Positions 1 through 64,000 of a stretch of 64,000 nt of DNA are shown here, piece by piece. The translations under genes and the position numbers were made by a program. Positions within the stretch are counted from its first letter, which is position 1. Each line of letters opens with the position of its first letter. Below the pieces are notes generated by a model. The model had not been told where the DNA came from, searched no databases, and was given only the letters and a program-made list of their open reading frames with translations. Location: positions 1 to 64,000 of the IMG/VR virus record IMGVR_UViG_3300021960_000030; one strand, written 5' to 3'. This DNA comes from a virus.

Positions 1-3000
1 AGATTATCTGTGATATTAACAGTGCCACCAGCAGAATCCAGGATCAGGTTACCTGCAGTGGTGCTGATCTCGTTAGCAGCGTCAACGCCGATTTTGATTT
101 GATCAGCGGTGATATCCGTGGAGGTGATTGCATGGTTAAAGGTTACTGTACCATTAACAGTGTGAGCATCGGATCCAGCGTTACCAATAGTGCTATTACC
201 ATTGACCTGCAGAGTACCACCAATGTAGGTGTTACCAGTTCCAGCAGAAACAGTGAATACTGTCTGAACACTAAAGTTACTTTGTGTGGAAAGACCACCA
301 GTTACAGAAACGTTGCCACCAACTGCTACGTCATCAGTAACATTGAGGTCATCGCCCACATATAGATCAAGACCGACGCTAGCGCCACCACCAACGATAA
401 GAGCACCAGAAGCAGAGTTTGTGGCGTTGGTAGTATCAAACAGTTTCAGAGAACCAGCGTCAATGCCAGAGCGAGTGCCATTGAAGACTTCACTGACGTT
501 AGATGCACTGTGATAGAACGCATAGCGCCCTGCAGAATCGTCCCAACCGAAGAAACCGAGACGAGCAGCAGAGTTTGCATAATATCTGAACTCAACACCA
601 CGATCCTTACCATCGTTGCTTGTGGGGGCAGTGTCGCCGCCCAGAGTGACGATAGGATCATCTAGGGTCACAACAGTGCTATTAACTGTTGTAGTCGTAC
701 CATGAACCGTCAGGTTTTGGTTGATGATAACATTCTGATCAACTTCCAGATCGCCATTAACAGTTACGTTATCAGTGAAGGTGGAGACAGCGTTGACTGT
801 CAGAACGTCTGTGTTGACATCACCGATAGTTGTATTGTAACCAGTGATGTTGACTTCGCGGTTGAATGTTGCATCACCGTGAACAAGCAGAGCACCATCA
901 GTAGCGTTACCCTGACCAACACGACCAATAGTAGTGTAACCAGACTCGCCAAGGACAGAGAACTCAACGGTATCCGCAGCACCGACCTTACCAATATAAA
1001 GGTCGTCACCAATGTGCAGGTCTTGGACAATACCAACACCACCCGCAACTCTCAGGTTGGCCGCGGCGTCATCTGCATAAGTGGAGTTCTGAGCATTGCT
1101 AGAACCAAGATATGCATGATACTTAATGTCAACGTTGTTGAGCAGTGAAGGACGTGTGCGGGCAGTGCCAGCATCCTTAACTACAATGCGATCAGCAATG
1201 TAGAGGTCAGTTGCAATGCGGACATCTTTCTCGATGTTAACACCACCAGCGAAGGTAGCGTTACCCTGAGATGTCAGGGAGACATCAGATTCAGAAGAAG
1301 TTGCATCAACAACAATGTTGGTTGTACGCTCAAAGGTATTGAAGTTACCAACGTTCAGTGTACCTTCAATATCGGTATTACCACTTGCAGATGCAACACG
1401 GAATGTCTGTACTGCACCGTTAGTAATAGTGAAGAACTTATTATTAGTATCAAGTGTGATGTCGTCGTGGAAGACGGAATCCTGATCAACATCCAAAGTG
1501 TTGTTGAGGGTTACCGCACCATCGACATCGAGAGTGTTGTTGAAGGTTACTGCACCGTCAACATCGAGTTGACCTTCGGTGTGAACATTACCAGTTGTGT
1601 AATCAACGGTAAACTCTTCAGCAGTGTCATCCATGATGACAAATCTCTTACCAGACTCGGTAGAAGTCTGCTTGAAGATAACATTATCATCGACTTGAGT
1701 CTGACCCCAAGCATACAATGTACCCCAAGTAGTAGTGTCACCAGTATTGCTGTCAACCTTAAACTTGACCAGACTACCAGCAGTGGTAACCAAGAACTCT
1801 TTATTATCTGCACGCAGAGAGAGGTCGTTGTAAATGTGAGTCTCGCCGTCAATAAAGACGCGATCACCAACGTACAGTCTCTCAGAAATACCAGCACCAC
1901 CTGTGACAACCAGAGTACCAGATGTCTTAGAGGTAGAACCAGTGTTAGTTGTTAGTCTGAGGTTACCAGTAATGAGAGGAGCGTCAGTACCAGCAAATAC
2001 TTCGCTTGTGTTAGTCGCGTTGTAGAGGAGGCGATAGCCACCAGTGCCGCTCCAAATGTTAGAATCCGAGTAATCCTCGTCCCATCCGAAGAATCCGACT
2101 CTTGCTTGTGTATCATAGTAGTTGAACTCAATACCTCTATCTTTACCATCATCGACGGTAGGAGCGGTATCGCCACCCAACTTAACGATAACGTCATCGA
2201 TTGTAACAACTGTCGAGTTGACTGTAGTCGTTACACCATCAACAGTCAGGTCACCACGGATACGAACAACACCAGTAACATCGTCATCATCATTAGGATC
2301 GAGGATGAGAGTGGAGTTTGTGGTAGACAGAACATTGTCTTGGAAATGGAAGTCTTCCAGATTGACTCTGTGATCAACATCGGTAACCGAGATTGTGATG
2401 TCCTGATCACAGGTGATGTTCATTGTTGCGTCACCAGCACCAGCGTTGGTAACGTTGATATCGAAGGAGCGATTGCTCGCTTCGTTAACTTCCAACGCGA
2501 GTTCTAGGTTGCCACTGGTACGCTTGATGAACTGGTCTACCTTCGTAACGTCGAGGGTAAGATTACCAGAAAGGGTAGTGTCAAGGTTAATGTCAATAGC
2601 GCCAGTGAAAGAAGAACCACTTGTGGCGCTCCCATTGCCGTTAGGATCATCAGGAGTAATAGCGGGATAGCTATTACCCTGCGACAGGATGGAAGGTTGG
2701 AAGGGATACTCAGCAGTATCGTAGCCAACAACTCTGAAAACAGAACCACCAGTGCGGTTGTTAACGTTAACGTGGTTGATGGTAGTGATGCCATGATATG
2801 CATTATCAGTGGTACGCTCTCTGTCGAGCTCAAAGGTTTCAGTGGTGTTCTGGTCTGTGAACATCAACAGACCGTGGGATTGTAACTGATAGTTTTCTAC
2901 TGCATTCTCAGCGATAGTTACATGACCGCCGATAGTGCTGTTGGTCCCATCCCAAACAGTAACGTTAAAGTCTTCCTGAGCAAACGATGCAAGACCCTTT

Positions 3001-4031
3001 TGCTCAATCTGGGCAGACCAGAGATATCTCCAACCACCTACATCAGAGGCGTCGGTGTGTGTCGGTTCACCCAGACCAGCACCGATATCACGGATTGCTG
3101 CCTGATAAACACGACCATTGGATGCTTCGACAATATCAAATCTGTTATATGCAGTGACATTATCATATGCAGGATAGATAGAACCCTCTGTTGCCGTAGC
3201 AATCGGAATAGTCAGTGCCTGGGTCAGACGACCATAACGGTCAACTGTCAGTTGAGTAGCATTGACTGTCTGGTTGCCGTTACCAGCAATCGAAATCAGA
3301 GAGTTAGACAGGTTGTCGTTGGGGTTGTACTGACCAACAACAACAGGAGTGTCAGCAAGATCAATCAGTGGGTTTGCAGATTGAGCAGTACCGTTAGAAA
3401 CAAGAATACGGGCAACTGCACCAGTGATTGTGCGGTTGACGAGGTTACCAGCACCCTCCCTAGAGATGAAACCGAAACCTGTCATGTTTGCCAACGATGT
3501 CAGGTCGGAGTCCAACGGTTGAGCGTCGGTAATGCCGAACTGAGACAAACTTGTGGGGTTTGATGCGTTGATAATACGACCACGAGAGTCGATTGACAAC
3601 TGAGTGTATGTACCAGTAGCGGACAGGTTGCCAGGATCGTAGTGAGGCAACGATGTCACATAGTTCAGTTCTGCCGTGATGTTGACGTTTGCAGAACCGT
3701 CAAAAGAAGCAGAACCCGACATGTCACCAGCAAGGGTGATAGATCGAGTGTTGGCAAGACGAGTTGCGGTTGCAGCGTTACCAATCAGCGAACCAGTAAT
3801 CGCACCTGCAGAGAAGTTACCGTCAGCATCACGCTTGACGAGTGTGTTCGCGGTGTTCGATTCTGTCTCGATTGGTCGCTCGTATTTCAACGAGTTCCAG
3901 GGTGTAACACCATCACCAATCTTAATACGCGAGGTATCGATCTCGATTCCGAGTTCGCCCTGAGCGAGGATTGGGTTGACGTTTGCCCACTGCTGAGCAC
4001 CGTCACGTCTTAGTTGGATTCTATTTGCCAT
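1..4031 (-). CDS. Long tail fibre/adhesin with N-terminal Mtd_N-like domain; 3' end runs off the window start; absent from the ORF track
   Basis: ATG at 4031 reads MANRIQLRRDGAQQWANVNPILAQGELGIEIDTSRIKIGDGVTPWNSLKY, typical of major-tropism-determinant N-terminal domains of phage fibres. The same frame is open at the window start (TDITADQIKIGVDAANEISTTAGNLILDSAGG). Gly/Thr/Val-rich. Confidence 0.85.
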   Translation of the reverse strand, partial: MANRIQLRRDGAQQWANVNPILAQGELGIEIDTSRIKIGDGVTPWNSLKYERPIETESNTANTLVKRDADGNFSAGAITGSLIGNAATATRLANTRSITLAGDMSGSASFDGSANVNITAELNYVTSLPHYDPGNLSATGTYTQLSIDSRGRIINASNPTSLSQFGITDAQPLDSDLTSLANMTGFGFISREGAGNLVNRTITGAVARILVSNGTAQSANPLIDLADTPVVVGQYNPNDNLSNSLISIAGNGNQTVNATQLTVDRYGRLTQALTIPIATATEGSIYPAYDNVTAYNRFDIVEASNGRVYQAAIRDIGAGLGEPTHTDASDVGGWRYLWSAQIEQKGLASFAQEDFNVTVWDGTNSTIGGHVTIAENAVENYQLQSHGLLMFTDQNTTETFELDRERTTDNAYHGITTINHVNVNNRTGGSVFRVVGYDTAEYPFQPSILSQGNSYPAITPDDPNGNGSATSGSSFTGAIDINLDTTLSGNLTLDVTKVDQFIKRTSGNLELALEVNEASNRSFDINVTNAGAGDATMNITCDQDITISVTDVDHRVNLEDFHFQDNVLSTTNSTLILDPNDDDDVTGVVRIRGDLTVDGVTTTVNSTVVTIDDVIVKLGGDTAPTVDDGKDRGIEFNYYDTQARVGFFGWDEDYSDSNIWSGTGGYRLLYNATNTSEVFAGTDAPLITGNLRLTTNTGSTSKTSGTLVVTGGAGISERLYVGDRVFIDGETHIYNDLSLRADNKEFLVTTAGSLVKFKVDSNTGDTTTWGTLYAWGQTQVDDNVIFKQTSTESGKRFVIMDDTAEEFTVDYTTGNVHTEGQLDVDGAVTFNNTLDVDGAVTLNNTLDVDQDSVFHDDITLDTNNKFFTITNGAVQTFRVASASGNTDIEGTLNVGNFNTFERTTNIVVDATSSESDVSLTSQGNATFAGGVNIEKDVRIATDLYIADRIVVKDAGTARTRPSLLNNVDIKYHAYLGSSNAQNSTYADDAAANLRVAGGVGIVQDLHIGDDLYIGKVGAADTVEFSVLGESGYTTIGRVGQGNATDGALLVHGDATFNREVNITGYNTTIGDVNTDVLTVNAVSTFTDNVTVNGDLEVDQNVIINQNLTVHGTTTTVNSTVVTLDDPIVTLGGDTAPTSNDGKDRGVEFRYYANSAARLGFFGWDDSAGRYAFYHSASNVSEVFNGTRSGIDAGSLKLFDTTNATNSASGALIVGGGASVGLDLYVGDDLNVTDDVAVGGNVSVTGGLSTQSNFSVQTVFTVSAGTGNTYIGGTLQVNGNSTIGNAGSDAHTVNGTVTFNHAITSTDITADQIKIGVDAANEISTTAGNLILDSAGGTVNITDN

Positions 4032-4071
4032 TGCTTATTAAGATAGTGCCAGCGGTACCTTGCCTTCTAGT

Positions 4072-4079
4072 TATTTATG
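4072..4079 (-). promoter_or_regulatory. T4-type late promoter (CATAAATA) for the fibre gene
   Basis: 7/8 match to TATAAATA, about 40 nt upstream of the ATG at 4031 and just after a terminator. Confidence 0.65.
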
Positions 4080-4083
4080 CCAG

Positions 4084-4106
4084 AAAAAAAGAGTCCCGAA
4101 GGACTC
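4084..4106 (-). terminator. Intrinsic terminator with UUCG tetraloop
   Basis: Minus strand GAGTCC-TTCG-GGACTC-TTTTTTT directly after the stop at 4113. Confidence 0.9.
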
Positions 4107-4112
4107 TCTATA

Positions 4113-4325
4113 TCATTCTTCGGGTGTTTCAGTGGATTGTTCACCTTCTGGTTGACCCAAATACTCTAGTGTTTCGATTGCACCAAGCAGTTTCAGTGCT
4201 TGTGCTTCGTTGTTCTTAATCGTCTGAGTAAGTTCTTTGTTCTGATTGATCAGATTTGTATACCGTTCACGAAAGTTAGCGAGCAGTTCAGTCTGGTCCA
4301 TAGTTTCAGTCACTTCAGCGGGCAT
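4113..4325 (-). CDS. Small coiled-coil hypothetical protein (likely start MPAEV at 4325)
   Basis: Heptad-like ELLANFRERYTNLINQNKELTQTIKNNEAQALKLLGAIETLEYL; tightly packed in the operon. Confidence 0.7.
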   Translation of the reverse strand: MPAEVTETMDQTELLANFRERYTNLINQNKELTQTIKNNEAQALKLLGAIETLEYLGQPEGEQSTETPEE

Positions 4326-4575
4326 CGTTGTCCTCCTTTGCAAGTTTCATTAAAAGTTTTTTCATGTATTCGATATCTGATTTTAACGCAGATACGTCAT
4401 TTTGTAAAGAGTCAACTTTGGTTGTTTGAGACTCCCGACGCTTAATAGCATCCATGTATTTAGCATACTCTGTTTTGTCAGTATTGACAATCGCTTTGGA
4501 ATAAGGATCCCGAAAAAGGTTGTCTCTACCTTCAACGGGAATAAATCCTTCTTCGTATGGATCAAGGCTTGACAT
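4315..4575 (-). CDS. Hypothetical protein with C-terminal coiled coil
   Basis: VEGRDNLFRDPYSKAIVNTD motif followed by a coiled coil; lies directly after the DUF4815-type gene. Confidence 0.75.
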   Translation of the reverse strand: MSSLDPYEEGFIPVEGRDNLFRDPYSKAIVNTDKTEYAKYMDAIKRRESQTTKVDSLQNDVSALKSDIEYMKKLLMKLAKEDNDAR

Positions 4576-4638
4576 GATCTAATAATCCTATTAGAATAAC
4601 ACTGTAAGGGTTCAGAAGAACAGCTATAGCTTTAAGTA

Positions 4639-7600
4639 TTAAGTAGCGAGTGCAATCGCTCTCATATCAGCAATAAGCGGAACTCTTGCTTGGTTCTTGG
4701 ACTTCAGCACCAACTTGATTTGGAAGGCGTTGAAGTTCAGACCATTGACCTCATATTCATAATCCTTCCAGAGGAGTTCTTCGGTGGGGGTGTCGTCGTA
4801 AACAATCGTTGACGGGAACGGAACCCAATCCACTTCTTCGGGTCTAGTAGAAGAACCAAAGGTGAACACCTTATAGTAAGGATAGATGAAGGAGTCCCCA
4901 GTTCTTGTAATCTGGAACGACAACTTCAAGGAACGAGACTCGTTAGTGAGTCTTGCAAGACGGGTGAGGTACACCGCGTCATTCTGATCACCAACAGGAT
5001 CGGTAGAGGTGTCAGCAGTGCTATCAATGTTTGCCTGAGAAGGAATAACAGCAGAACCACCTGGCCAGTAGTTGATACGGTTGGATGTAGTAATCAGAGA
5101 GCAACGATCAAGGTCAACCACAGGAGACAAGCTAGTGTTCTTTGTGGAAAGTTGAACTTGCATCGTCAAGGACTTGCTACCTTCCATCTTGTTGTTCTCA
5201 TTGATTTGAGAAGCAATCAATCTGGGAGTTGCGAAACTGTTCACTTCATTGAGAACGATTTCTTCAAAGTCGCCAGTGTTGATGAAAGATGCCTGGTCAA
5301 TGTTTCTTGAACCATCGCCAATCGAAGTTGCCGTAGTAGTATTTACCAAGGCACGAACGGTGGTTTCTGGCAGGTTCATAACCTTCAGTGTCGGGGTAAT
5401 GGTCTCGAACTGTACGTTCTGAGATGCAAAAACACCCTTACCACCGCCACGGATACCGTTGGTTGCAACACTTGCGGTGTGAATCATGTAAGTATCCAAC
5501 CACGGGCAGGAGATCTGCAGGTGTGTCTTGTTCAACTCTGTCAGAGGAATACCGTCAAGGTTGTAACACTCAACGACCGAACCAGCAGGGTGCTCAACAG
5601 CAGCAGTACCATCGGCACCACGACCAGAAGGAGCAACCGTAATAGTTTGACCAGTTGCAGAGATTGCGCTATATGCAATGATCTCATCCCCAATCTTGAT
5701 ATAACCAGGGTTGGTTGTTCCAACAGGTTGGTTATTCAGGATGACGTGGAAGGACAGAGCATCTTGGACAGCAATGTTTGTAGCGTCAGCAGCCAACGTC
5801 GATGTCAAAGTTGTGGGACTTATTTCGGATATGATGCCCTCAACGGTGATGTTGTTGCTGCGCTCATGCATACCATGGTTCTTATGGTATACCAACACTT
5901 CTTTCTCATCACTGTCGTAAGAGGGAGAAGCGGTAGGATACCCTGTACGGGAATCACCACTGTATGTAACACCAGCAGCAACGATTGTTGCAGTAACACC
6001 AGAGGTGTTGGAGATGGTGTCAGCATCAGTAAAGGTACCTAAGCAGAAGTTTGCTTCGATAATGCCCGATCCTTCATCGAAGGAAATCACGGTTGCCTCA
6101 GCGTCACCACCATTAGTGATGACTTGACCCACTTGGAACGCACCATTTTGCACCACAGAAGTAGTGATGGTTACAAGTGACTGAGAAGATTTGAATACGT
6201 TGAAGATGCCACCGCCTTGCTGGAGGAAACCAGTTGCGAATGTTCCTTCAATGTCATTCAGGGTCAATCTTGGGGTAGAACCAGTAGTGTCAAACTCAAC
6301 AATCGTACCTGCAGCATTGGAAGGATCCTGAATCAAACGTGCACCAACGGTAAACGTTTCGGTGAATGTTGGAGGAAGATCGATAATCTGCTTGGGTTTC
6401 AGAGTTTGTATTGGGTTCTCAATCAAGTTGTGAACACCACCATTACCTCTACCCAGTGTGCAGTTGTTGAACACTGCAACACCAGATGTAGGACCAAAGA
6501 TGCAACGGTTAATGCGGAACTTCAGGTCTTCATACTGGTCTGCTGTCCAGGTAGATGCGTTCTGCGACTTGAACAGAACACCAGCATACGGTTGTTCGGA
6601 GATCGTTCTTGTGCCAGAGACATCAACGTCACCCATTCTGGAGATCCAGACCTTATACTCGTTAGAGTCGGACAGGAGAACGAAACAATATTCTGTGGAC
6701 TGCTTAATATAAACAGGTGCACGGAAGATGAACTTGGTTGGAATAGCAGCGTTCTCAGATGTTTCTACCTGTGCAGGGTTCAGTGTGATATCCGAGAAGG
6801 GCAGAATAATGCCAGTCGGATAACCATTCTCCATGGTACGAATCTGCATGGAGATCGGAATGTTGCTGTCCTTGGTTGCAAAGAAAATGTCAACCGAGTT
6901 CAGATACATGCCACCTTCTTCATCCAGAATGAAGGACTGTGCCAGAGGGTCATACCAACCAATCTGGCGTGTCTCAGTTCTGGTAGAGACAACGTTTCTT
7001 GTGCTAGAAACAGTGTCACGAACAATCTCAGCGTTACGAACTGCCAGGATATTTTCCTGAACAGTATTCAGAACACCTCTTGCTTCGTAAGTTGTTTCTG
7101 CAGAAGAGTCAACGGTGCCAGGAAGTTTGCTGTTGTCGGCATTCGTTGTAAAGCGGAAGGTACGAGTACCAGTTGCGAAACGGGGGTTTGCATCCTCGTT
7201 GGGGTTCGGGATGAACAGAGTACCCGCAAGTTCACCAACGTTGTTAGAGATCAAACGACGATCCTTGACGACGGCACGAGCACCAGAGGTTTGACCGACA
7301 AGAACTTCACCAACAGCAATGTTACCGAAGAAGTCGGGGTTTTTGGTTTCTGCCAGAGCATCGGTATCGATGTTCAGAATATCTGTCTGCGATGCATAAG
7401 ATTCAGGCAGAGCAGAAGATGTGCCAGTGTAGGGGTTGAACTGACCACCATCGTTGGGTTGGGCAACCTTCAAACGGCAACCAGATCGAGAACCAATCAC
7501 AGTCTCACCCACAACAAACGGAGTTTCGTTGGTGTTGGGATCTGCAGCAGAGTTCTTCACCAGTTCGATGATCTTCGGCAACATGTAGTTGTTTACATTC

Positions 7601-10600
7601 ACGTTATCGAAGAATGTATAGAAACGAGTGTTGGGTTTCATACGGGAAACCTTGTAACCAACGTTTCTGGAACGAATCCAGGGGACTGCTGTCTGGGACA
7701 GGATGCTGTCGCCCAAAGACTTGCGATCAACACGGGGAACGACACGAGTTCTAATACCCTGACGTGTCTGGTTGTTAACAACACGATATGTGCGACGTTC
7801 GTGCAGGTAGAAAAGACCTTGACGACGTTGACCGTGACCAGCACGACCCAACTGACGACCAACACCATATCTACCAGACTGACTCAGGAAACTGTTTCTA
7901 GATTGTATAGTTTCACCAGTCCAGTTAGTCTGCCAAGAACCCCACTGAATAGGAGCAAAACCATTCTGGTCAATGTTCAGGTCTCTAGCAACTGCAGAGA
8001 AGTCACCTTCAACGTTCTCAACTCGTGCAGGCAGACGCTTGGTATCAATCCAATCGTCAGAAGACGGCAGAAGGTCAATACGACCAATGAATGTAAATAC
8101 GTTGAACGGGTTAACGTTTTCTTGACGAGAAGCATATGGTTGCTCAACGATCATTTCCTCAACATAAGGAAGTGTGAGAACGTTTGCTTCGTGTTTGATG
8201 ACGTTACTGGACTGCTGTTCGTTCCACTCCAGAGCAACGTTAGTTGTATAGTGTGAAGGACGCAGAATACCTTCTCTAAAGTCCAGAGAACACTTGTAGT
8301 CAGGACTCAGAACATCACCAACTGTGTGGTCGGTGAAGTCGTCAACAACATAACCGTTCTTGAATCTGTCAAGACCGTTTGCATCGTAGGACTTGGTGTT
8401 ATCTGCCTGAACTTCAAGCAGAGACAGGGAGGTGTAGTATTCAACCTGTGCTACACGAGCCTCAAGGTCGCCAATGTCCTTCATAGTGAAGCGACGAATC
8501 TGCTCAGGCTTGATGATTACGTCACGCTCTGGATTGTAGACATATGGTTTGAGTTCCATTGTTGCAAGCAACATGGCATTCTCAACCTTGTCGGGAGGCA
8601 AAAGATCATCGCCAGGTTTGCCCTGTGCAACAAAGATTTCGTTGTTGTTACCCAGATAAACGTGATCAAGTCTGGGTTGATACCAGGAGTAGTCAGCACG
8701 GAATGCTGTCTCTACACGCATGATATCGAAGATCGTGGATCCGCCAGCAGCATTATTCTGTGTGGAGAATACACGGGAATCAAAGTCAAGAGAGGTACAG
8801 TTCACATAGTAGGGGTTGCCTACAGTACCAGAACCCTCTGCTTGCTCACCAACTGCAGGACGGAAGTCAATCTGGTCAACCAGGAAGTTGATACTACCGT
8901 CAAGTTTGTAGTTGGGGATTTCTTTGAAAGGAATACCTGTATAAGACTGTGCCGAGAAGTAATCACCAGTTTGTTCATGCAGGAAGTAATCGAAGATGAC
9001 GATCAGTCTTCTTGTCGGAGCAGTGATATTTGGTTCACGAATGAGTTTGGAAACGTCAGTAAAGTGAGAACCTTGCTGAGGATCCAGGTTGAATGAGGTT
9101 GTGATGTTTCTAGCGCCAACAATAACAGAACCATCAGCGTCATCAATCAGTGCTGTCAGAGCAACACCATCATCGTCAAAACCATCAATGATCTCACCAG
9201 GAACAAACTGAATATTGTTCAGGGATACGTTATAGAGGCGAAGGGTGGAGTTTACAAACGAAATCACTCTCGCTCTAGCACCAGATGTACGACCAACGAC
9301 AACAGAACCAACGTCAAAGAAGGTTGCCGAATCAAGGACAACATACGGAATCTGGGCATCTTCATCTGACTCAGACTCATACACAGCATGAATCTTATAG
9401 ACATCGTTCAGACCGAAGGAGATCTCGCTGTCTTCAATACGAGTACCGTACAAGTTACCGTAAGCAAGACCAAACTTCAGAGTATCGTTCTGCTGGTTTG
9501 TCTTGATAACCTTCATGACACGCATCTTGGATGCTGTCTTGATCTTTCTGGAAACGGTATTTTTCGAGACCAGTGCATTCAGGTGTACCGAGGTAACACC
9601 AGACAGACCTTGAATAGTGATTGACTGTCTTTCAGCACCGAAGCTAACTGTCAAGTTCTGTGCATCGTTCTCGATTTCCAAATCGAGGTTTTGACCAACG
9701 GTATAGGAAGAACCAGATTGTGCAGCAACAGTCAGAGTAAAGTCGCCCTCATCAAGAGAACCGAATGCTTCGGACTCAGGAAGGGTAATGGTGATATCAC
9801 CGTTACTTACAACTTTGTTAATGAAAGATCTGTAGACGAAGAATGATTCGTCAGACAGAGAACGCATCGAACGATATGGCAAGTCGATGCTGAGTTCACC
9901 GTTCTGATACGATTTCATTCTCAGATAAGGTCTCAGTCTAATGACTGTGCCTTGTGCATACTCACCATCGGGAATAGATCCCTTAGTCAGTGCGGTATCA
10001 AGTAATGCAGTCTGCTCAGCGTAGTTGAAGATGAAGTTGGAAACTGTAGAAGCAGAGTTTGCTGCTGTTACATCGATTGCTGTTGGATCAACTCTCTTAA
10101 CACGCAGAGTGCTTTCACCTTTTACCGATGTACCAGTTACACGGAGAACTTCACCAGGACGGAGTTCTGTACCGAAGGTGGAACCGTATCCATAGAGAGT
10201 TTGTGTGCCTGCCTGATCAACATCAACGTTGTAGCAGTCAATGCTGTACTGGTCATCAAGGCTAACGTTACAACCAAAGACAACGGCGGAACCTTGGTTC
10301 CTACCAATCATTGATCTGGTGTCTTGGAACTGATAACCAAAGACAGCATCAATCTCTCCAACAACACGACCGTCTCTTGTGACGACTTCGTTATTTGTGA
10401 ATGTACCAGAAACCTGATACAGGGTCACATATTTGCGGCTCTGCTGACTGGTTGCACCTTCATATACATATGCTCTTGCACCAGAAGTACGACCTTGGAT
10501 TACATCGCCAGGTTGCAGTTGGACGTTCGTCTTGAAGTTCATCAAGGTGAACATCTGAATGTCCATCATGTACAGGTTATGGAAGTCTGTACCAAGAGTG

Positions 10601-11994
10601 GTATCAGTCTTCACATACTTCATCTGAACAACACGGGCTTTACCGATCATGTTGCCCTGAGAACTACCTGTATAGGTGGAGTAATCAGTTGTGTCGTTGG
10701 GAGCGATCATCCAGTTATCGCGGAGTTCGATAACCTGATATGCATTTTGGATGCCATCTCCAGAGATCTGGGGATTGCCATAAACGTCATAAACTTCGAC
10801 AAAGTTGCCGAGTTCAAACGAAATAATACCGTTCTCTCTGGTTTTGAATGTTCTGGGTTTGGGAACAGACGCATACTGAGGTGTCAGGAACTCAGTCCTA
10901 TAACCTCTAACATATGCTCTACCAGGACCAACCTCAACGGCAAGATATTCATCAGAAGCACTGACACCATCGGGGGAGATTTCACCAGTCCTGTAAACAC
11001 CGTTGTTGAAGAAGTCATCGAGGTGCTCACGAGCGGTAACGTCGAATGTATCGACAACATAGTCACCACTCTCTTCAAACGTACGACGTGCGAGAGAACG
11101 CTCAAGTTCGGAATATGCAGTTTTGTTTACAACCTGTTCAACCTTACTCTTGTTGATTCTCAGCAGTTCAATGAAGTTCTTATCAGTATCATCATTGATT
11201 GCCTTCTTGGTCAGTGTCGTCCTAATACGGAAACGGTGACCGCCAGGTGCCGAGTAGTTAGATGAACCAGCAGCGTTGTCGTTCAGTGAGGGGTCATCCT
11301 CAGGAGTGATGATCGACTCGCTTACATCAAGACCAATACGGTAAGAGGGATTGTTTGTGTATTGATCAAGCAGAAGGTATGCAGACTCCACGTCTACAAA
11401 GTAACCTCTGATGAAGTACACACCAGCATTGATGTATGCAACAGAACCAGTTGCAGTTGCCGCTGCTGGCAGAAGTTGTGCAAACGGAGAAGAAACCTCA
11501 ATCAGGGTTGAACCGAAAGTGATTTCGTTCTCAGCATAAAGCTGTTCATTATTGATAAACTCTTTTACGCCTACATCAGAGATGGTGTCTCCAGAATCGA
11601 CGTACTTGACATAAAGGGTGATATAACCTTTATCCGATTCTGTAGCGGGAATCGAGTACAGCACCTTTGCTTTAACGCCAGAGGTGACACCCGTAACCAG
11701 TTGCCCGTGCAGTTGGGTGCGGTAGTTTTCAACGTCAACACCCAGGAAGTTCTGCTGCAGAATAACTGCTTTAACATTCAGGTCGTAACCAATCTGACCA
11801 GGAATGACCATGGCACCTTCTTTGAAGAAGTGTTGACCCATGGACTCGATTTGGTTCTGCAGAATAGTCTGCATCGAGGTAAGTTCCCTAGCCTGGATCG
11901 GGAATCCTGGTCTAAAGAGAACTCGGTAAAAGTTTTTGTCCTTATCGAAGTCGTCAAAATAAGGACTAATGTTCAGATTAGTATTCTGGGGCAT
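4639..11994 (-). CDS. Large virion structural protein, DUF4815/VrlC-like (2451 aa)
   Basis: N-terminus MPQNTNLNISPYFDDFD..YRVLFRPGFPIQARELTSMQTILQNQ; internal RFTMKDIGDLEARV..EYYTSLSLLE, RFKNGYVVDDF and DPLAQSF motifs; next to gp8. Confidence 0.85.
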   Translation of the reverse strand: MPQNTNLNISPYFDDFDKDKNFYRVLFRPGFPIQARELTSMQTILQNQIESMGQHFFKEGAMVIPGQIGYDLNVKAVILQQNFLGVDVENYRTQLHGQLVTGVTSGVKAKVLYSIPATESDKGYITLYVKYVDSGDTISDVGVKEFINNEQLYAENEITFGSTLIEVSSPFAQLLPAAATATGSVAYINAGVYFIRGYFVDVESAYLLLDQYTNNPSYRIGLDVSESIITPEDDPSLNDNAAGSSNYSAPGGHRFRIRTTLTKKAINDDTDKNFIELLRINKSKVEQVVNKTAYSELERSLARRTFEESGDYVVDTFDVTAREHLDDFFNNGVYRTGEISPDGVSASDEYLAVEVGPGRAYVRGYRTEFLTPQYASVPKPRTFKTRENGIISFELGNFVEVYDVYGNPQISGDGIQNAYQVIELRDNWMIAPNDTTDYSTYTGSSQGNMIGKARVVQMKYVKTDTTLGTDFHNLYMMDIQMFTLMNFKTNVQLQPGDVIQGRTSGARAYVYEGATSQQSRKYVTLYQVSGTFTNNEVVTRDGRVVGEIDAVFGYQFQDTRSMIGRNQGSAVVFGCNVSLDDQYSIDCYNVDVDQAGTQTLYGYGSTFGTELRPGEVLRVTGTSVKGESTLRVKRVDPTAIDVTAANSASTVSNFIFNYAEQTALLDTALTKGSIPDGEYAQGTVIRLRPYLRMKSYQNGELSIDLPYRSMRSLSDESFFVYRSFINKVVSNGDITITLPESEAFGSLDEGDFTLTVAAQSGSSYTVGQNLDLEIENDAQNLTVSFGAERQSITIQGLSGVTSVHLNALVSKNTVSRKIKTASKMRVMKVIKTNQQNDTLKFGLAYGNLYGTRIEDSEISFGLNDVYKIHAVYESESDEDAQIPYVVLDSATFFDVGSVVVGRTSGARARVISFVNSTLRLYNVSLNNIQFVPGEIIDGFDDDGVALTALIDDADGSVIVGARNITTSFNLDPQQGSHFTDVSKLIREPNITAPTRRLIVIFDYFLHEQTGDYFSAQSYTGIPFKEIPNYKLDGSINFLVDQIDFRPAVGEQAEGSGTVGNPYYVNCTSLDFDSRVFSTQNNAAGGSTIFDIMRVETAFRADYSWYQPRLDHVYLGNNNEIFVAQGKPGDDLLPPDKVENAMLLATMELKPYVYNPERDVIIKPEQIRRFTMKDIGDLEARVAQVEYYTSLSLLEVQADNTKSYDANGLDRFKNGYVVDDFTDHTVGDVLSPDYKCSLDFREGILRPSHYTTNVALEWNEQQSSNVIKHEANVLTLPYVEEMIVEQPYASRQENVNPFNVFTFIGRIDLLPSSDDWIDTKRLPARVENVEGDFSAVARDLNIDQNGFAPIQWGSWQTNWTGETIQSRNSFLSQSGRYGVGRQLGRAGHGQRRQGLFYLHERRTYRVVNNQTRQGIRTRVVPRVDRKSLGDSILSQTAVPWIRSRNVGYKVSRMKPNTRFYTFFDNVNVNNYMLPKIIELVKNSAADPNTNETPFVVGETVIGSRSGCRLKVAQPNDGGQFNPYTGTSSALPESYASQTDILNIDTDALAETKNPDFFGNIAVGEVLVGQTSGARAVVKDRRLISNNVGELAGTLFIPNPNEDANPRFATGTRTFRFTTNADNSKLPGTVDSSAETTYEARGVLNTVQENILAVRNAEIVRDTVSSTRNVVSTRTETRQIGWYDPLAQSFILDEEGGMYLNSVDIFFATKDSNIPISMQIRTMENGYPTGIILPFSDITLNPAQVETSENAAIPTKFIFRAPVYIKQSTEYCFVLLSDSNEYKVWISRMGDVDVSGTRTISEQPYAGVLFKSQNASTWTADQYEDLKFRINRCIFGPTSGVAVFNNCTLGRGNGGVHNLIENPIQTLKPKQIIDLPPTFTETFTVGARLIQDPSNAAGTIVEFDTTGSTPRLTLNDIEGTFATGFLQQGGGIFNVFKSSQSLVTITTSVVQNGAFQVGQVITNGGDAEATVISFDEGSGIIEANFCLGTFTDADTISNTSGVTATIVAAGVTYSGDSRTGYPTASPSYDSDEKEVLVYHKNHGMHERSNNITVEGIISEISPTTLTSTLAADATNIAVQDALSFHVILNNQPVGTTNPGYIKIGDEIIAYSAISATGQTITVAPSGRGADGTAAVEHPAGSVVECYNLDGIPLTELNKTHLQISCPWLDTYMIHTASVATNGIRGGGKGVFASQNVQFETITPTLKVMNLPETTVRALVNTTTATSIGDGSRNIDQASFINTGDFEEIVLNEVNSFATPRLIASQINENNKMEGSKSLTMQVQLSTKNTSLSPVVDLDRCSLITTSNRINYWPGGSAVIPSQANIDSTADTSTDPVGDQNDAVYLTRLARLTNESRSLKLSFQITRTGDSFIYPYYKVFTFGSSTRPEEVDWVPFPSTIVYDDTPTEELLWKDYEYEVNGLNFNAFQIKLVLKSKNQARVPLIADMRAIALAT

Positions 11995-11995
11995 T

Positions 11996-13531
11996 TTAGA
12001 ACTCGATTACGATTTTGATATCTTCGATTTGGTCACCAGCACGAGAGATCGCGCTCCTGTTATCTATGTAGATAACATCTCCAGAGTTCGGTTGGATCTC
12101 GGGAGAAGCATATCCGTTAGTGAATGACATACCCAGGTCATATTCTGTGTTGTTGATAACACGAGTTGATGCACCTGCGACAATCGGGAAGTTGATGTCT
12201 GGGTCACCTGAGGTACCAGATGTTGCACCAACGATTGCGTTACCACCTTCAAACTCAACGAGGTTACCTGTGATTTCAGGGAACACACCGTCAACTCTGT
12301 TTTGGTAATACTTCAAAACTTTGGTTGTAGAGTTCCAAGAGATGACACGTCCACGAGCAGTCACCTGCTGACCACCAACAGTTCTGGACTGTGTGATGAT
12401 TTCATCCGTTTGGAACTGACCTGTAAACGATGCAGGGAAGATAGATGCATACGTTCCAGACAGGGTGAGGTCGGATACCAGTTCAGCGGTACCGAATCTC
12501 TTGGGGTTGATCACCAGACCAATACGACGATAGTCGTTATCGGTCGGGAAGTCACCGCTACCTTCAGCGTAGGTGAACTTCGTGTTGATCATTACTCGGA
12601 AACCACCCAGTTCGACGGGAGGTACAGCACCGTGACCGCCAACAGGGGGGATAATAACGTCGATAGTTGCACCAGCACCAGCACCAGCACCAATACCGTT
12701 CACTTCGTCAATGATGACTTTACCGAATGTGTAACCAGAACCACCAGAGGTCACGGTTGCAGAAACGACCTTACCACCATCAACAACCAGCGATACACGA
12801 CCACCAGTACCGTCTCCCTTGATGGGCACGTTTTCGTATGTGCCGTTGTTGTAACCAGCACCAGATGCCTGAATAACAACGGTGTCGATTTCTCCACCGA
12901 TAGCATCGGACTGCACAGCAACGTCACTCAGCACTGGCATGTATTCGCCAGAGAAGAACTTCAGCACCTGTCCCACAGGGATGGTGTACATATACTTCCA
13001 ACGATAACCGTCGGATGTAGTAATAACAGATGTCGAAGTACCAGTCGGTTCAACAGTCGAGGGCTTACCGTTCGGATCAGAAGGGGATGTTCCGTTGTAG
13101 ATGCACTTATAGACCTGATACGAGGAGTTAACCACGTAGAAGTCGGCGTCATACAGTTTGGTAGCACCAGACGATGCCGTCTTGGTAGAACTGTAGTCAT
13201 GACGATACATGTCATAGACATAACCCAAACCACCTGTGGTTTGTTCGGGAGGTGTCCAGTCCACACGACGGATAACTTGGATAACGTCATTCGCAAGCAC
13301 ACGCTTCAGCGAAATCATGTCATCGAAGACATCCGAAAACTCTTGGAAAGAGTCAATAGGTGTCGGTGGATTATTTTCATTGTCCCACGATTGTGGACGA
13401 CCAATGAAAACGTACAGACGGTCTCTACTTGCCCCAGCATCAATGTCAGATTGGATGGGATTAGGTCCCTCCAACGCCTTGATGAACTTGTTGGCAGTAA
13501 AAATCCTAAACTGGTCAGTAAGTAACGCCAT
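11996..13531 (-). CDS. gp8: Baseplate wedge subunit gp8
   Basis: LYVFIGRPQSW, IRRVDW, VYKCIYNG, DGYRWKYMYTIP, YRRIGLVINP and SGDVIYIDNRSAISR..DQIEDIKIVIEF match T4-like gp8. Confidence 0.9.
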   Translation of the reverse strand: MALLTDQFRIFTANKFIKALEGPNPIQSDIDAGASRDRLYVFIGRPQSWDNENNPPTPIDSFQEFSDVFDDMISLKRVLANDVIQVIRRVDWTPPEQTTGGLGYVYDMYRHDYSSTKTASSGATKLYDADFYVVNSSYQVYKCIYNGTSPSDPNGKPSTVEPTGTSTSVITTSDGYRWKYMYTIPVGQVLKFFSGEYMPVLSDVAVQSDAIGGEIDTVVIQASGAGYNNGTYENVPIKGDGTGGRVSLVVDGGKVVSATVTSGGSGYTFGKVIIDEVNGIGAGAGAGATIDVIIPPVGGHGAVPPVELGGFRVMINTKFTYAEGSGDFPTDNDYRRIGLVINPKRFGTAELVSDLTLSGTYASIFPASFTGQFQTDEIITQSRTVGGQQVTARGRVISWNSTTKVLKYYQNRVDGVFPEITGNLVEFEGGNAIVGATSGTSGDPDINFPIVAGASTRVINNTEYDLGMSFTNGYASPEIQPNSGDVIYIDNRSAISRAGDQIEDIKIVIEF

Positions 13532-13553
13532 TATGCTGTTTTACCCTTCCCTT

Positions 13554-13561
13554 TATTTATA
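13554..13561 (-). promoter_or_regulatory. T4-type late promoter TATAAATA
   Basis: Perfect consensus 22 nt upstream of the gp8 start. Confidence 0.8.
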
Positions 13562-13563
13562 GG

Positions 13564-15423
13564 TTATTCTGGTTCGTTTCTCAGGAGGTAATCGTAATAA
13601 ACCTCCCAGAGATTACCTGTCGCACTAGAGCTACCACCAGAAATAGCATCGGTTGGATCAAACTTATAGTTTGCACCGTTGTTGACAGGGTTGGACAGGA
13701 TAAGTTGGACGTAACCGTTACCATATCCTTGTGGTGAATCATCCCAAGAGACGATAGTCGCACTAACGCCAGAGACGGATCCCGAAACAGATTCACCAAC
13801 AGAGAACTGAGTAATACCGTTCCAGTCTTTCAATACCATTCTGATATCAGCAGAGTGTGATTCACCATCACCCAGCTGACCAGCATCCTGCACAGTTGCA
13901 ACTAGAGGATTCTGACTACCGTCAAATACTCTGTCACCGATTGCTAGCAGGGTTGTGTTTTGACCACCGACGGTTTCCTCAATACCATACTTGGATGAGG
14001 CAATACCACCGTCCAGGCTGACTTCATATTCAAAGTCTGTTCCTGTGTTGATGATGTCAATGATGCCGTCACCAGCACCCTCCAGTTCATTATCGTCTTC
14101 AAACCTACTGTCTGGTCTGATTGAAAGTGGTGATGTAAACAGAACGATCTCATCACCAGGAGAATCCAGGATTACGTGAGGTTCCACACCAGTTCCAGAA
14201 GAACCAGCAACACCAGCGATGAATGTGATAATCTTTGTTTCTGCTTGAGACTTGCCAGCATCAATAAATGCTAGTTCGTCAACTTCAAACACCAGATACA
14301 GTTCTCTTGTTTCTGGTCTCCAGTCGTAAACAATAGCGATCTTGTTATCTGCCGATTCTTGAACACGGCGAACCCTATCGTTAATAGCGAACTGATAACC
14401 AGTAATACCTGTATTAGGATTATTTTGCAGAGAATCCAGAACAACCTTCTGGTCATACTTGAAGTTAATACCTCTAGTAATCCCTTTGAACTGGGTTGCA
14501 GTTTTGGATGTGTATCTAAAGATCTCCTTACCAATCTGTGCCTTACCCGAACCAGGGAATGCTGCAGTGGTTTCAACGTTGATTGTGGTGTCAGAAACAC
14601 CAACATCGGAAGTAAGACCAGTAATGTTGTAGAGAACCGAGTTCAGTGACTGACGATTTCTGGCAGTTCTGACTAGGTTTGTATTTCTTGTGAAGATAAC
14701 CTGAGGGGATGATGTGTATCCACCACCAGGGTTTGTGATATTGATGTTTGTAATCTTGCCAAGATTTACAACTGCTTCTGCAGTTGCACCAGATCCACCA
14801 CCACCAATCAACTGGATGATGGGTGGAGTCTCGAAGAACTCACCAGGGTTACTGATGTTAATGTTCTCAATCTGACCAAACTCATTAACTTCACAAATAC
14901 CAGTTGCACCCTCACCACCGCCACCAGCGATGACGAGAGCAACGTCAGATCTAGTGTAGTTACGACCGACATTTTCTAGAGATAGACCAGTCACAAAACC
15001 AGTAACAGGCACCAACTCTGCACCAGCACCACCACCGCCGACAATCGATGCGCTAGTGCCACCGAAATAGTTGTCACCATTTCTTCTGAGTTGGATGTAG
15101 TCAACTCCACCATTTTCATCTAGGAAGACTTGACCACCAGCACCAAAAGCACCAAAGTCGGTGCTATTGATGACCAGTCGAAGTGGACTGTATCCTTCAC
15201 CAGGATCCAAAACCTCAACTGCCTGAATCTCACCTGCAGTGTTGATTACGGGTCTCAGAACTGCATCCCTAAGTGGTGTGCCGCAGTTACCAATAGTAAG
15301 TTGCGGAGGATCATTGGCGTCATAACCAGATCCACCATCAACAACATACACCTCACGGACACCGTAGGTGCTGTTGAATACGGGATCGATTATCGCACCG
15401 CTACCTGGGACTGTTCTTGCCAT
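13564..15423 (-). CDS. Baseplate-associated structural protein with Gly-rich beta repeats
   Basis: Repeats of the type GGGGSGATAEAVVNLGKITNINITNPGGGYTSSPQV, shared with gp8 and the giant protein; position in the baseplate cluster. Confidence 0.75.
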   Translation of the reverse strand: MARTVPGSGAIIDPVFNSTYGVREVYVVDGGSGYDANDPPQLTIGNCGTPLRDAVLRPVINTAGEIQAVEVLDPGEGYSPLRLVINSTDFGAFGAGGQVFLDENGGVDYIQLRRNGDNYFGGTSASIVGGGGAGAELVPVTGFVTGLSLENVGRNYTRSDVALVIAGGGGEGATGICEVNEFGQIENINISNPGEFFETPPIIQLIGGGGSGATAEAVVNLGKITNINITNPGGGYTSSPQVIFTRNTNLVRTARNRQSLNSVLYNITGLTSDVGVSDTTINVETTAAFPGSGKAQIGKEIFRYTSKTATQFKGITRGINFKYDQKVVLDSLQNNPNTGITGYQFAINDRVRRVQESADNKIAIVYDWRPETRELYLVFEVDELAFIDAGKSQAETKIITFIAGVAGSSGTGVEPHVILDSPGDEIVLFTSPLSIRPDSRFEDDNELEGAGDGIIDIINTGTDFEYEVSLDGGIASSKYGIEETVGGQNTTLLAIGDRVFDGSQNPLVATVQDAGQLGDGESHSADIRMVLKDWNGITQFSVGESVSGSVSGVSATIVSWDDSPQGYGNGYVQLILSNPVNNGANYKFDPTDAISGGSSSATGNLWEVYYDYLLRNEPE

Positions 15424-15426
15424 TTA

Positions 15427-16932
15427 TCAGACCACTACAATGTTTCCGACCATCCCAGCATGGATGGTGCACTGATACACATAAGTCGTACCTGCACTCA
15501 CAGACATGGGGACTGTGTACACAAGAACGCCAGTTGTAGATCCAGAAACGCCATCTGTTACAGCAGCACCACCAGATCCAACGCGGATTTCAAAGGGGTG
15601 ACTGGTACCAGTTGTATTATTGAATCTATATGTGAAACCTCTATAAACATAGATTGTTGGATCGTCTGTAGTGTTGCTCAGACCAGGACCATCGAATCTA
15701 TATGCTTGGGTGCCGTTTGCGGTGATATCCCAAGAGAGTACGGGTGATGCATATGCACCGAAAGTGTTGGTTCCTATACCAACAATCGACTGACCTTCAG
15801 TAACAGTGGGAAGAGCAGGTGCAGTATTGTTAATGGTAACTACTGTGCTTGCACCATCACCAGTAACAACTGTAGAGATGTTTGTTCCACCAGTGAAAGT
15901 TAACTCAGCAGTTGCAGCAGATGCAGTCTGAGTTCCAGTATCACCACTGACAGTCTCATAAAGATTTTGTGTGATGTTAGGTGCACTGTTTGTGACAGTG
16001 AGGTTATCTCCAGAGATCGCTGTCGAAATACCTGTGCCGCCAATAATGTTGATTTGGGATGTGGTTGTAGTAGCAGTCTTGCTACCACTATCCGAACCGA
16101 TCACGCTGAACAGGTTTTGATCTGGATCACCCAGAGCACCAGTCATATCAATGGTGAGTGTGTCACCAGAGATGGTTGTGGAGATGTTTGTGCCACCTGC
16201 AATGGTCAAAACATCCTGTGCAGCACTAGCAGTTGTGGTGCCAGTGTCGGCATTAAATGTTTCCCACAGGTTTTGTGTACCAGATGATCCACCCTCACCA
16301 GTTGCATCATTGGCAGGTTCAAACTTAGAAGTTGTAGAGTTCCACTTCAGGATTTGACCGTTGGAGGGACCACCGCCGACAGTCATGTCAACGTCAGCCA
16401 GATCACCAATGCTGCTATTTACGTCAACCAGTTCAATCCAAGAAGAGGAGTGAGCAAAGTATCCTTTACCAGTGTCATGAACATGAGCAAACATGCCATG
16501 GTGATTGGTAGCATTGGGGAGGTCTGCCAACTCATTGTAGGGTGCATACCATTTCAGGTATCCATCTGCACCATCAATATAGGTATATGGCGTACCACTG
16601 TTACCACCCCAGAAGTTGATATCACCCACACCGCTTGGTTTGATGGTGACATTGCCGTTACTATTTGAGGTGATGTTGAATCCACTGACATCAAGATCTG
16701 CTGTCAGGGTATCTAGGTGATCCCCATAAAACTCTGCTTGTGGTTCGGTTCTGAAACGAAGAACTTGACCTTCTGTGATACCAGCACCGATATTGATCAG
16801 AATATCGGTACCATTACCAAGGCGATCGTACAGTTCATCGATGACATTATTAAGTTTGACGGCACCATCTCTTAGGGTGTCGCCAGTACCGTCATTAGCG
16901 GCAGAACCAATACCAATATTCTGCTTAGACAT
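15427..16932 (-). CDS. gp9/gp10-like baseplate-fibre connector with C-terminal cupredoxin (plastocyanin/amicyanin-like) domain
   Basis: N-terminus KQNIGIGSAANDGTGDTLRDGAVKLN is the gp9/gp10 motif; three ~50-aa repeats; C-terminus HPFEIR...YQCTIHAGMVGNIVV. Confidence 0.8.
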   Translation of the reverse strand: MSKQNIGIGSAANDGTGDTLRDGAVKLNNVIDELYDRLGNGTDILINIGAGITEGQVLRFRTEPQAEFYGDHLDTLTADLDVSGFNITSNSNGNVTIKPSGVGDINFWGGNSGTPYTYIDGADGYLKWYAPYNELADLPNATNHHGMFAHVHDTGKGYFAHSSSWIELVDVNSSIGDLADVDMTVGGGPSNGQILKWNSTTSKFEPANDATGEGGSSGTQNLWETFNADTGTTTASAAQDVLTIAGGTNISTTISGDTLTIDMTGALGDPDQNLFSVIGSDSGSKTATTTTSQINIIGGTGISTAISGDNLTVTNSAPNITQNLYETVSGDTGTQTASAATAELTFTGGTNISTVVTGDGASTVVTINNTAPALPTVTEGQSIVGIGTNTFGAYASPVLSWDITANGTQAYRFDGPGLSNTTDDPTIYVYRGFTYRFNNTTGTSHPFEIRVGSGGAAVTDGVSGSTTGVLVYTVPMSVSAGTTYVYQCTIHAGMVGNIVVV

Positions 16933-16954
16933 AGTTCTCGGACTTTTATAGTGC

Positions 16955-16961
16955 TATTTAG
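16955..16961 (-). promoter_or_regulatory. Probable late promoter variant (CTAAATA)
   Basis: TAAATA core about 22 nt upstream of the start at 16932. Confidence 0.5.
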
Positions 16962-18553
16962 GTTTGATCGAAACGGGTAGATGTACTGTCGAACGTTGTC
17001 GCAGTAGCATCGAACTGGGTATCTCCAGTTGCACCACCCACACCTGTTACGGTAAGAGTTGCAACGTCGGAAGTCAGTGGTGAGTTTTGTGCTGGTGTAG
17101 GAGCACCAATCGGTCCACGAATCTCAACTTTGAACTTGTACCCCGTCATGTATGCAAGAGCAGTGAAGGAGTAGGAAGAGGAAGTTGCGCCGTTGAGAGT
17201 GGAATAAGAGAAACCACCATCAGTAGATCTAAACCACTGATATGTCTTCGGTCCATTCTCAGGAAGAATGGTTACAGCAACACTGAATGTTGCAAGTTGT
17301 CCACTATTAACTGTGACGTTTTGTGGTTGTGTGTTGATCTGTAGAGTAGGTGCAACGCCACCAGGACCCTCGCCACCAGCACCAGGATCGGGAGGAGCAG
17401 CAGCACCATTGTTTGGTGGTTGATCAATAGACTGCCTAGATGTCAGACCAATCATGTATGGGAACTGGGCATCTCCTGTTTCATCGATTGTCAGGAAGTA
17501 TGCGTAGGTGCCGTTGGGATACTCAGGAGTGAGGCAGAAACGCCCGTTGTGGGAGTCTAGTGAACCCTGTCCCTCGGTGTACTCCCAGTCCTGCATAAAT
17601 GACCCTGCAGGGGGGTTCTGGAGGGTGCTGCCATAGGAAGGTCTACCTTCTGGTTCAATAGGTTTGAGATCGTATGATGTGGTCATGTATGTGATCTCAG
17701 ACTCATTGTTCCATGGGTCTGTATACGCAAACGGACCATAGACAGGGAATCCATCAAAAGCGATGCCAAGCATCTTGGAGTGACCATCGGGATGTCTCAG
17801 ATTGTCGCCGTTATACTGAGTCAGACCGTAGTAGTCATTGTATGTTGACATGATGGAACCATTTTTCCAACAGTCAATGAAGTGTGTATCGTGATAGTGA
17901 TACTGACCTGTGTTCTCTGGGTGACCACCGCATTGGTCATCGCCAAAATCTACTGGAGACAACTCATAGTGTGCGTTCCAGTTGAATCCTGCTGGTGGGT
18001 TACCACCAGCACCAGCACTAGGGTTAAACAGTGCAACACCATTTGCTGCTACACCAATAATGCCCAGTGGCGTCGGTGTTCTACCATTTCTCTGATCATA
18101 ATATGTGTATGTTCCTGTATCGCCATAAGAGGAATCTGCAACAATCAAGTCGAGAGTTGTATCTGTACTTCTCCAACAGTTGCCAGGTGTAGAAGTAAAG
18201 GTTGTGCCCTGATATACAAACTTCTGCCTTCTACCATCGCTGAATACAAACATTAAGTTGTCTCCAGGACGAATCGTGCCAGAAGTCGGATCTGCACTTA
18301 GCAGAGCATTGTCGTCTGGTGATAGTGGGATAGTAATAACGTATCCTTCCTTCGACCAAGTATTATCGTCAAACGTTCTAGCAACACCAAACGTACCACC
18401 TCTAAAAAAGAAGTCATGCTCAAACGCCTGTTCAGTAACAGTGTTTGGGTTGTTTGTATTAGGGAACGTTCCGTAAGCTACGGGGTCTGGTAAACCATCC
18501 CCCGTAACCGTCAGAATATTATTAGCAGGATTGTACGCAGCGGTTGCGGTCAT
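16958..18553 (-). CDS. YHYH-domain protein with C-terminal Ig-like domain
   Basis: IGVAANGVALFNP, DQCGGHP..GQYHYH, HSKMLGIAFDGFPVYGP and LDSHNGRFCLTPEYPNGTYAYF, then an Ig-like QPQNVTV..TYQWFRS. Confidence 0.85.
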   Translation of the reverse strand: MTATAAYNPANNILTVTGDGLPDPVAYGTFPNTNNPNTVTEQAFEHDFFFRGGTFGVARTFDDNTWSKEGYVITIPLSPDDNALLSADPTSGTIRPGDNLMFVFSDGRRQKFVYQGTTFTSTPGNCWRSTDTTLDLIVADSSYGDTGTYTYYDQRNGRTPTPLGIIGVAANGVALFNPSAGAGGNPPAGFNWNAHYELSPVDFGDDQCGGHPENTGQYHYHDTHFIDCWKNGSIMSTYNDYYGLTQYNGDNLRHPDGHSKMLGIAFDGFPVYGPFAYTDPWNNESEITYMTTSYDLKPIEPEGRPSYGSTLQNPPAGSFMQDWEYTEGQGSLDSHNGRFCLTPEYPNGTYAYFLTIDETGDAQFPYMIGLTSRQSIDQPPNNGAAAPPDPGAGGEGPGGVAPTLQINTQPQNVTVNSGQLATFSVAVTILPENGPKTYQWFRSTDGGFSYSTLNGATSSSYSFTALAYMTGYKFKVEIRGPIGAPTPAQNSPLTSDVATLTVTGVGGATGDTQFDATATTFDSTSTRFDQT

Positions 18554-18563
18554 CGTTTTTGAC

Positions 18564-18571
18564 TATTTATT
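18564..18571 (-). promoter_or_regulatory. Probable late promoter (AATAAATA)
   Basis: ATAAATA core overlapping the stop of the giant gene, 10 nt upstream of the YHYH gene. Confidence 0.55.
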
Positions 18572-21500
18572 GTGCGAAGATAGACGAGGGAACGAAGTTG
18601 GCGATCACGGTTGCACCCGTCTGTACCTTAAGGACAGAGGAGTTGGAGTAGACAGGTGTTGCGCCTGCGTATGTGATTGCAACTCTATATTCATCACCAT
18701 CATCACCCTGAATGGTGCTGCTGGTTGTGTAGATGGACTGGTTAGCACCGATGATGTTGTTCCAATCCGTTTCACCGTAGTTCTTCTTCTGCCACTGATA
18801 GTTCAGACCCTCGGTCACGCCCAGGGGATCGCCATCAGCAGCGTTGAACACTGCGATCACGTTGAACACTGCGGTTTGACCCTGGTTCACGGTGATGTTC
18901 AGAGGTTGACGTGTGATCTGGATTGCACCCGATTCGATGGTGATTGTTTCACCAGTGGTGGCGTCAATCGCCTCACCCGCGTAGACATCGAAACCACCGT
19001 TGATCGGAGCGCCCTGAGGCGTTGTGAAGTCATCGGCAACCGTTGTCAGAACGCTGACTGTAGGCAGTGCATAACCAACACCAGGGGTCTTAACTTGGAT
19101 GCTCGCGACACCCATTTGTGCACGTACGCGACCGTCAAAACCACTGGAGGAGATCACGTCCACATTCGGGCGTGTGGTGTAACCGTTGCCAGGGTTGGTG
19201 ATGATTGCTGCGGAGAGCGTACCTTGGCGAATGTTAGCCAACGCGGCAGCGTTGCGACCCTTGACTGTGCCTGTGTACTCGAAGGTAACCAGCGAGTTGG
19301 AGGATTCAATCAGAGCGACCTCACGAGGTTCCAGTTCGTTTTCACCTTCGATGAAGAGTTGGTCACCTGCTTCGATCGGGGGAACGACGGTTGCAGCAAT
19401 AACGTCCGCGTCAGAACCGATGTAGCTGAATGATACAAAGGTCGTGCCTGCGCGAGGAATCTCAGAGAAGATGATACGAGAACCAACGATTTCATAACCA
19501 ACGCCAGGTTCCTGAATGATGCCGTTGAGCGAAACGATGATGTTGTTCTCAGGCAGGATAGTGTTGGAAGAAACACCTTCCGTCAGGGTCAGGGAGTAGA
19601 AACCACCCTGATACTTGAGGTTGAACGAGGAGCGGAGCGAGTCAAACTCAAAGCTGATATCATCCAGTTGACGGAGTTTACCGATGTAGTAACCGATGAA
19701 CTCAGATCCAACTTCAGGTGCCTCTGTGAACGTAATCTCGTCAGAAGACGCGGTGTACGCGGCAGCAGCGCCAGGAGGTTGAAGGATGCCGTTCACGAAG
19801 ATCAGCATGTGACCTGCGGGGTCGGGCAGATATTGCTCACCGTTAGCGATGGTCAGTTTGAAGGTTGTTTGAGAACCATCGAAACCACGGAAGTAGCGGT
19901 TGACACGACCAATCAGATCGCGTGCGAGAGAAACACCTGCCTGCCAACCACCATCAGAAGTGATGGTCATGTTGGTCAGGAAGTCGCCCACAACTTCTTC
20001 CAACCAGCAGCGAGCAGTTGTACCTGTTTGCTCGATCTTGGCGATCTTACCGTAGGCAGAGTAAGTGGTTTCAACGAAGTTGCCCGAAGCAAAGATCAGC
20101 GGGAAGTTGTTGAGGTTTTCAAACTTACCAACGTTGTAACCGCCAGCACCGAATGTGTTAATCGGCAGGTTGCCGCCACCAGTTTGTACAGGCGAGGTGA
20201 GGTAGAGATCATTGATGCCATCATTGGGGCGATTGTCCCACTTGGAGACAGTTGCCGTGATGCCAGGTACCGCAATGGTAGTGCCTTGCAGCAGATAGAC
20301 GGTATCACCAGAGTTGAAGTTACCTGTGTAACCCGTATCGCGTGAAACGCTAGTGAGGGACAGTTTGTAGACTTTCTGACCGTGCACGTATGTGTTGACG
20401 GAGATTGCCTGACCGTTATCCTCAATACCAACCAGATCGAGGTACTTATCTGTGACGGAACCGTAGATCACATCACCAGGCGTCCATGCGCTGTTGATTG
20501 TCTCAACGTCCATGGTGATACGACCACCACCCGTTCCGATAAGAACACCACGCTTGTCGTTATACACGTCAATGTATGCTTCGGTAGCGGTGTCTTTCTT
20601 GAACAACCAGTCACCCTGAGTGAAGATACCCGTCTTGGTGTTCAGCAGCAGACGATCTTCTGCAACTGCCGTTACGGTTGCGGTTGCACCCGAATCGATA
20701 CCTTCGAGGATATCTCCTTGAGAGATAGTACCCTGCAGGGTTTCAATCTTGATCCAACCGTTGTCAAACTCGTCGGGAGTGACGTGCTGCATAACGTAAC
20801 CGTTGTTGCCTGTGGAACCCTGAACCACGACTTGCTCACCATCGATGAATGTAGTCGTGGACATTGTTTCAAGACCATAGTATTTGAAGGTCTTAACAAC
20901 TTTTGCGTTATTGATAAATGTAGATGATACTTCAGCAGAAGTACCAGTTGTTGTGCCCACGAGCACGTCAGCGATATTAAATCCAGCAGAAATGGGAGTC
21001 TGGATATCGCGGATGCCGAAGTCGTTAGTGACGCGAGTAACACCTGCACGACGAGCAGTAAAGAACTGCTGGTTACCTGTGTTTGTGGTATCAAGAGTGA
21101 AGTCACGGAAGCGAGCATCATGCTTGGGCATACGGGAGATTTCAAACCACTGTGCCTCAGCATTGAGGACGTAGTAGAAGTCTTGATCGTTTGCACCATC
21201 CAGAGAAGTTGCAGATGCCAGAACGTACTTCAGAACATCGCCACGGCGGAAGAAGTTGGTACGGTTGATGCGTACGCGGTTTTCTTCACGCTCCCAACCA
21301 ACTTCGATTGTCGGTGTGAGCAGAACCAGAGCGGGATCTGTGTTGTAGTCTTCACCTTCGTTGTAGGAGTTGTTGAGGTTTTGAACGTCAGTGGAAGCAA
21401 CGAATGTGACCACGTTATCCGAGGGGAATGTGCCACGCTCGATAGCAAACTCCAGGCAGTTGAGCGAGGAGTCCATGTTGAACTCGGTGCTCTCCTGATC

Positions 21501-24500
21501 CCACTCCAGGCGAGGAGTATAACCTTGGACCTGTTCAGGACTCCAAACATCGTACGGAGTCCAGGCAGGATTGTCAAAGTTGAACATCACATCCTTCGCG
21601 TACTCACGAACCTTGTTCATGCAGTACAGGAGGCGGATTCTCTGGATAGTGGGGTAAGCGATGAAGTTGCCTTCGCCGTCAAACCACTCATTTGCAAGTT
21701 TGAATGCACCTGCGTTACCGCCAGTAGCGATGTCATAGATACATGCTTCAAGAACATCCTGGGCATATGCCAGATCAGGAATATTGCCAGAAGGATATTG
21801 TGCCAGGGTTGCTGCCACAGCACGACCAGTAATCGCGTGATCATTCTTGCGAATAAACTCTGCAGTCAGGCGGTTCGAGTAGGAACCAGAACCCAGACTA
21901 TCCAGCATCAGATCAAACAGAGTCCATGCAGCATCAATCACGTTGTAGCAAGTGTATTGCTGATACAGAGTGTTAGTAAATCCGTCTGTGGGAACTGTTC
22001 TGGTGATGCTTTGCAGGTAGTTGGACGGGGAAGATGCACTTGCGTCGGTGATTGTCTGCAGAACGATATCAAACAGATCGTTGATAACAACTGCGACGTT
22101 CTGGCAAGTATTACCCCAAGAAGATGCCGACTGATCGTATGTGATTGTAAGATCACGCTCAGCAGAGTCGGCGGTGTACTTCATCGGCCAGATTGTTGGC
22201 AGAGTACGAGTAACGCCACCCAGAGTGGTGTAGTTGGTGATTGTGTCGGTAACGATGCCGAACAGGTCGTTGATCGAAGACTCAACGTTTGAACATGCAC
22301 CACCACCAGGAGGAACCGTACGGGATGCGTGGTTCATGTTGCCATTCACCACAGCGTCGGTAACGATCGACAGCAGCGTTGTAGCAGCAGAAACCTCAGT
22401 CGGACATGCGGGTTGGGTCACGTCAGCAGTGATCGTGAGATCTCTGTACTGAGTCAGAGTTGTGCGACCTGCTGCATTCCAGGAGTTTGCTGCAACGGGT
22501 TGGATGTTACGGATAACATCGGGCAGGATGCTGCTGTTGATGTAGTTGAAGATCGCCTGTGTCCAACCGTTTTGGGGAGAACCGATGTGACCGTTCTGGA
22601 CATACTCGTTTGCGTAATCCCAGACGTAGGAGTTACCGCCGTAAGCGACGTGATATGCAACACCCTTCAGGATACGCTCAGTATCATCGATACAGGAGAC
22701 GGTGCCGTTGGGGATTGTCCAACCATTAGTTGCCACGAAGGTATTAACAACACCTTCTGCAATCCAGCGAGCGTTGTTGTAGATCAGATTGTATGCGTCA
22801 GCAGCACGGGAGCGGTTTGCAGTAGTGCCACCAGTCAGAGCATTCTCGTCCAGAGTCACATAGTCGCGGGTTCTGAACTTGTAGGGTTCGTAGTCGAGTT
22901 CGTCATAATACTTCTGCTCAAACCCGTGAACCTCGTTACCAGTGTTGATAACGGGTACTGCACGCATGACCTGAATCGCAATGTCGCGTGCCTGATTGAA
23001 GGCATACACAGACTCGGTGGATTGAGATGCAACGTGCTGGAGACCTGCAGTGCCCACATAGAACTCAGCAGCGTCATAGACCATGTTGTTGCCGCCGTAC
23101 TTCATGTTGAAGACGATTGCATTCAGGGTATCTGCGATGTCATGAACACAGTTGATGTTGCCACCAGGGATCACGAGAGCAGGATACTGAACGGTTGTGC
23201 GATAGACTGCTTCCTCAGCGATGAAACGGATATTTCTGTCAAGGATGTTTGCAGCATCAACATAGCGAGATGCAACACCGTTCTGATCGTAGGACTCAAC
23301 GCTAGGATCATTTTCCTCACCAGCCCCATAGCCATAGATGTTATCGCGTCCGAATCCGTTACGCATTGCGAGGATACAAATATCTCTCGCCATCTTGTAT
23401 GCGTAGATGGATGCTTCTGCCTCACTTTCGATGTGGCGGAGGGAGTTATTTTCGGGTTCGATGTACAGTTCAGCAGCATCGTAAACCTTGCTGTTTCCAC
23501 CCAGGCGAATGTCATGGACAAGTGCCTCAATGAAACCAACAACGTCATCGATACAGTTTTGCTGACCGCCAGGAATCTGCAGATCTTGGAACTTAGCGAG
23601 GTCATTCATTCTCATGACTGCCTCAGTTGCAATCTGCTTTTTGTTCCTTTCAATCATGTCTGCTGCATCAATCAGCTGGTTGTTGTCAGCACGGTTGGCG
23701 TTGTAACCCTGAGGATCAACAGTAACACCGTGATCAATGTAAGGAACCTTTTGGGTATACTGAGCGATGTAGTAATCGTCAACATTTGTAGTACCCTGGG
23801 CAGGATTGGGTGCCTGACCGAACTGAACAAGCAGTTGGTTGATTGCTTTGGTGGAGAGGTACTTGGTGTAAGAGATTGCATCCAGCATCGGCAGCAGTTC
23901 TTCGCTGACGTGGAGGATATCTTGCTCACCATTCAGGTAGAAGTCGATAACTTCGTTAACTGCAGCATTGCCACCTGTGAGCAGGTCAGCGATGATTGCA
24001 GGAATGATGTACTGCTTGATATCGCGGATACAGATCTGACCGTTGTTACCACCAGGAATCTGCAGTTTGTCGTAGTAGGTACCGTTGATGGTAACTTCCC
24101 ACTTATTCTCAATGTAACCAACGACTTCCTCAGCGATGTAATCTCTGTTCAACCACAGAGCATCACCAGCGTCGCGGAAGCGGTCGCCCGTAGGTGCGAG
24201 GATGTTCAGAATGTTCTGAGTCAGTGCGTCAATATTGTCAAGAACTTGCTGAGTAGCAGCAGTACCAGTTAGAGGAATACGGAGTTTTTCGCTGTAGGTA
24301 TCTGTAAGATCCGTGTCTGTAGTGGTGACAACATACTTACAAAGTTCACCTGCTTGTTCCCATGCGTACAGGGATTGCAGAAGTTCTTTGCCGATAAACT
24401 CAAGACTTCCATCCTTCTCCAGGTAACCCTTGGCCGCGACGGTTGTGTAATAGTCGCCGCCATACTTCAGATCTTTGATGATAGCGTCGAGAATAAACTC

Positions 24501-27500
24501 TTCAGTATCACGGAGACAGTAGTATGTGCCCTGATAGGTATTGGTTGCAGGATCGTCACCAGGCATCACGAAGTCGGAATACTTCGCCTTCATGCGACCA
24601 ACAGCGACCTCAGCGATCCACTTATCGTTCTTAAGAATGAGATCTGCAGCATTGCGATGAGAGTCACGACCCAGGTCGATGTCCTCAACAATCACACGCT
24701 TGTCTTCGTAATCGATTCTCTTGGCAGTTGCAGAGGATACTGTCTGACCACTGAACTGAGCATAAACCTCAGAGGTGGAGACAATAAACGGTTGCTCCGC
24801 ATTCAGACCCAGAACGATTCTTTCATCATCCCAGTTATTGCTGGTAGGTGCAGTGAATCCTGCAGTGTACTTGGCATAACCCTTGTAGACTGCAATCTGA
24901 TCAGCGTTACCGATGAATCCATTGGAACCTGTCAGGTTAGAACCAACGTAGCAAGGACCCCAACCGAAATCATCGTTGTTTGTGGCACTACCACCTGCCT
25001 GAACACCATCCACGTATGCGAGCATCACTCCAGATGTTCTGACGACTGCAACGTGGTGCCAGGTGTTTGCAGTGAATACCGCGTTGGAGATGATCACAAG
25101 GTTGCCAGAACCACTGTAGACACGCAGAGTGTCATTGTTAATCTCAACCATCAGACCTGTGCCAGCAGTGCGACGCAGATCAAACAGTGTTTGCTGACCA
25201 ACAATACCAGTCGGATAGAACCAACCTTCCAGGGTGAAATCGCCTGTGCCGAAGTCAAAGTCATAGGACTCTGCTTGCTTCAACCAGGAGTTTGCAACAA
25301 ACTTCAGAGACTTAGTGCTGTTTGCCAAGTCAGTCTTGACGTTCAGAACACTCTGAGTAACTTGTGCAGCACCAGGGTTTGTGAGAGTGGAGTTTGTGAT
25401 GTACTCATCGGCAGCAAATGTGCCACCAACGCCTGCGCTGGTTGCGAACAACCACTTCAGACCAGAGTTCACGCCTTCCAGAGACATGGTTGTTCCAGAA
25501 GTCACGCCACGGACATTATCAAGTCTGTTGAACAAACCAGTGGACTTGTTCTTGTATGCAATCTTAATGACACGAACAGTTTCACCATCTCTGAAGGAAC
25601 CATCGTCGATGGAGGACAGAGCGTTGATATTTGCAAGTGTTTGATTGTTGATTGCAGTAGTTGCAATGGTTGTCAGAGTATCGATAGTGGACTGAACGTC
25701 AGCACAGTTTGTATCGGACTGATTATTACCATTTGCATAGTTGACATCATAGTCATGACCAGGAGCAGTACCACCGTAGGATGCGGGATCATTCAGGATT
25801 GTCAGATCTTTTTCATACAGCAGGTTGTTGATTGCTCTCTTAGCGAGATCGCGTGCCTTGTTTAGAGCAGTGATGGTTTCTGCTTCTTCACCTGCAACGC
25901 CATTGCTAATGAATGTGCCGTTCTGGAAGTAGAAGCGTGCCCATGTAACAACACCCAAGTTGCCACCCTGACCAACGTCAGATGCAAGACCATCAACGAA
26001 GTAACCAACGTCACGACGGCACTTGTCCTCAGTTGCATTGTAGGAGGGTTCTTCGGGATCGATATCCTCAAAGTCCTGATTACCAAGAAGTGTTTCGGTG
26101 ATCGCTGTCGCCAGAGTATCAACTGCAGCACGAACGTCTGCACAAGCAGCAGTATCAGTGTTGCTGATCGTGCCAGGTGCACCATATGTAGCGCCACCTT
26201 CGGTAACGGTCAGATCTTGATACTTGGTATAGACCACAGCATCGATTGTCTCTGTGCCGAACAGTTGGTTTGTGATGGCATCTGCCATGTAATCTGCAGC
26301 ACGTCCGTATGCCCAGGTAGTCTCGGCAAGTTGTTGGTTGATGTAACCAAGTCCTTGAGATGTGTAGTACATCTGGATGAACTTGCGAGCATACTTATTA
26401 CCACCTGCATACATGTCATATGCAACTGCATCGATGAAGTGACCCAGGTCACGCTTGCACTTATCAGAGTTAGGTACCACCAGAGAGGGGTACTGCAGGA
26501 TCATATCTTGATAGGTCTTAGCAACAATCCAAGACTTGTTCTTGATTACCAGACGATATCCATCACGGAATCTAGAACGAGGATCGGTTTGAGGTTGACC
26601 AGGATAGTAGAAGTCTTCATGCTCAACTGAGATTTCTGCAGTTGCGAAGTCAATGATCTCATCCTTCGATGCTGCAATACGATTTCTAGCATCATAGTAG
26701 CGAGGTGCAGCGGTGCCGTATGCAGCACCGTAGATTGGGTTGTTATAGAAGACCTTGATGTTACGGATCTCATCGCCATTGCCAAAGACGCCGTTTGTAA
26801 GGTTGGTGTATGTGACCTCAGAAGAGCGAACTTCTTCAAAGTCAAGGAAGTAAGCGTTGATACGCTCTTCATCATCAAAGAGTTCTGTAGGTGTGATTGT
26901 GGACTTGGAAATGTCGTCCAGCAGGATGTTCGGATAGCTGGTGCTAACGATACGCTCGAAGAGCAGACCATAGAAGGAGGAACCAGCAGTCAAGATCTGC
27001 TCACCAACAACGTCGTTGGTAACGGGATCTCTATAAGGTGCCAGGAATGTGATGCGTGCTGCCAGGCTGGAACGAGTGGAGTAGACGATATCCTGCAGAC
27101 GGAAGTCAAATACGCCAGTCTCATACTTAGCAGTACCAGTTGTCTTGCTAACAACGATTGCACTGTTGGGATCGCCATTTTCATCCAAGTTAATCGCGTT
27201 GACCTGGGCAGTCGGGTTGCCACGGGAGCGATTTGTGCAGACCAGAGTTTCATCAAACTCATACAGTGTGGACTGTGTGAGAACGGTTTGAGAAGCAATC
27301 AGTGCACTGAATCCGAGAGCGGAAACATCGATTCTTTCGTTATTTTGGAAAGGACCGCCAACGATTGCGACAATATCGATTGTATTGGTACCCGATGCAA
27401 CAACAGTTCCAAGAGCATCGCTAGCAGCACCAGAGACTTGATAACCAATCTCAGGATAGATGCCAGAAACATCAGACAGGTTCAAGCGAGTAATGGTCAA

Positions 27501-30500
27501 GAACTCAAGACCCACATCACGATAGACAACCTTAGAAGGTGCCTTCGGTGCTTCCTTGAACACAATCTGACCACCAACTACATCATATGCATCGACAGGT
27601 GCCTGAATGATGCCGTTCAGTGTGATGAGCAACTGGTTGTTCTTAACGATAACCTGCTCGCCCTCAACCGTCAGGTTGAAACCAGTCTGAATACCGTCAA
27701 ACTCACCAGAGATATCATCAAGTTTCTTAACGATAGAGGTGAGGATTTCCTCAGAGTTGGTCAAACGCTTCTTACGGAAGAGAACTTCAGTATTGTTGAA
27801 GTCTGAGTAGATGGGTTGAGCAGCACCGAAAGATGTAACTTGGTTAACGTTGGTGTACTCGTTGATGTTCACCTGTTTGATGAACTCAGTACCAACCTTA
27901 CGACCAGAGATATCCTTACCGCCAGTCAGTTGAAGCTGACCGAACATATTGAAACCAGTCGGGTGGTTGTTCTCAAGGATTTGCTCACGCCAACGGTTGA
28001 TGGGAATCGTGGACTTAATAACGTAGGAGAAGTTCTGATAGAAGTAAGAGTCCTGAATCTTCTGAACGATTTCGGAAGGCTTACCAACGTCATCGATGAA
28101 CTTACCAGGAGTTTGTGTCAGGGAGTCAATATTCAGAACGCCCTTAGCAAGGGAAACGTTGTCAATGACGCCAGATGCACGAGACACAGAACCATTAACA
28201 CGCTCACCAACAACAAAGTTGCCAGTAGCATTTACGAGTTTCAGGATCTTAGGACCAATCTGCCAACCATTGTTTTCGGAAACGAAAGCAGTGACGGTTG
28301 CATCTTCTTCACTATCGCCTTGGTAAACCTTTTCACCCTCAAGGAAGCGAGATGTTTCGACAACTGCCTTTGCTCTACCACCGAATACCTCAGTAAGCAG
28401 AACTTGGCGACCAGCACCTTGGGTCAAGAATGTGATGAAGTTACCAGACTCAGCGTCGGCAGGAGTCAGTGCAAAGCGGAGTTGATCACCTTCCAGAGAG
28501 TTGGTCTCACCAGCAATCGCATAGTAGATCTGACCCACCACCAAACTGGTCAAACCAGCAGAACTTGGTTTCGGCAGTTCGCCAACAGTATTACCCACAT
28601 CATCTGCACGGAACTGAACAGCAGCACCGTTAGTAATGCCGTGAGGGAAGTTGAACTGCAGGTAGTTCAGGTCGAGGTTAACGACGTAGTTGAACTCAGA
28701 CTTCAGAGTCACACTGGGTTCCGAAGAGTAACCAGCACCAGGATTCTTGATCTGAATCTCACTCAGACGGTTGTTCTTAACGATTGCAACTGCTTCAGCA
28801 CCAACACCACCACCACCTTCGATGATAACCGCAGGAGCAGAGGTATAACCAGCACCAGGATCAGTGATGGTGATTTGGGACAGAATGGAGGTATTGAAGA
28901 GTTGCAGGTTGATCGGGAAGGTGATCTCAGGTTTCAGAGTGTAGTCATGGGAATAACCATAACCAAACTCATTGTTCTTGAGTTTCTTGATCTTACCGAT
29001 GTTCTTACCTGTCAAGAAGACAGATGCACCGCTACCCTCATCGGGAATGATGACACCCAGGTCAGCACCAGAACCAGTCAGTGTGGGACCAAGGATGCCT
29101 TGGATACCATCCACATCGACGGTTGCAACTGTGTATCCTTTACCAGGATCGGTAACTACAACGCTAACGATTGTGCCAGAACCGATTTCTTCGTCAACTT
29201 CAACAGTGATGCGGCAGAGACCACCTTCACCATCACCATTGATGGGTACTTGATCATATGTGCCGATAGCATATTCAGAACCACCAGACAAGATCTCAAC
29301 ACGTTCAATCTGACGGAAAGATGCAATGTCGGAAATGATGGGCAGTTTTTGATAGAAACCACCAGCAGAGATCAGTTTGATGTCTGCAATAGGACCGATT
29401 GCTCTCTTGGATGTGGTGGAGTAATCGGAGTAAGGACGATTCTGATCATCGCTTCCAATCTCAGCATTAGTGTTCTCAGGTTCAAAGTCCAGAGGGAACT
29501 GGAACTCATTTGTAGAAACAATGCTAGAAACCTTATATGTTCCATCAAACGGTGTCTTCTTAACGTCGATGAACGAAGTACCACCCACAGGGGAGTTAGC
29601 ACCAGTTCTGGACGGGTCAAAGTAGTAGGAGATGTTAGTAACCTGACCATCAACCTTAAGTTTGACAAACGGAGCATTTGTTCCATCGTAAATACCAGGG
29701 GTGCCCTGACGTTCGATGTTGTTGAAGGAATACTCCAGTTTGAACTCGTTATCTTGAGAGAATGACAGATAGTAACCAAGGTTGCTGCTGTCGCTCATGT
29801 CAAACACATAGTTGTGGTTTCTGATGAGCAGCAGAGTGGGGTGCTTGGTGTAGATGTTTACACGAGCAATGCTGTTCTGCAAGAATCCTGGTTCGTTTGC
29901 AGGAACACCACGTACTTGGAAGGTAAAGTCTCTGGAGGAGAACACTTCCTTAACGAAGAAGGAACCGTTAAACTCGCTAGTGCTGAAACCTTCTGTGAAC
30001 AGAATGTCATTTGCTGAATATTTGTGTGCACTGTTAGCAACACAATAAACGAGGTCAGTTCTAGTCTGAGTTTTAACTAGGATTGTCTTATCAAGAACTG
30101 CAACCAGGGAGATCTGCTTGACGCTACCAACACCATTGATTTGAAGAATGGTGGGTGCATCTTCCTTAGGATTGACAGTAACAGAACCGCCGATGCTCAG
30201 GTTGTCATTAGCAATGAAGTTAGAATCGCTGTAGATCTCATCAACAGTGATGGAATACCAGTTTTCACCAGCATCAAACTCCTTAAAGGTTGCATAGTCG
30301 CTCAGAGGATCATATGTCAGAGTATGCTCCCACTGAACTGTACCGTCAGTCGCGGTGCCAGTAGAGTGTGTCGGAGGATTCTGGGAGGTACGACCTGCAC
30401 CAACACAGGTATACTTGTTTCTACCGTAGTAGACAACAGCACCGATGTCATAGATTTTGAGTTTTTCCCAAAGAGGATCCTTAGGAGTAGGATATGCAGT

Positions 30501-33500
30501 ATTTGCAAGATCTACTTCAATCGGAGTATTGCCAGTTGTGGTAAAGTCCCAAGAAACGCCACCATCGCTTGCATTGCCTGTTGTGTGGACTGGTTCATTA
30601 GTACCAGCGGTACCGTTGGTGCTCGCTGTGTAGATATTGCCTGCCGAGTAAACTTGATCACCAGCAATGTAAGAAGCAGCTTGCTCCCACTCAGGAATAT
30701 CACGAGCAACGGTGAATGTGATGCCAGCGATAACATTCAGACCAGTGTCAGTTGCACTGGTGCTTCTGATCTTATCAGTGAGGTTGAATGTTGCTGCAGC
30801 GGGGAAGATATTACCGATCCTGTAGGTTGTGCCAAGACCAGGATTCTCAATGGTCCCTGCAGGAATCTCAACGATAGTGCCGTAACGCTGGGTAGTACCC
30901 TGATCGTTGTACTGTTGCAGGATTTCGCCCTTAGTAAAGCGGACTTCCTGATTAAATGTCAGTTGTTGGACACTATCAATCTTCTGATATCTTGCATCCT
31001 TGATGTAATACTTCGGTGTTACAACAGGAATCAGGACAAGTCTCTTTCCACCAGGAGAAGGAACAGTAGAAGTTTTAGATCCATACAGAACTTGATCATA
31101 GTCAAATGTATAGATACCTGTCTGGAGTTGACTTGTAACCTCAGCATAATCGAGGATTTGCAGACCACCAGGACCAATCGCCCAGGTAGACATGAGGGGT
31201 TGTGTCTGGTTGTTGTAAGTCCAGTTTCCATCCGCAACAAATGCTACAGATGTGGAGTTGGGGAGATCAGTTAATGCAAATGTTCCACGACGATCGTGCT
31301 GTCTGTCGATCTTGTAGATAGAAACGCCAGAGTTGGTTGTTCTAATCGGAACTGCTGCAGTGGGCAGAGTGAACGATGCACCACTGTACTGACTGTCATC
31401 ATCGATTACAAAATCATCGATGTTGCCCAGAAGTGTAGTATAGGTTGTAGGAACCTTGATACCGCCGACATATACTTCATCGATGCCGATGTTTGTTGTG
31501 CTTCCAGACCACAGAGCGAGTTGCTGACCATTGACATAGCAAGCAAAGTCATATGCACCCAAGGTGGGTTGTGTCTTAGACAGAGCAATATGTACCCATG
31601 CATCGGCGGCAAATGTTGCCCAAACGGTAGCAGAGACAGATTCGGCAACTACATTGCTACCCTGCCAAAGAAGTTTCAGTTTTCCGTAAGAAGCACTGCC
31701 ACTGTCACCATCAACAAACAGTCTCAGAGTGTTGGAAGGATTGCTTCCATCATTAGGATGTGTCTCGAAGAATGTGGGTTGAGAGTTGTTGAGAGACTGA
31801 GTTGCAGTATCAATACGGAACCAACCCTGCAGAGTCCACTCAGAGGTGTTCAGATCCAGACTGGTAATACCGTAGTGGTTTGCTGCTTCCAGTTTTGTAG
31901 AACCAGTACCCCACTTATATGCAACTGCATCGATAGATGCATCGGTTGCGTTGTAGTATTGGGGTGTACCACGATTCAGTTTGGTCTCGTCAAATACATT
32001 GATTGTAGTTTGGACATCAAAGGTAATGTCAGAATAACCATATCCACCAAGTTGAGAATCGGTTACAGTCAGGGTGTTGCCAATCAGATAACCACGACCC
32101 GTCTTATTCATGCCAACGGTAACGATACCATTAGCAGCAACGTTAACGTCCAGAGTTGCATTAACACCGTTTCCACCAGCAGCACTGATATTGCTGTATG
32201 TGATGTCCTGCAGAGCTGCTACAGCAAAGGTCAGGTTGTTGCCACCAAAGTTGCCCAGTTGAGCATCGGTGATGGTGAAGGTATCTGCAACTTGATATTC
32301 TTGACCAGGGTTGTTAACAACGGGGGTTGCAAGACCAGTACCGTCAACAGTGACGTTGAATGTTGCATATTGACCCGTGCCATTCGTGGTTGCCGAGACA
32401 TTATTGTAGGTATGACCCTGAATAGATGCCACAGTCATTTGAAGATTGGGTGCACCAGTGTTCCCCAACTGAGAGTCAGGAATGGTGACTACATCATTCA
32501 GAACAAAGTTTTGTCCACGGTTGACAGGTGTCAGTGATGTAAAGTTGCCAAGATTGTCAAGAGTGATATTGAAAGTTGCACCAGTACCACCACCAAATCC
32601 ATTGTTTGTAGATGTCCAGGTAGAAATACCAGAGTATGTGATGCCATTTGTAGCAGTCACATTGAATGTGAAGTTTGCGGCACCTCTGTTGCCCAGTTCA
32701 GAATCGGAGATGGTGACAGTTTCACCAGCAACAAATCCATTACCAGTGTTAGTGATATTGACAAGAATGATTGCACCACTACTATCAACAGTGATGGCAA
32801 ACTGTGCTCCAGTACCAGAACCAGTAGAGGTGTAGTTAGATACGTTGTAGATTGCACCACCACCAACAGAAGAAACCTCGGCAGTGATATTAGAAGCACC
32901 AGTATTGCCAACGTCAGCATCAGCGATTGTGATTGTATCGCCAACAACATAACCATTACCAGGACTTGTAACGTTCAGGAACGCAACAGAACCATCTGCA
33001 TTGATAGTTACCTGCAGTGTCAATCCAGAACCAAGTCCATTGGTTGTTGTTGCAACGTTGCTATACAGAGGAGGTGCCTTAATCGTAGCAACATCAAATG
33101 TAAGGTCTGCAGCACCACTGTTACCCAGTGAACTATCTGCAATGGTAATGGTGTCACCAACTGCATACGACAGACCAGCAGGGTTGCCAGATACGACAGA
33201 TGCAGCACCAGAAGCATCGATAGTTACATTGAATACTGCTCCAGTACCAATACCAGTTGTAGAAGTTACAGGAACATTGGTATATGTCGAAGGTGCAGTG
33301 ATTGTTGCAACATTAAATGTCAGGTTCGCCGCACCATTGTTACCCAACAGAGTGTCACTAATCGTGACTGTATTACCTGCGGCATAAGCAAGACCACCTT
33401 GATTGACCTGTACAACGGTAGCTGCACCAACACCATCGATGGTGACATTAAATGTTGCATTTACGCCAACCCCATTGTTTGTGCTAGCAACGTTGGTATA

Positions 33501-36500
33501 AGTAAATCCACCAACACCAGCAACATCAAATGTTGGGTCGGGAGCACCAGAGGCACCGATATTGCTATCGGAAATCGTCAAGGTCTCTCCGTTGTAGTAA
33601 CCAATACCACCCTGATTAACTGTCAAGGAAACGTCACCAGTCGAGGAGATGCCTACATCGAAAGTGGCACCAGAACCAGTGCTGTTTAGATCGGTGCTAG
33701 TTGCGGGGACGTTAATGTAGTTGAAACCACCAATAGCGTTGACTTGGAACGTCAGTGCAGGTGCACCACCGCCACCCAGTTGGGAGTCCTGAACAGTGAT
33801 TGTTTCATTGATCGCAAACGAAATACCGCCACCAGTAACGGTAATGATACCAGCACCAGATCCATTAACAGTAATGTCGAAGTTTGCACCAGTACCAGAT
33901 CCAGATGTTGTGTAAGATACGTTTGTATATGTTCCAGCAACTCTGGAAGGATTGGCAGCACTCACGTTACCAACACCGAGGATATTACCACCACGGAGAG
34001 CATTAGCAGCAGAGATGTTTGCCATCAGGGTGACGCGACCACCTCTTGCTTGGTCTGCACCACTGATGCTATTCACGGATGCGATAACACCACCACGTCT
34101 TGCATCTGCAGCAGAGAGGTTATTAACAGCGTTAACTGCACCACCACGTCTTGCCTCAGCACCACTGAAGTTGTCGAGGGCAATAACGGTACCTGCACGA
34201 ACAACATCTGCAGAACTAAATCCACCAACGGTAGAAATCTTACCTGCACGAAGAACATTGACAGCAGTGGAAGTTGTCAGTGTACCAATGTTTGTCGCTC
34301 TAATCTGCTGAGCAGAAGAGATAGATCCAAGACTACCAACACCAGCACCGCGAGTTGCAGTAATGCCAGTAACGTTGTTAATGGCAGAAATAAATCCACC
34401 AGTACCCTCAGAACCATCAAAACGATATGCTGCCACCTGATCGGACTTTTGCTTCTGACCAAAGATGATCAGGTCGCCAGAATCATCAACCGAGTGGGTT
34501 GTTGCCTGTACACCAACAGTGTCAACATCTTCAATCGTGCTTTGCTTAAGAATGGTGCCATCAAACTTGATGTAGTGTGCAGCAACCTTTCTTACATTCT
34601 CAGCATACTTGGTATCTGTAACCAGAGTCACATTGCCAAAAATATCAATCTTGATGTCAGCATTCTTGATAGAAACGAACTGGGTGCTAGGAGCAAGTGT
34701 CTTATACCAAGACCAAACGGGTTCGTTAGCATTGATTTGATCAACACCCAGTCTAGCAATACCAACAGCAGAGTTCTTCTGGAGGGCATTGTTGAAGATA
34801 TCAAAGGTCAGATATACATCATTGTAGCTATCCATGGTGAACCGAGGATTCTGCGGTCTACCACCAGAGATATTGATGTTCTTAGCGTAAGAGAGTTCAA
34901 TGTTGTTACCATCAAAGAAGAACTCACCAATGATGATGTAATAGTCGGACATGTTCATGCCGACAAACAGATATCTAGCGTCACCAAGATGCATGATCTG
35001 GTGCATACGCTCATCATCACCAGAAGAGGAGAACTTACGCTTCTCTCTCATCTCACCGTCTTCATTCATCTGAATGACCCACATGTCATCGGGGTCAGGT
35101 GAGTTAGTATCGGTATAACCGCAGAGGTATACTCTTTCTTCTTCGCCAAGAGTAACACCCATCGCATAATCGCGACGAGTTGTACCAGAGACGCCAGAAA
35201 TCTCTTTCTGATATCTTACTTGCCCTTCAGGTTGGTTTGCATTGTCAAATGCAGACTCATACTTGACAAGGAGAATATCGGGTCTGTTATTAGCATTGTC
35301 ATACTCTGTTTCACCAACAACATAGATGATGTCGTTTTCTGCACGCTCATCAAGGTACATTTGCTTGAAGCGAGCAGTCTTGACGTTACCATCGTTGGTT
35401 TCAAGAGTGCGATCCCAGATCAGATCACCAACATCGCTAAACTTGGCAATCCAGGCACCAGTTGTGCCATCAGGTTTGGTGACAGAACCACAAACGTAGA
35501 CATAGCGGAGGGAACTTGTCAGAGAGTGATTGACGTTGAATACGCCAAGGGTTTCTTCACTCTGAGTGGTTTCTCTGTACTCGCCAGCATAGTAACGAGT
35601 TTTCTTGAAGATTTGGGGGTGAGAAACGCGAACTTGGGGAGGATTCTCAGGATCGTAGCTGTTACCAGAGTTGACGATTTTGATTTGAGTATCAGTGATC
35701 TGACCAGTCTGGGTAACGTTGATATTGAATACAGCGTCCTTACCAGAGGTCGTGATCAGTTCATATGACGGAGGAATCGATTCGTTGTAACCAACACCCT
35801 CCTGATCAATGACAATATCCTCAATACCAGAAACAACCTTTGTATAGTATGTCTTGTTGGTATTATCGGGGATAACTGCAGATCTGACGATTACTTCATC
35901 GCCAACATACAGTTCATGGTTGCCATCGGTGGTAATCTTACCGTATACAATGTCGTTCTCGATGACTTTTTGATATCCGAGGATAGTGAGACCTTCCACG
36001 GCAGAAACCGCAGCAGAAGCACCAAAACCACCAGATCCCTCGTTATTGAAGAAGATAACGTCATCTACCTGATAAGAAACACCAGGGTTCTCGATAACGA
36101 ATCCGTCAATCTGAGCAGACTCGAACTTAGTGATAGTTTCGACTTCAATGTCAACTCTAGACTCGTCAGAAACGGTCGGGAAGTAATCGTAGATTTGCAG
36201 AGTCGATTCTTCGGACAGTTCAATGACTTCCAACTGTTCATTGGAGTCAATGATGCCATCACCATTGGTATCTTGGATTTCCAGAACCAGAGGGTATGCC
36301 TCAAGTTCTGTAGTCAGAATATCTGGTTCTCTGTTGGGTTGACGGTCAACATCGATATCAACTTCAGTGAACGGATCGCGGAAACGGACAACATCGGAAG
36401 GAATATTATCCTGAGTCGCATTCTGACTCATATTCCACTGATCGGGTTGAGAATAGAACTCAGGACCCAGAATGTAGGGGAATACTGCTTGACCAGCGTC

Positions 36501-39500
36501 AGACTCGTCAATAGTTACAAAATATGCATAGGTACCATCGGGATACTCTGGTGTCTTACAGAAACGACCGTTGTAGGGGTCCAGATCGCCCAGTTGGAAG
36601 GCATATTCATAGTCATCAATGAATGTACCTGCAGGATACTGACTCAGTGGAGGACCATCACCACGAGTCGGATTCGGATTGGAATCTACCTCATAAACCA
36701 GTGCAGTCTTCTGACGATAGGAAGAACGCAGTCTTCTAAGACCACTATTTTGGTCTGTGGGATCAATATATCCATAAGGACCGTAAATCGGGTTGCCATC
36801 ATACGCCCAACCAAGAATCGGGGAGTGCTCATTGTTAGCAGTCTGTTCTTGGAATGTATTTGTTGCAGGATCCAGGAATACGTTGTCACCAACCACATAA
36901 CGCAGTTCTTTGGGGTCAACGAGGTGAGCATACTCACCACCAAACTGGTTGTTGTATCCAGTGAAGACATAACCTCTAGCAAAGTCATATTTGTCTGCCA
37001 GATCGTAATGCAAGTTCTTTGTCCACTGGAAAACGTTGGGGGAGAACTGTGCAAACTCACCAACTGCATTCAGACGAATAGTTGTATTGCCTTGAGTGTA
37101 GTTAATACCTTTGTTGAGGATTTGGATGCTAATAACCTTACCCTTATCTTCACCAATGGTGCCAATAACTGCCTTTGCAATAGCACCGAAACCATCACCA
37201 TTGATGACGACGTTGGGTGCAGTTGTATATCCACTACCAGAGTTAATGATAGCGATAGAGACAATGCGACCATTGATAACGATTGGTTGTGCAAGAGCAC
37301 CAGAACCAGAGTTCAACTTAATGGTCGGAAGGTCGGTATAACCAGAACCAGCATTGGTGAGGCTTACTGCAGAGATAGGACCACGAACACTAGCGGTTGC
37401 AGTAGCACCCTGACCGCCACCACCAGTGATGGAGATGATCGGTTGAGAGGTATACCCAGTTCCAGGTTGTTCAACCAGAACACGACTTACTCTTCCACCA
37501 GTGATAACTGCTTGTGCTGTAGCACCGATGCCACCACCACCCACAACAGATACCAGGGGTTGAGTTTGGTAACCAGAACCACCGTTGGTAACTTCAATGC
37601 TAAACAGAGAACCATTAACGGTTACTTCTGCAGTTGCACCAGATCCACCACCACCTGTGATCTCCAGTTGAGGTTTATTGCCTGCATCGTACCCTTTACC
37701 ACCATTAGTGATGTTAATGCCCGTCAGAGGACCATATCGAAGGAACTCAGAGGACTTATAGGACCATACCGAAACACCATTGACCCATGCACCAACGGCA
37801 CTATTCGACTTGATAGTTTCACGCTTAGAAACCGTAGTTACCTTTCTGGGGAAACGCAGCAGTTTACGCTGGTTGCCAGGGATAAGTGCTGTTCCAATGA
37901 AAGGACCAATCTTGTAGTTTGGAAGACCCGTTGCAGCAGCATAAACATACTGTGCATTAAAGAACGAGTTTTGGATGTTGCTGGTAAACGGTGTAATCGC
38001 AGTATTGATCGCAGTAACGTCAGACTTACCACGGTTTAGGTCAACCGACAACAGAATATTGCCCTGAGGAACAATATTTGTAGGAGCAAGCATCTGATAA
38101 GAGAACGTATACTCGTCAAGACGTGCTGTGACTTGGAAGGTGCCGTTATAGACAGTTGGGTTTGCACCATACACTGTCACGTTATCTTCCACCAGAAGAC
38201 CGTGAGGATTAGATGTAACAATGGTTGCGGTCTGATTATTCTGACCACCAGGAGTTACAGTATCAACAGCGATAAGTTTTTTGACGTTATACAACCAAGA
38301 AGACAGTTTTTCGTCCTGATCGGTAGCACCAAGAGATGCAACAGTCAGTTTGTCGCCTTCAAGATAGTAGGAACCAGTATCATCAAGAGTTGTGCTTCCT
38401 GCCTCAGCAATACCCAGAATACGCAGTTTGCACTGCTGAGCAGTGCCATAGTTGACGTAAACGTAGATATCAGAATATACAACGGTGCCAGGATCCCAAT
38501 CCTCTACAACACCGTTCTTGGAACGAGTACATTCGATGAACTGGTTCAGAGAACGCTCTTTGTATTGAACAATCTCTTCGTCGTTGATACGAATGGTACC
38601 GTTTCTTGCTGGCCAACCAATCGTAGAGTCAACTGTAATGATCTGATCGGTTGTGCTCAGGAACTCAACAAGTTTCGTCTTGTATGGGATGATAAACGTG
38701 CCCTGCAGGGTTTCTTCAGAGATAGACAGTTCATAAATGGTGTCAGTACCCTTAATGATCGAAATAACGTTCTCGATCAGTGCAGAGGCGGAAGTTACGT
38801 TGATATCAACCTCATCAGGAATCTGTACCAGCTCACCGTTGATCAGATCGTTGGGATTACCTTCAATAAGGGTTGCACGGAGGATTGTGTCAACAACCCA
38901 AGTAGCAGCAGAGGGAGAAATGACTTCATCGCGAGGATAATAGACATCGATCTCTTCACCAAAGAGAACTTTGAACAAGAACTGGGTTGCAGTCTTGGTA
39001 CCCTTAGATACATAGAAATCTCGAATACGCTTGATAACCTGAACAGGGTTTACCTTTGTGTAATCGAGTTGAATGGTTGGCAGGTATTGACGACGGATCT
39101 TATCGAAGATCTGACGCAGGAATAATGTATCAAGAGACGTAACAGTCGCACCAGCAACGTGATTGCTGAGTCTGAGTTGTCCTTCTGTTGCAAAGATTTG
39201 GTTTCCTACGTTATCATAGGTGATTGTTCCGCTGGTGCCACGCACACAGCCCACCAGAGCAGACGGTTTGTAACCGTTGCCAGATGTGTTGATTTCAAAT
39301 CCAGTAACCTCATCGAAACCAATATCTACCGATGCTCTAGCAGCAGAAGGTTCAGCAATGTAGATTTTTGGAGGGAAGTTGGTATCGTATCCTTCACCAA
39401 AGTTGGTGATACTAATGTCAGTGATCTCACCGTTAAAGATAGTTGCAACTGCAGTTGCACCTCTACCACCGATCGGCAGACCAGCGGCATCTTTGCGGTC

Positions 39501-41138
39501 GTCAACAATGTATACAGACGGGGGGTCAACATAACCCTTACCGCCAGTCAAGAGTTGAATATCGGTAACCGAACCAGAAGCAACAGTAACACCCAACACC
39601 TGAGCACCAACAGGTTGGATGATGCGTGCTCTAGGAACGGTTGTATACCCTCTACCACGGTTTGTGATCACCACTTGGACCAAAGTACCCTCAGGGTTCA
39701 ATACAGAGACCGCTTGGGCGTCAATACCGTCCACAGGAGCTTGATCGATATAAACCAAAGGAGGGTTGGAATATCCAAAACCACCAGCAGTTACCTGAAT
39801 GGTATCAGTAATCAAACGACCTTCGCTATCGATCTCGGGATCGGTAATAACTGCACCAGTGGGGTTTTTGAAAGTAACCGCAGGGATAAAATCGTAACCA
39901 GAACCAGAGTTTGTGATTTTAAGGGAACTTACTTGACCAGTTGCATCGTCAATAACCAGTTCTGCTGTTGCTTGAGTACCAAACGGATCTGTAGGAGGTG
40001 CAATCTCGATCAGCGGGGGGTTGTAAGATGTATAACCCTGTCCACCACCGATGAGGTTGATATTTTTAGCACCACCGATCAAACTACGAGCAGTTGCACC
40101 AACACCACCAAGGTCAGAAGGAGTAATCGTGACTTTTGGAGCAAACTCAAGACGATAACCACTACCACCGTTCTTGACCAGCAGATCGATCAAGTTTCCT
40201 TCTTCATTAACAGCGGAAACAATCTGTGCACCAGAACCAACGTTGGGAGAGATATACTCAATCGAACGAATAGTCAGTCTTTCACTAGAAGACAGTTGCA
40301 GACCACGGAACTCAATATATGTGCCATCATTGGAAGTCTGATAGATCACATAGTCAATGTATGGTCTTTGGAAGATACCATTCCTATTGACGATCAGACC
40401 AACTTCTGATACGGGAGTGTAGAACTGAGTACCAGAACGAAGAGGGTGAGTTTTAGAACCATCTTTAATCGGATTTTCATCCAGAGTGTCGATAATGATG
40501 TCCGCAAAACCAACCATGTAGATGATGGAGGTTGTGTTGGGATCATCTGTACCAAGTCTTGCTCTAGGGGGAGTTGCAAGGCGAATCTTGTCGCCTTCAA
40601 CGTAATAATCCTCACCAGGGATTTGTGCTACGCCATATACACGCACAACAAGGTGATCTGCCGAGACAGGTTGAATCGGTTCACCCAGGAATCTCAGATT
40701 GAAGGTATTTTGAACGCCATCGAAGTATTGGAAAGGAGATTCCAGAAGTTGTTCTTTCTTCTTGAACTCTTCAGTCGAAATACCAGGGGTCAGAATCGCA
40801 TCAGGACCTCTAGTCAGTGATTCGTAGTAGATAACTTCATTATCAATCAGAACACTACCGTTCTGCTCGATAAATCCATCGATGGACTCGACTTCGATCA
40901 GGTCTTCGACAAACCCGATATCTTTTAGTAGAGTAGTGCCAGCAGAGAGGGTTCTCTGTGAATATGAATCAACGTCGAGGTACAGGTTGACGTTATTCAG
41001 GATATCGAATGGCCTACCTGTCTTTTCCTGTGATTTGTAATATTCAAACAGGAAGTTTACGAACTGCTGATCCTCTTCCCTGATAAAATCAGGTACCTGA
41101 TAAGCAACTCTGTCAGATACGTTGATGTTCTTTTGCAT
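18567..41138 (-). CDS. Giant 7523-aa gp7-like baseplate wedge/structural protein; multidomain (Gly-rich beta repeats, YHYH-like part, beta-propeller, two LamG/ConA-like domains, nested repeats, phycobiliprotein-like domains, Ig-like C-terminus)
   Basis: Directly downstream of gp6. QVPDFIREEDQQFVNFLFEYYKSQE, IKRIRDFYVSKGT..FLFKVLFGE and IQDSYFYQNFSYVIKS..HPTGFNMFG motifs resemble cyanophage gp7-like proteins. One uninterrupted frame. Confidence 0.85.
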   Translation of the reverse strand: MQKNINVSDRVAYQVPDFIREEDQQFVNFLFEYYKSQEKTGRPFDILNNVNLYLDVDSYSQRTLSAGTTLLKDIGFVEDLIEVESIDGFIEQNGSVLIDNEVIYYESLTRGPDAILTPGISTEEFKKKEQLLESPFQYFDGVQNTFNLRFLGEPIQPVSADHLVVRVYGVAQIPGEDYYVEGDKIRLATPPRARLGTDDPNTTSIIYMVGFADIIIDTLDENPIKDGSKTHPLRSGTQFYTPVSEVGLIVNRNGIFQRPYIDYVIYQTSNDGTYIEFRGLQLSSSERLTIRSIEYISPNVGSGAQIVSAVNEEGNLIDLLVKNGGSGYRLEFAPKVTITPSDLGGVGATARSLIGGAKNINLIGGGQGYTSYNPPLIEIAPPTDPFGTQATAELVIDDATGQVSSLKITNSGSGYDFIPAVTFKNPTGAVITDPEIDSEGRLITDTIQVTAGGFGYSNPPLVYIDQAPVDGIDAQAVSVLNPEGTLVQVVITNRGRGYTTVPRARIIQPVGAQVLGVTVASGSVTDIQLLTGGKGYVDPPSVYIVDDRKDAAGLPIGGRGATAVATIFNGEITDISITNFGEGYDTNFPPKIYIAEPSAARASVDIGFDEVTGFEINTSGNGYKPSALVGCVRGTSGTITYDNVGNQIFATEGQLRLSNHVAGATVTSLDTLFLRQIFDKIRRQYLPTIQLDYTKVNPVQVIKRIRDFYVSKGTKTATQFLFKVLFGEEIDVYYPRDEVISPSAATWVVDTILRATLIEGNPNDLINGELVQIPDEVDINVTSASALIENVISIIKGTDTIYELSISEETLQGTFIIPYKTKLVEFLSTTDQIITVDSTIGWPARNGTIRINDEEIVQYKERSLNQFIECTRSKNGVVEDWDPGTVVYSDIYVYVNYGTAQQCKLRILGIAEAGSTTLDDTGSYYLEGDKLTVASLGATDQDEKLSSWLYNVKKLIAVDTVTPGGQNNQTATIVTSNPHGLLVEDNVTVYGANPTVYNGTFQVTARLDEYTFSYQMLAPTNIVPQGNILLSVDLNRGKSDVTAINTAITPFTSNIQNSFFNAQYVYAAATGLPNYKIGPFIGTALIPGNQRKLLRFPRKVTTVSKRETIKSNSAVGAWVNGVSVWSYKSSEFLRYGPLTGINITNGGKGYDAGNKPQLEITGGGGSGATAEVTVNGSLFSIEVTNGGSGYQTQPLVSVVGGGGIGATAQAVITGGRVSRVLVEQPGTGYTSQPIISITGGGGQGATATASVRGPISAVSLTNAGSGYTDLPTIKLNSGSGALAQPIVINGRIVSIAIINSGSGYTTAPNVVINGDGFGAIAKAVIGTIGEDKGKVISIQILNKGINYTQGNTTIRLNAVGEFAQFSPNVFQWTKNLHYDLADKYDFARGYVFTGYNNQFGGEYAHLVDPKELRYVVGDNVFLDPATNTFQEQTANNEHSPILGWAYDGNPIYGPYGYIDPTDQNSGLRRLRSSYRQKTALVYEVDSNPNPTRGDGPPLSQYPAGTFIDDYEYAFQLGDLDPYNGRFCKTPEYPDGTYAYFVTIDESDAGQAVFPYILGPEFYSQPDQWNMSQNATQDNIPSDVVRFRDPFTEVDIDVDRQPNREPDILTTELEAYPLVLEIQDTNGDGIIDSNEQLEVIELSEESTLQIYDYFPTVSDESRVDIEVETITKFESAQIDGFVIENPGVSYQVDDVIFFNNEGSGGFGASAAVSAVEGLTILGYQKVIENDIVYGKITTDGNHELYVGDEVIVRSAVIPDNTNKTYYTKVVSGIEDIVIDQEGVGYNESIPPSYELITTSGKDAVFNINVTQTGQITDTQIKIVNSGNSYDPENPPQVRVSHPQIFKKTRYYAGEYRETTQSEETLGVFNVNHSLTSSLRYVYVCGSVTKPDGTTGAWIAKFSDVGDLIWDRTLETNDGNVKTARFKQMYLDERAENDIIYVVGETEYDNANNRPDILLVKYESAFDNANQPEGQVRYQKEISGVSGTTRRDYAMGVTLGEEERVYLCGYTDTNSPDPDDMWVIQMNEDGEMREKRKFSSSGDDERMHQIMHLGDARYLFVGMNMSDYYIIIGEFFFDGNNIELSYAKNINISGGRPQNPRFTMDSYNDVYLTFDIFNNALQKNSAVGIARLGVDQINANEPVWSWYKTLAPSTQFVSIKNADIKIDIFGNVTLVTDTKYAENVRKVAAHYIKFDGTILKQSTIEDVDTVGVQATTHSVDDSGDLIIFGQKQKSDQVAAYRFDGSEGTGGFISAINNVTGITATRGAGVGSLGSISSAQQIRATNIGTLTTSTAVNVLRAGKISTVGGFSSADVVRAGTVIALDNFSGAEARRGGAVNAVNNLSAADARRGGVIASVNSISGADQARGGRVTLMANISAANALRGGNILGVGNVSAANPSRVAGTYTNVSYTTSGSGTGANFDITVNGSGAGIITVTGGGISFAINETITVQDSQLGGGGAPALTFQVNAIGGFNYINVPATSTDLNSTGSGATFDVGISSTGDVSLTVNQGGIGYYNGETLTISDSNIGASGAPDPTFDVAGVGGFTYTNVASTNNGVGVNATFNVTIDGVGAATVVQVNQGGLAYAAGNTVTISDTLLGNNGAANLTFNVATITAPSTYTNVPVTSTTGIGTGAVFNVTIDASGAASVVSGNPAGLSYAVGDTITIADSSLGNSGAADLTFDVATIKAPPLYSNVATTTNGLGSGLTLQVTINADGSVAFLNVTSPGNGYVVGDTITIADADVGNTGASNITAEVSSVGGGAIYNVSNYTSTGSGTGAQFAITVDSSGAIILVNITNTGNGFVAGETVTISDSELGNRGAANFTFNVTATNGITYSGISTWTSTNNGFGGGTGATFNITLDNLGNFTSLTPVNRGQNFVLNDVVTIPDSQLGNTGAPNLQMTVASIQGHTYNNVSATTNGTGQYATFNVTVDGTGLATPVVNNPGQEYQVADTFTITDAQLGNFGGNNLTFAVAALQDITYSNISAAGGNGVNATLDVNVAANGIVTVGMNKTGRGYLIGNTLTVTDSQLGGYGYSDITFDVQTTINVFDETKLNRGTPQYYNATDASIDAVAYKWGTGSTKLEAANHYGITSLDLNTSEWTLQGWFRIDTATQSLNNSQPTFFETHPNDGSNPSNTLRLFVDGDSGSASYGKLKLLWQGSNVVAESVSATVWATFAADAWVHIALSKTQPTLGAYDFACYVNGQQLALWSGSTTNIGIDEVYVGGIKVPTTYTTLLGNIDDFVIDDDSQYSGASFTLPTAAVPIRTTNSGVSIYKIDRQHDRRGTFALTDLPNSTSVAFVADGNWTYNNQTQPLMSTWAIGPGGLQILDYAEVTSQLQTGIYTFDYDQVLYGSKTSTVPSPGGKRLVLIPVVTPKYYIKDARYQKIDSVQQLTFNQEVRFTKGEILQQYNDQGTTQRYGTIVEIPAGTIENPGLGTTYRIGNIFPAAATFNLTDKIRSTSATDTGLNVIAGITFTVARDIPEWEQAASYIAGDQVYSAGNIYTASTNGTAGTNEPVHTTGNASDGGVSWDFTTTGNTPIEVDLANTAYPTPKDPLWEKLKIYDIGAVVYYGRNKYTCVGAGRTSQNPPTHSTGTATDGTVQWEHTLTYDPLSDYATFKEFDAGENWYSITVDEIYSDSNFIANDNLSIGGSVTVNPKEDAPTILQINGVGSVKQISLVAVLDKTILVKTQTRTDLVYCVANSAHKYSANDILFTEGFSTSEFNGSFFVKEVFSSRDFTFQVRGVPANEPGFLQNSIARVNIYTKHPTLLLIRNHNYVFDMSDSSNLGYYLSFSQDNEFKLEYSFNNIERQGTPGIYDGTNAPFVKLKVDGQVTNISYYFDPSRTGANSPVGGTSFIDVKKTPFDGTYKVSSIVSTNEFQFPLDFEPENTNAEIGSDDQNRPYSDYSTTSKRAIGPIADIKLISAGGFYQKLPIISDIASFRQIERVEILSGGSEYAIGTYDQVPINGDGEGGLCRITVEVDEEIGSGTIVSVVVTDPGKGYTVATVDVDGIQGILGPTLTGSGADLGVIIPDEGSGASVFLTGKNIGKIKKLKNNEFGYGYSHDYTLKPEITFPINLQLFNTSILSQITITDPGAGYTSAPAVIIEGGGGVGAEAVAIVKNNRLSEIQIKNPGAGYSSEPSVTLKSEFNYVVNLDLNYLQFNFPHGITNGAAVQFRADDVGNTVGELPKPSSAGLTSLVVGQIYYAIAGETNSLEGDQLRFALTPADAESGNFITFLTQGAGRQVLLTEVFGGRAKAVVETSRFLEGEKVYQGDSEEDATVTAFVSENNGWQIGPKILKLVNATGNFVVGERVNGSVSRASGVIDNVSLAKGVLNIDSLTQTPGKFIDDVGKPSEIVQKIQDSYFYQNFSYVIKSTIPINRWREQILENNHPTGFNMFGQLQLTGGKDISGRKVGTEFIKQVNINEYTNVNQVTSFGAAQPIYSDFNNTEVLFRKKRLTNSEEILTSIVKKLDDISGEFDGIQTGFNLTVEGEQVIVKNNQLLITLNGIIQAPVDAYDVVGGQIVFKEAPKAPSKVVYRDVGLEFLTITRLNLSDVSGIYPEIGYQVSGAASDALGTVVASGTNTIDIVAIVGGPFQNNERIDVSALGFSALIASQTVLTQSTLYEFDETLVCTNRSRGNPTAQVNAINLDENGDPNSAIVVSKTTGTAKYETGVFDFRLQDIVYSTRSSLAARITFLAPYRDPVTNDVVGEQILTAGSSFYGLLFERIVSTSYPNILLDDISKSTITPTELFDDEERINAYFLDFEEVRSSEVTYTNLTNGVFGNGDEIRNIKVFYNNPIYGAAYGTAAPRYYDARNRIAASKDEIIDFATAEISVEHEDFYYPGQPQTDPRSRFRDGYRLVIKNKSWIVAKTYQDMILQYPSLVVPNSDKCKRDLGHFIDAVAYDMYAGGNKYARKFIQMYYTSQGLGYINQQLAETTWAYGRAADYMADAITNQLFGTETIDAVVYTKYQDLTVTEGGATYGAPGTISNTDTAACADVRAAVDTLATAITETLLGNQDFEDIDPEEPSYNATEDKCRRDVGYFVDGLASDVGQGGNLGVVTWARFYFQNGTFISNGVAGEEAETITALNKARDLAKRAINNLLYEKDLTILNDPASYGGTAPGHDYDVNYANGNNQSDTNCADVQSTIDTLTTIATTAINNQTLANINALSSIDDGSFRDGETVRVIKIAYKNKSTGLFNRLDNVRGVTSGTTMSLEGVNSGLKWLFATSAGVGGTFAADEYITNSTLTNPGAAQVTQSVLNVKTDLANSTKSLKFVANSWLKQAESYDFDFGTGDFTLEGWFYPTGIVGQQTLFDLRRTAGTGLMVEINNDTLRVYSGSGNLVIISNAVFTANTWHHVAVVRTSGVMLAYVDGVQAGGSATNNDDFGWGPCYVGSNLTGSNGFIGNADQIAVYKGYAKYTAGFTAPTSNNWDDERIVLGLNAEQPFIVSTSEVYAQFSGQTVSSATAKRIDYEDKRVIVEDIDLGRDSHRNAADLILKNDKWIAEVAVGRMKAKYSDFVMPGDDPATNTYQGTYYCLRDTEEFILDAIIKDLKYGGDYYTTVAAKGYLEKDGSLEFIGKELLQSLYAWEQAGELCKYVVTTTDTDLTDTYSEKLRIPLTGTAATQQVLDNIDALTQNILNILAPTGDRFRDAGDALWLNRDYIAEEVVGYIENKWEVTINGTYYDKLQIPGGNNGQICIRDIKQYIIPAIIADLLTGGNAAVNEVIDFYLNGEQDILHVSEELLPMLDAISYTKYLSTKAINQLLVQFGQAPNPAQGTTNVDDYYIAQYTQKVPYIDHGVTVDPQGYNANRADNNQLIDAADMIERNKKQIATEAVMRMNDLAKFQDLQIPGGQQNCIDDVVGFIEALVHDIRLGGNSKVYDAAELYIEPENNSLRHIESEAEASIYAYKMARDICILAMRNGFGRDNIYGYGAGEENDPSVESYDQNGVASRYVDAANILDRNIRFIAEEAVYRTTVQYPALVIPGGNINCVHDIADTLNAIVFNMKYGGNNMVYDAAEFYVGTAGLQHVASQSTESVYAFNQARDIAIQVMRAVPVINTGNEVHGFEQKYYDELDYEPYKFRTRDYVTLDENALTGGTTANRSRAADAYNLIYNNARWIAEGVVNTFVATNGWTIPNGTVSCIDDTERILKGVAYHVAYGGNSYVWDYANEYVQNGHIGSPQNGWTQAIFNYINSSILPDVIRNIQPVAANSWNAAGRTTLTQYRDLTITADVTQPACPTEVSAATTLLSIVTDAVVNGNMNHASRTVPPGGGACSNVESSINDLFGIVTDTITNYTTLGGVTRTLPTIWPMKYTADSAERDLTITYDQSASSWGNTCQNVAVVINDLFDIVLQTITDASASSPSNYLQSITRTVPTDGFTNTLYQQYTCYNVIDAAWTLFDLMLDSLGSGSYSNRLTAEFIRKNDHAITGRAVAATLAQYPSGNIPDLAYAQDVLEACIYDIATGGNAGAFKLANEWFDGEGNFIAYPTIQRIRLLYCMNKVREYAKDVMFNFDNPAWTPYDVWSPEQVQGYTPRLEWDQESTEFNMDSSLNCLEFAIERGTFPSDNVVTFVASTDVQNLNNSYNEGEDYNTDPALVLLTPTIEVGWEREENRVRINRTNFFRRGDVLKYVLASATSLDGANDQDFYYVLNAEAQWFEISRMPKHDARFRDFTLDTTNTGNQQFFTARRAGVTRVTNDFGIRDIQTPISAGFNIADVLVGTTTGTSAEVSSTFINNAKVVKTFKYYGLETMSTTTFIDGEQVVVQGSTGNNGYVMQHVTPDEFDNGWIKIETLQGTISQGDILEGIDSGATATVTAVAEDRLLLNTKTGIFTQGDWLFKKDTATEAYIDVYNDKRGVLIGTGGGRITMDVETINSAWTPGDVIYGSVTDKYLDLVGIEDNGQAISVNTYVHGQKVYKLSLTSVSRDTGYTGNFNSGDTVYLLQGTTIAVPGITATVSKWDNRPNDGINDLYLTSPVQTGGGNLPINTFGAGGYNVGKFENLNNFPLIFASGNFVETTYSAYGKIAKIEQTGTTARCWLEEVVGDFLTNMTITSDGGWQAGVSLARDLIGRVNRYFRGFDGSQTTFKLTIANGEQYLPDPAGHMLIFVNGILQPPGAAAAYTASSDEITFTEAPEVGSEFIGYYIGKLRQLDDISFEFDSLRSSFNLKYQGGFYSLTLTEGVSSNTILPENNIIVSLNGIIQEPGVGYEIVGSRIIFSEIPRAGTTFVSFSYIGSDADVIAATVVPPIEAGDQLFIEGENELEPREVALIESSNSLVTFEYTGTVKGRNAAALANIRQGTLSAAIITNPGNGYTTRPNVDVISSSGFDGRVRAQMGVASIQVKTPGVGYALPTVSVLTTVADDFTTPQGAPINGGFDVYAGEAIDATTGETITIESGAIQITRQPLNITVNQGQTAVFNVIAVFNAADGDPLGVTEGLNYQWQKKNYGETDWNNIIGANQSIYTTSSTIQGDDGDEYRVAITYAGATPVYSNSSVLKVQTGATVIANFVPSSIFAQ
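21440..26702 (-). repeat. About eight phycobiliprotein-like helical domains inside the giant protein, split by a LamG-like domain at ~24.8-25.3 kb
   Basis: Repeating R..DA...I..N...IA.EAV......P....PGG...C..D......A...D...GGN pattern. Confidence 0.75.
32004..34400 (-). repeat. Nine 17-aa repeats followed by nine ~70-aa repeats inside the giant protein
   Basis: 33942-34400 is exactly 9x51 nt, each unit ending in Arg; then nine units of the TY.NV...G.GA.F.VT...G..Y..G.T.TI.DS.LG..GA..LTF.V type. Confidence 0.9.
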
Positions 41139-41143
41139 TTATC

Positions 41144-43213
41144 TTAGAAACAAGACTCGAACTCGGGATACACAAACGTATCCGTGGGATAATCAATGAT
41201 ATTTATGTCGGTCGCTCCATAGTTCCAGGAGTCAAAGTTATTAGGATCGAAGGGCGATGTCACGTTATTATTGGTGTTGTAATCGATGGGAAAAACACCA
41301 GGATTAAAGATCGCAGGATCCACGCCAGGGGGAATGACGATAGATGACGAATAGGGGTTAACCGACACAGGAAGGCGTTCTGTACCGTCTGGTGTACCTG
41401 CAATAGCAATAGGTCCAACACAAACGATACCTGAGGAGTAATCCACAGTGCCAACGTTATTATTAAGAATGAGTTCTTTCTCGTTCCTTGTTGTAACGAG
41501 CATCAGCGACCCTCTACCGTCATCTCTGATGTTTACGGGAACGAGGGTTTCCTGATCAACAGCAACAAGGGTATTCGCTACCTGAGTGGTGCTGATTCCA
41601 CCAGCAATCAGGTCTACAAGGTTTGCTGTGTAACCTGTAGCGTAGAATACACCCGACTTGACCGATGAGAAGACAGGAGCACATCTATTGCCATCACCAT
41701 CGTTGCCTGTCAGGTCATTTGGGTTATGAATCGGGTTGCCAAAATCCAAACACTCGGTAAACACAGTACCGAAAGCAAAGTTTTCTAGATTTTGACCCAG
41801 AGACAGTTGAGTAACACTACCAGAGACGCAAGGATTAGTTGCATCGAGCATCGAACTGTATTTTGAACCTTCGATACGACCACCGAAGCGGTTTGACTGT
41901 CCAGCAGCGTTATATTTGTCAATACTACGAAGAAGGTCTGTCTGAAGTTCTGCAGAACTCTTTGTAGTGCAGTTTCCATCGTAATAAACCCAAGATTTCG
42001 GCACGACAAAGAAAGAAGTCGGGTCAGTGATCACAGGTTCGATGGATGCCATTGCATAAGGCAGCAGATTGTTCCTAATCTGTGCTTTTGTTGTGGCATT
42101 AAGTTTTGTGCCCGATTTTGAACGGATAGCAATGTAGACTTTTCCGTAAATCGGCGGATTCAGCTTCTCTCCACCATATGCAGTGACCGAAGCGGCTTGT
42201 GGGTAGATCGTTTTGGTGATGTACTCGTAGTCCGACTCGGTTACAGCACGATTTTGAGTTGCATACGCTCTAGGAGCGTTGAACTTGATGCTCAGGGGCG
42301 ATTCGCGGACCTCAGCGTCAGTTGCAGCGTCAATAGTCGTGATGATGATGTTCTGGGGAGGAATCGGACGACCCTCAGAGTCAACAATCAGACCAGTGAA
42401 GGAGAAATCTGTACATCCGTTCGCTTCTGGACCTGCAGTGCGGATATACTCAATGTTAATAACCTCACCATTGAGCAGTTTACGCCCCAGGACGCCATCT
42501 CCGAACACAACTTTGTATCTGAGGTCATCAGTCTCCTCAAGGAAGAATGCACGACTGTTTCCGTTGAGGTTAACCGAGTTTCTGACGGGAGTATATTCGT
42601 CAGTTTCTTGGGATTGTACGTTAGGACGCACAAAGACTCTCAGAAGTTCTGTATCGACGTTCTCGGAAGGAACAACGAAGTCTTGATCTCTGGTATCATC
42701 AACGGTATACTCGAAGTTGAGCAAGTTACCTTGATAGAAGATGATTTTGCTAAACTCAGCAAGTCCAGTTTGGGGATCAACCGAAACTTGAACATTGCTT
42801 CTAACAGCAAAGATGAAAGTATCGGTCAGGTTCCTAGAAACAAAAACATCACCCTTACGGAGGGTTACAGTTTCGGGGAAGTTGGAAGAAGAACCAACTG
42901 CAGAGGTCTGTATATTGATGCGTACACAAGCCTTCGCTGCTTTGATCGATCTTGGTGTATAGTTGAGTTGCTTAGCAACACGAACAATGTTATCTCTAAC
43001 AGTTGCCGACTCCAAGAAGGTCTCGTTCAGTGCCATATTGGCGTTGAACGCGGAGTAGTATGTGTTGTATGCTAAAATATCAATCAAGTAAGAGGCAGAC
43101 GAGCCCTCAAAGTCATAATCGCTAAACTCATCCCGAGTTCTGAGATACGACTTGATCGATTCCTTGATCTCAAAGAAATCAAGGGATGTAAGTTGAGAGG
43201 GTACGGCTGGCAT
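41144..43213 (-). CDS. gp6: Baseplate wedge subunit gp6
   Basis: LDFFEIKESIKSYL..FSDYDFEGS..LIDILAYNTYY..NETFLESA..R, VVFGDGVLG and AP..YATQNRAVT..DY. Confidence 0.93.
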   Translation of the reverse strand: MPAVPSQLTSLDFFEIKESIKSYLRTRDEFSDYDFEGSSASYLIDILAYNTYYSAFNANMALNETFLESATVRDNIVRVAKQLNYTPRSIKAAKACVRINIQTSAVGSSSNFPETVTLRKGDVFVSRNLTDTFIFAVRSNVQVSVDPQTGLAEFSKIIFYQGNLLNFEYTVDDTRDQDFVVPSENVDTELLRVFVRPNVQSQETDEYTPVRNSVNLNGNSRAFFLEETDDLRYKVVFGDGVLGRKLLNGEVINIEYIRTAGPEANGCTDFSFTGLIVDSEGRPIPPQNIIITTIDAATDAEVRESPLSIKFNAPRAYATQNRAVTESDYEYITKTIYPQAASVTAYGGEKLNPPIYGKVYIAIRSKSGTKLNATTKAQIRNNLLPYAMASIEPVITDPTSFFVVPKSWVYYDGNCTTKSSAELQTDLLRSIDKYNAAGQSNRFGGRIEGSKYSSMLDATNPCVSGSVTQLSLGQNLENFAFGTVFTECLDFGNPIHNPNDLTGNDGDGNRCAPVFSSVKSGVFYATGYTANLVDLIAGGISTTQVANTLVAVDQETLVPVNIRDDGRGSLMLVTTRNEKELILNNNVGTVDYSSGIVCVGPIAIAGTPDGTERLPVSVNPYSSSIVIPPGVDPAIFNPGVFPIDYNTNNNVTSPFDPNNFDSWNYGATDINIIDYPTDTFVYPEFESCF

Positions 43214-43214
43214 G

Positions 43215-43628
43215 TTATGCGACCTCTAGGAGGAAATCTACAGTTTGAAGTAATGTTTGTCCAATAATCACATACTCAATAGTTACGTTGAGTTCCTGAC
43301 CATCAGGGTTTTCACGAATGAATACGTTTTTCAGTTCAACTCTTGGTTCAAGTCTTTCTACGGTATTTCTAATCTCCGTTTTCATTTCTTCTGCCAAGAA
43401 CACGTCAAACGGTTCAAAGAGAAGGTTTTTGATTCTAGAACCGATGCCTGGTTGAAAAGGACGCTCACCAAACGTAGTGAGCATCAGGTTTCTGATGGAT
43501 TGCTTGATAGCGTTCTCATTTTTAACCACACTAAAATCCTTAGTATTGGGATTTGCCTTGAACGAAACCGCAAGGTCTTTATACCCTCTACTAAGGAACT
43601 TTTCAGATCTAAATCTATATGCGGGCAT
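43215..43628 (-). CDS. gp25: Baseplate wedge subunit gp25
   Basis: AIKQSIRNLMLTTFGERPFQPGIGS..LLFEP..EPRV. Confidence 0.93.
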   Translation of the reverse strand: MPAYRFRSEKFLSRGYKDLAVSFKANPNTKDFSVVKNENAIKQSIRNLMLTTFGERPFQPGIGSRIKNLLFEPFDVFLAEEMKTEIRNTVERLEPRVELKNVFIRENPDGQELNVTIEYVIIGQTLLQTVDFLLEVA

Positions 43629-43819
43629 TAGAAGCGTTCAACGTAATCATCGAACCCATTTTTACCACCACACCATTTTGAAAGACGATCTTGGGGAGGA
43701 TCGTTGTTGTGTGCTAACTTCAGATATTTATCAGCTTTCGGGTCAGTGATTAGAACCGTTGTCCCGAAATCGTGTTGCATCATTTCAGGTACATTATCTG
43801 GGATTGGATTGTTAGCCAT
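43628..43819 (-). CDS. Small hypothetical protein (likely start MANNP at 43819)
   Basis: Stop overlaps the gp25 start; preceded by an ATAAATA late-promoter core at ~43878-43884. Confidence 0.65.
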   Translation of the reverse strand: MANNPIPDNVPEMMQHDFGTTVLITDPKADKYLKLAHNNDPPQDRLSKWCGGKNGFDDYVERF

Positions 43820-43876
43820 CTGTCTCTCTTGCTTAAGGATCAACAGAACTTTTTAAGCGGTTGCTATCGCTTAAAG

Positions 43877-44407
43877 TTATTTATCTCTCCAGTCCCAGTG
43901 GTTATTTGGTCTCTCCCACCAGAAGTGCAAGTCTTGCTCATCATCGTTGTAATATTCGCCAACAAAATCACTCTTGAACTTACTGTGAATATTTTCACAC
44001 ATCGCTACAGTGTAAATCTCTTTCGTAGTGAGTCTACGCATGGCACGGGTGATCCAAGTATAGTTACCACCTCGGATAACACCCGCTTCAATCAATACAA
44101 ACTTGTTAAACCGATCTTTCCATCTATGGAAAGCTTCCAGAAAGTCTAGTTCGTATTCGACTTTCGATTCATCGGGAAATGGCACGTTGACGGATTCGAT
44201 ATGGTAAATCTCACCGTCAACAGTCAACGAGTGTGCCATGTGTTGAGCAATGATTCCTGAATAGTCTGGTGAGACACAAATGAATAGCGTATCACGAGGA
44301 TGCCAGTTTGGTTTACGCACCATGACTTTGTGGATGATCGACTGAATCAGCGACATCTCCTTATCTTGGGAGATAAAATGCAAAGTCTTGTCTAGTGCGC
44401 TATACAT
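43877..44407 (-). CDS. Phosphoribosyltransferase-like protein (divergent)
   Basis: Hydrophobic strand plus FVLIEAGVIRGGNY at the PRPP-loop position; C-terminal SDFVGEYY..LHFWWE resembles type I PRTases. Confidence 0.55.
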   Translation of the reverse strand: MYSALDKTLHFISQDKEMSLIQSIIHKVMVRKPNWHPRDTLFICVSPDYSGIIAQHMAHSLTVDGEIYHIESVNVPFPDESKVEYELDFLEAFHRWKDRFNKFVLIEAGVIRGGNYTWITRAMRRLTTKEIYTVAMCENIHSKFKSDFVGEYYNDDEQDLHFWWERPNNHWDWRDK

Positions 44408-44409
44408 GG

Positions 44410-44601
44410 TTACAGATTCAGAAACAGTTGTGTGGTGTATTCGTAGTCCACCATATGATATTTAAGGAACTCACGAAATGTCATTTTCATCTCTCTTTGT
44501 GACATACCGCAATGATCAGCGGCAGCAGGTAGATTCATGGTAGCCCGAAAAAGACCCCAGTTGGACTCTTCGACCAACTGGGGCGTAGTTTTAACTTTCA
44601 T
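44410..44601 (-). CDS. Small hypothetical protein, possible HTH
   Basis: MNLPAAADHCGMSQREMK; ATGA overlap with the upstream gene. Confidence 0.65.
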   Translation of the reverse strand: MKVKTTPQLVEESNWGLFRATMNLPAAADHCGMSQREMKMTFREFLKYHMVDYEYTTQLFLNL

Positions 44602-44747
44602 CGACCTTGACCGCGATAACGCTTCTTGCGACCATTACGAGAGGTTGCAGAGAGTTTGGTGTTAACGCCACGACCCTGCCGAGTCATTTTCGGAGGACCA
44701 GGCTGAAAGACAATACGGGAAGAACCAACTTTCGCTTTAGCAGGCAT
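44598..44747 (-). CDS. Small very basic protein (49 aa from MPAKAK)
   Basis: K/R-rich ..SATSRNGRKKRYRGQGR; extended -10 TGcTATAAT at ~44775-44783 upstream. Confidence 0.7.
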   Translation of the reverse strand: MPAKAKVGSSRIVFQPGPPKMTRQGRGVNTKLSATSRNGRKKRYRGQGR

Positions 44748-44786
44748 AGTGTGTGTCGTGTGGTGGACGTTGATATTATAGCACAA

Positions 44787-45320
44787 TCAGGCGGACCAGA
44801 CCGTAGCAGATCCCCATGCAACAACAGAACTACACGGATACGACCAACCAGGGAAACCAAGCCCCAGAGGATCCAGCATTCTGCCAACTGGCAGTTTTAA
44901 TGCAAAGACCGTGAGTGTAGTTGTGAACAAAACTCTGGGGTGACCTACACCACCCGCATCTTCAATCGTCAAGATCGAACATGGGATCGGTGTTGGAAAC
45001 GGACAGATGTTAGGACCGCAGGGGCACATGTATATAACAATGTTCGTACATGCACTCCAGTGGGGAGTGAACGTATCCCCTAGCAAATAGATTGGAAGGA
45101 AGTGTACAAGTACAAGTGCCCTCAAAGGGTTGAGAGCAGTCAGTGGTACAAGCGGATATGGTGGCCACCAGCATGTAAGATCTTTTACTTTGATCGTATA
45201 TGGGATTGGCGGACTACTACAACCCTGAACCGAGTGAACGGTAGGTGGCAAGCACAGTCCGTGACCACTACAAGGCAGTGCATTATGCGCTGCAACAGGT
45301 TTTAGAAATCCATATGCCAT
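44787..45320 (-). CDS. PAAR-like spike tip protein (gp5.4-like), Cys-rich
   Basis: CSGHG, GDTFTPH, GHPRVL..TVFALKLPVGRMLDPL and CSSVVAWGSATV follow the PAAR three-motif pattern with His/Cys metal ligands. Confidence 0.75.
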   Translation of the reverse strand: MAYGFLKPVAAHNALPCSGHGLCLPPTVHSVQGCSSPPIPYTIKVKDLTCWWPPYPLVPLTALNPLRALVLVHFLPIYLLGDTFTPHWSACTNIVIYMCPCGPNICPFPTPIPCSILTIEDAGGVGHPRVLFTTTLTVFALKLPVGRMLDPLGLGFPGWSYPCSSVVAWGSATVWSA

Positions 45321-48300
45321 TAGAACCCATCTCCGATAACGTTTCTGATGTCAACGTCACATTCACTAAAGTAGGGGTTGCTTAAATACTGAACTGCTTT
45401 CGCATAAACAATGGTGGCACCTGTCAAGTAGTTTCGTACTTTCATTTGACCGACATATGGTCCTAAAACCATACTTGGGGTGCCACCCTGCATTCTGCCT
45501 GGTTGCACTGCGATAGAAACGTCGTTGACATTCTCAAGAGCAGCGCAAATACTCATGAGTTCGGGTACCTGATCATATGTAGTACCCGCGATGGGTTGAC
45601 CATTGGCATCCCATCCGCAGAAAACGTCCAATGGACCGTCTGAGGCAGTAACACCGCGAACATAGGTGTCCCAACATTCATTTGGTGGCGCACCGCCCAC
45701 CCAGGGTTCTGCTTCAATCGCAGTAATGTTGGTAGAGTCGCTAAAGTTCTCAGTTGTTGATCCGCCAGTCGGTTGTCCCGTTTGTGGGTCTGTTTCTGGA
45801 GTTGTAAAACTCCAACTCCAAGGTCCAACCAAGAAGTTGGGTGTATAAGTTGCAATATTGTCATGCAACCAGAGTTGGAACTGCTCAAACTCAGAATAAC
45901 TGGATCTGTTGTAGTCAAATGTGTTCTCGTCAAGTCCAATCGGCACAAAAACGTAACCAGGACCGTTAGGATCGCGATAACAACGTCCCTGAATGCCTCC
46001 ACGGAAGCAAGGATGAGTCTTTGCGAGTCCAGAAACCTTTCTTGTGGGTGTCAACCTCGCTGCAGGCATTTTATCCTTCAGGAAGTCCATGAAATCTTGC
46101 CCCTGAGACCCTATTGTATGCCCCTCTAACCGCATTGAAACCTTAAACGTGGCTTCCTCTGCCTCTGAAGCACAATATTTGTGTACAACCCATCCAAATG
46201 CCACTGGTTTGGGGTCTTCCAGAGGACTCAAAGGTTGAGATGTGCCTCTATAGGAGCAAGGCATGTCAAAGAAACGACTTACAGCGTAAGTTTTTGGTTG
46301 AGGAATCTCAATACACGCATTTCCATTGTTCCAACCATAGAGACCAGACAGTCCCGTTGCCCTTGTATCGGCAGTTTCCGCTGCAGAACGGATTTCTGAG
46401 AAGGGTCCGTTCAAATAATCGTTGATTCCATCGGAATACTGACGAACATATTTGAAAGATTCGTCTGTAGGGAGTGAATCCGCGATAACACCAGGCAAAG
46501 TGAGGTCTAAACACTGTGCAGGGAGGTCTTGACAGAGCACAGTCTTGTCAGTTTTGCTCACATCGGTCACTTTCATGTAACCTTGCGGGATTTCTACCGA
46601 CAATCCTTCTTCGATTTTGCTGAATCCTTCGTTAAGTACGCCTTCTAAGTCAAAGCCACCGTCAGTTCCGACAAGATCCTTGACATTTTTGAGTGCACCA
46701 CTCTTCACAGGGTCATAACCTGCGGTAGATTGCCCATCAAATCCGCGAGAAACCTTCTCAGGGATGACAACTGCGACTAAAGGCGGGAAATCTGGCGAAT
46801 ATCCAGACCCAGGATCCGTGATTGCGACTCTAACGATGGTTCCATTGGCGTCCATCTCCTCAACAATGATCTTTGCCTGCTTCTGAATGACAGTTTTGCC
46901 GCGATTATACGCAACTTTGCCTGCAGTTGCCTTATCAGACTGTGCCAAAGTGTTAGAAGTCTTCGAGATTGCGTTATGCATCTGCATATCGTAGTCTTGT
47001 GAAGTCTCCTGAGTGTATCCAGCAGTCTTTGCATTGCCCAAACCGTTGTCTAACGGTGCCTGATTCATCATTTCTGACGCAAAATCGCCAGGAGAGAAGT
47101 CTTCCATGATGCCAGGAGAGGAAACAGAGATGGTTGTGTCCTCAAATCTGTATCCAAAACCACCATTTATGATCTTAACTCGCGCAAGTTCGCCTCTTTC
47201 ATTGATAACTGCCTCAAGTTTTGCCTCATCTAGCGTTCTACTTGCGACTAATGCGTTAGGATCGATCTCAACTTGGAAGTAAGTGATCTTTTTGGGGAAC
47301 TCATATACGCCAAAGAACGCACATTTGTCGCTAATACCGTATCCAGCAAGCACAACTGCGGATGCACCATCAGCAGAAGTGAACTGTTGGTTGTATGTGA
47401 ACTCATTTCCGTTCTCTGCTTCCGCATCTGTCTCGCCCAACTCCATAAATCCGCACTTAGTTTCATCACCAAAGTAACGAATGGACGTGATTGTCCACCC
47501 ATTGATGCTTTCACCACGCCTAAATGCGCCAGTTGTGGTAACATAGCGGAACAAAATGCGTCTAGAGTCGGTACCAACCGTCCAGAAAGACTCATTTACG
47601 CCCTGTGTGGACATATCTGAGAGTTTCAAAGTCGATTTTGTCGTCTCCCAGGAGTCTTCTCGGATCTGATAGAAGTGAGAATGGTAAGAATAGTTGCGAA
47701 TACAGCAAGGATACGACCTACTTTGCTCATCTTGACACGTTGTATTGGGACAACAACCCGCATCAGACAGTGTATACTGGATTCCGAAGATAGGACCGTT
47801 CCATGGATACGACGTATCGTACAAATAATAGACAAACTGAGAGTCGTACATGTCCTCAAATCCCAGATATCTGGGAACAGCACCCTTGATTGCGCCGTTT
47901 AGACCATACGCCCACTCAAAGTTTGCATCTGTAGAGGCAACTTCAACGTAATCTGCGTCTCCCCACCCGTTCATATTGGGTGGACCTTCAAATCTGGAGT
48001 CAGTATCGCCGCGTCTACCCCATCTATACTTGAAATATGACCATGGCTCTGCCCATTGATACCAACCAGACTTGTCTACACACTGTCCAGTGGGTCCAAT
48101 CAGACCCACATCAACAACTTGTTTTGCTTTCTGTGACCCAAAACCACCCGTATATACATAACCGATGATGCCTTGGTATGCATATTCCCCTCTCATGGGG
48201 TCCTTGGGGGGTATAGGACCGCCTGAGAGGTTTACTTCACCTGCAGGAGTGGTGGTATAGAAGTCATCATACTTCGGTGCACCTGCATAATAATGATACA

Positions 48301-48862
48301 GAGGGGTATAATCTGCCCCATGAGCAGCAGCACCCGCCTCTGTGGTGTGAATATAACCTAATGTACCAGTATTCTCGAATCCACTCTCACTTTGATTGGA
48401 CGAGATTTTTGTATTATTGAGGTCGTGGTTGTAATGCCGATAGAACTGTGTTCCACCTGACGATGCAGATTCCAGAACATAGAACACAGGACGATTAGAA
48501 CGCGGTTCTGCGTTATATTTTTTTGCTACCTTTCCTTTACGACGTTCACCGACCATATCATCTTTGCGGATACGGTTCTCAATCGTATAGGTATGATCGA
48601 ATCCACTGCCACCTGTACCACGATAGTGTCGATAAACTTCTCTTCTATCACTATCGCAGTTGGTGCAAACTTCTTCCTCGTCCCCAATATAATGCACATT
48701 ATCTTTGCCTAAGGGTAACGACCCAGGTCCCGCTCCGAGGAACTTGATCTGATACCCATCAGGCACGCCTTCATACTCATCACTATTCCAACGCTTCTCA
48801 AAATCTTTCGTTTCGATTGGATTGCGATAAGATCTTCCCGTCTCTATAATATAGGCAGGCAT
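45320..48862 (-). CDS. 1180-aa probable structural protein
   Basis: Long ORF coupled to the PAAR gene; Gly-rich IINGGFGY/ITDPGSGY repeats; N-terminal VYRHY/FYRHY/LYHYY repeats; CTAAATA upstream at 48888-48894. Confidence 0.7.
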   Translation of the reverse strand: MPAYIIETGRSYRNPIETKDFEKRWNSDEYEGVPDGYQIKFLGAGPGSLPLGKDNVHYIGDEEEVCTNCDSDRREVYRHYRGTGGSGFDHTYTIENRIRKDDMVGERRKGKVAKKYNAEPRSNRPVFYVLESASSGGTQFYRHYNHDLNNTKISSNQSESGFENTGTLGYIHTTEAGAAAHGADYTPLYHYYAGAPKYDDFYTTTPAGEVNLSGGPIPPKDPMRGEYAYQGIIGYVYTGGFGSQKAKQVVDVGLIGPTGQCVDKSGWYQWAEPWSYFKYRWGRRGDTDSRFEGPPNMNGWGDADYVEVASTDANFEWAYGLNGAIKGAVPRYLGFEDMYDSQFVYYLYDTSYPWNGPIFGIQYTLSDAGCCPNTTCQDEQSRSYPCCIRNYSYHSHFYQIREDSWETTKSTLKLSDMSTQGVNESFWTVGTDSRRILFRYVTTTGAFRRGESINGWTITSIRYFGDETKCGFMELGETDAEAENGNEFTYNQQFTSADGASAVVLAGYGISDKCAFFGVYEFPKKITYFQVEIDPNALVASRTLDEAKLEAVINERGELARVKIINGGFGYRFEDTTISVSSPGIMEDFSPGDFASEMMNQAPLDNGLGNAKTAGYTQETSQDYDMQMHNAISKTSNTLAQSDKATAGKVAYNRGKTVIQKQAKIIVEEMDANGTIVRVAITDPGSGYSPDFPPLVAVVIPEKVSRGFDGQSTAGYDPVKSGALKNVKDLVGTDGGFDLEGVLNEGFSKIEEGLSVEIPQGYMKVTDVSKTDKTVLCQDLPAQCLDLTLPGVIADSLPTDESFKYVRQYSDGINDYLNGPFSEIRSAAETADTRATGLSGLYGWNNGNACIEIPQPKTYAVSRFFDMPCSYRGTSQPLSPLEDPKPVAFGWVVHKYCASEAEEATFKVSMRLEGHTIGSQGQDFMDFLKDKMPAARLTPTRKVSGLAKTHPCFRGGIQGRCYRDPNGPGYVFVPIGLDENTFDYNRSSYSEFEQFQLWLHDNIATYTPNFLVGPWSWSFTTPETDPQTGQPTGGSTTENFSDSTNITAIEAEPWVGGAPPNECWDTYVRGVTASDGPLDVFCGWDANGQPIAGTTYDQVPELMSICAALENVNDVSIAVQPGRMQGGTPSMVLGPYVGQMKVRNYLTGATIVYAKAVQYLSNPYFSECDVDIRNVIGDGF

Positions 48863-49083
48863 TAAATACCAAGAACTGTTTCAATCGTATTTAGTCTCTC
48901 ATAGAGGTCATCGAAAACCTGCTTTAGGTTTTTATACTCATCCGACCCTGGTGGTTTGTATTGAATCATACTTGGACCTGGGGGCGGCATTTTTGAGACC
49001 GCTTCTTCTAGCAACTGTATACGGGCATTCAAGTGTAAGAATGCATCATTGATATTCTTAAAGTTCTCGTTCAGATTGTCCAT
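48862..49083 (-). CDS. Small hypothetical coiled-coil protein
   Basis: Stop/start overlap with the downstream gene. Confidence 0.7.
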   Translation of the reverse strand: MDNLNENFKNINDAFLHLNARIQLLEEAVSKMPPPGPSMIQYKPPGSDEYKNLKQVFDDLYERLNTIETVLGI

Positions 49084-49127
49084 AATGTTGGGTCAAACGC
49101 GGTTTTTGGTTTCGCGGTTTTTGAGAG

Positions 49128-49313
49128 TTAATCTTCAGTATCGAGATCCTCGTCAGCAACCTTCTTAAGCATTATTGTACCATCGATGTCCTCAGAATAT
49201 TCTAAGTAATCTCCTTCACACCATCCCGCCTCCTGTAGGAGTTCATCGGGGAACTGTACAAATACTTCACCATCGTCCCCTTCCTGGACCTCTAAGACGT
49301 ATCTCTTACTCAT
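49128..49313 (-). CDS. AbrB/MazE-like swapped-hairpin DNA-binding protein
   Basis: GEVFVQFPDELLQEAGWCEGDYLEY..DGTIMLKK. Confidence 0.7.
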   Translation of the reverse strand: MSKRYVLEVQEGDDGEVFVQFPDELLQEAGWCEGDYLEYSEDIDGTIMLKKVADEDLDTED

Positions 49314-49645
49314 TTAATACTCCGAGTAACACACAACAGTATATAGATTTTCTCAGTGTTTGTGATACAACCAGACGTACACGTCAGCACGCACAGGTCT
49401 GAGAAACTTTTTACCCCTGGAAAAAATATTTTGTAGAGAGATATTCGCAATCTCTTTTAGGGTGAGGAAGATATACGACCATTCCTCACGGGGGGTCGTA
49501 GCGAGGGTCTGGGGGGTCTCAGAACCCCTGGAAATATTTTTAGAGAGAGATAACACTAGGGCGATCCTATACTTTTGTAGGTTAGGGAAGTGGGGCGTTT
49601 TAATATAGCGAAATGGGGGACACGATTGCATCCCCATTGTATACA

Positions 49646-49828
49646 CTAACTGTAACTCACATCATAACAGAAACCCTCTGCAATCATGTAGTCTGTGAAT
49701 CTTTGATACTGTTGGAGATCTTCACTCAAACCAGTATCAATAAGGAACTGTGCTAACTCTATCTGTTCGTCGGGTGGGAGTGATCCTGCGTCGTACAGAT
49801 CTAGGAGAAGTTGATACTTTTCAGGCAT
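49646..49828 (-). CDS. Small hypothetical protein (likely start MPEKYQ)
   Basis: Start overlaps the end of the upstream small ORF. Confidence 0.6.
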   Translation of the reverse strand: MPEKYQLLLDLYDAGSLPPDEQIELAQFLIDTGLSEDLQQYQRFTDYMIAEGFCYDVSYS

Positions 49829-49994
49829 TGGGTTGTTTACTGTAATCGGATGCATCTTGCAATGCTAGTTGATAACTCTTGAATGGTCCAAACTTAGGAC
49901 AACCTTCGTAATCATATCGCCAGAAGTGTTTACGATGGTTTTCCCAGATCTGTATATCAACTGGGGGATTCGTGTTGAGGGTGATAGTTTTCAA
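49821..49994 (-). CDS. 57-aa hypothetical protein, TTG start; not in ORF track
   Basis: (M)KTITLNTNPPVDIQIWENHRKHFWRYDYEGCPKFGPFKSYQLALQDA..; TTGA overlap with the upstream stop. Confidence 0.55.
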   Translation of the reverse strand: MKTITLNTNPPVDIQIWENHRKHFWRYDYEGCPKFGPFKSYQLALQDASDYSKQPNA

Positions 49995-50122
49995 CTCCAA
50001 TCACCTCGGCAATCATGAGCGAACTCGGGCAGCATAGCATCATCAATGTCGAGGTCTTCGCTCAGTTCGTCATCATCGGAGAGCATGTAATCAATCCAGT
50101 CCTGGGCATTGAAATCATCCAT
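49991..50122 (-). CDS. 43-aa acidic peptide; not in ORF track
   Basis: MDDFNAQDWIDYMLSDDDELSEDLDIDD..; TGATG coupling to the upstream ORF. Confidence 0.5.
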   Translation of the reverse strand: MDDFNAQDWIDYMLSDDDELSEDLDIDDAMLPEFAHDCRGDWS

Positions 50123-50301
50123 CAATCTGCCTCCCAATGGTCATCAGTAGCAGTGAATGGTTTCTTATACTTTTCAACAAAAGTGTCTGTGGAATCTGTG
50201 GAAAACTCTCGACGATCTTTGTTTCCCCAGTTACGCTTCTCTCTGATAGATTTGGGACGACGTGAGTTGTGAATGTCGTTCTTCTTGTATGTGCGACCCA
50301 T
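50122..50301 (-). CDS. 59-aa basic hypothetical protein; not in ORF track
   Basis: MGRTYKKNDIHNSRRPKSIREKRNW..; sigma70-like promoter upstream. Confidence 0.55.
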   Translation of the reverse strand: MGRTYKKNDIHNSRRPKSIREKRNWGNKDRREFSTDSTDTFVEKYKKPFTATDDHWEAD

Positions 50302-50338
50302 GGGATTCTGAATGACAGTGTTAGTGAAGGACTCTGTT

Positions 50339-50368
50339 AGTATGTATCAATCAAGGGGGCATTGTCAA
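50339..50368 (-). promoter_or_regulatory. Sigma70-like promoter
   Basis: TTGACA-N18-CATACT upstream of the ORF at 50301. Confidence 0.5.
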
Positions 50369-50515
50369 GGGGTTTGTGAGGGTTTCTGAAGTGTCCTGGG
50401 GGTGTTGCTAACTCGCTGTCGATGTGTTACAGTCCGAGGTAACAATAACCACACACATTAACACGAACTATCGAACACTAATGTATGTTTATTAGACCAT
50501 TTCTTAAATACACAG

Positions 50516-50550
50516 TTTTCCACAGACATTGTGGAAAAAGTTGTGGAAAA
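50516..50550. promoter_or_regulatory. Three DnaA-box-like nonamers (TTTTCCACA)
   Basis: TTTTCCACA at 50516-50524, TGTGGAAAA at 50530-50538 and 50542-50550; intergenic. Confidence 0.55.
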
Positions 50551-50561
50551 CTGCGCGTTCA

Positions 50562-51206
50562 TTAAGTAATGCCTACAGGGACAACATTGAATGAGATAGT
50601 GATACGATTATCCCCTAGGTTTGATTCATATCCATGAGTCAGATTAGGAGGATAGATTAACACAGTTCCCTCGTTATGAGGTACATAGCACTCGGGTTGA
50701 TTGAATGCGGTTTCTTTACTACATTCGATCTGCAATGCTGGGAAATGAGTAGAAACAACGTGTCGTCTAAACTTCAATGGAGAATGAACTTTCTTGTCTA
50801 GATTGAGAAAATACGTTCCCGAATACAGAGCATTAGAATGTTCATGTGGAGCATAGATTGCACCCTCTGATGCTATCTCTAGGTAGGACTCTTGTATGTC
50901 AAATCTTGATGCATAGCACCAGGCATTTTCGTTGTGTTTGGATACTAGATCAAGCAGGATTGTTTTCAGTTCAGGCAGATCATTTAGCAGTTCATTGTCA
51001 TTCCCTACAGTGACAACATTGTGAGAAATCATTCTCCTACCATGATCAGGATTGAGATCCTTAGTTCTCATCCAGGAGAGGATTTGTTGTTTGACGTTGT
51101 TATGATCGGGAACGTCAAATGCAGAGATGGCAGAAGGGAAACATGCGAAGGTTTGATTCTTATGTAATACCTCTTCAGTGAGATTGTCAGAGAGTTGATC
51201 AGTCAT
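50562..51206 (-). CDS. Putative 2OG-Fe(II) oxygenase, TIGR02466-like (likely start MTDQ)
   Basis: PHEHSNALYSGTYFL, GTVLIYPPNLTHGYESN and RITISFNV. Confidence 0.85.
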   Translation of the reverse strand: MTDQLSDNLTEEVLHKNQTFACFPSAISAFDVPDHNNVKQQILSWMRTKDLNPDHGRRMISHNVVTVGNDNELLNDLPELKTILLDLVSKHNENAWCYASRFDIQESYLEIASEGAIYAPHEHSNALYSGTYFLNLDKKVHSPLKFRRHVVSTHFPALQIECSKETAFNQPECYVPHNEGTVLIYPPNLTHGYESNLGDNRITISFNVVPVGIT

Positions 51207-51208
51207 GT

Positions 51209-51622
51209 TTAGCGAAGATAGAGATAATGACCTGCCCAATCTGCTTTACGATAACACTCTTCGCGAGAGTTCTTATCAAACAGATTGAAACGAATGCCTT
51301 TGGCAGGTTTAGAAATGGAGGCGGGTTTATATACGTCACCCGTCACCTTATCTATGAAACAATGAACAGAACGGGATCCGCTCTGATTCATCATCACTTT
51401 AGCATACTTGCGTCCTTCTTCTACATCAAAGGAAATGCGCCAATCAAAACGATCTTCGCGGATTGCATCCAGTTGTGATTGGAAATAACCCGTATCATCA
51501 GCACCTTTACTAACCTGATGACGATAGGACTTTACAGTGTAGAGTCGATAATCTTGCTCCAGTGATTCACACAAACAGGCGATCAAAGTGTTGAGCGGAG
51601 TGTTGTTCAGAGTTTCGAGCAT
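51209..51622 (-). CDS. Phage hypothetical protein
   Basis: GRKYAKV..SVHCFIDKVTGDVYKPAS..PAKGIRFNL..DWAGHYLY, a motif I recognise from T4-like phage early regions. Confidence 0.8.
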   Translation of the reverse strand: MLETLNNTPLNTLIACLCESLEQDYRLYTVKSYRHQVSKGADDTGYFQSQLDAIREDRFDWRISFDVEEGRKYAKVMMNQSGSRSVHCFIDKVTGDVYKPASISKPAKGIRFNLFDKNSREECYRKADWAGHYLYLR

Positions 51623-51627
51623 TTGAT

Positions 51628-51792
51628 TCAGTTAGCGGTGCGTTGAATGAGATTGCCAGTCAGGTGAAATGCTTCGCCAGTGTGGTAACGAACGCCAGGA
51701 AAAAGAATAAACGAAACGACGAAGATGATGCCAATGAGTTTCACTTTTCTGGGGTCAAGTGGTTTGCAAGTGAGGCGCTTACGGCGTGCCAT
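51628..51792 (-). CDS. 54-aa membrane peptide; not in ORF track
   Basis: MARRKRLTCKPLDPRKVKLIGIIFVVSFILFPGVRY..; fills the gap between two genes. Confidence 0.55.
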   Translation of the reverse strand: MARRKRLTCKPLDPRKVKLIGIIFVVSFILFPGVRYHTGEAFHLTGNLIQRTAN

Positions 51793-51796
51793 TGTA

Positions 51797-52129
51797 TCAA
51801 CCGAGGCGCATGGAAGAGAAGAAAGGAACGATGGAAATACCTTGGGCAGTGTTCATCGAAACGAACCAATCGAAGTTCTTTTGAAACACACCATCACCCG
51901 ATTCGCCGTGCTCTTTGAGAATAGCATTCAGGCGGGATTTGGTGGTGTTGGATTGCCAACCACCATCGAAAAGACGGATGTAAGTCTCACCCACGTCTGC
52001 AATGTGATTGCCGTGCAGATACACTTTAGACTCACCAGTGTCGGCGTCAAAGGTAACAGAAGTGTTACCAGATTGCCAGTTCACGTTGTTGGTGATGGCG
52101 GCGTTCATTTGGGTTTCGATCTTACGCAT
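51797..52129 (-). CDS. Early hypothetical protein
   Basis: VYLHGNHIA..GGWQSNTTKSRLNAIL..GVFQKNFDWFV; downstream of a palindromic promoter. Confidence 0.8.
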   Translation of the reverse strand: MRKIETQMNAAITNNVNWQSGNTSVTFDADTGESKVYLHGNHIADVGETYIRLFDGGWQSNTTKSRLNAILKEHGESGDGVFQKNFDWFVSMNTAQGISIVPFFSSMRLG

Positions 52130-52185
52130 GATTGAGAAGAGAGTGGTTTGCGGGGGGCGGTGCTCTGTGCCCCTCCGATGAAACT

Positions 52186-52243
52186 AATATAGGGCATTTG
52201 GGGGGTCTGTGCCAGAATGGTGGACACTCTGCCGACTGGCACA
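52186..52243 (-). promoter_or_regulatory. Early promoter copy 1 (imperfect palindrome plus -10 TATATT)
   Basis: Plus strand GTGGACAC at 52220 and ACTGGCACA ending 52243; -10 at 52186-52191. Confidence 0.7.
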
Positions 52244-52251
52244 GGAGTTCT

Positions 52252-52425
52252 TTACTCTTCTAGCAACTCGGGATAGTATTCTCCAACCTCATCAATCAGT
52301 TCCTTTTCACTATATCCATCCAGGTTTTCATCCAGTTGATCATATACCAATGCGATGAGATCTTTGAGGTCCATGCCATCAATGATTTGATTGATGTATG
52401 CTGCTTGGAGTTCTTCGCGGTTCAT
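52252..52425 (-). CDS. 57-aa acidic hypothetical protein; not in ORF track
   Basis: MNREELQAAYINQIIDGMDLKDLIALVYDQLDENL..YYPELLEE. Confidence 0.65.
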   Translation of the reverse strand: MNREELQAAYINQIIDGMDLKDLIALVYDQLDENLDGYSEKELIDEVGEYYPELLEE

Positions 52426-52464
52426 GATTGTTGAGGTGATTGTGTTAGTCAGCGTTGCGCGTTC

Positions 52465-52626
52465 TTATCGGTAATCAGCGCAAACTTCATCATAGGATGC
52501 GCCAACTGGGATTTGTTTGCAGAATCGTTCTAACTTAGCGTCCTGCAGTTGTGAGACTGCCTCTATAGCACGGAGACCCATGATTCCACCACAAAGTAGA
52601 ACGATTGCAACGAGAATAAGACGCAT
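52465..52626 (-). CDS. 53-aa protein with N-terminal hydrophobic helix; not in ORF track
   Basis: MRLILVAIVLLCGGIMGLRAIEAVSQLQD.. Confidence 0.55.
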   Translation of the reverse strand: MRLILVAIVLLCGGIMGLRAIEAVSQLQDAKLERFCKQIPVGASYDEVCADYR

Positions 52627-52634
52627 GATGTTAA

Positions 52635-52814
52635 TCAGAGACCGTTGATAAAGTCAGCGAGTGCCTCATCGTACTCTGCTTTAGTGTTAAAAACACGACC
52701 GTGAATCTCACGGGGATAGGTAGCATCAACACCGACACTTGCTACCATCTGGCAGTCAGCGACATCGTAACCCATTTCAACGAGAGTAGCAACGTAGGGA
52801 TTGGAGATTGTCAT
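52635..52814 (-). CDS. 59-aa hypothetical protein; not in ORF track
   Basis: MTISNPYVATLVEMGYDVADCQ..EYDEALADFINGL. Confidence 0.6.
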   Translation of the reverse strand: MTISNPYVATLVEMGYDVADCQMVASVGVDATYPREIHGRVFNTKAEYDEALADFINGL

Positions 52815-52846
52815 TTGTTTGTGTTAGTTAGTTGGAAAAGATTGAA

Positions 52847-53119
52847 TCAGTAACGAGAATCACCTGCGATGATTTCATCATCCAGTTCTGCATCAAAAGC
52901 AGCAGATTGCCAGTTAAAGTAGAACAAATCCCATGCAGCATTGTCACAAACAAAGGAGTGACAATCTGCCTGATCACATACCCAATCGTATGCCATATCA
53001 CAATCGGCGTTGTTATCGATGGTGAAAGATTGCAGACCTTCGATTGCACCCAGGAACGCAGGATCCTCAACCAGGGAGACGTGCGCCTTGCCAGTTTCGG
53101 GGTCGTGGATGAGAGTCAT
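52847..53119 (-). CDS. Hypothetical protein (likely start MTLIHD, downstream of promoter copy 2)
   Basis: The ORF-track start at 53155 lies upstream of the TATAAT box, so the next ATG is preferred. Confidence 0.65.
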   Translation of the reverse strand: MTLIHDPETGKAHVSLVEDPAFLGAIEGLQSFTIDNNADCDMAYDWVCDQADCHSFVCDNAAWDLFYFNWQSAAFDAELDDEIIAGDSRY

Positions 53120-53144
53120 GAGTCGTTTCGTTTGGTGTCCCCTT

Positions 53145-53204
53145 ATTATAGGCATGGGGTTGGGCGGTTTCGGGGGTGGAGTGGACAGTTAACACATTGT
53201 CCCC
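53145..53204 (-). promoter_or_regulatory. Early promoter copy 2 (palindrome plus TATAAT)
   Basis: GTGGACAGT 53181-53189, ATTGTCCCC 53196-53204; -10 at 53145-53150. Confidence 0.7.
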
Positions 53205-53225
53205 CATGTGTTAAGAATGTTGGAT

Positions 53226-53507
53226 TTATTTAACACATGCTGCGGAGAGGTTTGCTACCTTGAAGCGTGCAATCTCATCGGGGGTGTTATCAACCAGCAC
53301 AGGAGTGTCGTTGAAACTGATACGAACGATGGAAGGATTCATTTCCTGCCACTCACGCAAAGTGAGGCGACGAACATCACCCGAATCAGGAAAAGAGGTC
53401 AGTTTCTTGATAGTTTTGAACTCGCTGGCAGTGGTATCATCAGCGAAGAAATACTTCAGTTCCCGACGATACGTTGCAGTCGTGATTGCGTTGGGAAGGA
53501 GTTGCAT
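53226..53507 (-). CDS. Hypothetical protein (likely start MQLLPN)
   Basis: Start lies downstream of promoter copy 3. Confidence 0.65.
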   Translation of the reverse strand: MQLLPNAITTATYRRELKYFFADDTTASEFKTIKKLTSFPDSGDVRRLTLREWQEMNPSIVRISFNDTPVLVDNTPDEIARFKVANLSAACVK

Positions 53508-53532
53508 TTGATTGCGTTTCTTTGACTCTCTT

Positions 53533-53591
53533 AGAATACACGCTTTTGGGCGCTTGTGCGGGTTTGGTGGACAGTTTGTGGAACTGTCACA
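53533..53591 (-). promoter_or_regulatory. Early promoter copy 3 (palindrome plus TATTCT)
   Basis: GTGGACAGT 53567-53575, ACTGTCACA 53583-53591. Confidence 0.7.
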
Positions 53592-53832
53592 CCACTCGCT
53601 CAGTGTAGACAGTTTCCTCCACACAATAGTAGAGGGATTCTGATTTTAAGTTGATAAACTGCAGCACTTTCATTGTCAACAATGCGATGCGTTCTTGTCC
53701 ACCATTGCTATACCAGTTGCGTGCACTTTTTGCAGCGTAGGTAACAACACCAATCCAGAATGCAAGGATGGTAGCAATGTGGAACAGCATGTTGTGAATG
53801 AAAGTGAAGTAGTTGTCAGCGAAAGTTTTCAT
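53587..53832 (-). CDS. Hypothetical membrane protein
   Basis: Hydrophobic segment MLFHIATILAFWIGVVTYAA. Confidence 0.6.
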   Translation of the reverse strand: MKTFADNYFTFIHNMLFHIATILAFWIGVVTYAAKSARNWYSNGGQERIALLTMKVLQFINLKSESLYYCVEETVYTERVV

Positions 53833-53901
53833 CGGTTGATTGCTTTGAAGAAGAAGATTAGTCCACCAAGAGTCAACAAACCAGTTGCAATCAGTGAAGC
53901 A

Positions 53902-54120
53902 TTAACTACATCCATAGTTCTCCATGTATTCGGTGAGAGTATAACCCTCGTCGTCAGTATTGGTTTCTGCGATTAACTGTTCGAGAGTGTAGTTGTTGAG
54001 ATCCTCACGATACTCTTCTGTCGTTGGATCTACATCAGGATCGAAATCATCATGGCAGAGATAATCCCACTCTGCACACAATGCATCGATGAGTTGTTCT
54101 CTGGTGTATTCAGTAGTCAT
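53902..54120 (-). CDS. Acidic hypothetical protein
   Basis: Packed ORF: YTREQLIDALCAEWDYLCHDDFDP. Confidence 0.7.
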   Translation of the reverse strand: MTTEYTREQLIDALCAEWDYLCHDDFDPDVDPTTEEYREDLNNYTLEQLIAETNTDDEGYTLTEYMENYGCS

Positions 54121-54322
54121 ACTGATGGAATGTGCAGTTTTGATCGAGTTTGTTCAGTTGTTCGTAGTATTTGAGGAAGATTGTATCAATCGTGCTGTAG
54201 TAGGGTTCGTTAGCACTTGGATACCCACATTCTCGTGCGTTCTCTATAAAATGCAGCAGGCAACTAACTTCTTCATTATCGAACTGAATAGCATTGAAGA
54301 CTTCAGAAACCGAAACTGTCAT
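54110..54322 (-). CDS. Hypothetical protein
   Basis: Overlaps both neighbours in operon fashion. Confidence 0.6.
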   Translation of the reverse strand: MTVSVSEVFNAIQFDNEEVSCLLHFIENARECGYPSANEPYYSTIDTIFLKYYEQLNKLDQNCTFHQYDY

Positions 54323-54444
54323 TTGTTGTAAGGAGAGTTGAAGAAACGACGGAAAGCAGTAACAACAATGATAAACGCCGAAACAACACCAACCAAACCA
54401 AGGTAGGTAACAGCATCGCCAGTGAAAGTGTAAGTGTCAGGCAT
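54319..54444 (-). CDS. 41-aa single-helix membrane peptide; not in ORF track
   Basis: MPDTYTFTGDAVTYLGLVGVVSAFIIVVTAFRRFFNSPYNK; coupled start/stop on both sides. Confidence 0.6.
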   Translation of the reverse strand: MPDTYTFTGDAVTYLGLVGVVSAFIIVVTAFRRFFNSPYNK

Positions 54445-54710
54445 CAATCAAAAACAGGGAGTACAGGTGGACGATTTCGGAAAAAGTCACGTCGAACTTC
54501 TTCCATAATCTTTGGAGGAGTGCCATAGTAACCAAGGTGCATCCAGTAACAGTCAATCAATCGAAGATCTTGCTCTCTTCGATTGTCTTCATCGTAGGGA
54601 TCTAGTTGTGTGAAGTGAGCACAATAGACCACAATCTCATGAGGAATCTTATCAACAGCGAACCCCACAGATGGGGGTTGCTGGATATAAATGGGGACAG
54701 TCATCAGCAC
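54444..54710 (-). CDS. Hypothetical protein
   Basis: Coupled ORF; exact start uncertain. Confidence 0.6.
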   Translation of the reverse strand: MLMTVPIYIQQPPSVGFAVDKIPHEIVVYCAHFTQLDPYDEDNRREQDLRLIDCYWMHLGYYGTPPKIMEEVRRDFFRNRPPVLPVFD

Positions 54711-54943
54711 ATCACAGGAGAATAGTCAGAACCGTTGTATGCACGGAGGTTGAAGTCAACAACCTGAGCACCGTTAGCAATAAGATTGCGGATGTCGTAG
54801 AGTGCGTCAGTCTTAACAACAGTGGAGAAAGAGGTCATCTCAGACTCAGCACCAGGATGCCAGATCACACGCTTAACAAAACGCTTTGCAGCAGGACTGC
54901 AAGGGTAGAAGTCAACTTGAGTGGCAGAGTTGGTCAGTTGCAT
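54704..54943 (-). CDS. Early hypothetical protein
   Basis: First gene after promoter copy 4. Confidence 0.7.
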   Translation of the reverse strand: MQLTNSATQVDFYPCSPAAKRFVKRVIWHPGAESEMTSFSTVVKTDALYDIRNLIANGAQVVDFNLRAYNGSDYSPVMC

Positions 54944-54969
54944 GTGGTGGGTGTTCCTTTGACTCTTTT

Positions 54970-55028
54970 AATATACAGGAGATTGGGGGTCTGTGCTGGT
55001 CTAGTGGACGCTTTGACCAAGTGGCACA
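54970..55028 (-). promoter_or_regulatory. Early promoter copy 4 (palindrome plus TATATT)
   Basis: GTGGACGCT 55004-55012, AGTGGCACA 55020-55028. Confidence 0.65.
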
Positions 55029-55232
55029 TCAGTCACCTGAGAGGTGCCCCGACTGCTGCAGCATGGCGACCTCACGATCCCAGGCAGCATTGTTCTCTTT
55101 ACATTGGCGAATAAACTCAGGATCATTTGCCATTGCTTCGGCAGCAGATTCGAGATCTTGGATGTTACCATCCCACATGATATTTCTGGATTGATTGTAC
55201 TGGTTGAACCAGTGAGAGTCATACTTAGGCAT
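55029..55232 (-). CDS. Hypothetical protein (likely start MPKYDS)
   Basis: Start downstream of promoter copy 5. Confidence 0.6.
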   Translation of the reverse strand: MPKYDSHWFNQYNQSRNIMWDGNIQDLESAAEAMANDPEFIRQCKENNAAWDREVAMLQQSGHLSGD

Positions 55233-55248
55233 TTCCCTCACCTCAGAT

Positions 55249-55307
55249 ACAATACACCCCTGAGACCCTTCCACAAGCGCCTGTAGGACGGTTCAAAGAC
55301 TGTCCTA
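55249..55307 (-). promoter_or_regulatory. Early promoter copy 5 (palindrome plus TATTGT)
   Basis: TAGGACGGT 55284-55292, ACTGTCCTA 55299-55307. Confidence 0.55.
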
Positions 55308-55342
55308 GGGGCATAGGGGGTCTAGGGGTCAAATAGACTATT

Positions 55343-55588
55343 CTAACCTGCTGCAATGTCATCTACCTCAAAGAACCTAACTACTTCCTCATAAGGTATA
55401 TCAATGTCACTGGTTTCAGTGATCGATTGATGCATCATCCACTCACGATAAGTGCCAATCCTATCAATCGTGTCCCACACTTCCGTCGTGAGATCATCAT
55501 TGGCGTAACTCTCAGTCTCCAGGTGATATGATGCGAGTGCATCCATGATGATGTTGAGTTGACGGATTGTGAGACGTTTGGGTGTCAT
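55343..55588 (-). CDS. Hypothetical protein
   Basis: ATGA overlap with the upstream ORF. Confidence 0.65.
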   Translation of the reverse strand: MTPKRLTIRQLNIIMDALASYHLETESYANDDLTTEVWDTIDRIGTYREWMMHQSITETSDIDIPYEEVVRFFEVDDIAAG

Positions 55589-55800
55589 AGTGATTGATTC
55601 TGATAGTGCAAATGTGAGTCATTCACTGAGAGATTAGGATCATGATCACTGAAGATGCAAATGATTGCATCATCATTCTCTACTGTGACACGCTCACGTT
55701 TTTCATGATAGAGATTATATGCGAACTCTCTCGCATAGTCAATATCATCGAAGTCCCATGTTTGTTCTACTGGGCGCTTCTGTCGTACTGTTATTGCCAT
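55585..55800 (-). CDS. Hypothetical protein
   Basis: Packed ORF. Confidence 0.6.
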   Translation of the reverse strand: MAITVRQKRPVEQTWDFDDIDYAREFAYNLYHEKRERVTVENDDAIICIFSDHDPNLSVNDSHLHYQNQSL

Positions 55801-55945
55801 GGATCTTTGATTACTAACTCGTGTGCTGCTTGTTGTCTAATCTTGGATGCAACGTAACGTTCATCCTCTGAACCCCATTTCCATCCCATAAACACACCAA
55901 CCTTAAATCCAATCGCAAATCCGAGTGCAAATGTGAGTGATGGAA

Positions 55946-56206
55946 TCACAGTTCATCTTCCTCAATGATGTCAGAGTAATCTACACCATGTTCATCTAGA
56001 ACTCTCTTGGCATGAGATGTAATCATGTCGATGAAGTCTTGCTCAGTGAAGTCATTGAAGATAGACCAACGTTCATCATTAGGGTCCCACTCTATTTGTA
56101 GAGTGCCATCCTCATTTTCGCTTACCCTTAGACCGTCGTCCTCGGATGTTAGTGCTGGTGCTAAATCCTCCTTCGGATTCTGGTCTGGGGTCAATGACTT
56201 CGACAT
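55946..56206 (-). CDS. Acidic hypothetical protein
   Basis: LRVSENEDGTLQIEWDPNDERWSIFNDFTEQDF. Confidence 0.65.
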   Translation of the reverse strand: MSKSLTPDQNPKEDLAPALTSEDDGLRVSENEDGTLQIEWDPNDERWSIFNDFTEQDFIDMITSHAKRVLDEHGVDYSDIIEEDEL

Positions 56207-56351
56207 GGCAAATGTACTGTGAAAAGTTCCAATAAACTGTCAGGACTTCATCGTATGAATGAAACACTTTACAGGTGTCATCCTTGCACCATACTTTATA
56301 CCAATGGCGATCATATGGTGCTTCAGATGTGACTGTAAAGTGTTGGGTCAT
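56112..56351 (-). CDS. Hypothetical protein (3' end overlaps the next gene by ~95 nt)
   Basis: FTVTSEAPYDRHWYKV..HVEVID; coupled to the upstream stop. Confidence 0.6.
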   Translation of the reverse strand: MTQHFTVTSEAPYDRHWYKVWCKDDTCKVFHSYDEVLTVYWNFSQYICHVEVIDPRPESEGGFSTSTNIRGRRSKGKRK

Positions 56352-56578
56352 TAGTCAAACATTTCGTTGCGTTTCTGACAGAGAAAGTCTAGCACAATCT
56401 CTCGCCATTCCATCAACTCATAGAAACACTCTTGATTGTGTGCACATTGACGGAGTTCATGGTCTGGTTTGAGAACTGACTCATAGAATAAACCCCACCC
56501 ATCACGCATTTTCTGGGTTTTGATAGGATCCATCTCTTCATGCATTTCAAATGTTGCAAACTTGTAGTATTTAAGCAT
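56351..56578 (-). CDS. Hypothetical protein
   Basis: GWGLFYESVLKPDHELRQCAHNQECFYELMEWR. Confidence 0.7.
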   Translation of the reverse strand: MLKYYKFATFEMHEEMDPIKTQKMRDGWGLFYESVLKPDHELRQCAHNQECFYELMEWREIVLDFLCQKRNEMFD

Positions 56579-56583
56579 AAAAG

Positions 56584-56617
56584 TGAGGAAATCCTTACGT
56601 CTTTAAGGATTTCCTCA
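56584..56617 (-). terminator. Perfect 14-bp hairpin, probable terminator or processing site
   Basis: TGAGGAAATCCTTA-6 nt-TAAGGATTTCCTCA followed by CTTTT on the minus strand. Confidence 0.6.
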
Positions 56618-56628
56618 TATTTACTTAA

Positions 56629-56811
56629 TCAAACTTCTTGAAACTTACCGTTCTTCCATTGTGCAAACTCGGGGTTGACTACATACCGTCCCTCTACAGG
56701 AGACCACAGAATCGGGTTGGGTTGAGCAACATTTTCGGCGTTGCGAATAGCATTACGGGATTGTGCAACCAGTTCCTCGATAGTGTAACGAGCGGGGCGA
56801 ACTCCGTACAT
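56629..56811 (-). CDS. Hypothetical protein (likely start MYGVRP)
   Basis: Start downstream of promoter copy 6. Confidence 0.6.
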   Translation of the reverse strand: MYGVRPARYTIEELVAQSRNAIRNAENVAQPNPILWSPVEGRYVVNPEFAQWKNGKFQEV

Positions 56812-56833
56812 TTGGTGTCTTTGTTTGGTACCC

Positions 56834-57403
56834 TCATAGTATAGGCACAGGATTGCGGAGATCCAGGGGATCGTGGACAGCAAGTGGACTGGCACACTTC
56901 CAGACGTACCCGAGACTGTATCGAATAGGTTCACTCACAGGAGGGCAACCTTGATGCCATATTGTACTGTCAAACAGCACTAATCGCCCTGGTTTGCACT
57001 CAACATGCATAGTTTCACCCTGTTCAGTATAAAACAGAGTGTCACCATCGCCTCTGATGTAATACAGACCACTGATTCTGTCGCTTCCCTTTAGAACATC
57101 CCAATCCGTGTGACTTTGGGCGTTCTGCCCAGGCGTCTGCACGTTCAGCAGGCAGCGATCAAGTTTTTGGATTCTATAATCCAACAGGATGTCATTGCAC
57201 ACTACCATATGCAAATAGTCCACAAACCAATGAGGAGCAATGGGTGCAATCCATCGCTCCTCATCGATAAGCAACTGACCAAAGAACCGACTCACTTCAT
57301 ACTGACCGTAGGGTGAGTTGGTATAGGTTACAGGTATAAGTTGAAACTCTTCTGCATTCTTATTCACCATCCATTGTGGGAAATAGTTATCAACTATCAA
57401 CAT
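56834..57403 (-). CDS. 2OG-Fe(II) oxygenase
   Basis: HTD..GDTLFY..PGRLVLFDSTIWHQG..RYSL (HxD..H..R). Confidence 0.85.
   Translation of the reverse strand: MLIVDNYFPQWMVNKNAEEFQLIPVTYTNSPYGQYEVSRFFGQLLIDEERWIAPIAPHWFVDYLHMVVCNDILLDYRIQKLDRCLLNVQTPGQNAQSHTDWDVLKGSDRISGLYYIRGDGDTLFYTEQGETMHVECKPGRLVLFDSTIWHQGCPPVSEPIRYSLGYVWKCASPLAVHDPLDLRNPVPIL
56838..56896 (-). promoter_or_regulatory. Early promoter copy 6 (palindrome plus TATACT), inside the 3' end of an oxygenase gene
   Basis: GTGGACAG 56873-56880, ACTGGCACA 56888-56896. Confidence 0.65.
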
Positions 57404-57905
57404 GTTGAATACGTTCAGAAATAACCTTAATCATGATAGCACGGATCTCTTCAGGGGCAAAACCTTGAGTGTTAAAGAAGCACGAGTTGCTACCAGCATT
57501 ATATGTATCAAACCCATCAAGGTGTGCAACGTTGAGTGCCTTACCGATCACACCATCAGAGTATGCACCCTCACCGATTGCAAAGGTGACGTATGACACA
57601 TCAGGGTTAATCTTGCGGCAGATGTAGTTGTTCTTGAACCAGCGTTCGATAGCATTACCAGCATCTTGCTGCTTCTTACCTTCAAACACTGCGATCAGTT
57701 TGCCCTTGTAGAACCATGCACCACCATCAGGTTCGCAGGCACCTTTACCACCAGGGATCTGATTCTTCTTCAACTTCTTCTGCAATGTCACACCAGTATA
57801 TTGCAGAACGTCTGCAATCTCTTCCTTGATGACTTTACATTGGTTGTCAAGTTTGCGAGCATGTGCATCAGTAGCAACCATGCCTTTCTGAATGCCGCCT
57901 GCCAT
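57390..57905 (-). CDS. EcoRI/MunI-family type II restriction endonuclease-like protein (171 aa from MAGGIQ)
   Basis: CEPDGG..AVFEGKKQ..AGNAIERWFKN..YVTFAIGEG parallels EcoRI KPDGG..AEAKHQ..AGNAIERSHKN..YVLFLEG. Confidence 0.8.
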   Translation of the reverse strand: MAGGIQKGMVATDAHARKLDNQCKVIKEEIADVLQYTGVTLQKKLKKNQIPGGKGACEPDGGAWFYKGKLIAVFEGKKQQDAGNAIERWFKNNYICRKINPDVSYVTFAIGEGAYSDGVIGKALNVAHLDGFDTYNAGSNSCFFNTQGFAPEEIRAIMIKVISERIQHVDS

Positions 57906-57930
57906 TGTCTTGTGTCGTTTGGACTTCTTC

Positions 57931-57991
57931 ATTATACACACAGAAAAGGGGCGGTGGTGCCGCCCCATGTGGAGGTTGATGGACTGTCACA
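57931..57991 (-). promoter_or_regulatory. Early promoter copy 7 (degenerate palindrome plus TATAAT) upstream of the endonuclease
   Basis: ACTGTCACA 57983-57991; -10 at 57931-57936. Confidence 0.6.
57944..57966 (-). terminator. Intrinsic terminator after the lysozyme-family gene
   Basis: GGGGCGG-CACCA-CCGCCCC-TTTT on the minus strand. Confidence 0.7.
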
Positions 57992-58478
57992 TTGTATATT
58001 TCAGTTTCATCTTTCGATGGTATTGATATGCAAAGTGGGTTCGATTGCCATGGATACCCCAACCCAACCAGGGATAAGAATCACGCACATATTGTGGGAT
58101 TGTTTTCCCTGGGGTTTTCATCCTAGGCAGAATGCCTTGGAACTGCTGCTCATTGTAGAGATAACGGAGTTGTCCTTCCAACGAGTCAACATTGCAGGTA
58201 TGCTTATAGCAAAACTTTGCTAGTCCGTTATACCTGTGTATTGTGGTCCATTGAATCAAACCAAATCCACCAGACTTGCATCCATAATATCCTGTGAGTG
58301 CACCACCTTCGCAAACGAGATGATTAAAGTTGCTTTCTTGCTTGATGTTACCCATCAGTGCAGCGAGAGCATTCTTATCCTTGATCCCTTTTTCTTGAAA
58401 GAACGAGAGTGTTCTTTGTTCGGCAGGGGTACAAGTTTCACATTGATATATGGGTGCAGGAGGTTGATCGTAAAGCAT
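57987..58478 (-). CDS. Phage tail lysozyme-family (Phage_lysozyme2-like) cell-wall hydrolase
   Basis: ALAALMGNIKQESNF..GGFGLIQWT..R..LEGQLRYL..E. Confidence 0.8.
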   Translation of the reverse strand: MLYDQPPAPIYQCETCTPAEQRTLSFFQEKGIKDKNALAALMGNIKQESNFNHLVCEGGALTGYYGCKSGGFGLIQWTTIHRYNGLAKFCYKHTCNVDSLEGQLRYLYNEQQFQGILPRMKTPGKTIPQYVRDSYPWLGWGIHGNRTHFAYQYHRKMKLKYTM

Positions 58479-58483
58479 TAGAT

Positions 58484-59722
58484 TTAGACGAGGGACAGAG
58501 GAGGAATGCCTTTCACGAAGATAGCATCAACTACGTTCTGCAGTCGTTTGGTCACTTGCTTACCGTATGTGCGGTGCACAGGGACAGTTACATAACCGAA
58601 AGGTTTCCTGTAAAAGTCAAACTTACCAGGGGTAAGTTCACCGCTGCGAATGCGAGCGGCGTCATCCTTATGTAGACGGATAACACGCCCGATGGTCTGT
58701 GCCATCTCAACAACGTTGAGATTGCGGAGCAGGATGCAGTGAGTCAGTCCAGGAACGTTGATACCTTCAGACAGAATACTGTAGTGGAAGATAACAAACT
58801 TCTTGGTAGGATCGGCACCCCAAGATGTCAGGGTGTTGAAGAACTGCTCACGATTGACTTTCTTATCGTCTACATAGGCACCGAACTTAGAGGTAACGTG
58901 GAGAACATTGTAACCACGATCCTTAAGTTGTTGGAGAAGATCGGTCTGACCGATCATGTTACCTAGCACACGACTAGACGGCACTGCAACAAGAACCTTG
59001 GCAGCATGAGTATCATCGAGATTGTCAATGATGTCCTGCACGGTGTTGCTGTCAACGACATGTGCGTTGACCTTGTTACGAGTATTGTCTGTGGTGAATG
59101 GCACAATCTGGGGAGGGATGATGCTACCGTTGTTGATCAGTTCCGAAGCAGGAACGTTCTCAATGACGGCACCATAGACCTCACGATTGTGCATTCCACG
59201 CTCATGCTTGTGCGAGATGCGAGGAGTAGCAGTGAAGAAGTAGCAACGCTCTGCAACATCAGAGATGGCAAAGGTGCTGGTGAAGAAAGACTTAGCAACA
59301 CTATTGTGTGCCTCGTCAAAGTACACTGCACTGATATTGATGCCTGCATCAACTACACGACCCAGCGAATGATAGGTGGTGAAGATGATGCAGGACTCAC
59401 CTGCTGCACGAGCGGTGTTGTTGAAGAGAGCAATCTTGCTGCTCTTGGTAGAGTGAAAGTAATGGGTTTCACCACTGTGAGCGTGACACACATGCACAGA
59501 CTTGCTGTCAATGAACTGCATGAACTCATCACACAGTTGAGTAGCAAGCAGGATGCGAGGAGCAACAACAACAATCGTAGAAGATTGCTGCAGTTGACAC
59601 AGTGCATCCTGAATCATGATGAAAGTCTTGCCACCGCCAGTAGGGACAATGATTTGACCCTTATCGTTGACTTGCATTGCTGCAAGGGCACGATCTTGGT
59701 GAGGACGAAGAACAACAGTCAT
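58484..59722 (-). CDS. Superfamily II (DEAH) helicase/ATPase
   Basis: LRPHQ, PTGGGKT, DEAH, TATP, SEGINVP and QTIGRVIR. Confidence 0.92.
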   Translation of the reverse strand: MTVVLRPHQDRALAAMQVNDKGQIIVPTGGGKTFIMIQDALCQLQQSSTIVVVAPRILLATQLCDEFMQFIDSKSVHVCHAHSGETHYFHSTKSSKIALFNNTARAAGESCIIFTTYHSLGRVVDAGINISAVYFDEAHNSVAKSFFTSTFAISDVAERCYFFTATPRISHKHERGMHNREVYGAVIENVPASELINNGSIIPPQIVPFTTDNTRNKVNAHVVDSNTVQDIIDNLDDTHAAKVLVAVPSSRVLGNMIGQTDLLQQLKDRGYNVLHVTSKFGAYVDDKKVNREQFFNTLTSWGADPTKKFVIFHYSILSEGINVPGLTHCILLRNLNVVEMAQTIGRVIRLHKDDAARIRSGELTPGKFDFYRKPFGYVTVPVHRTYGKQVTKRLQNVVDAIFVKGIPPLSLV

Positions 59723-59746
59723 GTATGTGGATCGCTCAACAGAAAT

Positions 59747-59805
59747 AATATACTACCACACCTCACCAGTCGGTGAAAACAGGGTGCACTTCGCAAACTG
59801 TCACA
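59747..59805 (-). promoter_or_regulatory. Early promoter copy 8 (palindrome plus TATATT) upstream of the helicase
   Basis: GGTGCACTT at ~59783, ACTGTCACA 59797-59805. Confidence 0.6.
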
Positions 59806-59939
59806 CCACCCCTCTTGAGGTGCTTTTCCCATTCAATCGCATCAACTAGCGTCAGAAACGTCGCTGTAACTTGCGAAGTATGCCCTTTCTTCTTCTGTCT
59901 CTTCCAAATAACGTTGTATTTCTTCGCGTTTGATGTCAT
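59763..59939 (-). CDS. 58-aa basic hypothetical protein; not in ORF track
   Basis: MTSNAKKYNVIWKRQKKKGHTSQVTATFLTLVDAIEWEKHL.. Confidence 0.6.
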   Translation of the reverse strand: MTSNAKKYNVIWKRQKKKGHTSQVTATFLTLVDAIEWEKHLKRGGVTVCEVHPVFTDW

Positions 59940-59990
59940 AAACAGAGGGAAGTTGCTTAGCGTTTGAATGTTGCGGATCTTGTTGGGGAC

Positions 59991-60326
59991 TCATTGGGGG
60001 CGCTCTCCTTCAGGTAGCATATCGTTGCCAGGATGTTCAGGAATGTAACCATGGTATGCTTTGTGATTGTAGAAGTGTGAATCTTCTATTTCAATCTCAT
60101 CCCAATCATGTTGATAGATTAGCAAACAACATTGTGTTGTTGGTTGTCTAGCAGATGGGTCACCGTGTTCATATTCATGAAAACACATTGAGATGTAATC
60201 ATTACAGGTAAAGCAGATGTAACCCTCTAAACCTTTGTACCGAATGGGTGATCCGATCTCAAGTGATTTCAAGATGTTCCTGATCTCCAGGGCAACTGAC
60301 TCTGAGATTAGCAGGGGTGTGGTCAT
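59991..60326 (-). CDS. Hypothetical protein
   Basis: ATGA-coupled; GYICFTCNDYISMC..CCLLIY. Confidence 0.7.
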   Translation of the reverse strand: MTTPLLISESVALEIRNILKSLEIGSPIRYKGLEGYICFTCNDYISMCFHEYEHGDPSARQPTTQCCLLIYQHDWDEIEIEDSHFYNHKAYHGYIPEHPGNDMLPEGERPQ

Positions 60327-60955
60327 ATTGTCAACCTATTGGTACAGTCTCCGTACTGTCCATGCAACCAATAGTTGAACGCAACACTATACCGATCCGA
60401 CAGACTTCGGTTAGGTTCAACACTATGCTCTACAGTTGATGGGAACAGCAATATCAATGCTTCCTCAGCAGGTATAGACCAGCACGATGAGTTGTAGACA
60501 TTGTGCTCAACAATATCAGGTCTCATTGCTGGTGTTGTATATGTGTCACGATTGGAATCTGCGTGAAACAATATATCCCCACAGTTGGGTGGCGTCTTTA
60601 TGTATATGACACCACTATACATTGAGTTGCAATGTGTATGTTTGTGTGCAGAATGACCTATTTTGTGTCTAGTTGCCCACGAACAATGATGCCGTGCTAC
60701 ATATCTCTTATCGAAGCACAGTATGTTATACAAATAGTGATTCAGATGTCTCTCAACCAGTGCCTTTAACTCTGGGCACCCATCTAATAGTCTTTGGTTG
60801 GAAGTATTCTCACCATTCTTCTCTTGTGGGTCAGAATAATACTCCTGATTAACAACATACTCCACTATCTCTGTAGACAGTGGAGCATTGCGAGACACAT
60901 ATAATGGATTGTTGAACAGTGGAAAGACTGATCTATCGTAATCACCTAAGTTCAT
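60323..60955 (-). CDS. Putative 2OG-Fe(II) oxygenase, TIGR02466-like
   Basis: HTHCNSMYSGVIYI, LLFPSTVEHSVEPN and RYSVAFN. Confidence 0.88.
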   Translation of the reverse strand: MNLGDYDRSVFPLFNNPLYVSRNAPLSTEIVEYVVNQEYYSDPQEKNGENTSNQRLLDGCPELKALVERHLNHYLYNILCFDKRYVARHHCSWATRHKIGHSAHKHTHCNSMYSGVIYIKTPPNCGDILFHADSNRDTYTTPAMRPDIVEHNVYNSSCWSIPAEEALILLFPSTVEHSVEPNRSLSDRYSVAFNYWLHGQYGDCTNRLTI

Positions 60956-61560
60956 AGCACCAAATCTCGTGTGGGTGCACTGAAGTCACCCTTCATGATT
61001 ACATTAAATCCTAATGAATATCTATCTTGTATAGACTCATTGTATCCTGTGTAGTGGTCTACATGTGCAGGGAAGCATACAATCATGCCACGCTCAGGTA
61101 CAATCTGCCAGATGCGTGAGTTGAATATATTATTCTCCCATGTTCGTGGTTCCAATGTACCTGTGTTCCATGTGGCATGATTATATGATGCCTCAAAGAT
61201 AATGTTGCCACTATCATCAGGCACGTCAAGATACAGGCAACCTGTGAACATACTATTGGTATGTCCATGCCTGTCTGCTCTTTCACCTGGGCGATGTTTA
61301 TTCACCCATGAGCATACAATCTCACACGTCACTCGATCATCAATAGCGAGGACATTGTGAGCATAGTGGGCAATATGTCCAAGACAAATGTGATGCAGTT
61401 GTGGATACCTTCGTAAAATCTGAGTATCAACAGTCTGCATCCCATCTGCCCGCTTGGGGTAATCCTTATATTCTTCCTGTTTGATTAAATCTATCTCATC
61501 TTGTGGAATGTCATAGGTGTCAACAAATACAGGTGTGGAGAATATAGGAAAGACAGTCAT
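60952..61560 (-). CDS. Putative 2OG-Fe(II) oxygenase, TIGR02466-like
   Basis: HGHTNSMFTGCLYL, CFPAHVDHYTGYN and RYSLGFN. Confidence 0.88.
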   Translation of the reverse strand: MTVFPIFSTPVFVDTYDIPQDEIDLIKQEEYKDYPKRADGMQTVDTQILRRYPQLHHICLGHIAHYAHNVLAIDDRVTCEIVCSWVNKHRPGERADRHGHTNSMFTGCLYLDVPDDSGNIIFEASYNHATWNTGTLEPRTWENNIFNSRIWQIVPERGMIVCFPAHVDHYTGYNESIQDRYSLGFNVIMKGDFSAPTRDLVL

Positions 61561-61796
61561 TTTTCAGTGGGTTCAAGATGTAATGTAGTAACGATCTCAT
61601 GAATCGTAGCACGTTGTTTAGGACTGATGTCTCCCTGCCTTTTATAGAGGTCAGAGAGTAATAGTAACATTGCCCTCTTAAGTAATCCTTTTGCCTCGTG
61701 ACTAAGTTGTGCTGACTTGAGGAACATCGGTCTCGTTCTCCTTACGAGTTTCGTAGTATTGTCCGACGATAGTGACACGGTTGCCCTTGAAACCAA
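61557..61796 (-). CDS. Small hypothetical protein (true start probably the internal MFLKSAQ)
   Basis: Fills the gap between the lyase and an oxygenase; ATGA overlap downstream. Confidence 0.55.
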   Translation of the reverse strand: MVSRATVSLSSDNTTKLVRRTRPMFLKSAQLSHEAKGLLKRAMLLLLSDLYKRQGDISPKQRATIHEIVTTLHLEPTEK

Positions 61797-62211
61797 TCGT
61801 CTGTCGTAATCTTACCGTGTCATTATGTAAAAGTCGAATCTCTTCACGAAATCTTTGTTTTCCATATTCTGTATCAAAGAGGATAGTATCCTCATCAATC
61901 ATAGTTACATCAGTCATGGTGGGACTGGAGGTCATATATCCCTGAGAGCGATACATCTTCCCATCCTTACTATTGATTCCGACAAGCATCTCACCAGATG
62001 AAGCAGGTTCACCTGAACTATATTTAACAGTTTCCCATCCAAACTTTACATAATAGTCACTGTGGACATCTTCTGGGATGACTGCTTTCTCAGCATCATT
62101 TAGTTCACCAACGAGGAGTTCACTGGTCATGAGTTCTGCACTCTCACCATACAAATATCTACGGTGGGAATGCCATTCACCTTTCGATCTATCGAACCAT
62201 TGTGTAATCAT
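61702..62211 (-). CDS. Phycobiliprotein (bilin) lyase, CpcS/CpeS (S/U-type, CpcV-like) family
   Basis: WFDRSKGEWHSHRRY, GKMYRSQGY, TEYG..FREEIRLL..RLRQT and GQYYETR match the S-type lyase pattern FF.S.G.W.S.R / G.L.R..GY / T.Y....EE.....R.R / E.R. Confidence 0.75.
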   Translation of the reverse strand: MITQWFDRSKGEWHSHRRYLYGESAELMTSELLVGELNDAEKAVIPEDVHSDYYVKFGWETVKYSSGEPASSGEMLVGINSKDGKMYRSQGYMTSSPTMTDVTMIDEDTILFDTEYGKQRFREEIRLLHNDTVRLRQTIGFKGNRVTIVGQYYETRKENETDVPQVSTT

Positions 62212-62744
62212 ACTGACCTCTTCAGATTTACATTTAGAACGACACGAATGCCTTCCTTGGGTGGTGTTGATGCATGTAGAATATGTCCAGGGAAATGTAC
62301 TACACGACCCTGCCTACAGTCTACACTATCAGTGAGTTCTAGTCTGTCATTGAAGAACAACGTGGGTGCTTTTTCGTTTTCAGTTATATACCACAACACC
62401 ACGTCATGTTCCTCACTGAAGTCTACATGTGGTTTGTTATGTTTCTTCTTGGTAGGATACAACAAACCCAATCGTGCACGATATATATCCTCATGACTAT
62501 ATCCATACAGACTTGCAAACTGACACAACTCTAGATGAAATAGATCATAGTATGGTGATCGTACCTCATAGTCCATCTTTAATAGATGCATGAATGCACC
62601 ACCACCAGAGGGCACAAGGTCTGTGGCATCAGGTATATAATGCCATGGAAACTCAGGCGAGGTAACTATACGTTCAATCTCTTTTGTTGCTACATCAGAG
62701 ATTAAGTGCGTATTGATTTCTGTCTGGTTTGTTCTCAGGATCAT
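62208..62744 (-). CDS. 2OG-Fe(II) oxygenase
   Basis: FPWHY, PHVD, GRVVHFPGHILHASTPP and RVVLNVN. Confidence 0.85.
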   Translation of the reverse strand: MILRTNQTEINTHLISDVATKEIERIVTSPEFPWHYIPDATDLVPSGGGAFMHLLKMDYEVRSPYYDLFHLELCQFASLYGYSHEDIYRARLGLLYPTKKKHNKPHVDFSEEHDVVLWYITENEKAPTLFFNDRLELTDSVDCRQGRVVHFPGHILHASTPPKEGIRVVLNVNLKRSV

Positions 62745-63387
62745 GCCAACATGGAATACTTAGGGACAGTCGTTCTTGATCAGGACGAGCACAATGATAG
62801 CAGCGTGATGGTATATACAACATGTCTCCAGGTTGTAGTACCGTATCGATTGCAGGTGTTACTTCATCCTTACTAGGATTATAGGGGAATCCAGTATATT
62901 TGACAAGTGTACTCACTCTCTCATTATATACTGTCCAGTGTGTCTCACCATGTATTTGCATGATGAAGTTTGCTGGTTGATCCCAATGAATCTTGAATGA
63001 ACTTGCACCACCTAATGCACCATAAATGTGTGCATCACATGCTACATCGAATGTACCCTCAATCCTACGCAGCAATGCATTAACACGAGCATTGTGATGA
63101 CCATACTTAGCGATCACAAATGTGTTGTTCCTATTGACAAGTTCAAAGATAACTTTCTTGTCTGGATGCCAGTTACCATGCCACGGGTGAGGCACAGTGG
63201 GCATAGGAACTTTGGTGTTGTTGTTATCTAAAATCTCAACATTATACACCCAGGGATTGTTTAGGCAATGCTCAACATCTGCCCAGTGCACATACTCTGT
63301 GGGTGTGTCACATACACCCTTGAATAACATCGGGGTGTCACCACATGTGTAGTGGTTAGGATTCAGAAATGGATACGAAATGGACAT
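62695..63387 (-). CDS. JmjC/cupin (ROX/YcfD-like) hydroxylase
   Basis: AHIY..SFKIHWD..NFIMQIHGETHW..LQPGDMLYIPSRCYH..RLSLSI. Confidence 0.85.
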   Translation of the reverse strand: MSISYPFLNPNHYTCGDTPMLFKGVCDTPTEYVHWADVEHCLNNPWVYNVEILDNNNTKVPMPTVPHPWHGNWHPDKKVIFELVNRNNTFVIAKYGHHNARVNALLRRIEGTFDVACDAHIYGALGGASSFKIHWDQPANFIMQIHGETHWTVYNERVSTLVKYTGFPYNPSKDEVTPAIDTVLQPGDMLYIPSRCYHCARPDQERLSLSIPCWHDPENKPDRNQYALNL

Positions 63388-64000
63388 TTAGATTCCCTCT
63401 TCATGATTAAATCCCAGGACTTATATGGTGCCCAGTGTTTGAGTTGCTGATCCTGTTTGATCCTTTCTAGTTTATCAGGAGATGGTGTCTTTCTACTCAG
63501 TTTGAATGTATCTTTACCACGCACAAACTTAGCATGAAAGATAGGTGTGCCACGTTTGATTACTATATCGTCATCAATACGATGAGGAACAATACCAATG
63601 GGCAACGATCTCATCCATGATGAGACAGGAAATGTGCCAGGGACAACACTAAACCCATGTTGTGCAACTGTGGGGTGTCCAGTATATTCTACCCACACAT
63701 TCTTGGCATCAGTCCAGAACAATGTATTGTATCTGATTTGTATCTCAGGCAGTTCATCATTCCACCAGTTAGGACTAATCATGAACAGATCTTGGAGTTT
63801 ATCTCCATGCGTATCAGATCCGATCATGCGATGCTCATTGCTACACCTGAAGTGTAGATCAAATGGGAAATAGAATGTCCACCTATTCTTACACCACTCT
63901 TTGTGTGCTGGGCAATACATATGGTCGTGAGACTTTATCCCATCATTGTATGCAATGGTGGGTGTAATCTCCCAATCTTCAGCAAAGGTAGGAATCTGGT
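63363..64000 (-). CDS. Hypothetical protein, 5'-truncated by the window end
   Basis: Frame stays open upstream of the ATG at 63920 to the window end; YCPA, VVPGTFPVSSW.R, IKRGTPI and KCPF motifs. Confidence 0.7.
   Translation of the reverse strand, partial: QIPTFAEDWEITPTIAYNDGIKSHDHMYCPAHKEWCKNRWTFYFPFDLHFRCSNEHRMIGSDTHGDKLQDLFMISPNWWNDELPEIQIRYNTLFWTDAKNVWVEYTGHPTVAQHGFSVVPGTFPVSSWMRSLPIGIVPHRIDDDIVIKRGTPIFHAKFVRGKDTFKLSRKTPSPDKLERIKQDQQLKHWAPYKSWDLIMKRESKCPFRIHF

Follow-up and report, generated by a model that had tools for sequence, protein, structure and literature searches.

The nuclease gene and its flanks

The window, that is, the whole stretch of 64,000 bp that was analysed, corresponds to positions 1–64,000 of the contig IMGVR_UViG_3300021960_000030 (hereafter G000; 111,864 bp, 45.9% GC), whose source is best explained as a T4-like marine Synechococcus myovirus. 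It contains a gene predicted to code for a small nuclease (Table 1). The mechanically called open reading frame extends to position 57968, and the family alignment places the conserved start (MAGGIQ) at 57905; the 5' extension is spurious and harbours a terminator-like hairpin, which ends the upstream lysozyme-like gene. A TATAAT box is a candidate for the nuclease gene's own promoter, on the grounds of its pattern only, since its function has not been shown. Residues are numbered according to the 192-residue translation of the open reading frame (P0001), in which the key residues are E79-P80-D81, E96, K98 and G104-N105-A106-I107-E108-R109. The gene is under purifying selection, with a dN/dS of 0.09 between G000 and its sister contig G001, equal to that of the neighbouring helicase.

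Table 1. Features identified in the window and the basis for each.
Feature	Position	Strand	Basis
AATT-free DNA	1..64000	.	Exact count; coding and non-coding DNA of the entire 111,864-bp contig share the trait
Predicted 171-aa 'mini-EcoRI' PD-(D/E)XK nuclease gene	57390..57905	-	Family alignment, AF2 model, family profile, dN/dS
TATAAT box, 26 nt 5' of the nuclease start codon (ATG)	57931..57936	-	Read directly from the sequence
Terminator-like hairpin, 7 G:C pairs and then a run of T	57948..57966	-	Sequence

The assignment of the predicted protein to the EcoRI family is supported by its modelled fold and by the family profile, not by the single sequence. The AF2 model (pLDDT 77, pTM 0.73) retrieved EcoRI in all five top Foldseek matches (prob 1.0; next match E 0.03), and EcoRI was also the best match in VIA-align (Z 13.9, rmsd 2.5 Å over 151 residues; next 9.1), at a sequence identity of about 16%. 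A profile built from 75 family sequences (A2) matched EcoRI chains in the PDB with E values from 5e-12 to 2e-10 (next 0.03), pairing PDGG..EaK with the PDGG..EAK motif of EcoRI and GNAiER with EcoRI G140–R145. Neither the single sequence nor a narrow profile gave a match in PDB, Pfam or NCBIfam, and P0001 did not match Pfam PF02963 even at E 10; four of 26 homologues match PF02963 weakly (best E 0.011) and one homologue has a precomputed match to it. A search with the 51-residue motif segment returned HUWE1 alone, which was rejected as a chance match, and homodimer prediction (score 0.69, with 0.53 for one unrelated control) speaks neither for nor against dimerisation. The family comprises 276 clusters at 50% identity and is almost unannotated.

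Conservation within the family peaks at the catalytic and recognition residues: 26 close homologues show no variation at P80-D81, E96 and K98, and 75 diverse members keep these residues at 90% or more; G104, N105 and R109 do not vary across the 75 sequences, in which A106 and E108 are at least 90% conserved. In EcoRI, it is Asn141, Ala142 and Arg145 that recognise the inner AATT; the relaxed specificity of the enzyme is N/AATTN (PMC4081073). The phage nuclease most likely recognises AATT; both this specificity and cleavage are inferred, in the absence of biochemical data. The flanks of residual AATT sites in relatives that code for the nuclease together with a linked methylase (R+M carriers) lack no single 6-mer and lean towards AAATT, which supports a 4-bp core only weakly, being confounded by GC differences.

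Absence of AATT and ongoing selection against it

An exact search of both strands of the window found no AATT, as a previous sequence-only reading had claimed, against 200–340 expected (mean 289, sd 14, in 100 dinucleotide-preserving shuffles; 201 under a second-order and 339 under a zero-order Markov model), in line with the few hundred that it had estimated for 64 kb. The window holds 982 AAT and 923 ATT trinucleotides, which never overlap into AATT. The same exact count over the whole contig also gave zero, with 339 (Markov) or 599 (zero-order) expected. The word is missing from each of the three codon phases of coding DNA and from the non-coding DNA (~14.4 kb by crude calling, ~62 expected), so the absence does extend to coding and intergenic DNA alike, and GATC is indeed abundant (364 in the window, O/E 0.77).

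AATT is not the only word avoided, and here the sequence-only reading was incomplete: it overlooked that CCGG is also absent (89–180 expected) and that AGCC, AGCT, GGCC and GGCT (RGCY) are depleted 3–8-fold. The hexamers AGTACT, ATTAAT, GACGTC and TTCGAA are at zero as well. The absence of CCGG and the depletion of RGCY are lineage-wide and independent of the nuclease gene. The depletion of ATTAAT and TTATAA is found in this lineage only, and no explanation for it was found.

The absence of AATT is shared by the sister contig G001 (73,883 bp, 86.8% nucleotide identity to G000; 0 of 232 expected) and by a third lineage member from another metagenome, L359 (14,857 bp; 0 of 55 expected). With a divergence of 13.2% separating G000 from G001, ~138 new AATT sites are predicted at positions one mutation away from the word, and none has arisen. 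Codon choice in G000 depends on context in the same sense: the Asn codon AAT is never used before T-initial codons (0 of 265, versus 41% elsewhere), the Ile codon ATT never after A-ending codons (0 of 249, versus 45%) and the Lys/Glu/Gln codons NAA never before TT codons (0 of 276, versus 49%). Dipeptide frequencies equal those of the control genome, words one mutation away from AATT are not depleted, and at the 88 AATT sites of the relative G007 that fall in alignable blocks, the G000 counterparts are mostly single-base variants. The purge of coding DNA is fully synonymous, and selection is ongoing. An assembly artefact or a mutational bias was ruled out: three independent assemblies agree, the one-off neighbours of AATT are undepleted, and the effect depends on codon context. 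A G5:U68 wobble in tRNA-Ala, which avoids AATT, is real but was given no weight, since a G5:C68 pair would keep the word out just as well. The strong selection proposed from the sequence alone thus finds support in the predicted sites that never arose and in the codon-context effect.

AATT depletion, nuclease carriers and missing methylases

We compared AATT frequencies at 78 helicase-anchored loci without the nuclease and at two more control sets of 80 and 77 loci. Median O/E was 0.84 in the former (n=78) and 0.84–0.87 over the three independent locus sets, versus 0.39 (range 0–0.86, n=43) in R+M carriers (non-carriers versus R+M carriers, Mann-Whitney p 4e-17). The same order holds in longer sequences: O/E is 0.80 in G007 (a complete genome of the same GC content without the nuclease; 462 of 580 expected) and 0.90 in G008 (no nuclease; 909 of 1006 expected), goes from 0.69 down to 0.08 in whole R+M contigs, some of which are locally near zero, and is 0.00 in whole contigs with the nuclease only. 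Not one AATT-free contig was present among the ~235 control loci. AATT is still depleted in the R+M contigs G012 and G014, which have normal CCGG and hence a different avoidance background. AATT depletion is thus associated with the nuclease across phages. The sequence-only reading had matched the absence of AATT to the nuclease at 57.4–57.9 kb, a match that the depletion in carriers and the EcoRI-family motif support, with the specificity remaining inferred; the finding that it had named as a refutation, a depletion just as strong in phages without the gene, was looked for and did not materialise.

At 43 of 47 viral-contig loci, a linked D12-class N6-adenine methylase lies directly after the nuclease or just downstream of it. 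S-RIM2, S-BM1 and S-CREM2 are R+M carriers in culture. These linked methylases form a clade with 50–79% identity within it and 20–25% to a second, 'core' clade. Methylases of the D12, C5 or N4/N6 type were observed neither in G000 (112 kb) nor in G001 or L359, and none of the three has remnants of the linked methylase. In the sampled part, the cognate methyltransferase that a Type II restriction-modification system encodes with its nuclease is missing. Of the two properties of a PacI-type solitary enzyme, zero sites in the carrier are observed (111,864 + 73,883 + 14,857 bp), and the lack of any protecting methyltransferase is seen for the sampled ~63% of the genome only. Whether the methylase was lost secondarily is not resolved by the nuclease tree, in which deep nodes are unresolved and long-branch outgroups fall within the ingroup.

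The G000 contig represents ~63% of the genome, and the absence of a protective methylase from the unsampled third can only be inferred. It is conceivable, though in our judgement unlikely, that a cognate or cross-protecting methylase is encoded in the remaining ~37%, and that zero AATT is the extreme of the depletion seen in R+M carriers, which reach O/E values of 0.08–0.13 and are locally near zero. Separated restriction-modification systems are documented (PMC3488263). In G007, a 'core' D12 methylase maps to a 75-kb block that has no counterpart in the G000 contig, so that some methylase may exist in this lineage. In addition, in one nuclease subclade (L104, L109, L387 and L400) the gene is intact, no methylase adjoins it and AATT O/E is 0.68–0.82; this implies protection from elsewhere and indicates that the lack of a neighbouring methylase need not mean purged sites. 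Nevertheless, the linked clade adjoins the nuclease at nearly all viral-contig loci and is missing from the three diverged lineage members; AATT is normal at 80 of 80 core-methylase loci, so the core clade is not tied to AATT; and in a genome without sites a cognate methylase would lack both a substrate and a selective value. Two walks towards the missing region, anchored on the G007 core methylase and on the gp44 clamp loader, found no AATT-free contig.

The direction of causality is likewise inferred. Restriction from outside, by hosts or by R+M cyanophages, might have driven the purge, with an orphan nuclease acquired or kept later and tolerated by the site-free genome; we regard this as slightly less probable still. 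The palindromes CCGG (at zero in 78 of 80 loci), GACGTC and TTTAAA are purged to zero in these phages and no phage nuclease is known for them, so total avoidance can come from other pressures, and the lineage-restricted depletion of ATTAAT and TTATAA suggests lineage-specific outside pressures. R+M cyanophages that would cut AATT during co-infection are, moreover, common. However, host-driven avoidance would require equal depletion in related non-carriers, and this is not observed: relatives without the gene, among them the closest by helicase, keep normal AATT, as does G007, which has the same CCGG and RGCY avoidance. The AATT-containing control loci and the persistence of the association in different avoidance backgrounds point in the same direction. 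Their own methylase should already shield R+M carriers from any host AATT restriction, yet they are depleted; we infer that self-inflicted cutting accounts for this better than host restriction does. A motif-seeded scan, which covered 185,579 species genomes and detects close relatives only, revealed no close homologue of the nuclease, and we found no published report of AATT methylation in Synechococcus.

That the protein has no AATT endonuclease activity (being inactive, repurposed for DNA binding or of another specificity) and that the absence of AATT has an unrelated cause seems very improbable: biochemical evidence is lacking, the single sequence falls below the Pfam EcoRI threshold, the protein is ~100 residues shorter than EcoRI and the AATT-rich subclade tolerates many sites, but its catalytic and recognition residues are the best conserved across 75 diverse members, dN/dS is low, most carriers have a dedicated linked methylase, and the depletion is specific to carriers and sharply confined to AATT, leaving one-off neighbours unaffected.

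Proposed self-protection and comparison with known systems

Taken as a whole, the observations are best explained, with reasonable though far from complete confidence, by a likely AATT nuclease without a linked methylase in a genome from which AATT has been purged, through synonymous context-dependent codon choice and through changes in non-coding DNA, leaving no self-substrate. In most related carriers, the nuclease and the D12 methylase would constitute a phage-borne restriction-modification pair, with AATT partly depleted. In the present lineage, the nuclease is kept under purifying selection in the absence of the linked methyltransferase, every AATT having been removed; with no AATT in its own DNA there is no substrate for its own enzyme, and the cyanophage probably escapes it merely because no target is left. 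Cutting would hit the DNA of hosts and of co-infecting phages that contain unmethylated AATT, a use that is inferred. It may further be that this lineage gave up methylation and relies on purely sequence-based self-protection in a genome of ~175 kb, freeing the enzyme for use against hosts and competitors, while relatives keep the intermediate stages (R+M with many sites, R+M with almost none and R alone with none); we consider this extension evenly balanced between right and wrong.

The usual view is that a restriction enzyme kills its carrier unless the partner methylase is present. To our knowledge, PacI is the one textbook exception, and its 8-bp site is rare in any case. If the proposed explanation is true, immunity to one's own enzyme can be provided by genome sequence alone, paid for by a measurable loss of codon freedom, and a nuclease-based tool is added to the known ways in which abundant marine cyanophages may achieve host shut-off, nucleotide recycling or competitor exclusion. 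The progression from R+M to R-only offers a natural series for studying the co-evolution of restriction systems and genome composition, the family points to a compact, 171-residue enzyme of inferred AATT specificity that is almost unannotated, and the case warns that site avoidance in phages need not reflect host defences.

The D12-class partner methylase of the relatives is of a different class from M.EcoRI. With EcoRI itself (G^AATTC), the phage nuclease shares the predicted fold, the PD..E-x-K catalytic motif and the G-N-A-I-E-R segment; it differs in having 171 instead of 277 residues, in lacking an insertion of ~20 residues between the catalytic strand and GNAIER as well as much of the periphery, a lack compatible with lost reading of the outer bases, and in being phage-borne without a partner methylase in this lineage. 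MluCI, which recognises AATT, was grouped with EcoRI and MunI (PMC4081073). PacI, an HNH-family enzyme with an 8-bp A/T-only site (PMC4081073), is a solitary endonuclease with no methylase, which is tolerated since recognition sites are missing from the genome (PMC3488263). The likeness lies in a restriction endonuclease without a methylase (here, in the sampled part) in a site-free genome; however, the PacI site was rare from the outset and its carrier is a bacterium, whereas here a 4-bp word with 340–600 occurrences expected in 112 kb was actively purged and the carrier is a lytic phage.

Viral nucleases that can destroy host DNA while the viral genome is exempt are represented by T4 EndoII and EndoIV, where hydroxymethylcytosine DNA spares the virus, and by the restriction-modification systems of chloroviruses. 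There, the exemption is due to base modification or methylation, whereas here we propose that it is due purely to the missing target word. Staphylococcus phage K, which is free of GATC, is a classical case of restriction-site avoidance, usually attributed to host enzymes. In both phages a short palindrome was completely lost under selection against cutting, but the avoidance described here follows the phage's own nuclease and does not occur in sister phages that have no such gene.

Absence of AATT and selection against it

An exact search of both strands found no AATT in the 64,000 bases of the window, as the sequence-only reading had claimed, against expectations of 289 ± 14 (dinucleotide-preserving shuffles), 201 (second-order Markov) and 339 (base composition alone). 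The window comes from a 111,864-bp IMG/VR viral contig (G000; 45.9% GC; CheckV completeness 63%), of which it forms the first 64 kb. By nucleotide similarity the contig groups with T4-like Synechococcus myoviruses (e.g. S-WAM1, S-M1 and S-RIM2); as a whole it too has no AATT (339 expected by the Markov model, 599 by the zero-order one). The same reading rightly described GATC as abundant (observed/expected, O/E, 0.77–0.83) and overlooked that CCGG is likewise absent from window and contig, and that the RGCY words AGCC, AGCT, GGCC and GGCT are depleted 3–8-fold. The palindromic hexamers AGTACT, ATTAAT, GACGTC and TTCGAA are also absent from the contig.

G001, a diverged sister contig, differs from G000 at 13.2% of 65,200 aligned positions; given the positions one mutation away and the observed substitution spectrum, ~138 new AATT sites were expected between the two and none has arisen. 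Coding sequences avoid AATT through synonymous codon choice alone, in a context-dependent way: Asn AAT is never used before a T-initial codon (0/265 vs 41% elsewhere), nor Ile ATT after an A-ending codon (0/249 vs 45%), nor A-ending Lys, Glu and Gln codons before a TT codon (0/276 vs 49%), and the dipeptides affected are as frequent as in G007, a complete relative without the nuclease gene at 57.4–57.9 kb. Words one mutation from AATT are not depleted (AATG, AATC and AATA are enriched), and at 88 AATT sites of G007 lying in alignable blocks G000 has mostly single-base variants.

AATT loss in carriers and group-wide avoidance of other words

We fetched 80 cyanomyovirus loci using as anchor the neighbouring helicase, which is present with or without the nuclease. 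The comparison of relatives with and without the gene, proposed from sequence alone, did not refute the link to the nuclease: helicase loci lacking the nuclease all have ordinary AATT counts, and the only two of the 80 that have it show 0/75 and 8/61 (observed/expected). Across 47 nuclease-anchored loci, 1201 AATT were observed vs 2692 expected, with O/E ranging from 0 to ~0.86. Median O/E was 0.84 in non-carriers (n = 78) and 0.39 in methylase-bearing carriers (n = 43; Mann-Whitney p 4e-17, which overstates the evidence, since the loci are phylogenetically non-independent). Two more control sets from other genome regions (80 and 77 loci) were all normal, with no AATT-free contig.

AATT counts in large contigs (R, nuclease; M, linked methylase)
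Contig	Type	AATT observed/expected	O/E
G007	complete, no nuclease; 45.6% GC; CCGG 0, AGCT 0.06, GGCC 0.21	462/580	0.80
G008	complete, no nuclease	909/1006	0.90
G004	R+M	990/1431	0.69
G005	R+M	356/561	0.63
G016	R+M	383/665	0.58
G006	R+M	168/674	0.25
G015	R+M	25/130	0.19
G012	R+M	42/336	0.125
G014	R+M	17/207	0.08
G000, G001	R only	0/339, 0/232	0.00

Since G012 and G014 are depleted in AATT and have normal CCGG, AATT loss tracks the nuclease across differing avoidance backgrounds. The G012 lineage (L266–L269 of G012, L386, L388 and L393) has kept its methylase and nearly lost AATT (42/336 over 80 kb; locally 0/26, 2/51 and 1/41), and may be partway to a methylase-free state.

CCGG is absent from 78 of the 80 helicase loci and from G000, G001, G007 and G008, with GGCC and AGCT under-represented across all of these loci; their avoidance is a trait of the whole group, unrelated to the nuclease. 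More widely, CCGG is gone from almost all sampled marine T4-like cyanophage loci (the window; L001–L080, L181–L260, L282–L358), and the four RGCY words are 3–10-fold depleted across them. Of the seven large contigs in the first comparison, six lack GACGTC (two copies in the seventh) and four lack TTTAAA. None of this depends on the AATT nuclease; host restriction or a conserved phage enzyme may be the cause. Group-wide AGCT avoidance has a codon-level signature, the scarcity of G-ending Lys, Glu and Gln codons before CTN leucine (10 vs 260 A-ending in G000; 6 vs 454 in G007).

The nuclease and its linked methylase

The conserved start of the nuclease (MAGGIQ, from alignment with 25 homologues) is residue 23 of the mechanically called ORF, whose surplus 5' codons are overlapped by a strong terminator hairpin followed by a TATAAT box; we therefore place the gene at the shorter coordinates, apparently with a promoter-like element of its own.

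Coordinates of the features discussed
Feature	Contig	Position	Strand	Remark
Nuclease gene	G000	57390–57905	minus	171 aa; start MAGGIQ
Mechanical ORF	G000	57390–57968	minus
Terminator hairpin, strong	G000	57966–57948	minus
TATAAT box	G000	57936–57931	minus
Lysozyme-like protein	G000	57987–58478	minus
Helicase	G000	58484–59722	minus
Oxygenase/JmjC/bilin lyase cluster	G000	56834–57403, 60323–63387	minus
Giant ORF	G000	18567–41138	minus	7,523 aa
Giant ORF	G000	4639–11994	minus	2,451 aa
tRNA cluster	G000	79366–80169		Asn, Ala, Thr, Ser; outside window
ARAGORN call	G000	79929–80001		two-base anticodon; within tRNA cluster
Nuclease + DUF6267	L104	379–1863
Nuclease + DUF6267	L109	1797–3277
Nuclease + DUF6267	L400	6284–7764
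Nuclease + DUF6267	L387
Cas9-labelled gene	L129 (S-CREM2, OR473000.1)	7383–9992		beside nuclease

As a single query the mechanical ORF had no Pfam, NCBIfam or PDB sequence match, and it belongs to PHROG 2400 (function unknown). Its AlphaFold2 model (pLDDT 77, pTM 0.73) resembles EcoRI and nothing else convincingly: the best five Foldseek hits in the PDB were all EcoRI (prob 1.0, E ~1e-5; next at E 0.03), as was the best VIA-align match (Z 13.9, rmsd 2.5 Å over 151 residues; next entry 9.1). A whole-library profile search gave a family of 276 clusters at 50% identity, mostly 170–200 aa, and a 75-sequence family profile matched EcoRI chains at E 5e-12, aligning cePDGG...vavfEaKkQ with IKPDGG...VLVAEAKHQ and GNAiERwfkn with GNAIERSHKN (EcoRI residues 140–149); the cePDGG...EaKkQ and GNAiER columns are the most conserved in the family. 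In EcoRI, Ala142 is wedged into the central AATT of the site, whose A:T pairs are bonded by Asn141, Ala142 and Arg145; EcoRI specificity relaxes to N/AATTN, and MluCI, which cuts AATT, is placed with EcoRI and MunI (PMC4081073). Fold and profile thus support the protein reading made from sequence alone, and the nuclease adds a new, compact branch to the EcoRI family; its AATT specificity remains an inference, without cleavage data. Since dN/dS between G000 and G001 is 0.09 (dS 0.30), the same as for the adjacent helicase, the gene is maintained and is no relic.

Nearby genes, all on the minus strand, include four 2OG-Fe(II) oxygenase-like genes, a JmjC/cupin protein and a CpeS-like bilin lyase; this cluster flanks the nuclease-helicase region, which looks like a hyperplastic region because its gene order differs from that of G007. 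Elsewhere, the larger giant ORF aligns only partially to G007 (65% identity over ~1,400 aa), and in the tRNA-Ala the identity pair G3:U70 is accompanied by a second G:U pair, G5:U68.

S-RIM2 and S-CREM2 encode a D12-class N6-adenine methyltransferase within one or two genes of the nuclease, which the S-CREM2 record labels 'restriction endonuclease EcoRI' and the S-CREM2 paper does not discuss. The label 'CRISPR-associated endonuclease Cas9/Csn1 (virion protein)' on another S-CREM2 gene looks like an over-reaching annotation, which we left unchecked. A homologous methylase directly follows the nuclease or lies just downstream in 43 of 47 viral-contig loci. These linked methylases form one clade (50–79% identity), separate from a 'core' D12 methylase (41–62% within; 20–25% between clades) found in carriers and non-carriers alike, and AATT is normal in 80/80 loci with the core enzyme. 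The sampled contig G000 carries neither a D12, C5 or N4/N6 methylase nor remnants of one, and none was found in the sampled contigs of G001 or L359, a member of the same lineage from a different metagenome (AATT 0/55). This negative extends no further than the sampled part and the linked clade, because the contig is ~63% of the genome and G000 lacks any equivalent of the 75-kb block in which G007 carries its core methylase. The nuclease's position relative to the helicase in this methylase-less lineage differs from that in S-RIM2-type phages.

Source of the selection and comparison with known systems

The best reading is that the phage carries an AATT restriction enzyme and is itself immune through having no AATT sites, related phages representing the classical methylase-protected form with partial, sometimes near-complete, site loss. 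Host restriction could instead have purged the word, and outside pressures on palindromes clearly exist, since phages of this group have eliminated other palindromes completely without any phage nuclease known for these, and since ATTAAT (0 observed/24 expected) and TTATAA (4/22), neither containing AATT, are depleted in the methylase-less lineage alone (G000 and G001; L134–L137), with normal counts in G007. One argument favours self-inflicted selection, as an inference: carriers with the methylase, which should shield them from any host AATT enzyme, are still depleted. A weakness of the best reading is a subclade of low-GC (36%) phage contigs (L104, L109, L387 and L400) with an intact nuclease, no adjacent methylase and an AATT O/E of 0.68–0.82; a DUF6267 protein directly follows the nuclease, in the methylase's place, and these phages must be shielded by something else. 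The nuclease tree leaves the order of events unresolved.

That the putative enzyme acts on host DNA or on co-infecting phages is likewise an inference, for which T4 and chlorovirus nucleases offer the analogy. In full-text literature we found no paper tying cyanophages to AATT avoidance or describing the nuclease, which, because coverage was incomplete, is no proof of novelty. The arrangement is like that of PacI, a solitary enzyme whose 8-bp site is missing from the genome that carries it (PMC3488263). Unlike in PacI, the word has 4 bp and hundreds of expected sites, ongoing selection is demonstrable, and the carrier is a lytic phage.

Follow-up and report, generated by a model that had tools for sequence, protein, structure and literature searches.

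The locus considered here raises the question of why a giant structural protein of a marine T4-like cyanophage should carry a series of repeats resembling the light-harvesting phycobiliproteins, and whether those repeats bear pigment. To our knowledge there is no case of a photoreceptor pigment on a virus particle, and a literature search turned up no description of phycobiliprotein-like virion domains. The window analysed is a stretch of 64,000 nucleotides, positions 1 to 64,000 of IMG/VR record IMGVR_UViG_3300021960_000030. We give about an even chance to the reading in which residues ~4800-6520 of the protein, a tandem array of eight phycobiliprotein-descended domains, have bilins attached on the virion and perhaps a light-sensing role. 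If this is true, two old puzzles become directly testable: the light-only attachment of some cyanomyoviruses, and the bilin lyase genes found in phages, even those of the phycobilisome-less Prochlorococcus; the phage units also provide a new set of compact candidate bilin-binding scaffolds.

The giant gp7-like protein

The repeats lie within a single very long open frame, which also contains an inserted lectin-like domain:

18567..41138, minus strand: giant gp7-like baseplate/virion structural protein, open frame of 7523 aa
24882..25262, minus strand: Laminin_G_3 (ConA-like) domain (PF13385, E 4.1e-17), inserted between units 2 and 3

The PHROG families for baseplate wedge and virion structural proteins match this frame with E = 0. 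The protein has 79 giant homologs, and its relatives carry the annotation gp7 or baseplate wedge initiator. The gene sits among gp6-like, gp9/10-like and further wedge genes, the gp6-like gene preceding it and wedge and connector genes coming after. The baseplate label given in an earlier note, made from the sequence alone, holds on all three grounds: the PHROG matches, the gp7 annotation of the relatives and the wedge-gene neighbourhood. The other Pfam matches in the frame are to YHYH, Laminin_G_3 and PF00502, and PF23786 (Baseplate_wedge) reaches 24.9 bits, slightly below its cut-off of 27.

Eight repeated units

When the repeats were turned into an HMM, it marked out eight of them within aa 4856-6521, in agreement with the earlier reading of about eight phycobiliprotein-like domains in a giant baseplate protein. 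Their limits, with the motif cysteines and Cys codons, are as follows:

26088..26729, minus strand: unit 1, aa 4804-5017 (HMM limits aa 4856-4958); predicted helices X, Y, A, B, E, F, G and H, making up the complete phycobiliprotein fold; Cys84-like Cys4894 in CKRD (codon 26457-59), with Cys4999 capping helix H
25821..26147, minus strand: unit 2, aa 4998-5106 (HMM envelope); Cys5040 in CRRD (codon 26019-21); K-C-R-R-D invariant among 19 orthologs
24318..24662, minus strand: unit 3 core, aa 5493-5607 (HMM); Cys5541 in CLRD (codon 24516-18); C, R and D invariant across 26 sequences
23832..24182, minus strand: unit 4 core, aa 5653-5769 (HMM); Cys5703 in CIRD (codon 24030-32); C and D invariant
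23355..23678, minus strand: unit 5 core, aa 5821-5928 (HMM); Cys5862 in CIDD (codon 23553-55); C and D invariant
22956..23267, minus strand: unit 6 core, aa 5958-6061 (HMM); Cys5997 in CVHD (codon 23148-50); Cys nearly invariant, Asp invariant
22503..22808, minus strand: unit 7 core, aa 6111-6212 (HMM and motif); Cys6149 in CIDD (codon 22692-94)
21576..21875, minus strand: unit 8 core, aa 6422-6521 (HMM); without a Cys84-like Cys

The seven C-x-x-D motifs, the positions of their Cys codons and the missing motif Cys of the eighth unit are all as that note had them. The Cys and Asp of the Cys82/84-Asp85/87 site are present in seven of the eight units and the equivalent of Arg86 in four of the seven that bear the Cys, and GG(N/D) follows each C-x-x-D by ~15 residues. 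In a predicted model unit 2 appears to lack A/B helices of its own and to make do with the Cys-capped helix H belonging to unit 1. The frequent replacement of Arg86, the retention of unit 8 despite its missing Cys and the apparent sharing of a helix by units 1 and 2 would all suit a pigment-free scaffold, that is, a fold captured from the host and reused as a helical building block or oligomerisation module, with Cys, Asp and GGN serving folding or packing. We regard such a scaffold as somewhat unlikely, and return to it below.

Relationship to the phycobiliproteins

The C-terminal 2857 aa reach 56.6 bits on PF00502, whose cut-off is 22.2 (E 3.9e-15). Taken alone, unit 1 scores 26.9 bits on the same family; the remaining units singly give 13-17 bits or no match, with unit 6 at 17.4 bits. 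In phmmer, unit 1 matches phycocyanin alpha, and when a profile of the eight units is run against PDB sequences the matches listed are all to phycobiliproteins or bilin-binding fluorescent proteins, the best being to phycocyanin alpha (E 3.9e-5). The HMMER alignment pairs the Cys and Asp of the units with Cys84 and Asp87, which bears out the equivalence originally proposed for the motif. In the same region, alignment gaps make the B-E loop before the Cys ~7 residues shorter in the phage units than in phycocyanin or phycoerythrin; the full-length loop, which holds Asn72 in beta subunits, is lacking from the aligned phage units, and the pocket may therefore differ. The shortening would also be in keeping with a scaffold free of pigment.

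Two AlphaFold models were made without templates and from phage sequences only, the alignments used for folding being of window fragments with the whole giant homologs. In model 1 (unit 3), residues 37-150 have pLDDT values of 80-94. Model 2, which holds unit 1 and part of unit 2, has a pLDDT of 80 and a pTM of 0.82; its two units pack together, and model residues 5-40 form an X-Y hairpin. VIA aligns residues 33-193 of the unit 3 model to phycobiliprotein beta chains with Z 16-17.3 and an rmsd of 1.8-2.8 over 130-150 residues. When the unit 1 model was compared by VIA with 48,161 chains in an unbiased search, the best 8 were phycobiliproteins, ahead of sensor globins at Z ~10. PE beta headed them with Z 16.3 and an rmsd of 2.5, 147 residues being aligned (model 52-219 with chain 29-184). 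Foldseek gave a probability of 1.00 for phycobiliproteins only, with E-values of 0.02-0.5 that are weak because the queries are multi-domain; the fold call was settled by Foldseek probability, TM-score on the target and VIA-align. The earlier note had proposed setting models against phycobiliprotein structures, and in that comparison Foldseek and VIA both put phycobiliproteins first. The models support a globin-like phycobiliprotein fold for units 1 and 3, with helices A, B, E, F, G and H, plus the X-Y hairpin in unit 1.

That helical repeats should have come to look like phycobiliproteins by chance or composition is scarcely credible. The scores of the units other than unit 1, each below the Pfam cut-off when taken singly, and the weak Foldseek E-values could be read in that way, but such a resemblance is ruled out by the combined Pfam E-value, the exclusive character of the PDB matches listed, the Foldseek probability reserved for phycobiliproteins and VIA Z-scores of 16-17, at the top of an unbiased search. 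With Pfam, profile and structure searches agreeing, it is confirmed that the eight domains are true relatives of the host light-harvesting phycobiliproteins and that seven of them have kept the pigment-attachment Cys and Asp.

Conservation and distribution

Among 535 instances of the domain in 80 giant homologs, the Cys is conserved in 87%, the Asp in 89%, the Arg in 59% and GGN in 81-88%; Cys and Asp are the most conserved residues of the domain family. A pigment-free scaffold fits poorly with a single unpaired Cys placed exactly at the chromophore position and, together with Asp87, most conserved of all, and with a second conserved Cys at what appears to be the other classical attachment position. 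The six Cys-started helices that had been likened to this second site were located at aa 4999, 5145, 6245, 6282, 6345 and 6397, the last four making up a block of their own:

21879..22421, minus strand: four helix-H-like helices, each Cys-started (aa 6245, 6282, 6345, 6397)

In 146 of its 210 occurrences in the 80 giants, the helix-H-like motif has a Cys before it. Cys4999 stands immediately before helix 201-218 of model 2, which in a helix-level alignment matches the C-terminal helix of PE beta, and units 1 and 2 and the four extra helices appear to carry a Cys at the helix H cap, the probable equivalent of the beta-Cys153/155 position.

These cysteines might instead serve another chemistry, forming disulfides after release to oxic seawater or binding metal together with Asp residues of one helix face. 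The four helix-cap Cys of aa 6245-6397 are closely spaced and could pair, and Asp(+3) and Asp(+14) share a face of helix E with the Cys. Each globin unit, however, has one conserved helix E Cys and no conserved partner Cys within the unit, and C-x-R-D is a phycobiliprotein motif and no known metal site; we consider this alternative highly improbable.

The domain is found in 366 of 50,697 phage records, every one a cyanophage, and the family is confined to cyanomyoviruses, where it occurs in giant structural and fibre proteins only. It is a large family, with at least 1240 representative clusters matching the domain and up to 35 copies per protein; the fibre-like giants carry arrays of 22-35 units, as a structural repeat would predict. 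A search with a 779-aa segment gave only two relatives (93%). Since most isolated T4-like cyanophages carry the domain, a pigment-bearing role would bear on oceanic diel infection dynamics.

Bilin lyases and light-dependent adsorption

The window contains a lyase gene whose product may be the partner of the Cys84-like sites:

61702..62211, minus strand: gene for a 169-aa CpeS-like bilin lyase of the S-type (PF09367, E 9.8e-15; 55.2 bits, cut-off 23.3)

Relatives of this putative partner occur in 15 phage records, annotated as S-type lyase or cpcV. Co-occurrence of an S-type lyase with the units is no general rule: S-CBWM1, S-CRES1, S-CRES3, S-CREM2 and S-H34 have the lyase and no units.

The record also encodes the T-type lyase CpeT; the classical target of T-type lyases is beta-Cys153/155, not Cys84. 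In 19 of 19 T4-like genomes (our searches, Table 3 of PMC3037559, and PMC10665884) cpeT and the domain are present or absent together, that table being used for S-ShM2 and P-SSM7, in which PF06206 misses a divergent CpeT. On the gp6-like tree this co-occurrence amounts to about two joint changes, possibly one. In S-PM2 and Syn1, cpeT, a 2OG oxygenase gene and the gene for the unit-bearing giant are clustered. So tight a tie to cpeT is a further point against the pigment-free scaffold. The families PF05996 (pebS/pcyA) and PF01126 (ho1) were not found in the 63%-complete record. P-SSM2, which has pebS and ho1 (PMC3037559), gave no such domain on search. The role of phage bilin genes has been termed a mystery (PMC3037559).

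P-HM1, P-HM2 and S-PM2 need light for adsorption, whereas darkness does not keep P-SSM2 and P-SSP7 from adsorbing (PMC6628666). The units are present in the first three and absent from the last two, a fit of domain presence to the published phenotype in five of five phages. The light-dependent adsorption was independent of host photosynthesis, and light-sensitive receptors or tail fibres were named as unexplained possibilities (PMC6628666). Taken together, the lyase genes, the co-occurrence and synteny of cpeT and the match to adsorption make light sensing, an antenna function and covalent chromophorylation, as proposed in the earlier note, more plausible.

If the units do carry pigment, bilins (PEB, PCB or PUB, made by host or phage) would join the cysteines by thioether linkage while the virion is being assembled in its host. 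The reaction would be catalysed by phage CpeT, here perhaps also by the CpeS-like enzyme, or by lyases of the host, or would be autocatalytic, as it is in ApcE, and the baseplate of the released virion would bear some 7-13 bilins per protein copy. More speculatively, the baseplate or fibres might change state when the pigments absorb light, and the light-only adsorption of some cyanomyoviruses would then be explained. That bilin-bearing baseplates and fibres of cyanomyoviruses are the photoreceptor for light-dependent adsorption, with CpeT mainly chromophorylating the phage's own structural proteins, is a bolder proposal that we hold to be rather doubtful.

Pigment might also be bound without any sensing, as a photoprotective screen or quencher, a folding cofactor or a by-product of host lyases, with adsorption not gated by it. 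Phycobiliproteins are antennae, normally rigid and not typical photoswitches, and bilin binding stabilises them; the correlation with phenotype, moreover, comprises five phages only. Against this stand the placing of the domains in the host-recognition apparatus, baseplate and tail fibres, and the light-dependent adsorption of unit-bearing phages without host photosynthesis (PMC6628666). We judge pigment without sensing to be quite improbable.

In weighing the bilin and light reading we counted against it the short B-E loop, the presence of Arg86 in four of seven units, the S-type-lyase phages and P-SSM2 without the domain, the small number of independent cpeT changes, the failure to find pebS, pcyA or ho1, the site preference of T-type lyases and the antenna nature of phycobiliproteins.

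Comparison with known systems

T4 gp7 shares with the cyanophage protein a gene position after a gp6-like gene and the N-terminal PHROG and Pfam baseplate wedge matches; the cyanophage protein is ~7x longer and contains YHYH, LamG, repeat blocks and the phycobiliprotein array, all of which T4 gp7 lacks.

The BBAGs, bacterial fluorescent phycobiliprotein paralogs (PDB 8u0f; Rockwell et al. 2023, as cited in PMC11480375), have in common with the phage units a phycobiliprotein fold outside phycobilisomes. Chain 8u0f_C, at Z 17.1, is level with the best VIA matches; the BBAG sequence match is weaker (E 0.023 vs. 3.9e-5 for phycocyanin alpha). Unlike the phage giant, the BBAGs are small cellular proteins adjoining bilin-synthesis genes.

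ApcE, the core-membrane linker, likewise has a phycobiliprotein domain set within a large multidomain protein, and its chain 4xxi_A came second in the unbiased structure search (Z 14.1). Attachment of the bilin is autocatalytic in ApcE, so that a lyase is not strictly required. ApcE has one phycobiliprotein domain followed by linker repeats and is intracellular, whereas the phage protein has eight and is virion-borne.

Among the phycobiliproteins themselves, the closest by sequence is C-phycocyanin alpha, and the closest by structure are phycoerythrin, phycocyanin and cryptophyte beta chains. They have in common with the phage units the QYP..L.IPGG loop and the K-C-x-R-D on helix E, followed by GG, and with unit 1 the X-Y hairpin and helices A-H; the Cys predicted to cap the phage helix H resembles their beta-Cys153/155. 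The GGN and the extra helix E Asp, in contrast, belong to the phage family only, and where the phycobiliproteins are free subunits of 17-20 kDa, the phage units are fused head to tail, eight of them in one 7523-aa virion protein.

The giant protein and its genomic setting

The region consists of phycobiliprotein-fold domains arrayed in tandem inside a baseplate protein, and their ancestry is of host type. The parent IMG/VR record of the window has 111,864 bases (completeness 63% by CheckV estimate), and its nearest isolate by DNA, Synechococcus phage S-SZBM1, covers merely 4% of the query. The features concerned here are:

18567-41138, minus strand: giant protein gene, a single open frame of 7523 aa
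~36500-36950, minus strand: YHYH domain of the giant protein (aa 1399-1544; PF14240, E 1.1e-29)
41144-43213: gp6-like wedge gene, directly before the giant gene in gene order

PHROG profiles place the giant protein among virion structural or baseplate wedge proteins, its isolate relatives are annotated as gp7 or "baseplate wedge initiator", and more wedge genes and fibre-connector genes follow it. Pfam recognizes in it YHYH, Laminin_G_3 and PF00502 "Phycobilisome protein", with Baseplate_wedge near threshold. A 531-aa protein downstream of the giant gene has a PHROG match to another YHYH-like stretch; upstream of the baseplate cluster, a 177-aa protein (44787-45320, minus) is matched by phrog_281, a PAAR-motif family. 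A phage tail lysozyme-like protein (PF18013) and a ResIII/DEAD helicase-like gene lie side by side at 57987-58478 and 58484-59722, both on the minus strand.

Phycobiliprotein-like units

An HMM trained on the repeats and refined by iteration across 80 giant proteins delimits eight units, where the earlier note had about eight:

Units 1-4: aa 4856-4958, 4998-5106, 5493-5607 and 5653-5769
Units 5-8: aa 5821-5928, 5958-6061, 6111-6212 and 6422-6521

The Laminin_G_3 domain separates unit 2 from unit 3. Seven C-x-x-D motifs, with codon positions exactly as that sequence-only reading had them, fall at aa 4894, 5040, 5541, 5703, 5862, 5997 and 6149, each followed by GG(N/D) some 15 residues later; the eighth unit does indeed lack the motif cysteine, and the six further Cys-initial helices were located at aa 4999, 5145, 6245, 6282, 6345 and 6397.

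Against the C-terminal 2857 aa of the giant protein PF00502 scores E 3.9e-15 and 56.6 bits (cut-off 22.2); unit 1 exceeds the cut-off by itself, at 26.9 bits, while five other units match PF00502 below threshold and no other family was matched. When a profile of the eight units was run against the complete set of PDB sequences, 135 matched at E up to 10. Phycocyanin alpha leads them (3.9e-5), and among the 60 matches listed every one is a phycobiliprotein or a bilin-binding fluorescent protein.

Predicted structure

Two template-free AlphaFold2 models were built from input alignments of phage orthologs only, and structure comparisons of the kind that had been proposed gave the phycobiliprotein fold for units 1 and 3. 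Model 1 (aa 5456-6234) scores 80-94 over unit 3, against an average pLDDT of 66; Foldseek gave a probability of 1.00 for phycobiliprotein chains only (TM-score on target 0.53-0.66), and VIA-align reached Z 16-17.3 (rmsd 1.8-2.8 Å, 130-150 residues), placing model residues 33-193 on chain residues 31-172/177, the entire globin part with helix H. Model 2 (aa 4800-5135; pLDDT 80, pTM 0.82) runs from an X-Y hairpin through helices A, B, E (bearing Cys4894), F, G and H, the last starting directly after Cys4999. When it was ranked without bias against 48,161 representative chains, the top eight were phycobiliprotein entries, headed by phycoerythrin beta (Z 16.3), with the bilin-binding domain of ApcE second (14.1); sensor globins, RsbR and photocobilins came below the phycobiliproteins, at Z of about 10. 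Together with the sequence matches, this ranking of a predicted structure identifies the units as true relatives of the phycobiliproteins, and sequence and model between them rule out a generic globin or helical repeat.

Conservation and distribution

Strong conservation is seen both in the canonical attachment motif and in a further cysteine at the probable beta-155-like position. Among 535 distinct domain instances from the 80 giant proteins, conservation is highest at the Cys (87%), Asp +3 (89%), Ala +10 (82%) and Asp +14 (87%), with G-G-N (81-88%) and one Tyr (87%) also high and Arg at +2 present in 59%. In ortholog alignments of 19-26 sequences (38-65% identity) Cys4999 at the helix cap never varies, nor do both motif residues, Cys and Asp, in units 2-5 or the Asp in unit 6; the Cys of unit 6 is almost invariant, and that of unit 1 varies. 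Of 210 occurrences of the helix-H-like motif, which was defined so as to leave out its first residue, 146 have a Cys before them, and the units of S-PM2 and P-HM2 retain both the attachment motif and the helix-cap Cys.

The domain family is confined to cyanomyoviruses. Of 50,697 phage records, 366 gave a tblastn match to units 3-7. Each is a cyanophage, of Synechococcus or Prochlorococcus or unnamed, and the proteins matched go by the names gp7, baseplate wedge initiator, structural protein, tail fibre or short tail fibre. When 1.84 billion representatives were searched exhaustively by profile, 1240 proteins came up at E up to 0.001; among the matches listed most are large (730-7903 aa), with up to 35 units, some metagenomic giants (P0075, P0084, P0085) having 34-35 in one protein of ~6000-6800 aa, against eight here. 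In BFVD the matching entries are cyanophage proteins called "tail protein" or "tail fiber-like", none with a phycobiliprotein-derived name, and a full-text literature search found no description of phycobiliprotein-like domains in cyanophage structural proteins. The RefSeq record of S-PM2 (NC_006820, 165928-177267) has 16 tRNA features inside its giant "short tail fiber" CDS, which is open over 3792 aa; they are probably a coordinate or locus-tag error.

Bilin lyases

S/U-type lyases act on Cys82/84, and T-type lyases on beta-Cys153/155. The record pairs an S-type CpeS-like lyase with a T-type CpeT:

61702-62211, minus strand: CpeS-like S-type lyase gene (PF09367, E 9.8e-15, 55 bits)
60323-61560 and 62695-63387, minus strand: two 2OG-Fe(II) oxygenase genes and a JmjC/cupin gene, flanking the CpeS-like gene
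~84.2-84.7 kb of the record, beyond the window: CpeT-like gene

Relatives of the CpeS-like gene occur in 15 phage records only. According to PMC10665884 cpcV-type lyases are confined to cluster C cyanophages and S-CBWM1, yet the present genome carries a T-type CpeT as well. S-PM2 and Syn1 share an arrangement in which cpeT is followed by a 2OG-Fe(II) oxygenase, the unit-bearing giant "short tail fiber" gene and gp12; an oxygenase gene of this kind adjoins cpeT in the present record also.

Co-occurrence was assessed in 19 genomes with the unit profile and PF06206 (cpeT). Both are present in P-SSM4, P-HM1, P-HM2, P-RSM4, P-SSM7, S-PM2, Syn9, Syn19, Syn33, Syn1, S-ShM2, S-SSM5, S-SM1 and the genome of the window, and neither in P-SSM2, S-SM2, S-SSM7, S-CREM2 and S-H34 (profile searches; PMC10665884), a concordance of 19/19 in which cpeT of P-HM1, S-ShM2 and P-SSM7 is taken solely from Table 3 of PMC3037559. 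That table gives no CpeT for Syn1, although NC_015288 annotates it as Syn1_028 (19938-20477), with a PF06206 match at E 1.5e-35. The five negative genomes group in two clades of a gp6-like tree, so that no more than two joint changes, perhaps a single one, need be assumed, and the association is suggestive rather than strong.

Against a simple link to lyases, five phages with S-type lyases have no units, nor does P-SSM2, which has pebS and ho1. The giant protein has counterparts of the Cys82/84 site and probable ones of the beta-Cys153/155 site. There is about an even chance that its cysteines bear bilins; the main rival reading, that the units are a structural module free of pigment, we think possible but rather unlikely.

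Light-dependent adsorption

In the dark P-HM1 and P-HM2 do not adsorb, whereas P-SSM2 and the podovirus P-SSP7 do; adsorption of S-PM2 likewise requires light (PMC6628666). P-HM1, P-HM2 and S-PM2 carry units, P-SSM2 and P-SSP7 none, so that unit presence and phenotype agree in five of five phages, a small and phylogenetically uneven sample. Reviews and genome papers have interpreted phage lyases as an aid to host light harvesting. A more speculative and doubtful idea is that pigments on the units would render adsorption light-dependent, and that CpeT would exist chiefly to that end. Of the earlier proposal of a virion-borne antenna, the phycobiliprotein homology, the fold and the cysteine sites are supported by sequence, models and conservation; the covalent bilin is what we infer, and a role of light is more speculative.

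In the eight-unit profile's alignment to PDB sequences, with which phmmer using unit 1 only agrees, phage K-C-x-R-D...GG falls onto K-C84-A-R86-D87...GG of the phycobiliproteins. Two caveats apply to the pigment reading: the Arg86 equivalent is retained in four of the seven C-x-x-D units of the giant protein, and the B-E loop of the phage units is about seven residues shorter than in phycobiliproteins.

Follow-up and report, generated by a model that had tools for sequence, protein, structure and literature searches.

Locus and surroundings of the nuclease gene

In the present study, we analysed the first 64 kb (64,000 nucleotides, called the window below) of the 111,864-bp IMG/VR virus record IMGVR_UViG_3300021960_000030, which comes from a marine cyanophage. 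CheckV gives this record a completeness of 63%, so that about 37% of the genome is unseen. The gene of interest, here named R, lies between a gene for a tail lysozyme-like protein and a gene for a 2OG-Fe(II) oxygenase, and its product is assigned by profile and model to the EcoRI-fold nucleases (Table 1). A preliminary description, made from the letters of the DNA, had reported a 171-aa open reading frame with the motifs PDGG, EGK and GNAIER. The frame and its motifs were read again from the DNA, and the motifs were found to be conserved in 78 homologs.

Table 1. Genes, protein motifs and regulatory elements at the R locus (positions in the window)
Feature	Position	Strand	Basis or remark
R gene, 171-aa EcoRI-fold PD-(D/E)XK nuclease (PHROG 2400)	57390..57905, including stop codon	-	Open reading frame, profile, model
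PDGG (P59-D60-G61-G62), first catalytic motif, aligned to EcoRI P90-D91-G-G	57720..57731	-	DNA read, family alignment
EGK (E75-G76-K77), second catalytic motif, aligned to EcoRI E111-A-K113, followed by Q79 (= Q115)	57675..57683	-	
GNAIER (G83-N84-A85-I86-E87-R88), aligned to EcoRI 140-145, the reader of the inner AATT	57642..57659	-	
TATAAT, -10-like box, with the hairpin 11 nt upstream and the ATG 25 nt downstream	57931..57936	-	Also present in the relative with 87% identity
Intrinsic-terminator-like hairpin (7 GC pairs, 5-nt loop) and T-run, ends the upstream lysozyme-like gene	57940..57966 (hairpin and T-run also given as 57966..57948)	-	
Upstream neighbour, 163-aa phage tail lysozyme-like protein	57987..58478	-	PF18013, E=2.4e-12
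Upstream neighbour, 412-aa SF2 helicase	58484..59722	-	PF04851/PF00270/PF00271
Downstream neighbour, 189-aa 2OG-Fe(II) oxygenase	56834..57403	-	Start overlaps R stop by 14 nt

The R protein begins with MAGG. An alternative in-frame ATG at 57932 would lengthen it by nine residues to 180 aa; the shorter MAGG start was taken because the ATG at 57932 falls within the TATAAT box and the homologs align from about MAGG. On the downstream side, R is probably cotranscribed with the oxygenase gene because the start of the latter overlaps the stop codon of R. In many relatives, comparison of the loci places R and a partner methylase gene (M) as a pair immediately upstream of the SF2 helicase gene.

The gene had also been described as insulated by an upstream terminator and as having its own early-type promoter. 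The terminator was found as a 7-bp, all-GC hairpin with a T-run, whose sequence is unique within the window. The relative with 87% identity keeps this hairpin/-10 module upstream of R, with a compensatory change in the stem, and other phages have a different hairpin and a TAtAcT box ahead of their R copy. The promoter was upheld in part: the TATAAT box is perfect, but a sigma-70 scan ahead of R gave no -35 partner and no full promoter, so the early-type promoter of R consists of a -10 box only. The arrangement resembles the PeSL promoter-terminator cassettes of T4-like phages, in which a stem-loop is directly followed by an early-type -10 box before a variable gene of a hyperplastic region (PMC2839356, PMC4122927). 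The likeness is one of appearance. The R hairpin occurs once in the window, the R box has no -35, and PeSLs are not described for cyanophages in these two papers. R is located in a variable region behind the terminator-promoter module, and its position differs among phages. Two metatranscriptome contigs (X17, X18) cover the helicase gene, the lysozyme-like gene and the last ~60 nt of R, leaving the body of R uncovered, and are uninformative on its expression.

Kinship of the R protein with EcoRI

Single-sequence searches of the R protein gave no relative in Pfam, NCBIfam or PDB. The protein matches PHROG 2400 ('unknown function') at E=3.6e-80 with 170 of 179 profile positions covered, and an exhaustive search collected 230 cluster representatives at E<=0.001, nearly all of them ~170-200 aa long and from metagenomes. 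Where members of these clusters are named at all, the name is 'hypothetical protein'. In the phage database, R homologs were found only in S-RIM2 (many isolates), S-BM1 and S-CREM2, the copy of S-CREM2 being annotated 'restriction endonuclease EcoRI'. The pattern NAIERW[FYS]K, scanned over one representative genome per prokaryote species, gave no relative; the pattern is a narrow one, and this outcome does not mean that the family is missing from bacteria. The literature searched contained no paper on this cyanophage nuclease family. All 78 family members in the alignment have G83, N84 and R88, and at least 90% of them have P59, D60, G61, G62, E75, K77, Q79, A85 and E87. Because of this conservation, the motifs are to be regarded as selected and not as chance occurrences.

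The profile of the 78-member alignment, compared with PDB, matched EcoRI at E=2e-10 (1QPS/1CKQ/2OXV). The alignment pairs the two along the first helix, PDGG (D91), ExK (E111, K113), Q115 and GNAIER (140-145). The AlphaFold (AF2) model of R has a pLDDT of 93 and a pTM of 0.88, and its best five Foldseek matches are all EcoRI, with E from 7e-6. When the model was searched with VIA-align against structure representatives, EcoRI 2oxv_A was aligned at Z=14.1 (rmsd 2.5 A, 152 of 171 residues, 21% identity) and the next-best match at Z=9.1. The fold had been attributed to EcoRI and MunI together; the EcoRI part is borne out by the profile and the structure, but the MunI part is weak, its fold match (Z=7.7, 13% identity) being of the order that nuclease cores in general reach. 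Furthermore, the MunI model PF11407 matched 0 of the 78 family members, and the PDB sequence comparison gave no MunI match. For EcoRI, the Pfam model PF02963 gave no match to the R protein at E<=10, which misses the curated threshold, and sub-threshold matches in 8 of the 78 members (best E=2e-4). Since EcoRI is the top structural match, with Pfam EcoRI only sub-threshold and MunI without a sequence match, we regard R as a small-sized nuclease of the EcoRI fold that forms a separate family with its homologs. A neighbour cluster in the ESM-Atlas includes phage proteins with a MunI domain, which is kept here as a lead only.

EcoRI (type IIP, G^AATTC; PF02963; PDB 1ERI, 1CKQ, 2OXV) has the fold and the PD...ExK...Q catalytic strand in common with R, and its GNAIER segment, followed by xxKN, is identical in R. 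In EcoRI, A142 acts as a wedge at the central AT step, and bonds to the inner A:T pairs are made by N141, A142 and R145 (PMC4081073); the residues aligned to N141, A142 and R145 are kept in R. The two enzymes differ in size (277 aa for EcoRI, 171 aa for R), and the inner-arm region of EcoRI between Q115 and G140, together with other insertions, is absent from R. The inner-arm stretch (~116-139), which lies between the catalytic strand and the extended chain, is represented by three residues in R. Thus, R keeps the catalytic site and the GNAIER segment of EcoRI and lacks the arm segment of ~20 residues between them. Whereas EcoRI has a 6-bp site, the predicted site of R has 4 bp. MunI (C^AATTG; PF11407; PDB 1D02), an alpha-class PD-(D/E)XK enzyme of ~200 aa, is of a comparably small size and also reads the inner AATT, but its likeness to R is the generic structural one given above. 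The site predicted for R is the same as that of the four-cutters MluCI and Tsp509I (^AATT). These are bacterial enzymes with cognate methylases. EcoRI, MunI and MluCI have been grouped in a review as a possible case of mosaicism (PMC4081073).

A homodimer of R was predicted with a score of 0.68, compared with 0.01 for the best control, and the runs agree on at least 91% of contacts with a partner pLDDT of at least 82. Of the proteins with a solved structure, 20 of 30 one-chain pairs and 1 of 23 single chains attained this mark. Dimers of EcoRI are themselves among the solved structures, so that the score of R may only reflect its likeness to EcoRI. The predicted interface is formed by residues 84-98 and 117-129, that is, by the helix after GNAIER and the helix 119-127, and these are equivalent to the helices used by EcoRI. 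R probably works as a homodimer, with the palindromic word AATT as its target.

The restriction-modification cassette of related cyanophages

The preliminary description had found no methyltransferase in the window and had advised a search of the rest of the genome. A search with six Pfam families (PF02086, PF01555, PF00145, PF02384, PF05869 and PF13651) was negative for the window and for the entire 111,864-bp contig, which represents ~63% of the genome, and tblastn with the methylase of the relatives gave no match in this record. Two methylase families were searched in the relative IMGVR_UViG_3300033273_000208 and none was found. In the related phages the picture is different. S-RIM2 carries a D12-class adenine methylase two genes downstream of its R homolog, and a methylase adjoins R in 35 of the 36 IMG/VR loci found with the R protein and in 13 of 23 more, making 48 of 59 related cyanophage loci. 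In the 35 loci, the methylase ortholog (52-84% identity to the S-RIM2 methylase) comes after R, usually within 3-30 bp, and some R loci have a 351-aa DUF6551-like open reading frame between the two genes. Close orthologs of the methylase in the phage database are confined to records that carry R. Hence, in most related T4-like cyanophages, R is the restriction half of a phage-borne type II restriction-modification cassette, and the lineage studied here carries R only, as judged over 63% of the genome.

The partner methylase belongs to the Dam/D12 class and not to the EcoRI methylase family. Residues K9 and Y138 of EcoDam recognise the first base pair and R124 reads the G of the fourth pair (PMC4417163). 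In the phage methylase these three are replaced by I, L and Q, respectively, whereas N120 and P134 are kept and Y119 and L122 are changed to F and I; the residues retained are the intercalating and central-pair contacts. By these aligned residues, the partner of R can be described as a Dam-family m6A methylase with its readers of the outer G:C pairs replaced, and the retention of the central AT readers would fit an AATT target.

It had been proposed that, across cyanophages, carriage of R should predict depletion of AATT. We used as controls 78 helicase-anchored cyanophage loci without R, in which the observed/expected ratio of AATT has a median of 0.84 (range 0.50-1.08). The 37 loci that have both R and M give a median of 0.37 (range 0.00-0.72; Mann-Whitney p=7e-17, for loci that are not phylogenetically independent), so that the proposal agrees with the data. 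All 16 NAATTN contexts are depleted, to 0.24-0.71 relative to the controls, which argues for a four-base site. From this comparative genomics, we infer AATT as the cut site of R. In nearly all loci, CCGG is absent and AGCT and GGCC are depleted, R present or not; because this depletion is general to these phages, it has another cause and does not explain the AATT signal.

These data also bear on the idea that R, as an EcoRI-fold nuclease, has a different or relaxed specificity (nicking, structure-specific or repair) and that the absence of AATT is unrelated to it. R is indeed without ~85 EcoRI residues, the inner arm included. However, GNAIER, by which EcoRI reads the inner AATT, shows little or no variation, R is tightly linked to a Dam-like methylase that has central A/T readers and has lost its G:C readers, and the AATT depletion is specific to the gene in all flanking contexts. 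We therefore consider a different specificity very unlikely.

The relation between R and AATT is not uniform among phages. The loci with R and M are depleted as a group, but one complete genome with both genes shows little depletion, at 0.69 of expectation, and a pair of loci with an intact R and no adjacent methylase (L141/L142) keeps AATT at ~0.8 of expectation over 23 kb. Further loci of the latter kind (L144-L150, L155, L156) have AATT at 0.27-0.66 of expectation, the value of 0.66 coming from one 62-kb contig. Since two lineages without an adjacent methylase keep AATT, a solitary-looking R need not imply a purge. The contigs of these two lineages cover just 3-29% of their genomes and complete relatives have a second D12 methylase; an unlinked methylase may therefore protect these lineages. 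In L141/L142, DUF6267, the gene that follows M elsewhere, stands directly after R. DUF6267 had no sequence match in PDB. It was considered as a replacement methylase and was not accepted on present evidence, being a common neighbour downstream of M elsewhere.

Complete absence of AATT and its possible causes

The preliminary description had stated that the phage is purged of AATT, and this holds over the whole record: the count is 0 in 111,864 bp, with 339 sites expected from a Markov model or 599 from base composition. The contig is likewise free of CCGG and shows a strong depletion of AGCT and GGCC. The relative IMGVR_UViG_3300033273_000208 (73,883 bp, 41% complete), which is ~87% identical over 65 kb, has no AATT either. 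Among the loci examined, only these two records combine R, no methylase and an AATT count of 0. They are separated by 8,184 substitutions, whose random placement would create ~155 new AATT sites (range 125-185), and 0 are observed; because of this difference, selection against AATT must be ongoing. The codon contexts, counted in long open frames, agree with this. The Asn codon AAT is used 0 times in 294 before a codon that starts with T and 812 times in 2064 in other contexts. The A-ending codons of Lys, Glu and Gln occur in 0 of 296 cases before TTN and in 1911 of 3955 elsewhere, and the Ile codon ATT in 0 of 245 cases after an A-ending codon and in 876 of 2215 elsewhere. The phage has thus shed every AATT by its choice of synonymous codons and of intergenic letters, and new sites continue to be removed by selection.

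MluCI is used in library and Hi-C kits, and the absence of AATT was considered as an artefact of such preparation. This was rejected, as synonymous codon choice is context-specific, the diverged relative is likewise without AATT and the locus is found in the metagenomes of several studies. At least half of the sampled words of the stretch occur in 16 marine or estuary runs dated 2018-2025, and the runs that contain it belong to a total of 14 studies. The order helicase, lysozyme-like gene, R and oxygenase is common to both purged records, and its first three genes are bridged by a 1,430-bp contig of an independent estuary metagenome dated 2021.

In the R protein tree, the purged pair forms one well-supported branch, and the remaining lineages with R and M are left as an unresolved polytomy. 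Because of this polytomy, the direction of change is taken from parsimony only, by which M would have been lost in the purged lineage. The R gene itself has a dN/dS of 0.09 at dS = 0.30 against its ortholog in the 87%-identical relative. This ratio points to purifying selection on R in the purged lineage and, read in the same way, to an R that appears functional without M.

One alternative is that the restriction-modification system is split: a cognate AATT methylase would lie in the third or so of the genome that is unassembled, and the loss of AATT would be the far end of an avoidance that phages with R and M also show. The contig covers 63% of a genome, the contig of the relative mostly overlaps it, and complete or near-complete relatives carry two D12 methylases, the second one unlinked; the lineage studied here may accordingly have an unlinked methylase as well. 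Moreover, some phages with R and M (L026/G004) are already at 0.00-0.12 of expected AATT, and separated restriction-modification systems are documented in prokaryotes (PMC3488263). However, a working methylase gives no reason for an absolute purge that is held against ~155 expected sites, and genomes with R and M tolerate up to 990 AATT sites. In addition, the two contigs, ~118 kb together, are without a methylase of the families searched. We regard a split system as unlikely.

A second alternative, which we likewise judge improbable, places the driver outside the phage: AATT enzymes of hosts or rival cyanophages would purge the site, and R would be incidental, whether as a remnant, as a selfish cassette or homing-type nuclease, or as an enzyme under tight regulation that serves some other purpose. 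That pressure from outside is able to purge a 4-mer is shown by CCGG, which is absent from nearly all these phages and for which no matching phage nuclease is known here. The location of R in a variable region, in a terminator-promoter module at positions that differ among phages, would also suit an incidental gene, as would the other R lineages without an adjacent methylase, which keep AATT at about 0.3-0.85 of expectation. On the other hand, the depletion of AATT follows the carriage of R among phages that are alike in their avoidance of CCGG, AGCT and GGCC, purifying selection on R is strong in the purged pair of records, and the pattern scan of one genome per prokaryote species, a scan of limited sensitivity, gave no homolog.

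Overall, we lean, if modestly, towards R as a solitary, homodimeric AATT-cutting enzyme that derives from a phage restriction-modification cassette and to which the phage is immune by complete purging of the site. R would be made from its own -10 promoter behind the terminator and would cut unprotected DNA at AATT, either in the host chromosome or in co-infecting phages. The DNA of its own phage, having no AATT, would not be harmed. The purge would also give immunity to the AATT nucleases of rival cyanophages. The fuller proposal, that a methylase-free four-base enzyme arose by loss of the methylase from such a cassette and serves a lytic phage as a weapon against the DNA of its host and of rival phages, with a continuous and complete purge as its sole immunity, is in our judgement evenly balanced. 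The observation in the preliminary description is confirmed, and its interpretation is supported as far as computation goes, each check that could be run having come out favourably.

There are precedents for the parts of this proposal. Virus-borne restriction-modification systems are known from chloroviruses, and a solitary enzyme with a site-free genome is known in PacI, an HNH restriction enzyme of Pseudomonas alcaligenes that has no methylase and is tolerated since the genome of its bearer is free of the site (PMC3488263). PacI differs in fold and recognises an 8-bp word made up of A and T, a rare one in a GC-rich bacterium, whereas the 4-bp word of R would be expected hundreds of times and is purged from the phage. 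The T4 host-DNA nucleases EndoII and EndoIV spare viral DNA, and T4 marks its own DNA with hydroxymethylcytosine. Together with the chlorovirus systems, they are endonucleases of lytic viruses that spare their own DNA, as is proposed for R, but chloroviruses and T4 are protected by methylation or hydroxymethylcytosine, and the proposed protection of the R phage is the absence of the site. What is new here is the methylase-less, fully AATT-purged form of R.

T4-like cyanophages have ordinary bases, and self-marking by hydroxymethylcytosine in the manner of T4 does not account for how they spare their own DNA. If a phage-borne AATT restriction system is true, it would give a concrete answer to how host DNA can be degraded or rivals excluded without self-harm. 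PHROG 2400 is currently annotated as unknown. At 171 aa, R would be an unusually small EcoRI-type nuclease, which might serve both as a reagent and as a minimal system for the study of AATT recognition. In its methylase-less form, if this is true, a virus would have replaced epigenetic self-marking by the total removal of a 4-bp word, which is a far stronger constraint than in the PacI precedent and shapes the codon choices of every gene.

Composition of the cassette and its gene neighbours

The table lists the positions of the features discussed here. In some cyanophages, a 351-aa ORF weakly resembling DUF6551 is present between the nuclease and the methylase and in others it is missing; it forms an optional third member of the nuclease-methylase cassette. 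In other loci, the intact nuclease directly adjoins DUF6267, the gene commonly found downstream of the methylase, yet these phages have a nearly normal frequency of AATT (about 0.8) or one that is mildly reduced (0.66).

In the window, the stop codon of the nuclease lies 14 nt within the next ORF, a 2OG-Fe(II) oxygenase, and both the adjacency and the order of the two genes are common to the relative IMGVR_UViG_3300033273_000208. In the S-CREM2 record, gp12 is annotated as 'CRISPR-associated endonuclease Cas9/Csn1 (virion protein)', which is an odd name for a structural gene of a cyanomyovirus.

Positions of cassette variants, candidate analogous pairs and neighbouring features
Feature	Position	Also in	Setting
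351-aa ORF, weak DUF6551 match (S-RIM2 SWTG_00031)	L001:25452-26507	L009, L012, L030-L033, L035	between nuclease and methylase
Intact nuclease and DUF6267	L142:1797-3277; L148:7034-8540	L141	no methylase between
Canonical Dam-like methylase, then 215-aa ORF	L095:8391-9918	L083, L086, L109, L057, L065	same helicase-adjoining spot
N6_N4 methylase and 210-aa ORF	L116:6523-8020		same helicase-adjoining spot
Nuclease-oxygenase overlap	window 57390-57403
S-CREM2 gp12	L038:7704-10313		upstream of S-CREM2 nuclease

Depletion of GATC and of other tetranucleotides

GATC stands at 0.00-0.25 of expectation in some cyanophages, which carry a methylase and a 215-aa or 210-aa ORF at the helicase-adjoining spot. 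These pairs may be phage restriction-modification cassettes analogous to the nuclease cassette, with GATC as their site; no family was assigned to the 215-aa ORF of the L095 type.

Throughout the entire contig, including the window (1-64000), CCGG does not occur (0 vs 154 expected); the depletion of AGCT and GGCC is 5-fold. The absence of CCGG and the depletion of AGCT and GGCC were also found in nearly all of the 78 control cyanophage loci that have no nuclease (within L040-L118). Since these words are equally rare there, a separate pressure against CCGG, AGCT and GGCC acts group-wide in these cyanophages.

Occurrence in metagenomes

Each of 16 metagenome runs of marine or estuary origin, dated 2018-2025, contained at least half of the words sampled from window positions 56800-59800; the runs with this stretch came from 14 studies. 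Thus, the lineage of this phage is widespread and persistent.

What the first reader, a model, noticed from the sequence alone, without database searches (positions are those of the whole stretch)
61702..62211. Phage S-type bilin lyase that may chromophorylate the phage's own structural protein
Seen in sequence: a 169-aa ORF with CpcS/CpeS-family motifs. Established knowledge: S/U-type lyases attach bilins at Cys82/84-equivalent sites, and T-type lyases serve Cys153/155. Phage bilin genes are usually read as support for host photosynthesis. Inference: this genome encodes its own Cys84-like and Cys155-like acceptor sites, so the lyase, plus any cpeT/pebS/pcyA/ho1 elsewhere in the genome, may be a virion maturation pathway. 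The link is not positional, since the genes lie ~35 kb apart.
Basis: partly seen in the sequence, partly recalled or inferred. Interest (0 to 1): 0.85.

Follow-up and report, generated by a model that had tools for sequence, protein, structure and literature searches.

The report
Cyanophage S-type bilin lyase gene
This marine cyanophage carries a genuine bilin-attaching enzyme (S-type lyase) and, 35 kb away, a giant tail/baseplate protein with eight phycobiliprotein-like modules that keep the pigment-binding cysteine, but across genomes the lyase does not travel with those modules, so a link between them is possible and unproven.

Summary
ORF 61702-62211 (-) is a complete CpeS-family lyase: Pfam 55 bits, predicted 10-stranded barrel closest to the S-type lyases 4TQ2 and 3BDR, key bilin-binding residues conserved. 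The "own acceptor sites" are also real. The 7,523-aa virion ORF holds eight phycobiliprotein-fold modules (Z 15.6 to phycoerythrin beta) whose Cys aligns to alpha-Cys84. Across about 1,450 copies of this module family, Cys, Arg and Asp of C-x-R-D are 98, 95 and 99% conserved.

Ten complete or nearly complete (at least 79%) S-lyase genomes have no modules. No S-lyase was found in 17 module-bearing isolate genomes or 50 module-bearing IMG/VR contigs. Module-associated S-lyases fall in two unrelated branches of the lyase tree. The T-type lyase CpeT occurs only in module-bearing genomes (16 of 21, against 0 of 12), but that reflects one clade (1-2 events).

Best reading: an auxiliary lyase of a known phage kind (cpcV-like), here in a new lineage alongside cpeT, most likely acting on host phycobiliproteins. 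Self-chromophorylation of the virion remains an open, testable minority hypothesis.

The parts
61702..62211 (-). S-type (CpcS/CpeS/CpcV-family) phycobilin lyase, 169 aa
   Evidence: ORF; PF09367 55.2 bits, full length; predicted barrel closest to 4TQ2 and 3BDR; GtCPES E136, R146 and R148 equivalents E123, R134 and R136 are invariant or nearly so in 43 homologues
18567..41138 (-). Giant 7,523-aa virion structural (baseplate/tail-fibre type) ORF that carries the candidate acceptor modules
   Evidence: ORF; phrog_701, phrog_2885, phrog_4527 and others (virion structural, baseplate wedge, short tail fibre); Pfam YHYH, Laminin_G_3, Phycobilisome
21561..26561 (-). Array of eight phycobiliprotein-like modules (aa about 4860-6526 of the giant ORF); 7 of 8 keep the Cys84-equivalent, 8 of 8 the Asp87-equivalent, 4 of 8 the Arg86-equivalent, and 3 of 8 a second, Cys155-like cysteine
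   Evidence: HMM mapping; whole-genome profile search
26094..26561 (-). Module 1 (aa 4860-5015): K-C-K-R-D with Cys4894 (codon 26457-26459) and second Cys4999; this is the module that was folded
   Evidence: Model pLDDT 94.8, pTM 0.89; PE beta 5aqd_M Z 15.6, rmsd 2.3 A over 136 residues; ApcE PB domain Z 13.1; all of Foldseek's top ~50 hits are phycobiliproteins; the degenerate DNA motif matches here only, with 0 expected by chance
25644..26111 (-). Module 2 (aa 5010-5165): K-C-R-R-D with Cys5040 and second Cys5145
62208..62744 (-). Upstream neighbour, 178 aa; its stop overlaps the lyase start by 4 nt; related to phage 2OG-Fe(II) oxygenase families
   Evidence: phrog_274 (E 9e-29) and phrog_81; coordinates
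62695..63387 (-). JmjC/cupin-type oxygenase, 230 aa, same strand
   Evidence: PF08007 77 bits
60323..61560 (-). Two tandem 2OG-Fe(II) oxygenases (60952-61560 and 60323-60955) downstream of the lyase
   Evidence: PF13759 61.8 and 72.6 bits; phrog_81
61557..61796 (-). 79-aa TTG ORF that overlaps the lyase 3' end by 95 nt; coding status uncertain
   Evidence: ORF list; weak phrog_712 hit, E 5.9e-6

Best explanation
ORF 61702-62211 (-) encodes an intact, probably active S-type phycobilin lyase of the compact phage 'cpcV-like' kind. By homology (inferred), it holds a phycobilin (PEB or PCB) inside a lipocalin-like 10-stranded barrel through conserved Glu and Arg residues. It then presents the bilin in the right conformation to a Cys82/84-type site on a phycobiliprotein-fold acceptor, so that the thioether bond forms stereospecifically. 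The most likely acceptors are the host Synechococcus phycobiliproteins during infection, which makes it an auxiliary metabolic gene like phage cpcV and cpeT. The gene sits in a tightly packed, co-directional array of 2OG-Fe(II)/JmjC oxygenases typical of cyanomyovirus accessory regions. Shown here: family membership, fold, conserved bilin-binding residues, and distribution across genomes. Inferred: activity, bilin type, acceptor.
For: Family and fold. Functional residues mapped from GtCPES mutagenesis (bioRxiv 10.1101/2020.03.31.018853) through the phmmer alignment (numbering offset 15 checked on R18/H21/N22): E136->E123, R146->R134, R148->R136, R18->R17, W69->W59; all are invariant or at least 90% conserved in 43 homologues. 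Homologues are annotated as S-type lyase or CpcV in S-CBWM1, S-CRES1-3 and S-CREM2, and PMC10665884 treats them as AMGs. At least ten complete or nearly complete (79% or more) S-lyase phage genomes have no phycobiliprotein-like module, so in those phages the acceptor cannot be a virion module. On the lyase tree this protein groups with such module-less relatives (L190, S-CBWM1). The simplest reading is the same host-directed role here.
Against: No phage S-type lyase has had its acceptor shown experimentally, as far as the papers I could read show. The 'lid' Trp75 needed for transfer to CpeB in GtCPES is a Tyr here by the phmmer alignment, and that segment is deleted in most compact phage homologues, so acceptor recognition may differ from cellular lyases. 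The same genome encodes seven Cys84-type sites on a phycobiliprotein fold, which are potential acceptors of exactly the site class S-type lyases serve. No close relative was found in cyanobacterial genomes; the only three hits are MAG contigs, probably mis-binned phage DNA, so this is not a recent host copy.
Confidence: 0.55

Rival explanations
1. Virion maturation. The S-type lyase, alone or with the phage CpeT, attaches host- or phage-made bilin to the Cys84-like (and CpeT to the Cys155-like) cysteines of the phycobiliprotein-like modules in the giant baseplate/tail protein, so the virion carries covalently bound bilins.
For: The modules have a phycobiliprotein fold (Z 15.6; Pfam). The module Cys, Arg and Asp align to alpha-Cys84, Arg86 and Asp87. 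These are the most conserved positions in about 1,450 copies: Cys 1418/1453, Arg 1380/1453, Asp 1442/1453, against about 15% mean column identity. A single conserved, unpaired Cys is unusual for a virion protein. Two independent S-lyase lineages sit in module-bearing T4-like phages. CpeT is found only in module-bearing genomes (16/21 against 0/12), and in Syn1 it lies one tRNA and one oxygenase gene upstream of a module gene. Two near-complete jumbo T4-like phages with 11-19 modules carry an adjacent heme oxygenase + bilin reductase pair but no psbA and no lyase.
Against: S-lyase and modules do not co-occur in general: the table is [[1,20],[5,7]], odds ratio 0.07 (the S+ genomes were picked for being S+). 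0/50 module contigs and 0/17 module-bearing isolates have CpeS. S-lyase genomes without modules are common. Module-associated lyases are not a dedicated clade. The CpeT association reduces to 1-2 events on a helicase tree, and modules exist without CpeT (B3, ACG-2014f, G016, G046). B3 has the second Cys in 5/5 modules but no CpeT. Phage pebS and ho1 occur without modules (P-SSM2, S-SSM7). No paper in the library reports pigmented cyanophage virions or phycobiliprotein-like phage domains. The lyase and the modules are 35 kb apart.
Confidence: 0.2
2. Bilin carrier or sequestering protein. The barrel binds a bilin tightly but does not transfer it to any phycobiliprotein; it buffers free bilin or channels it from phage or host reductases during infection.
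For: The bilin-binding residues are conserved, but the transfer-critical W75 lid is not. [quoted passage not shown] From my own memory, unverified because the paper (PMC5336146) is not held: the phage T-type lyase PhiCpeT forms a very stable fluorescent PEB complex.
Against: This protein has an aromatic Tyr at the aligned lid position plus a 12-residue segment that compact homologues lack. There is no direct evidence.
Confidence: 0.12
3. Decaying or non-functional passenger gene in a hypervariable accessory region.
For: It lies among many small accessory genes, and only a minority of cyanomyoviruses carry it (15 of 50,697 phage records).
Against: The ORF is intact, the model is confident, 26 columns are invariant across 43 homologues, a 96% identical copy exists in an independent metagenome contig, and its start is coupled to the upstream gene by a 4-nt overlap.
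Confidence: 0.03

Closest known systems
Phage 'CpcV' / S-type phycobiliprotein lyases of S-CBWM1, S-CREM2 (T4-like cluster C) and S-CRES1-3
   Same: Same Pfam family; 30-39% identity over more than 90% of the length; same conserved core; phage-specific clade without close cyanobacterial members.
   Different: PMC10665884 states that S-type lyases were found only in cluster C phages and S-CBWM1, and that clusters A and B have only T-type lyases. This phage groups by helicase with S-WAM1, P-TIM40 and the S-RIM/Syn19 group and carries both cpeT and the S-type lyase. It is longer (169 against 134-148 aa), with two extra segments of about 17 and 12 residues shared only with L180, L181 and L215/216.
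GtCPES (PDB 4TQ2) and CpcS-III/Ycf58 (PDB 3BDR), cellular S-type lyases
   Same: Best structural matches (TM 0.74 and 0.66-0.71); equivalents of E136, R146, R148, R18 and W69 conserved.
   Different: Only 15-18% identity; about 20 residues shorter; the W75 lid is not conserved as Trp; H21 and N22 have no aligned counterpart in the phmmer alignment.
Cyanophage T-type lyase CpeT (PhiCpeT)
   Same: A bilin-lyase AMG of cyanomyoviruses whose physiological role is called unresolved (PMC3037559). It is co-encoded in this genome.
   Different: Different family (PF06206) and site class (beta-Cys153/155). Far commoner than the S-type lyase, and unlike it, found only in module-bearing genomes in my sample.
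Phycobiliprotein alpha/beta subunits and the PB domain of ApcE (for the candidate acceptor modules)
   Same: Same fold (Z 11.6-15.6), Pfam PF00502 hit, and the same C-x-R-D-x-G...G-G spacing as CpcA. Like ApcE, the phycobiliprotein-type domain is embedded in a very large multidomain protein.
   Different: The modules lack the N-terminal X-Y helical hairpin (alignments start at chain residue about 38-56). They have a beta-hairpin insert, occur as tandem arrays of up to 26 per protein in virion proteins, and no bound bilin has been shown.

Membership tests
S/U-type phycobiliprotein lyase (Pfam PF09367 CpeS) | Profile match above the curated gathering score over the full domain | tested here: met
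   55.2 bits against 23.3; profile positions 2-169 of 170
S/U-type phycobiliprotein lyase (Pfam PF09367 CpeS) | 10-stranded lipocalin-like beta-barrel with an N-terminal helix | tested here: met
   Predicted model pLDDT 92.7 with helix plus 10 strands; top Foldseek hits 4TQ2 and 3BDR. This is a prediction, not an experimental structure.
S/U-type phycobiliprotein lyase (Pfam PF09367 CpeS) | Conserved bilin-binding and structural residues (GtCPES E136, R146, R148; E168) | tested here: met
   E123, R134 and R136 align to them and are invariant or at least 90% conserved. The E168 equivalent is probably the invariant E154, but it lies outside the phmmer alignment.
S/U-type phycobiliprotein lyase (Pfam PF09367 CpeS) | Rim tryptophan (GtCPES W75) required for transfer to the apo-protein | tested here: inconclusive
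   The aligned residue is Tyr64 in a low-confidence part of the alignment; the segment is absent in most compact phage homologues.
S/U-type phycobiliprotein lyase (Pfam PF09367 CpeS) | Binds a phycobilin and assists thioether formation at Cys82/84 | not testable with these tools
   Needs a recombinant protein assay.
Phage CpcV-like lyase clade | Groups with phage lyases rather than cyanobacterial CpcS, CpeS or CpeU | tested here: inconclusive
   All 43 database relatives are compact unnamed PF09367 proteins. A genome scan found only 3 MAG contigs and no cyanobacterium. The tree of phage copies places it next to L190 and S-CBWM1. No cellular lyases were included in a tree.
Phycobiliprotein (Pfam PF00502), for the acceptor modules | Profile match above the gathering score | tested here: met
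   52.9 bits summed over 2 stretches; the best single module scores 22.3 bits, just over the 22.2 cut-off.
Phycobiliprotein (Pfam PF00502), for the acceptor modules | Phycobiliprotein-type globin fold | tested here: met
   Z 15.6, rmsd 2.3 A over 136 residues to PE beta. The top 8 hits are all phycobiliproteins or ApcE; sensor globins score Z 11 or less. Foldseek TM 0.55-0.66, but E-values are only 2e-3 or weaker.
Phycobiliprotein (Pfam PF00502), for the acceptor modules | Cys84 attachment site with Arg86 and Asp87 | tested here: met
   Aligned residue-for-residue to CpcA C84, R86 and D87; conserved 97.6%, 95% and 99% in about 1,450 copies; 7/8, 4/8 and 8/8 in this phage.
Phycobiliprotein (Pfam PF00502), for the acceptor modules | N-terminal X-Y helices that mediate alpha/beta monomer formation | tested here: not met
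   Structural alignments begin at chain residues about 38-56; Pfam match covers profile positions 38-139. The modules are therefore phycobiliprotein-like domains, not phycobiliprotein subunits.
Phycobiliprotein (Pfam PF00502), for the acceptor modules | Covalently bound bilin | not testable with these tools
   Needs virion biochemistry or mass spectrometry.

The most novel reading that the evidence does not exclude
Cyanomyovirus virions are biliproteins. The near-invariant Cys-x-Arg-Asp sites of the phycobiliprotein-like modules in baseplate and tail-fibre proteins carry covalently bound bilins, and phage bilin genes (CpeT widely, this S-type lyase in a few lineages, ho1 plus a bilin reductase in jumbo relatives) serve virion maturation at least in part. 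That would give the tail apparatus a chromophore, for example for light-dependent adsorption, and would explain why phages of Prochlorococcus, whose hosts lack phycobilisomes, keep bilin genes.
Probability: 0.2. Interest if true: 0.9.

Novelty: new member of a known kind. Interest (0 to 1): 0.5.

Why it matters
The role of cyanophage bilin genes (cpeT, pebS, pcyA, ho1, cpcV) has been called unresolved since 2008-2010 (PMC3037559). This window pairs an S-type lyase, and a cpeT elsewhere on the contig, with a virion protein that carries seven Cys84-type sites on a true phycobiliprotein fold. The module family keeps exactly the three bilin-contacting residues across more than a thousand divergent copies. 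That makes a concrete alternative to the 'support host photosynthesis' reading testable with existing phage isolates and existing virion proteomes. The lyase gene on its own is ordinary. It extends the known range of phage S-type lyases to a T4-like lineage that also has cpeT, which contradicts the published statement that clusters A and B carry only T-type lyases.

Tried and rejected
1. phmmer of the 601-aa module region against PDB sequences found nothing. Only profiles (Pfam, and my A2 profile) and structure comparison see the relationship.
2. The search for related loci with the single protein returned only two 91% relatives, and with the 8-module alignment it could not build a pattern. 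I replaced it with a degenerate DNA motif scan.
4. tblastn with this phage's CpeT is too insensitive for census use: it found 139 records and misses S-PM2 and S-RIM2. The Pfam profile also misses some divergent CpeTs: ACG-2014d is negative but annotated and tblastn-positive. S-RIM14's 'CpeT-negative' status is therefore uncertain.
5. My reading of PMC3037559 Table 3 suggested that Syn1 lacks cpeT. The genome has an annotated cpeT, so my column parsing of that row was wrong for Syn1. P-SSM2, S-SM2 and S-SSM7 were confirmed CpeT-negative.
6. Sigma-70 promoter and terminator scans around the lyase were no better than shuffles. The only T4-late-like TATAAATA near the cluster lies 7 kb upstream, at contig position 69382-69389. 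Expression timing cannot be inferred.
7. I rejected the idea that module-associated S-lyases form a dedicated 'long-form' subfamily: they fall in two separate branches interleaved with lyases of module-less phages.
8. Gasper et al. 2017 on PhiCpeT (PMC5336146) is not held, so my recollection of its transfer results is unverified and not used as evidence.
9. The raw Fisher p-values for CpeT against modules were rejected as evidence of functional coupling after the helicase tree showed only 2 changes per trait.
Full report
WHAT IS THERE. The window is part of a 111,864-bp IMG/VR contig, about 63% complete by CheckV. It comes from a T4-like Synechococcus cyanomyovirus; the closest isolates by nucleotide and helicase similarity are S-WAM1 and the S-RIM2 group. 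ORF 61702..62211 (-) is real: 169 aa with an ATG start that overlaps the stop of the upstream gene by 4 nt. It matches Pfam CpeS (PF09367) end to end at 55.2 bits against a 23.3 cut-off. PHROGs has no family for it.

THE LYASE. A search of 5.8 billion proteins found 43 relatives, all carrying PF09367 and nearly all compact (137-152 aa) and unnamed. One is 96% identical and one 54% identical. In their alignment 26 columns are invariant, among them W13, S15, R17, R18, Y19, W59, R122-E123-E124, R126, and L135-R136-Q137-T138. The phmmer alignment to GtCPES (4TQ2) can be converted to the paper's numbering with an offset of 15, which I checked on R18, H21 and N22. With that offset, the residues shown by mutagenesis to matter (bioRxiv 10.1101/2020.03.31.018853) map as follows: E136 (PEB binding) to E123, R146 (structural) to R134, R148 to R136, R18 to R17, and W69 to W59. 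The rim Trp75, which is essential for transfer to CpeB, aligns with a Tyr here, and that segment is deleted in most compact phage homologues. AlphaFold2 on this alignment gives pLDDT 92.7: a helix plus a 10-stranded barrel. Foldseek's best hits are the two solved S-type lyases, 4TQ2 (E 6.5e-9, TM 0.74) and 3BDR (E 1.6e-7), followed by nitrobindins and lipocalins. So this is a complete S-type lyase with an intact bilin pocket.

IS THE KIND KNOWN? Yes. tblastn finds homologues at 30-39% identity in 15 phage records. They are annotated 'putative phycocyanobilin lyase CpcV' (S-CBWM1) or 'S-type phycobiliprotein lyase' (S-CRES1-3, S-CREM2), or are unannotated (S-H34, S-N03, S-B68, MA01 and others). 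PMC10665884 describes them as AMGs unique to T4-like cluster C and S-CBWM1, and says clusters A and B carry only T-type lyases. This phage is therefore a new host lineage for the gene. By helicase it sits with S-WAM1, P-TIM40 and the Syn19/S-RIM8 group, and it also encodes a 157-aa CpeT at about 84.2-84.7 kb of the contig. A scan of 185,579 prokaryote genomes with the clade's signature found only three MAG contigs and no cyanobacterium.

THE CLAIMED ACCEPTOR SITES ARE REAL. The 7,523-aa ORF 18567..41138 (-) is a virion structural, baseplate-wedge or short-tail-fibre type protein by PHROGs. It scores 52.9 bits on Pfam Phycobilisome. An iterated HMM maps eight modules between aa 4860 and 6526. 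Their cores read KCKRD, KCRRD, YCLRD, ICIRD, NCIDD, NCVHD and SCIDD; the eighth lacks the Cys. Three modules have a C-terminal helix preceded by a second Cys, the 'C-A-D-V' element. I built a 112-row alignment of modules from IMG/VR loci retrieved with a degenerate DNA motif. Module 1 folds on it with pLDDT 94.8 and pTM 0.89. VIA-align puts phycoerythrin beta first (Z 15.6, rmsd 2.3 A over 136 residues), followed by far-red allophycocyanin, the ApcE bilin-binding domain and other phycobiliproteins (Z 11.6-13.4). Sensor globins score Z 11 or less. Foldseek's top ~50 hits are all phycobiliproteins, though with weak E-values of 2e-3 or worse. The module profile aligned to PDB sequences places the module Cys, Arg and Asp exactly on CpcA Cys84, Arg86 and Asp87, with the same spacing to the downstream G-G. 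The modules lack the N-terminal X-Y hairpin, so they are phycobiliprotein-like domains and not subunits.

THE MODULE FAMILY. An exhaustive HMMER search of 1.84 billion representatives found 626 clusters, 399 of them at E of 1e-10 or better. The top 150 range from 256 to 7,903 aa, most of them over 1,000 aa, with up to 26 modules each. In 1,508 module copies from these, the Cys84-equivalent is Cys in 1418 of 1453, the Arg in 1380 of 1453, and the Asp in 1442 of 1453. These are the most conserved columns in a family with about 15% mean column identity. Two caveats apply: the HMM was seeded on motif-bearing copies, and the DNA motif scan selects for the motif. Among isolates the module is in 353 records, all of them cyanomyoviruses, against 419 records with the core helicase. 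I found no paper describing it.

All results below come from whole-genome profile searches. The positive control found 9, 9, 3 and 6 modules in this phage, S-PM2, S-RIM2 and S-WAM1.
- S-type lyase, starting from S-lyase genomes: S-CBWM1, S-CRES1, S-CREM2, S-H34 and S-B68 have no module. Of 23 IMG/VR S-lyase contigs of at least 25 kb, only 4 have modules: the 96% twin G001 and the G055-G057 lineage. None of the four that are at least 90% complete does.
- S-type lyase, starting from module genomes: CpeS is absent from S-PM2, S-RIM2 and S-WAM1, from 21 more isolates, 14 of them module-bearing, and from the 50 largest module-bearing IMG/VR contigs.
- The resulting 2x2 table is [[1,20],[5,7]], odds ratio 0.07.
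- On a tree of phage S-lyases, the two module-associated lineages are far apart and interleaved with lyases of module-less phages. There is no dedicated subfamily.
- T-type lyase: CpeT occurs in 16 of 21 module-bearing genomes and 0 of 12 module-less genomes (Fisher p 2e-5; helicase-sampled subset p 0.015). But on a helicase tree all CpeT-bearing genomes form one clade, and each trait needs only 2 changes, so the association is confounded by descent.
- Modules occur without CpeT in B3, ACG-2014f, possibly S-RIM14, and the jumbo phages G016 and G046.
- In Syn1, cpeT is separated from a 4,017-aa module gene (T4-GC 734, the same cluster as S-PM2d218) only by a tRNA and a 2OG-Fe(II) oxygenase gene, and gp12 follows. 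Similar proximity holds in S-PM2, S-RIM44, S-CAM3, S-H9-1, ACG-2014h and G047. Those that are on the helicase tree (S-RIM44, S-CAM3, S-H9-1, ACG-2014h) form one subclade.
- The second Cys is frequent in CpeT phages (S-PM2 8/10, Syn1 4/5) and nearly absent in the CpeT-less jumbo phages (0/19 and 1/12), but B3, which has no CpeT, has it in 5/5.
- Bilin synthesis: P-SSM2 and S-SSM7 have pebS and ho1 (PMC3037559 Table 3) but no modules. Conversely, the two near-complete jumbo T4-like phages (gp23-positive), with 19 and 11 modules, lack psbA, CpeS and CpeT but each carries an adjacent heme oxygenase + bilin reductase pair.

SYNTHESIS. The lyase is genuine and probably active. Its kind is known in phages, and the simplest account is a host-directed auxiliary role, because many phages carry it without any module. 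But it is not supported by distribution, position or lyase phylogeny. What remains striking is the acceptor side: a virion repeat family that preserves the phycobiliprotein bilin triad. If those sites are chromophorylated, host S-type lyases or autocatalysis would have to do the job in most phages. (Autocatalysis is my own recollection of how ApcE binds its bilin and was not checked here.) A phage-encoded S-lyase would then be an occasional booster. I put about 0.55 on the host-directed AMG reading, about 0.2 on virion modules being acceptors of this lyase exclusively or additionally, about 0.12 on a non-transferring bilin carrier, and the rest on other or no function.

LOCAL CONTEXT. The lyase lies in a co-directional, tightly packed minus-strand array running from about 72 kb down to 59.9 kb of the contig. 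In order it contains a Gly-rich protein preceded by the only TATAAATA in the region (contig 69382-69389), a Trp halogenase, four PF13759 2OG-Fe(II) oxygenases, a JmjC protein and a phrog_274/phrog_81 oxygenase-like protein. Both lyase types tend to sit beside 2OG-Fe(II) oxygenases: here, and for cpeT in Syn1, S-WAM1, S-SZBM1 and P-RSM6. I could not infer expression timing.

LIMITS.
- The contig is incomplete.
- IMG/VR absences are uninformative for fragments.
- The CpeT profile misses divergent copies.
- The structural results are predictions.
- The key PhiCpeT paper was not available.

Noticed in passing
window 1-64000: The tetranucleotide AATT is completely absent from the 64-kb window on both strands: 0 found against 289 +/- 14 expected from dinucleotide-preserving shuffles.
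   Followed up: partly
IMG/VR records G016 (328 kb, 92% complete; modules at 315.4-325.5 kb; HO 163526-163909; FDBR 164139-164702) and G046 (364 kb, 100%; FDBR 287030-287578; HO 287838-288224): Jumbo T4-like phages (gp23-type capsid) with 19 and 11 phycobiliprotein-like modules. They have no psbA, no CpeS and no CpeT, but each carries an adjacent heme oxygenase + ferredoxin-dependent bilin reductase pair. Host unknown.
   Followed up: partly
L166 (Syn1 GU071105: 19938-34946); also S-PM2 LN828717 154417-167723: Conserved gene order cpeT - (tRNA-Leu) - 2OG-Fe(II) oxygenase - about 4,000-aa module-bearing gene (T4-GC 734) - gp12 short tail fibre. cpeT is co-directional with the module gene and 0.7-1.5 kb upstream of it in several genera.
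   Followed up: partly
window 60323-63387 and contig 64046-65330 (L144:46-1330): Four PF13759 2OG-Fe(II) oxygenases, a JmjC protein and a phrog_274/phrog_81 oxygenase-like protein surround the S-type lyase. cpeT also abuts a 2OG-Fe(II) oxygenase in Syn1, S-WAM1, S-SZBM1 and P-RSM6. The recurrent lyase-oxygenase neighbourhood is unexplained.
   Followed up: no
contig 66418-69389 (L144:2418-5389): Trp halogenase (PF04820, 341 bits), an unknown 190-aa ORF and a Gly_rich_2 protein, preceded by the only T4-late-like TATAAATA of the region. They lie upstream of, and co-directional with, the oxygenase/lyase array.
   Followed up: partly
window 18567-41138: The giant 7,523-aa ORF also contains a YHYH domain (100 bits, around aa 1399-1544) and a Laminin_G_3/ConA-like domain (around aa 5293-5419). 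21 of its 31 cysteines lie in aa 4634-6561, which is the module array.
   Followed up: partly
L141-L143 (MAG contigs CAYZUY010000037, DGOV01000074, RFXV01000057): Phage-type S-lyase genes sit in MAGs labelled uncultured bacterium, Proteobacteria UBA4457 and Flavobacteriia. These are probably phage contigs mis-binned into bacterial MAGs.
   Followed up: no
G055 (29146-29782) and G057 (28662-29526): These module- and S-lyase-bearing IMG/VR contigs appear to carry two tandem compact CpeT genes (147 and 151 aa).
   Followed up: no
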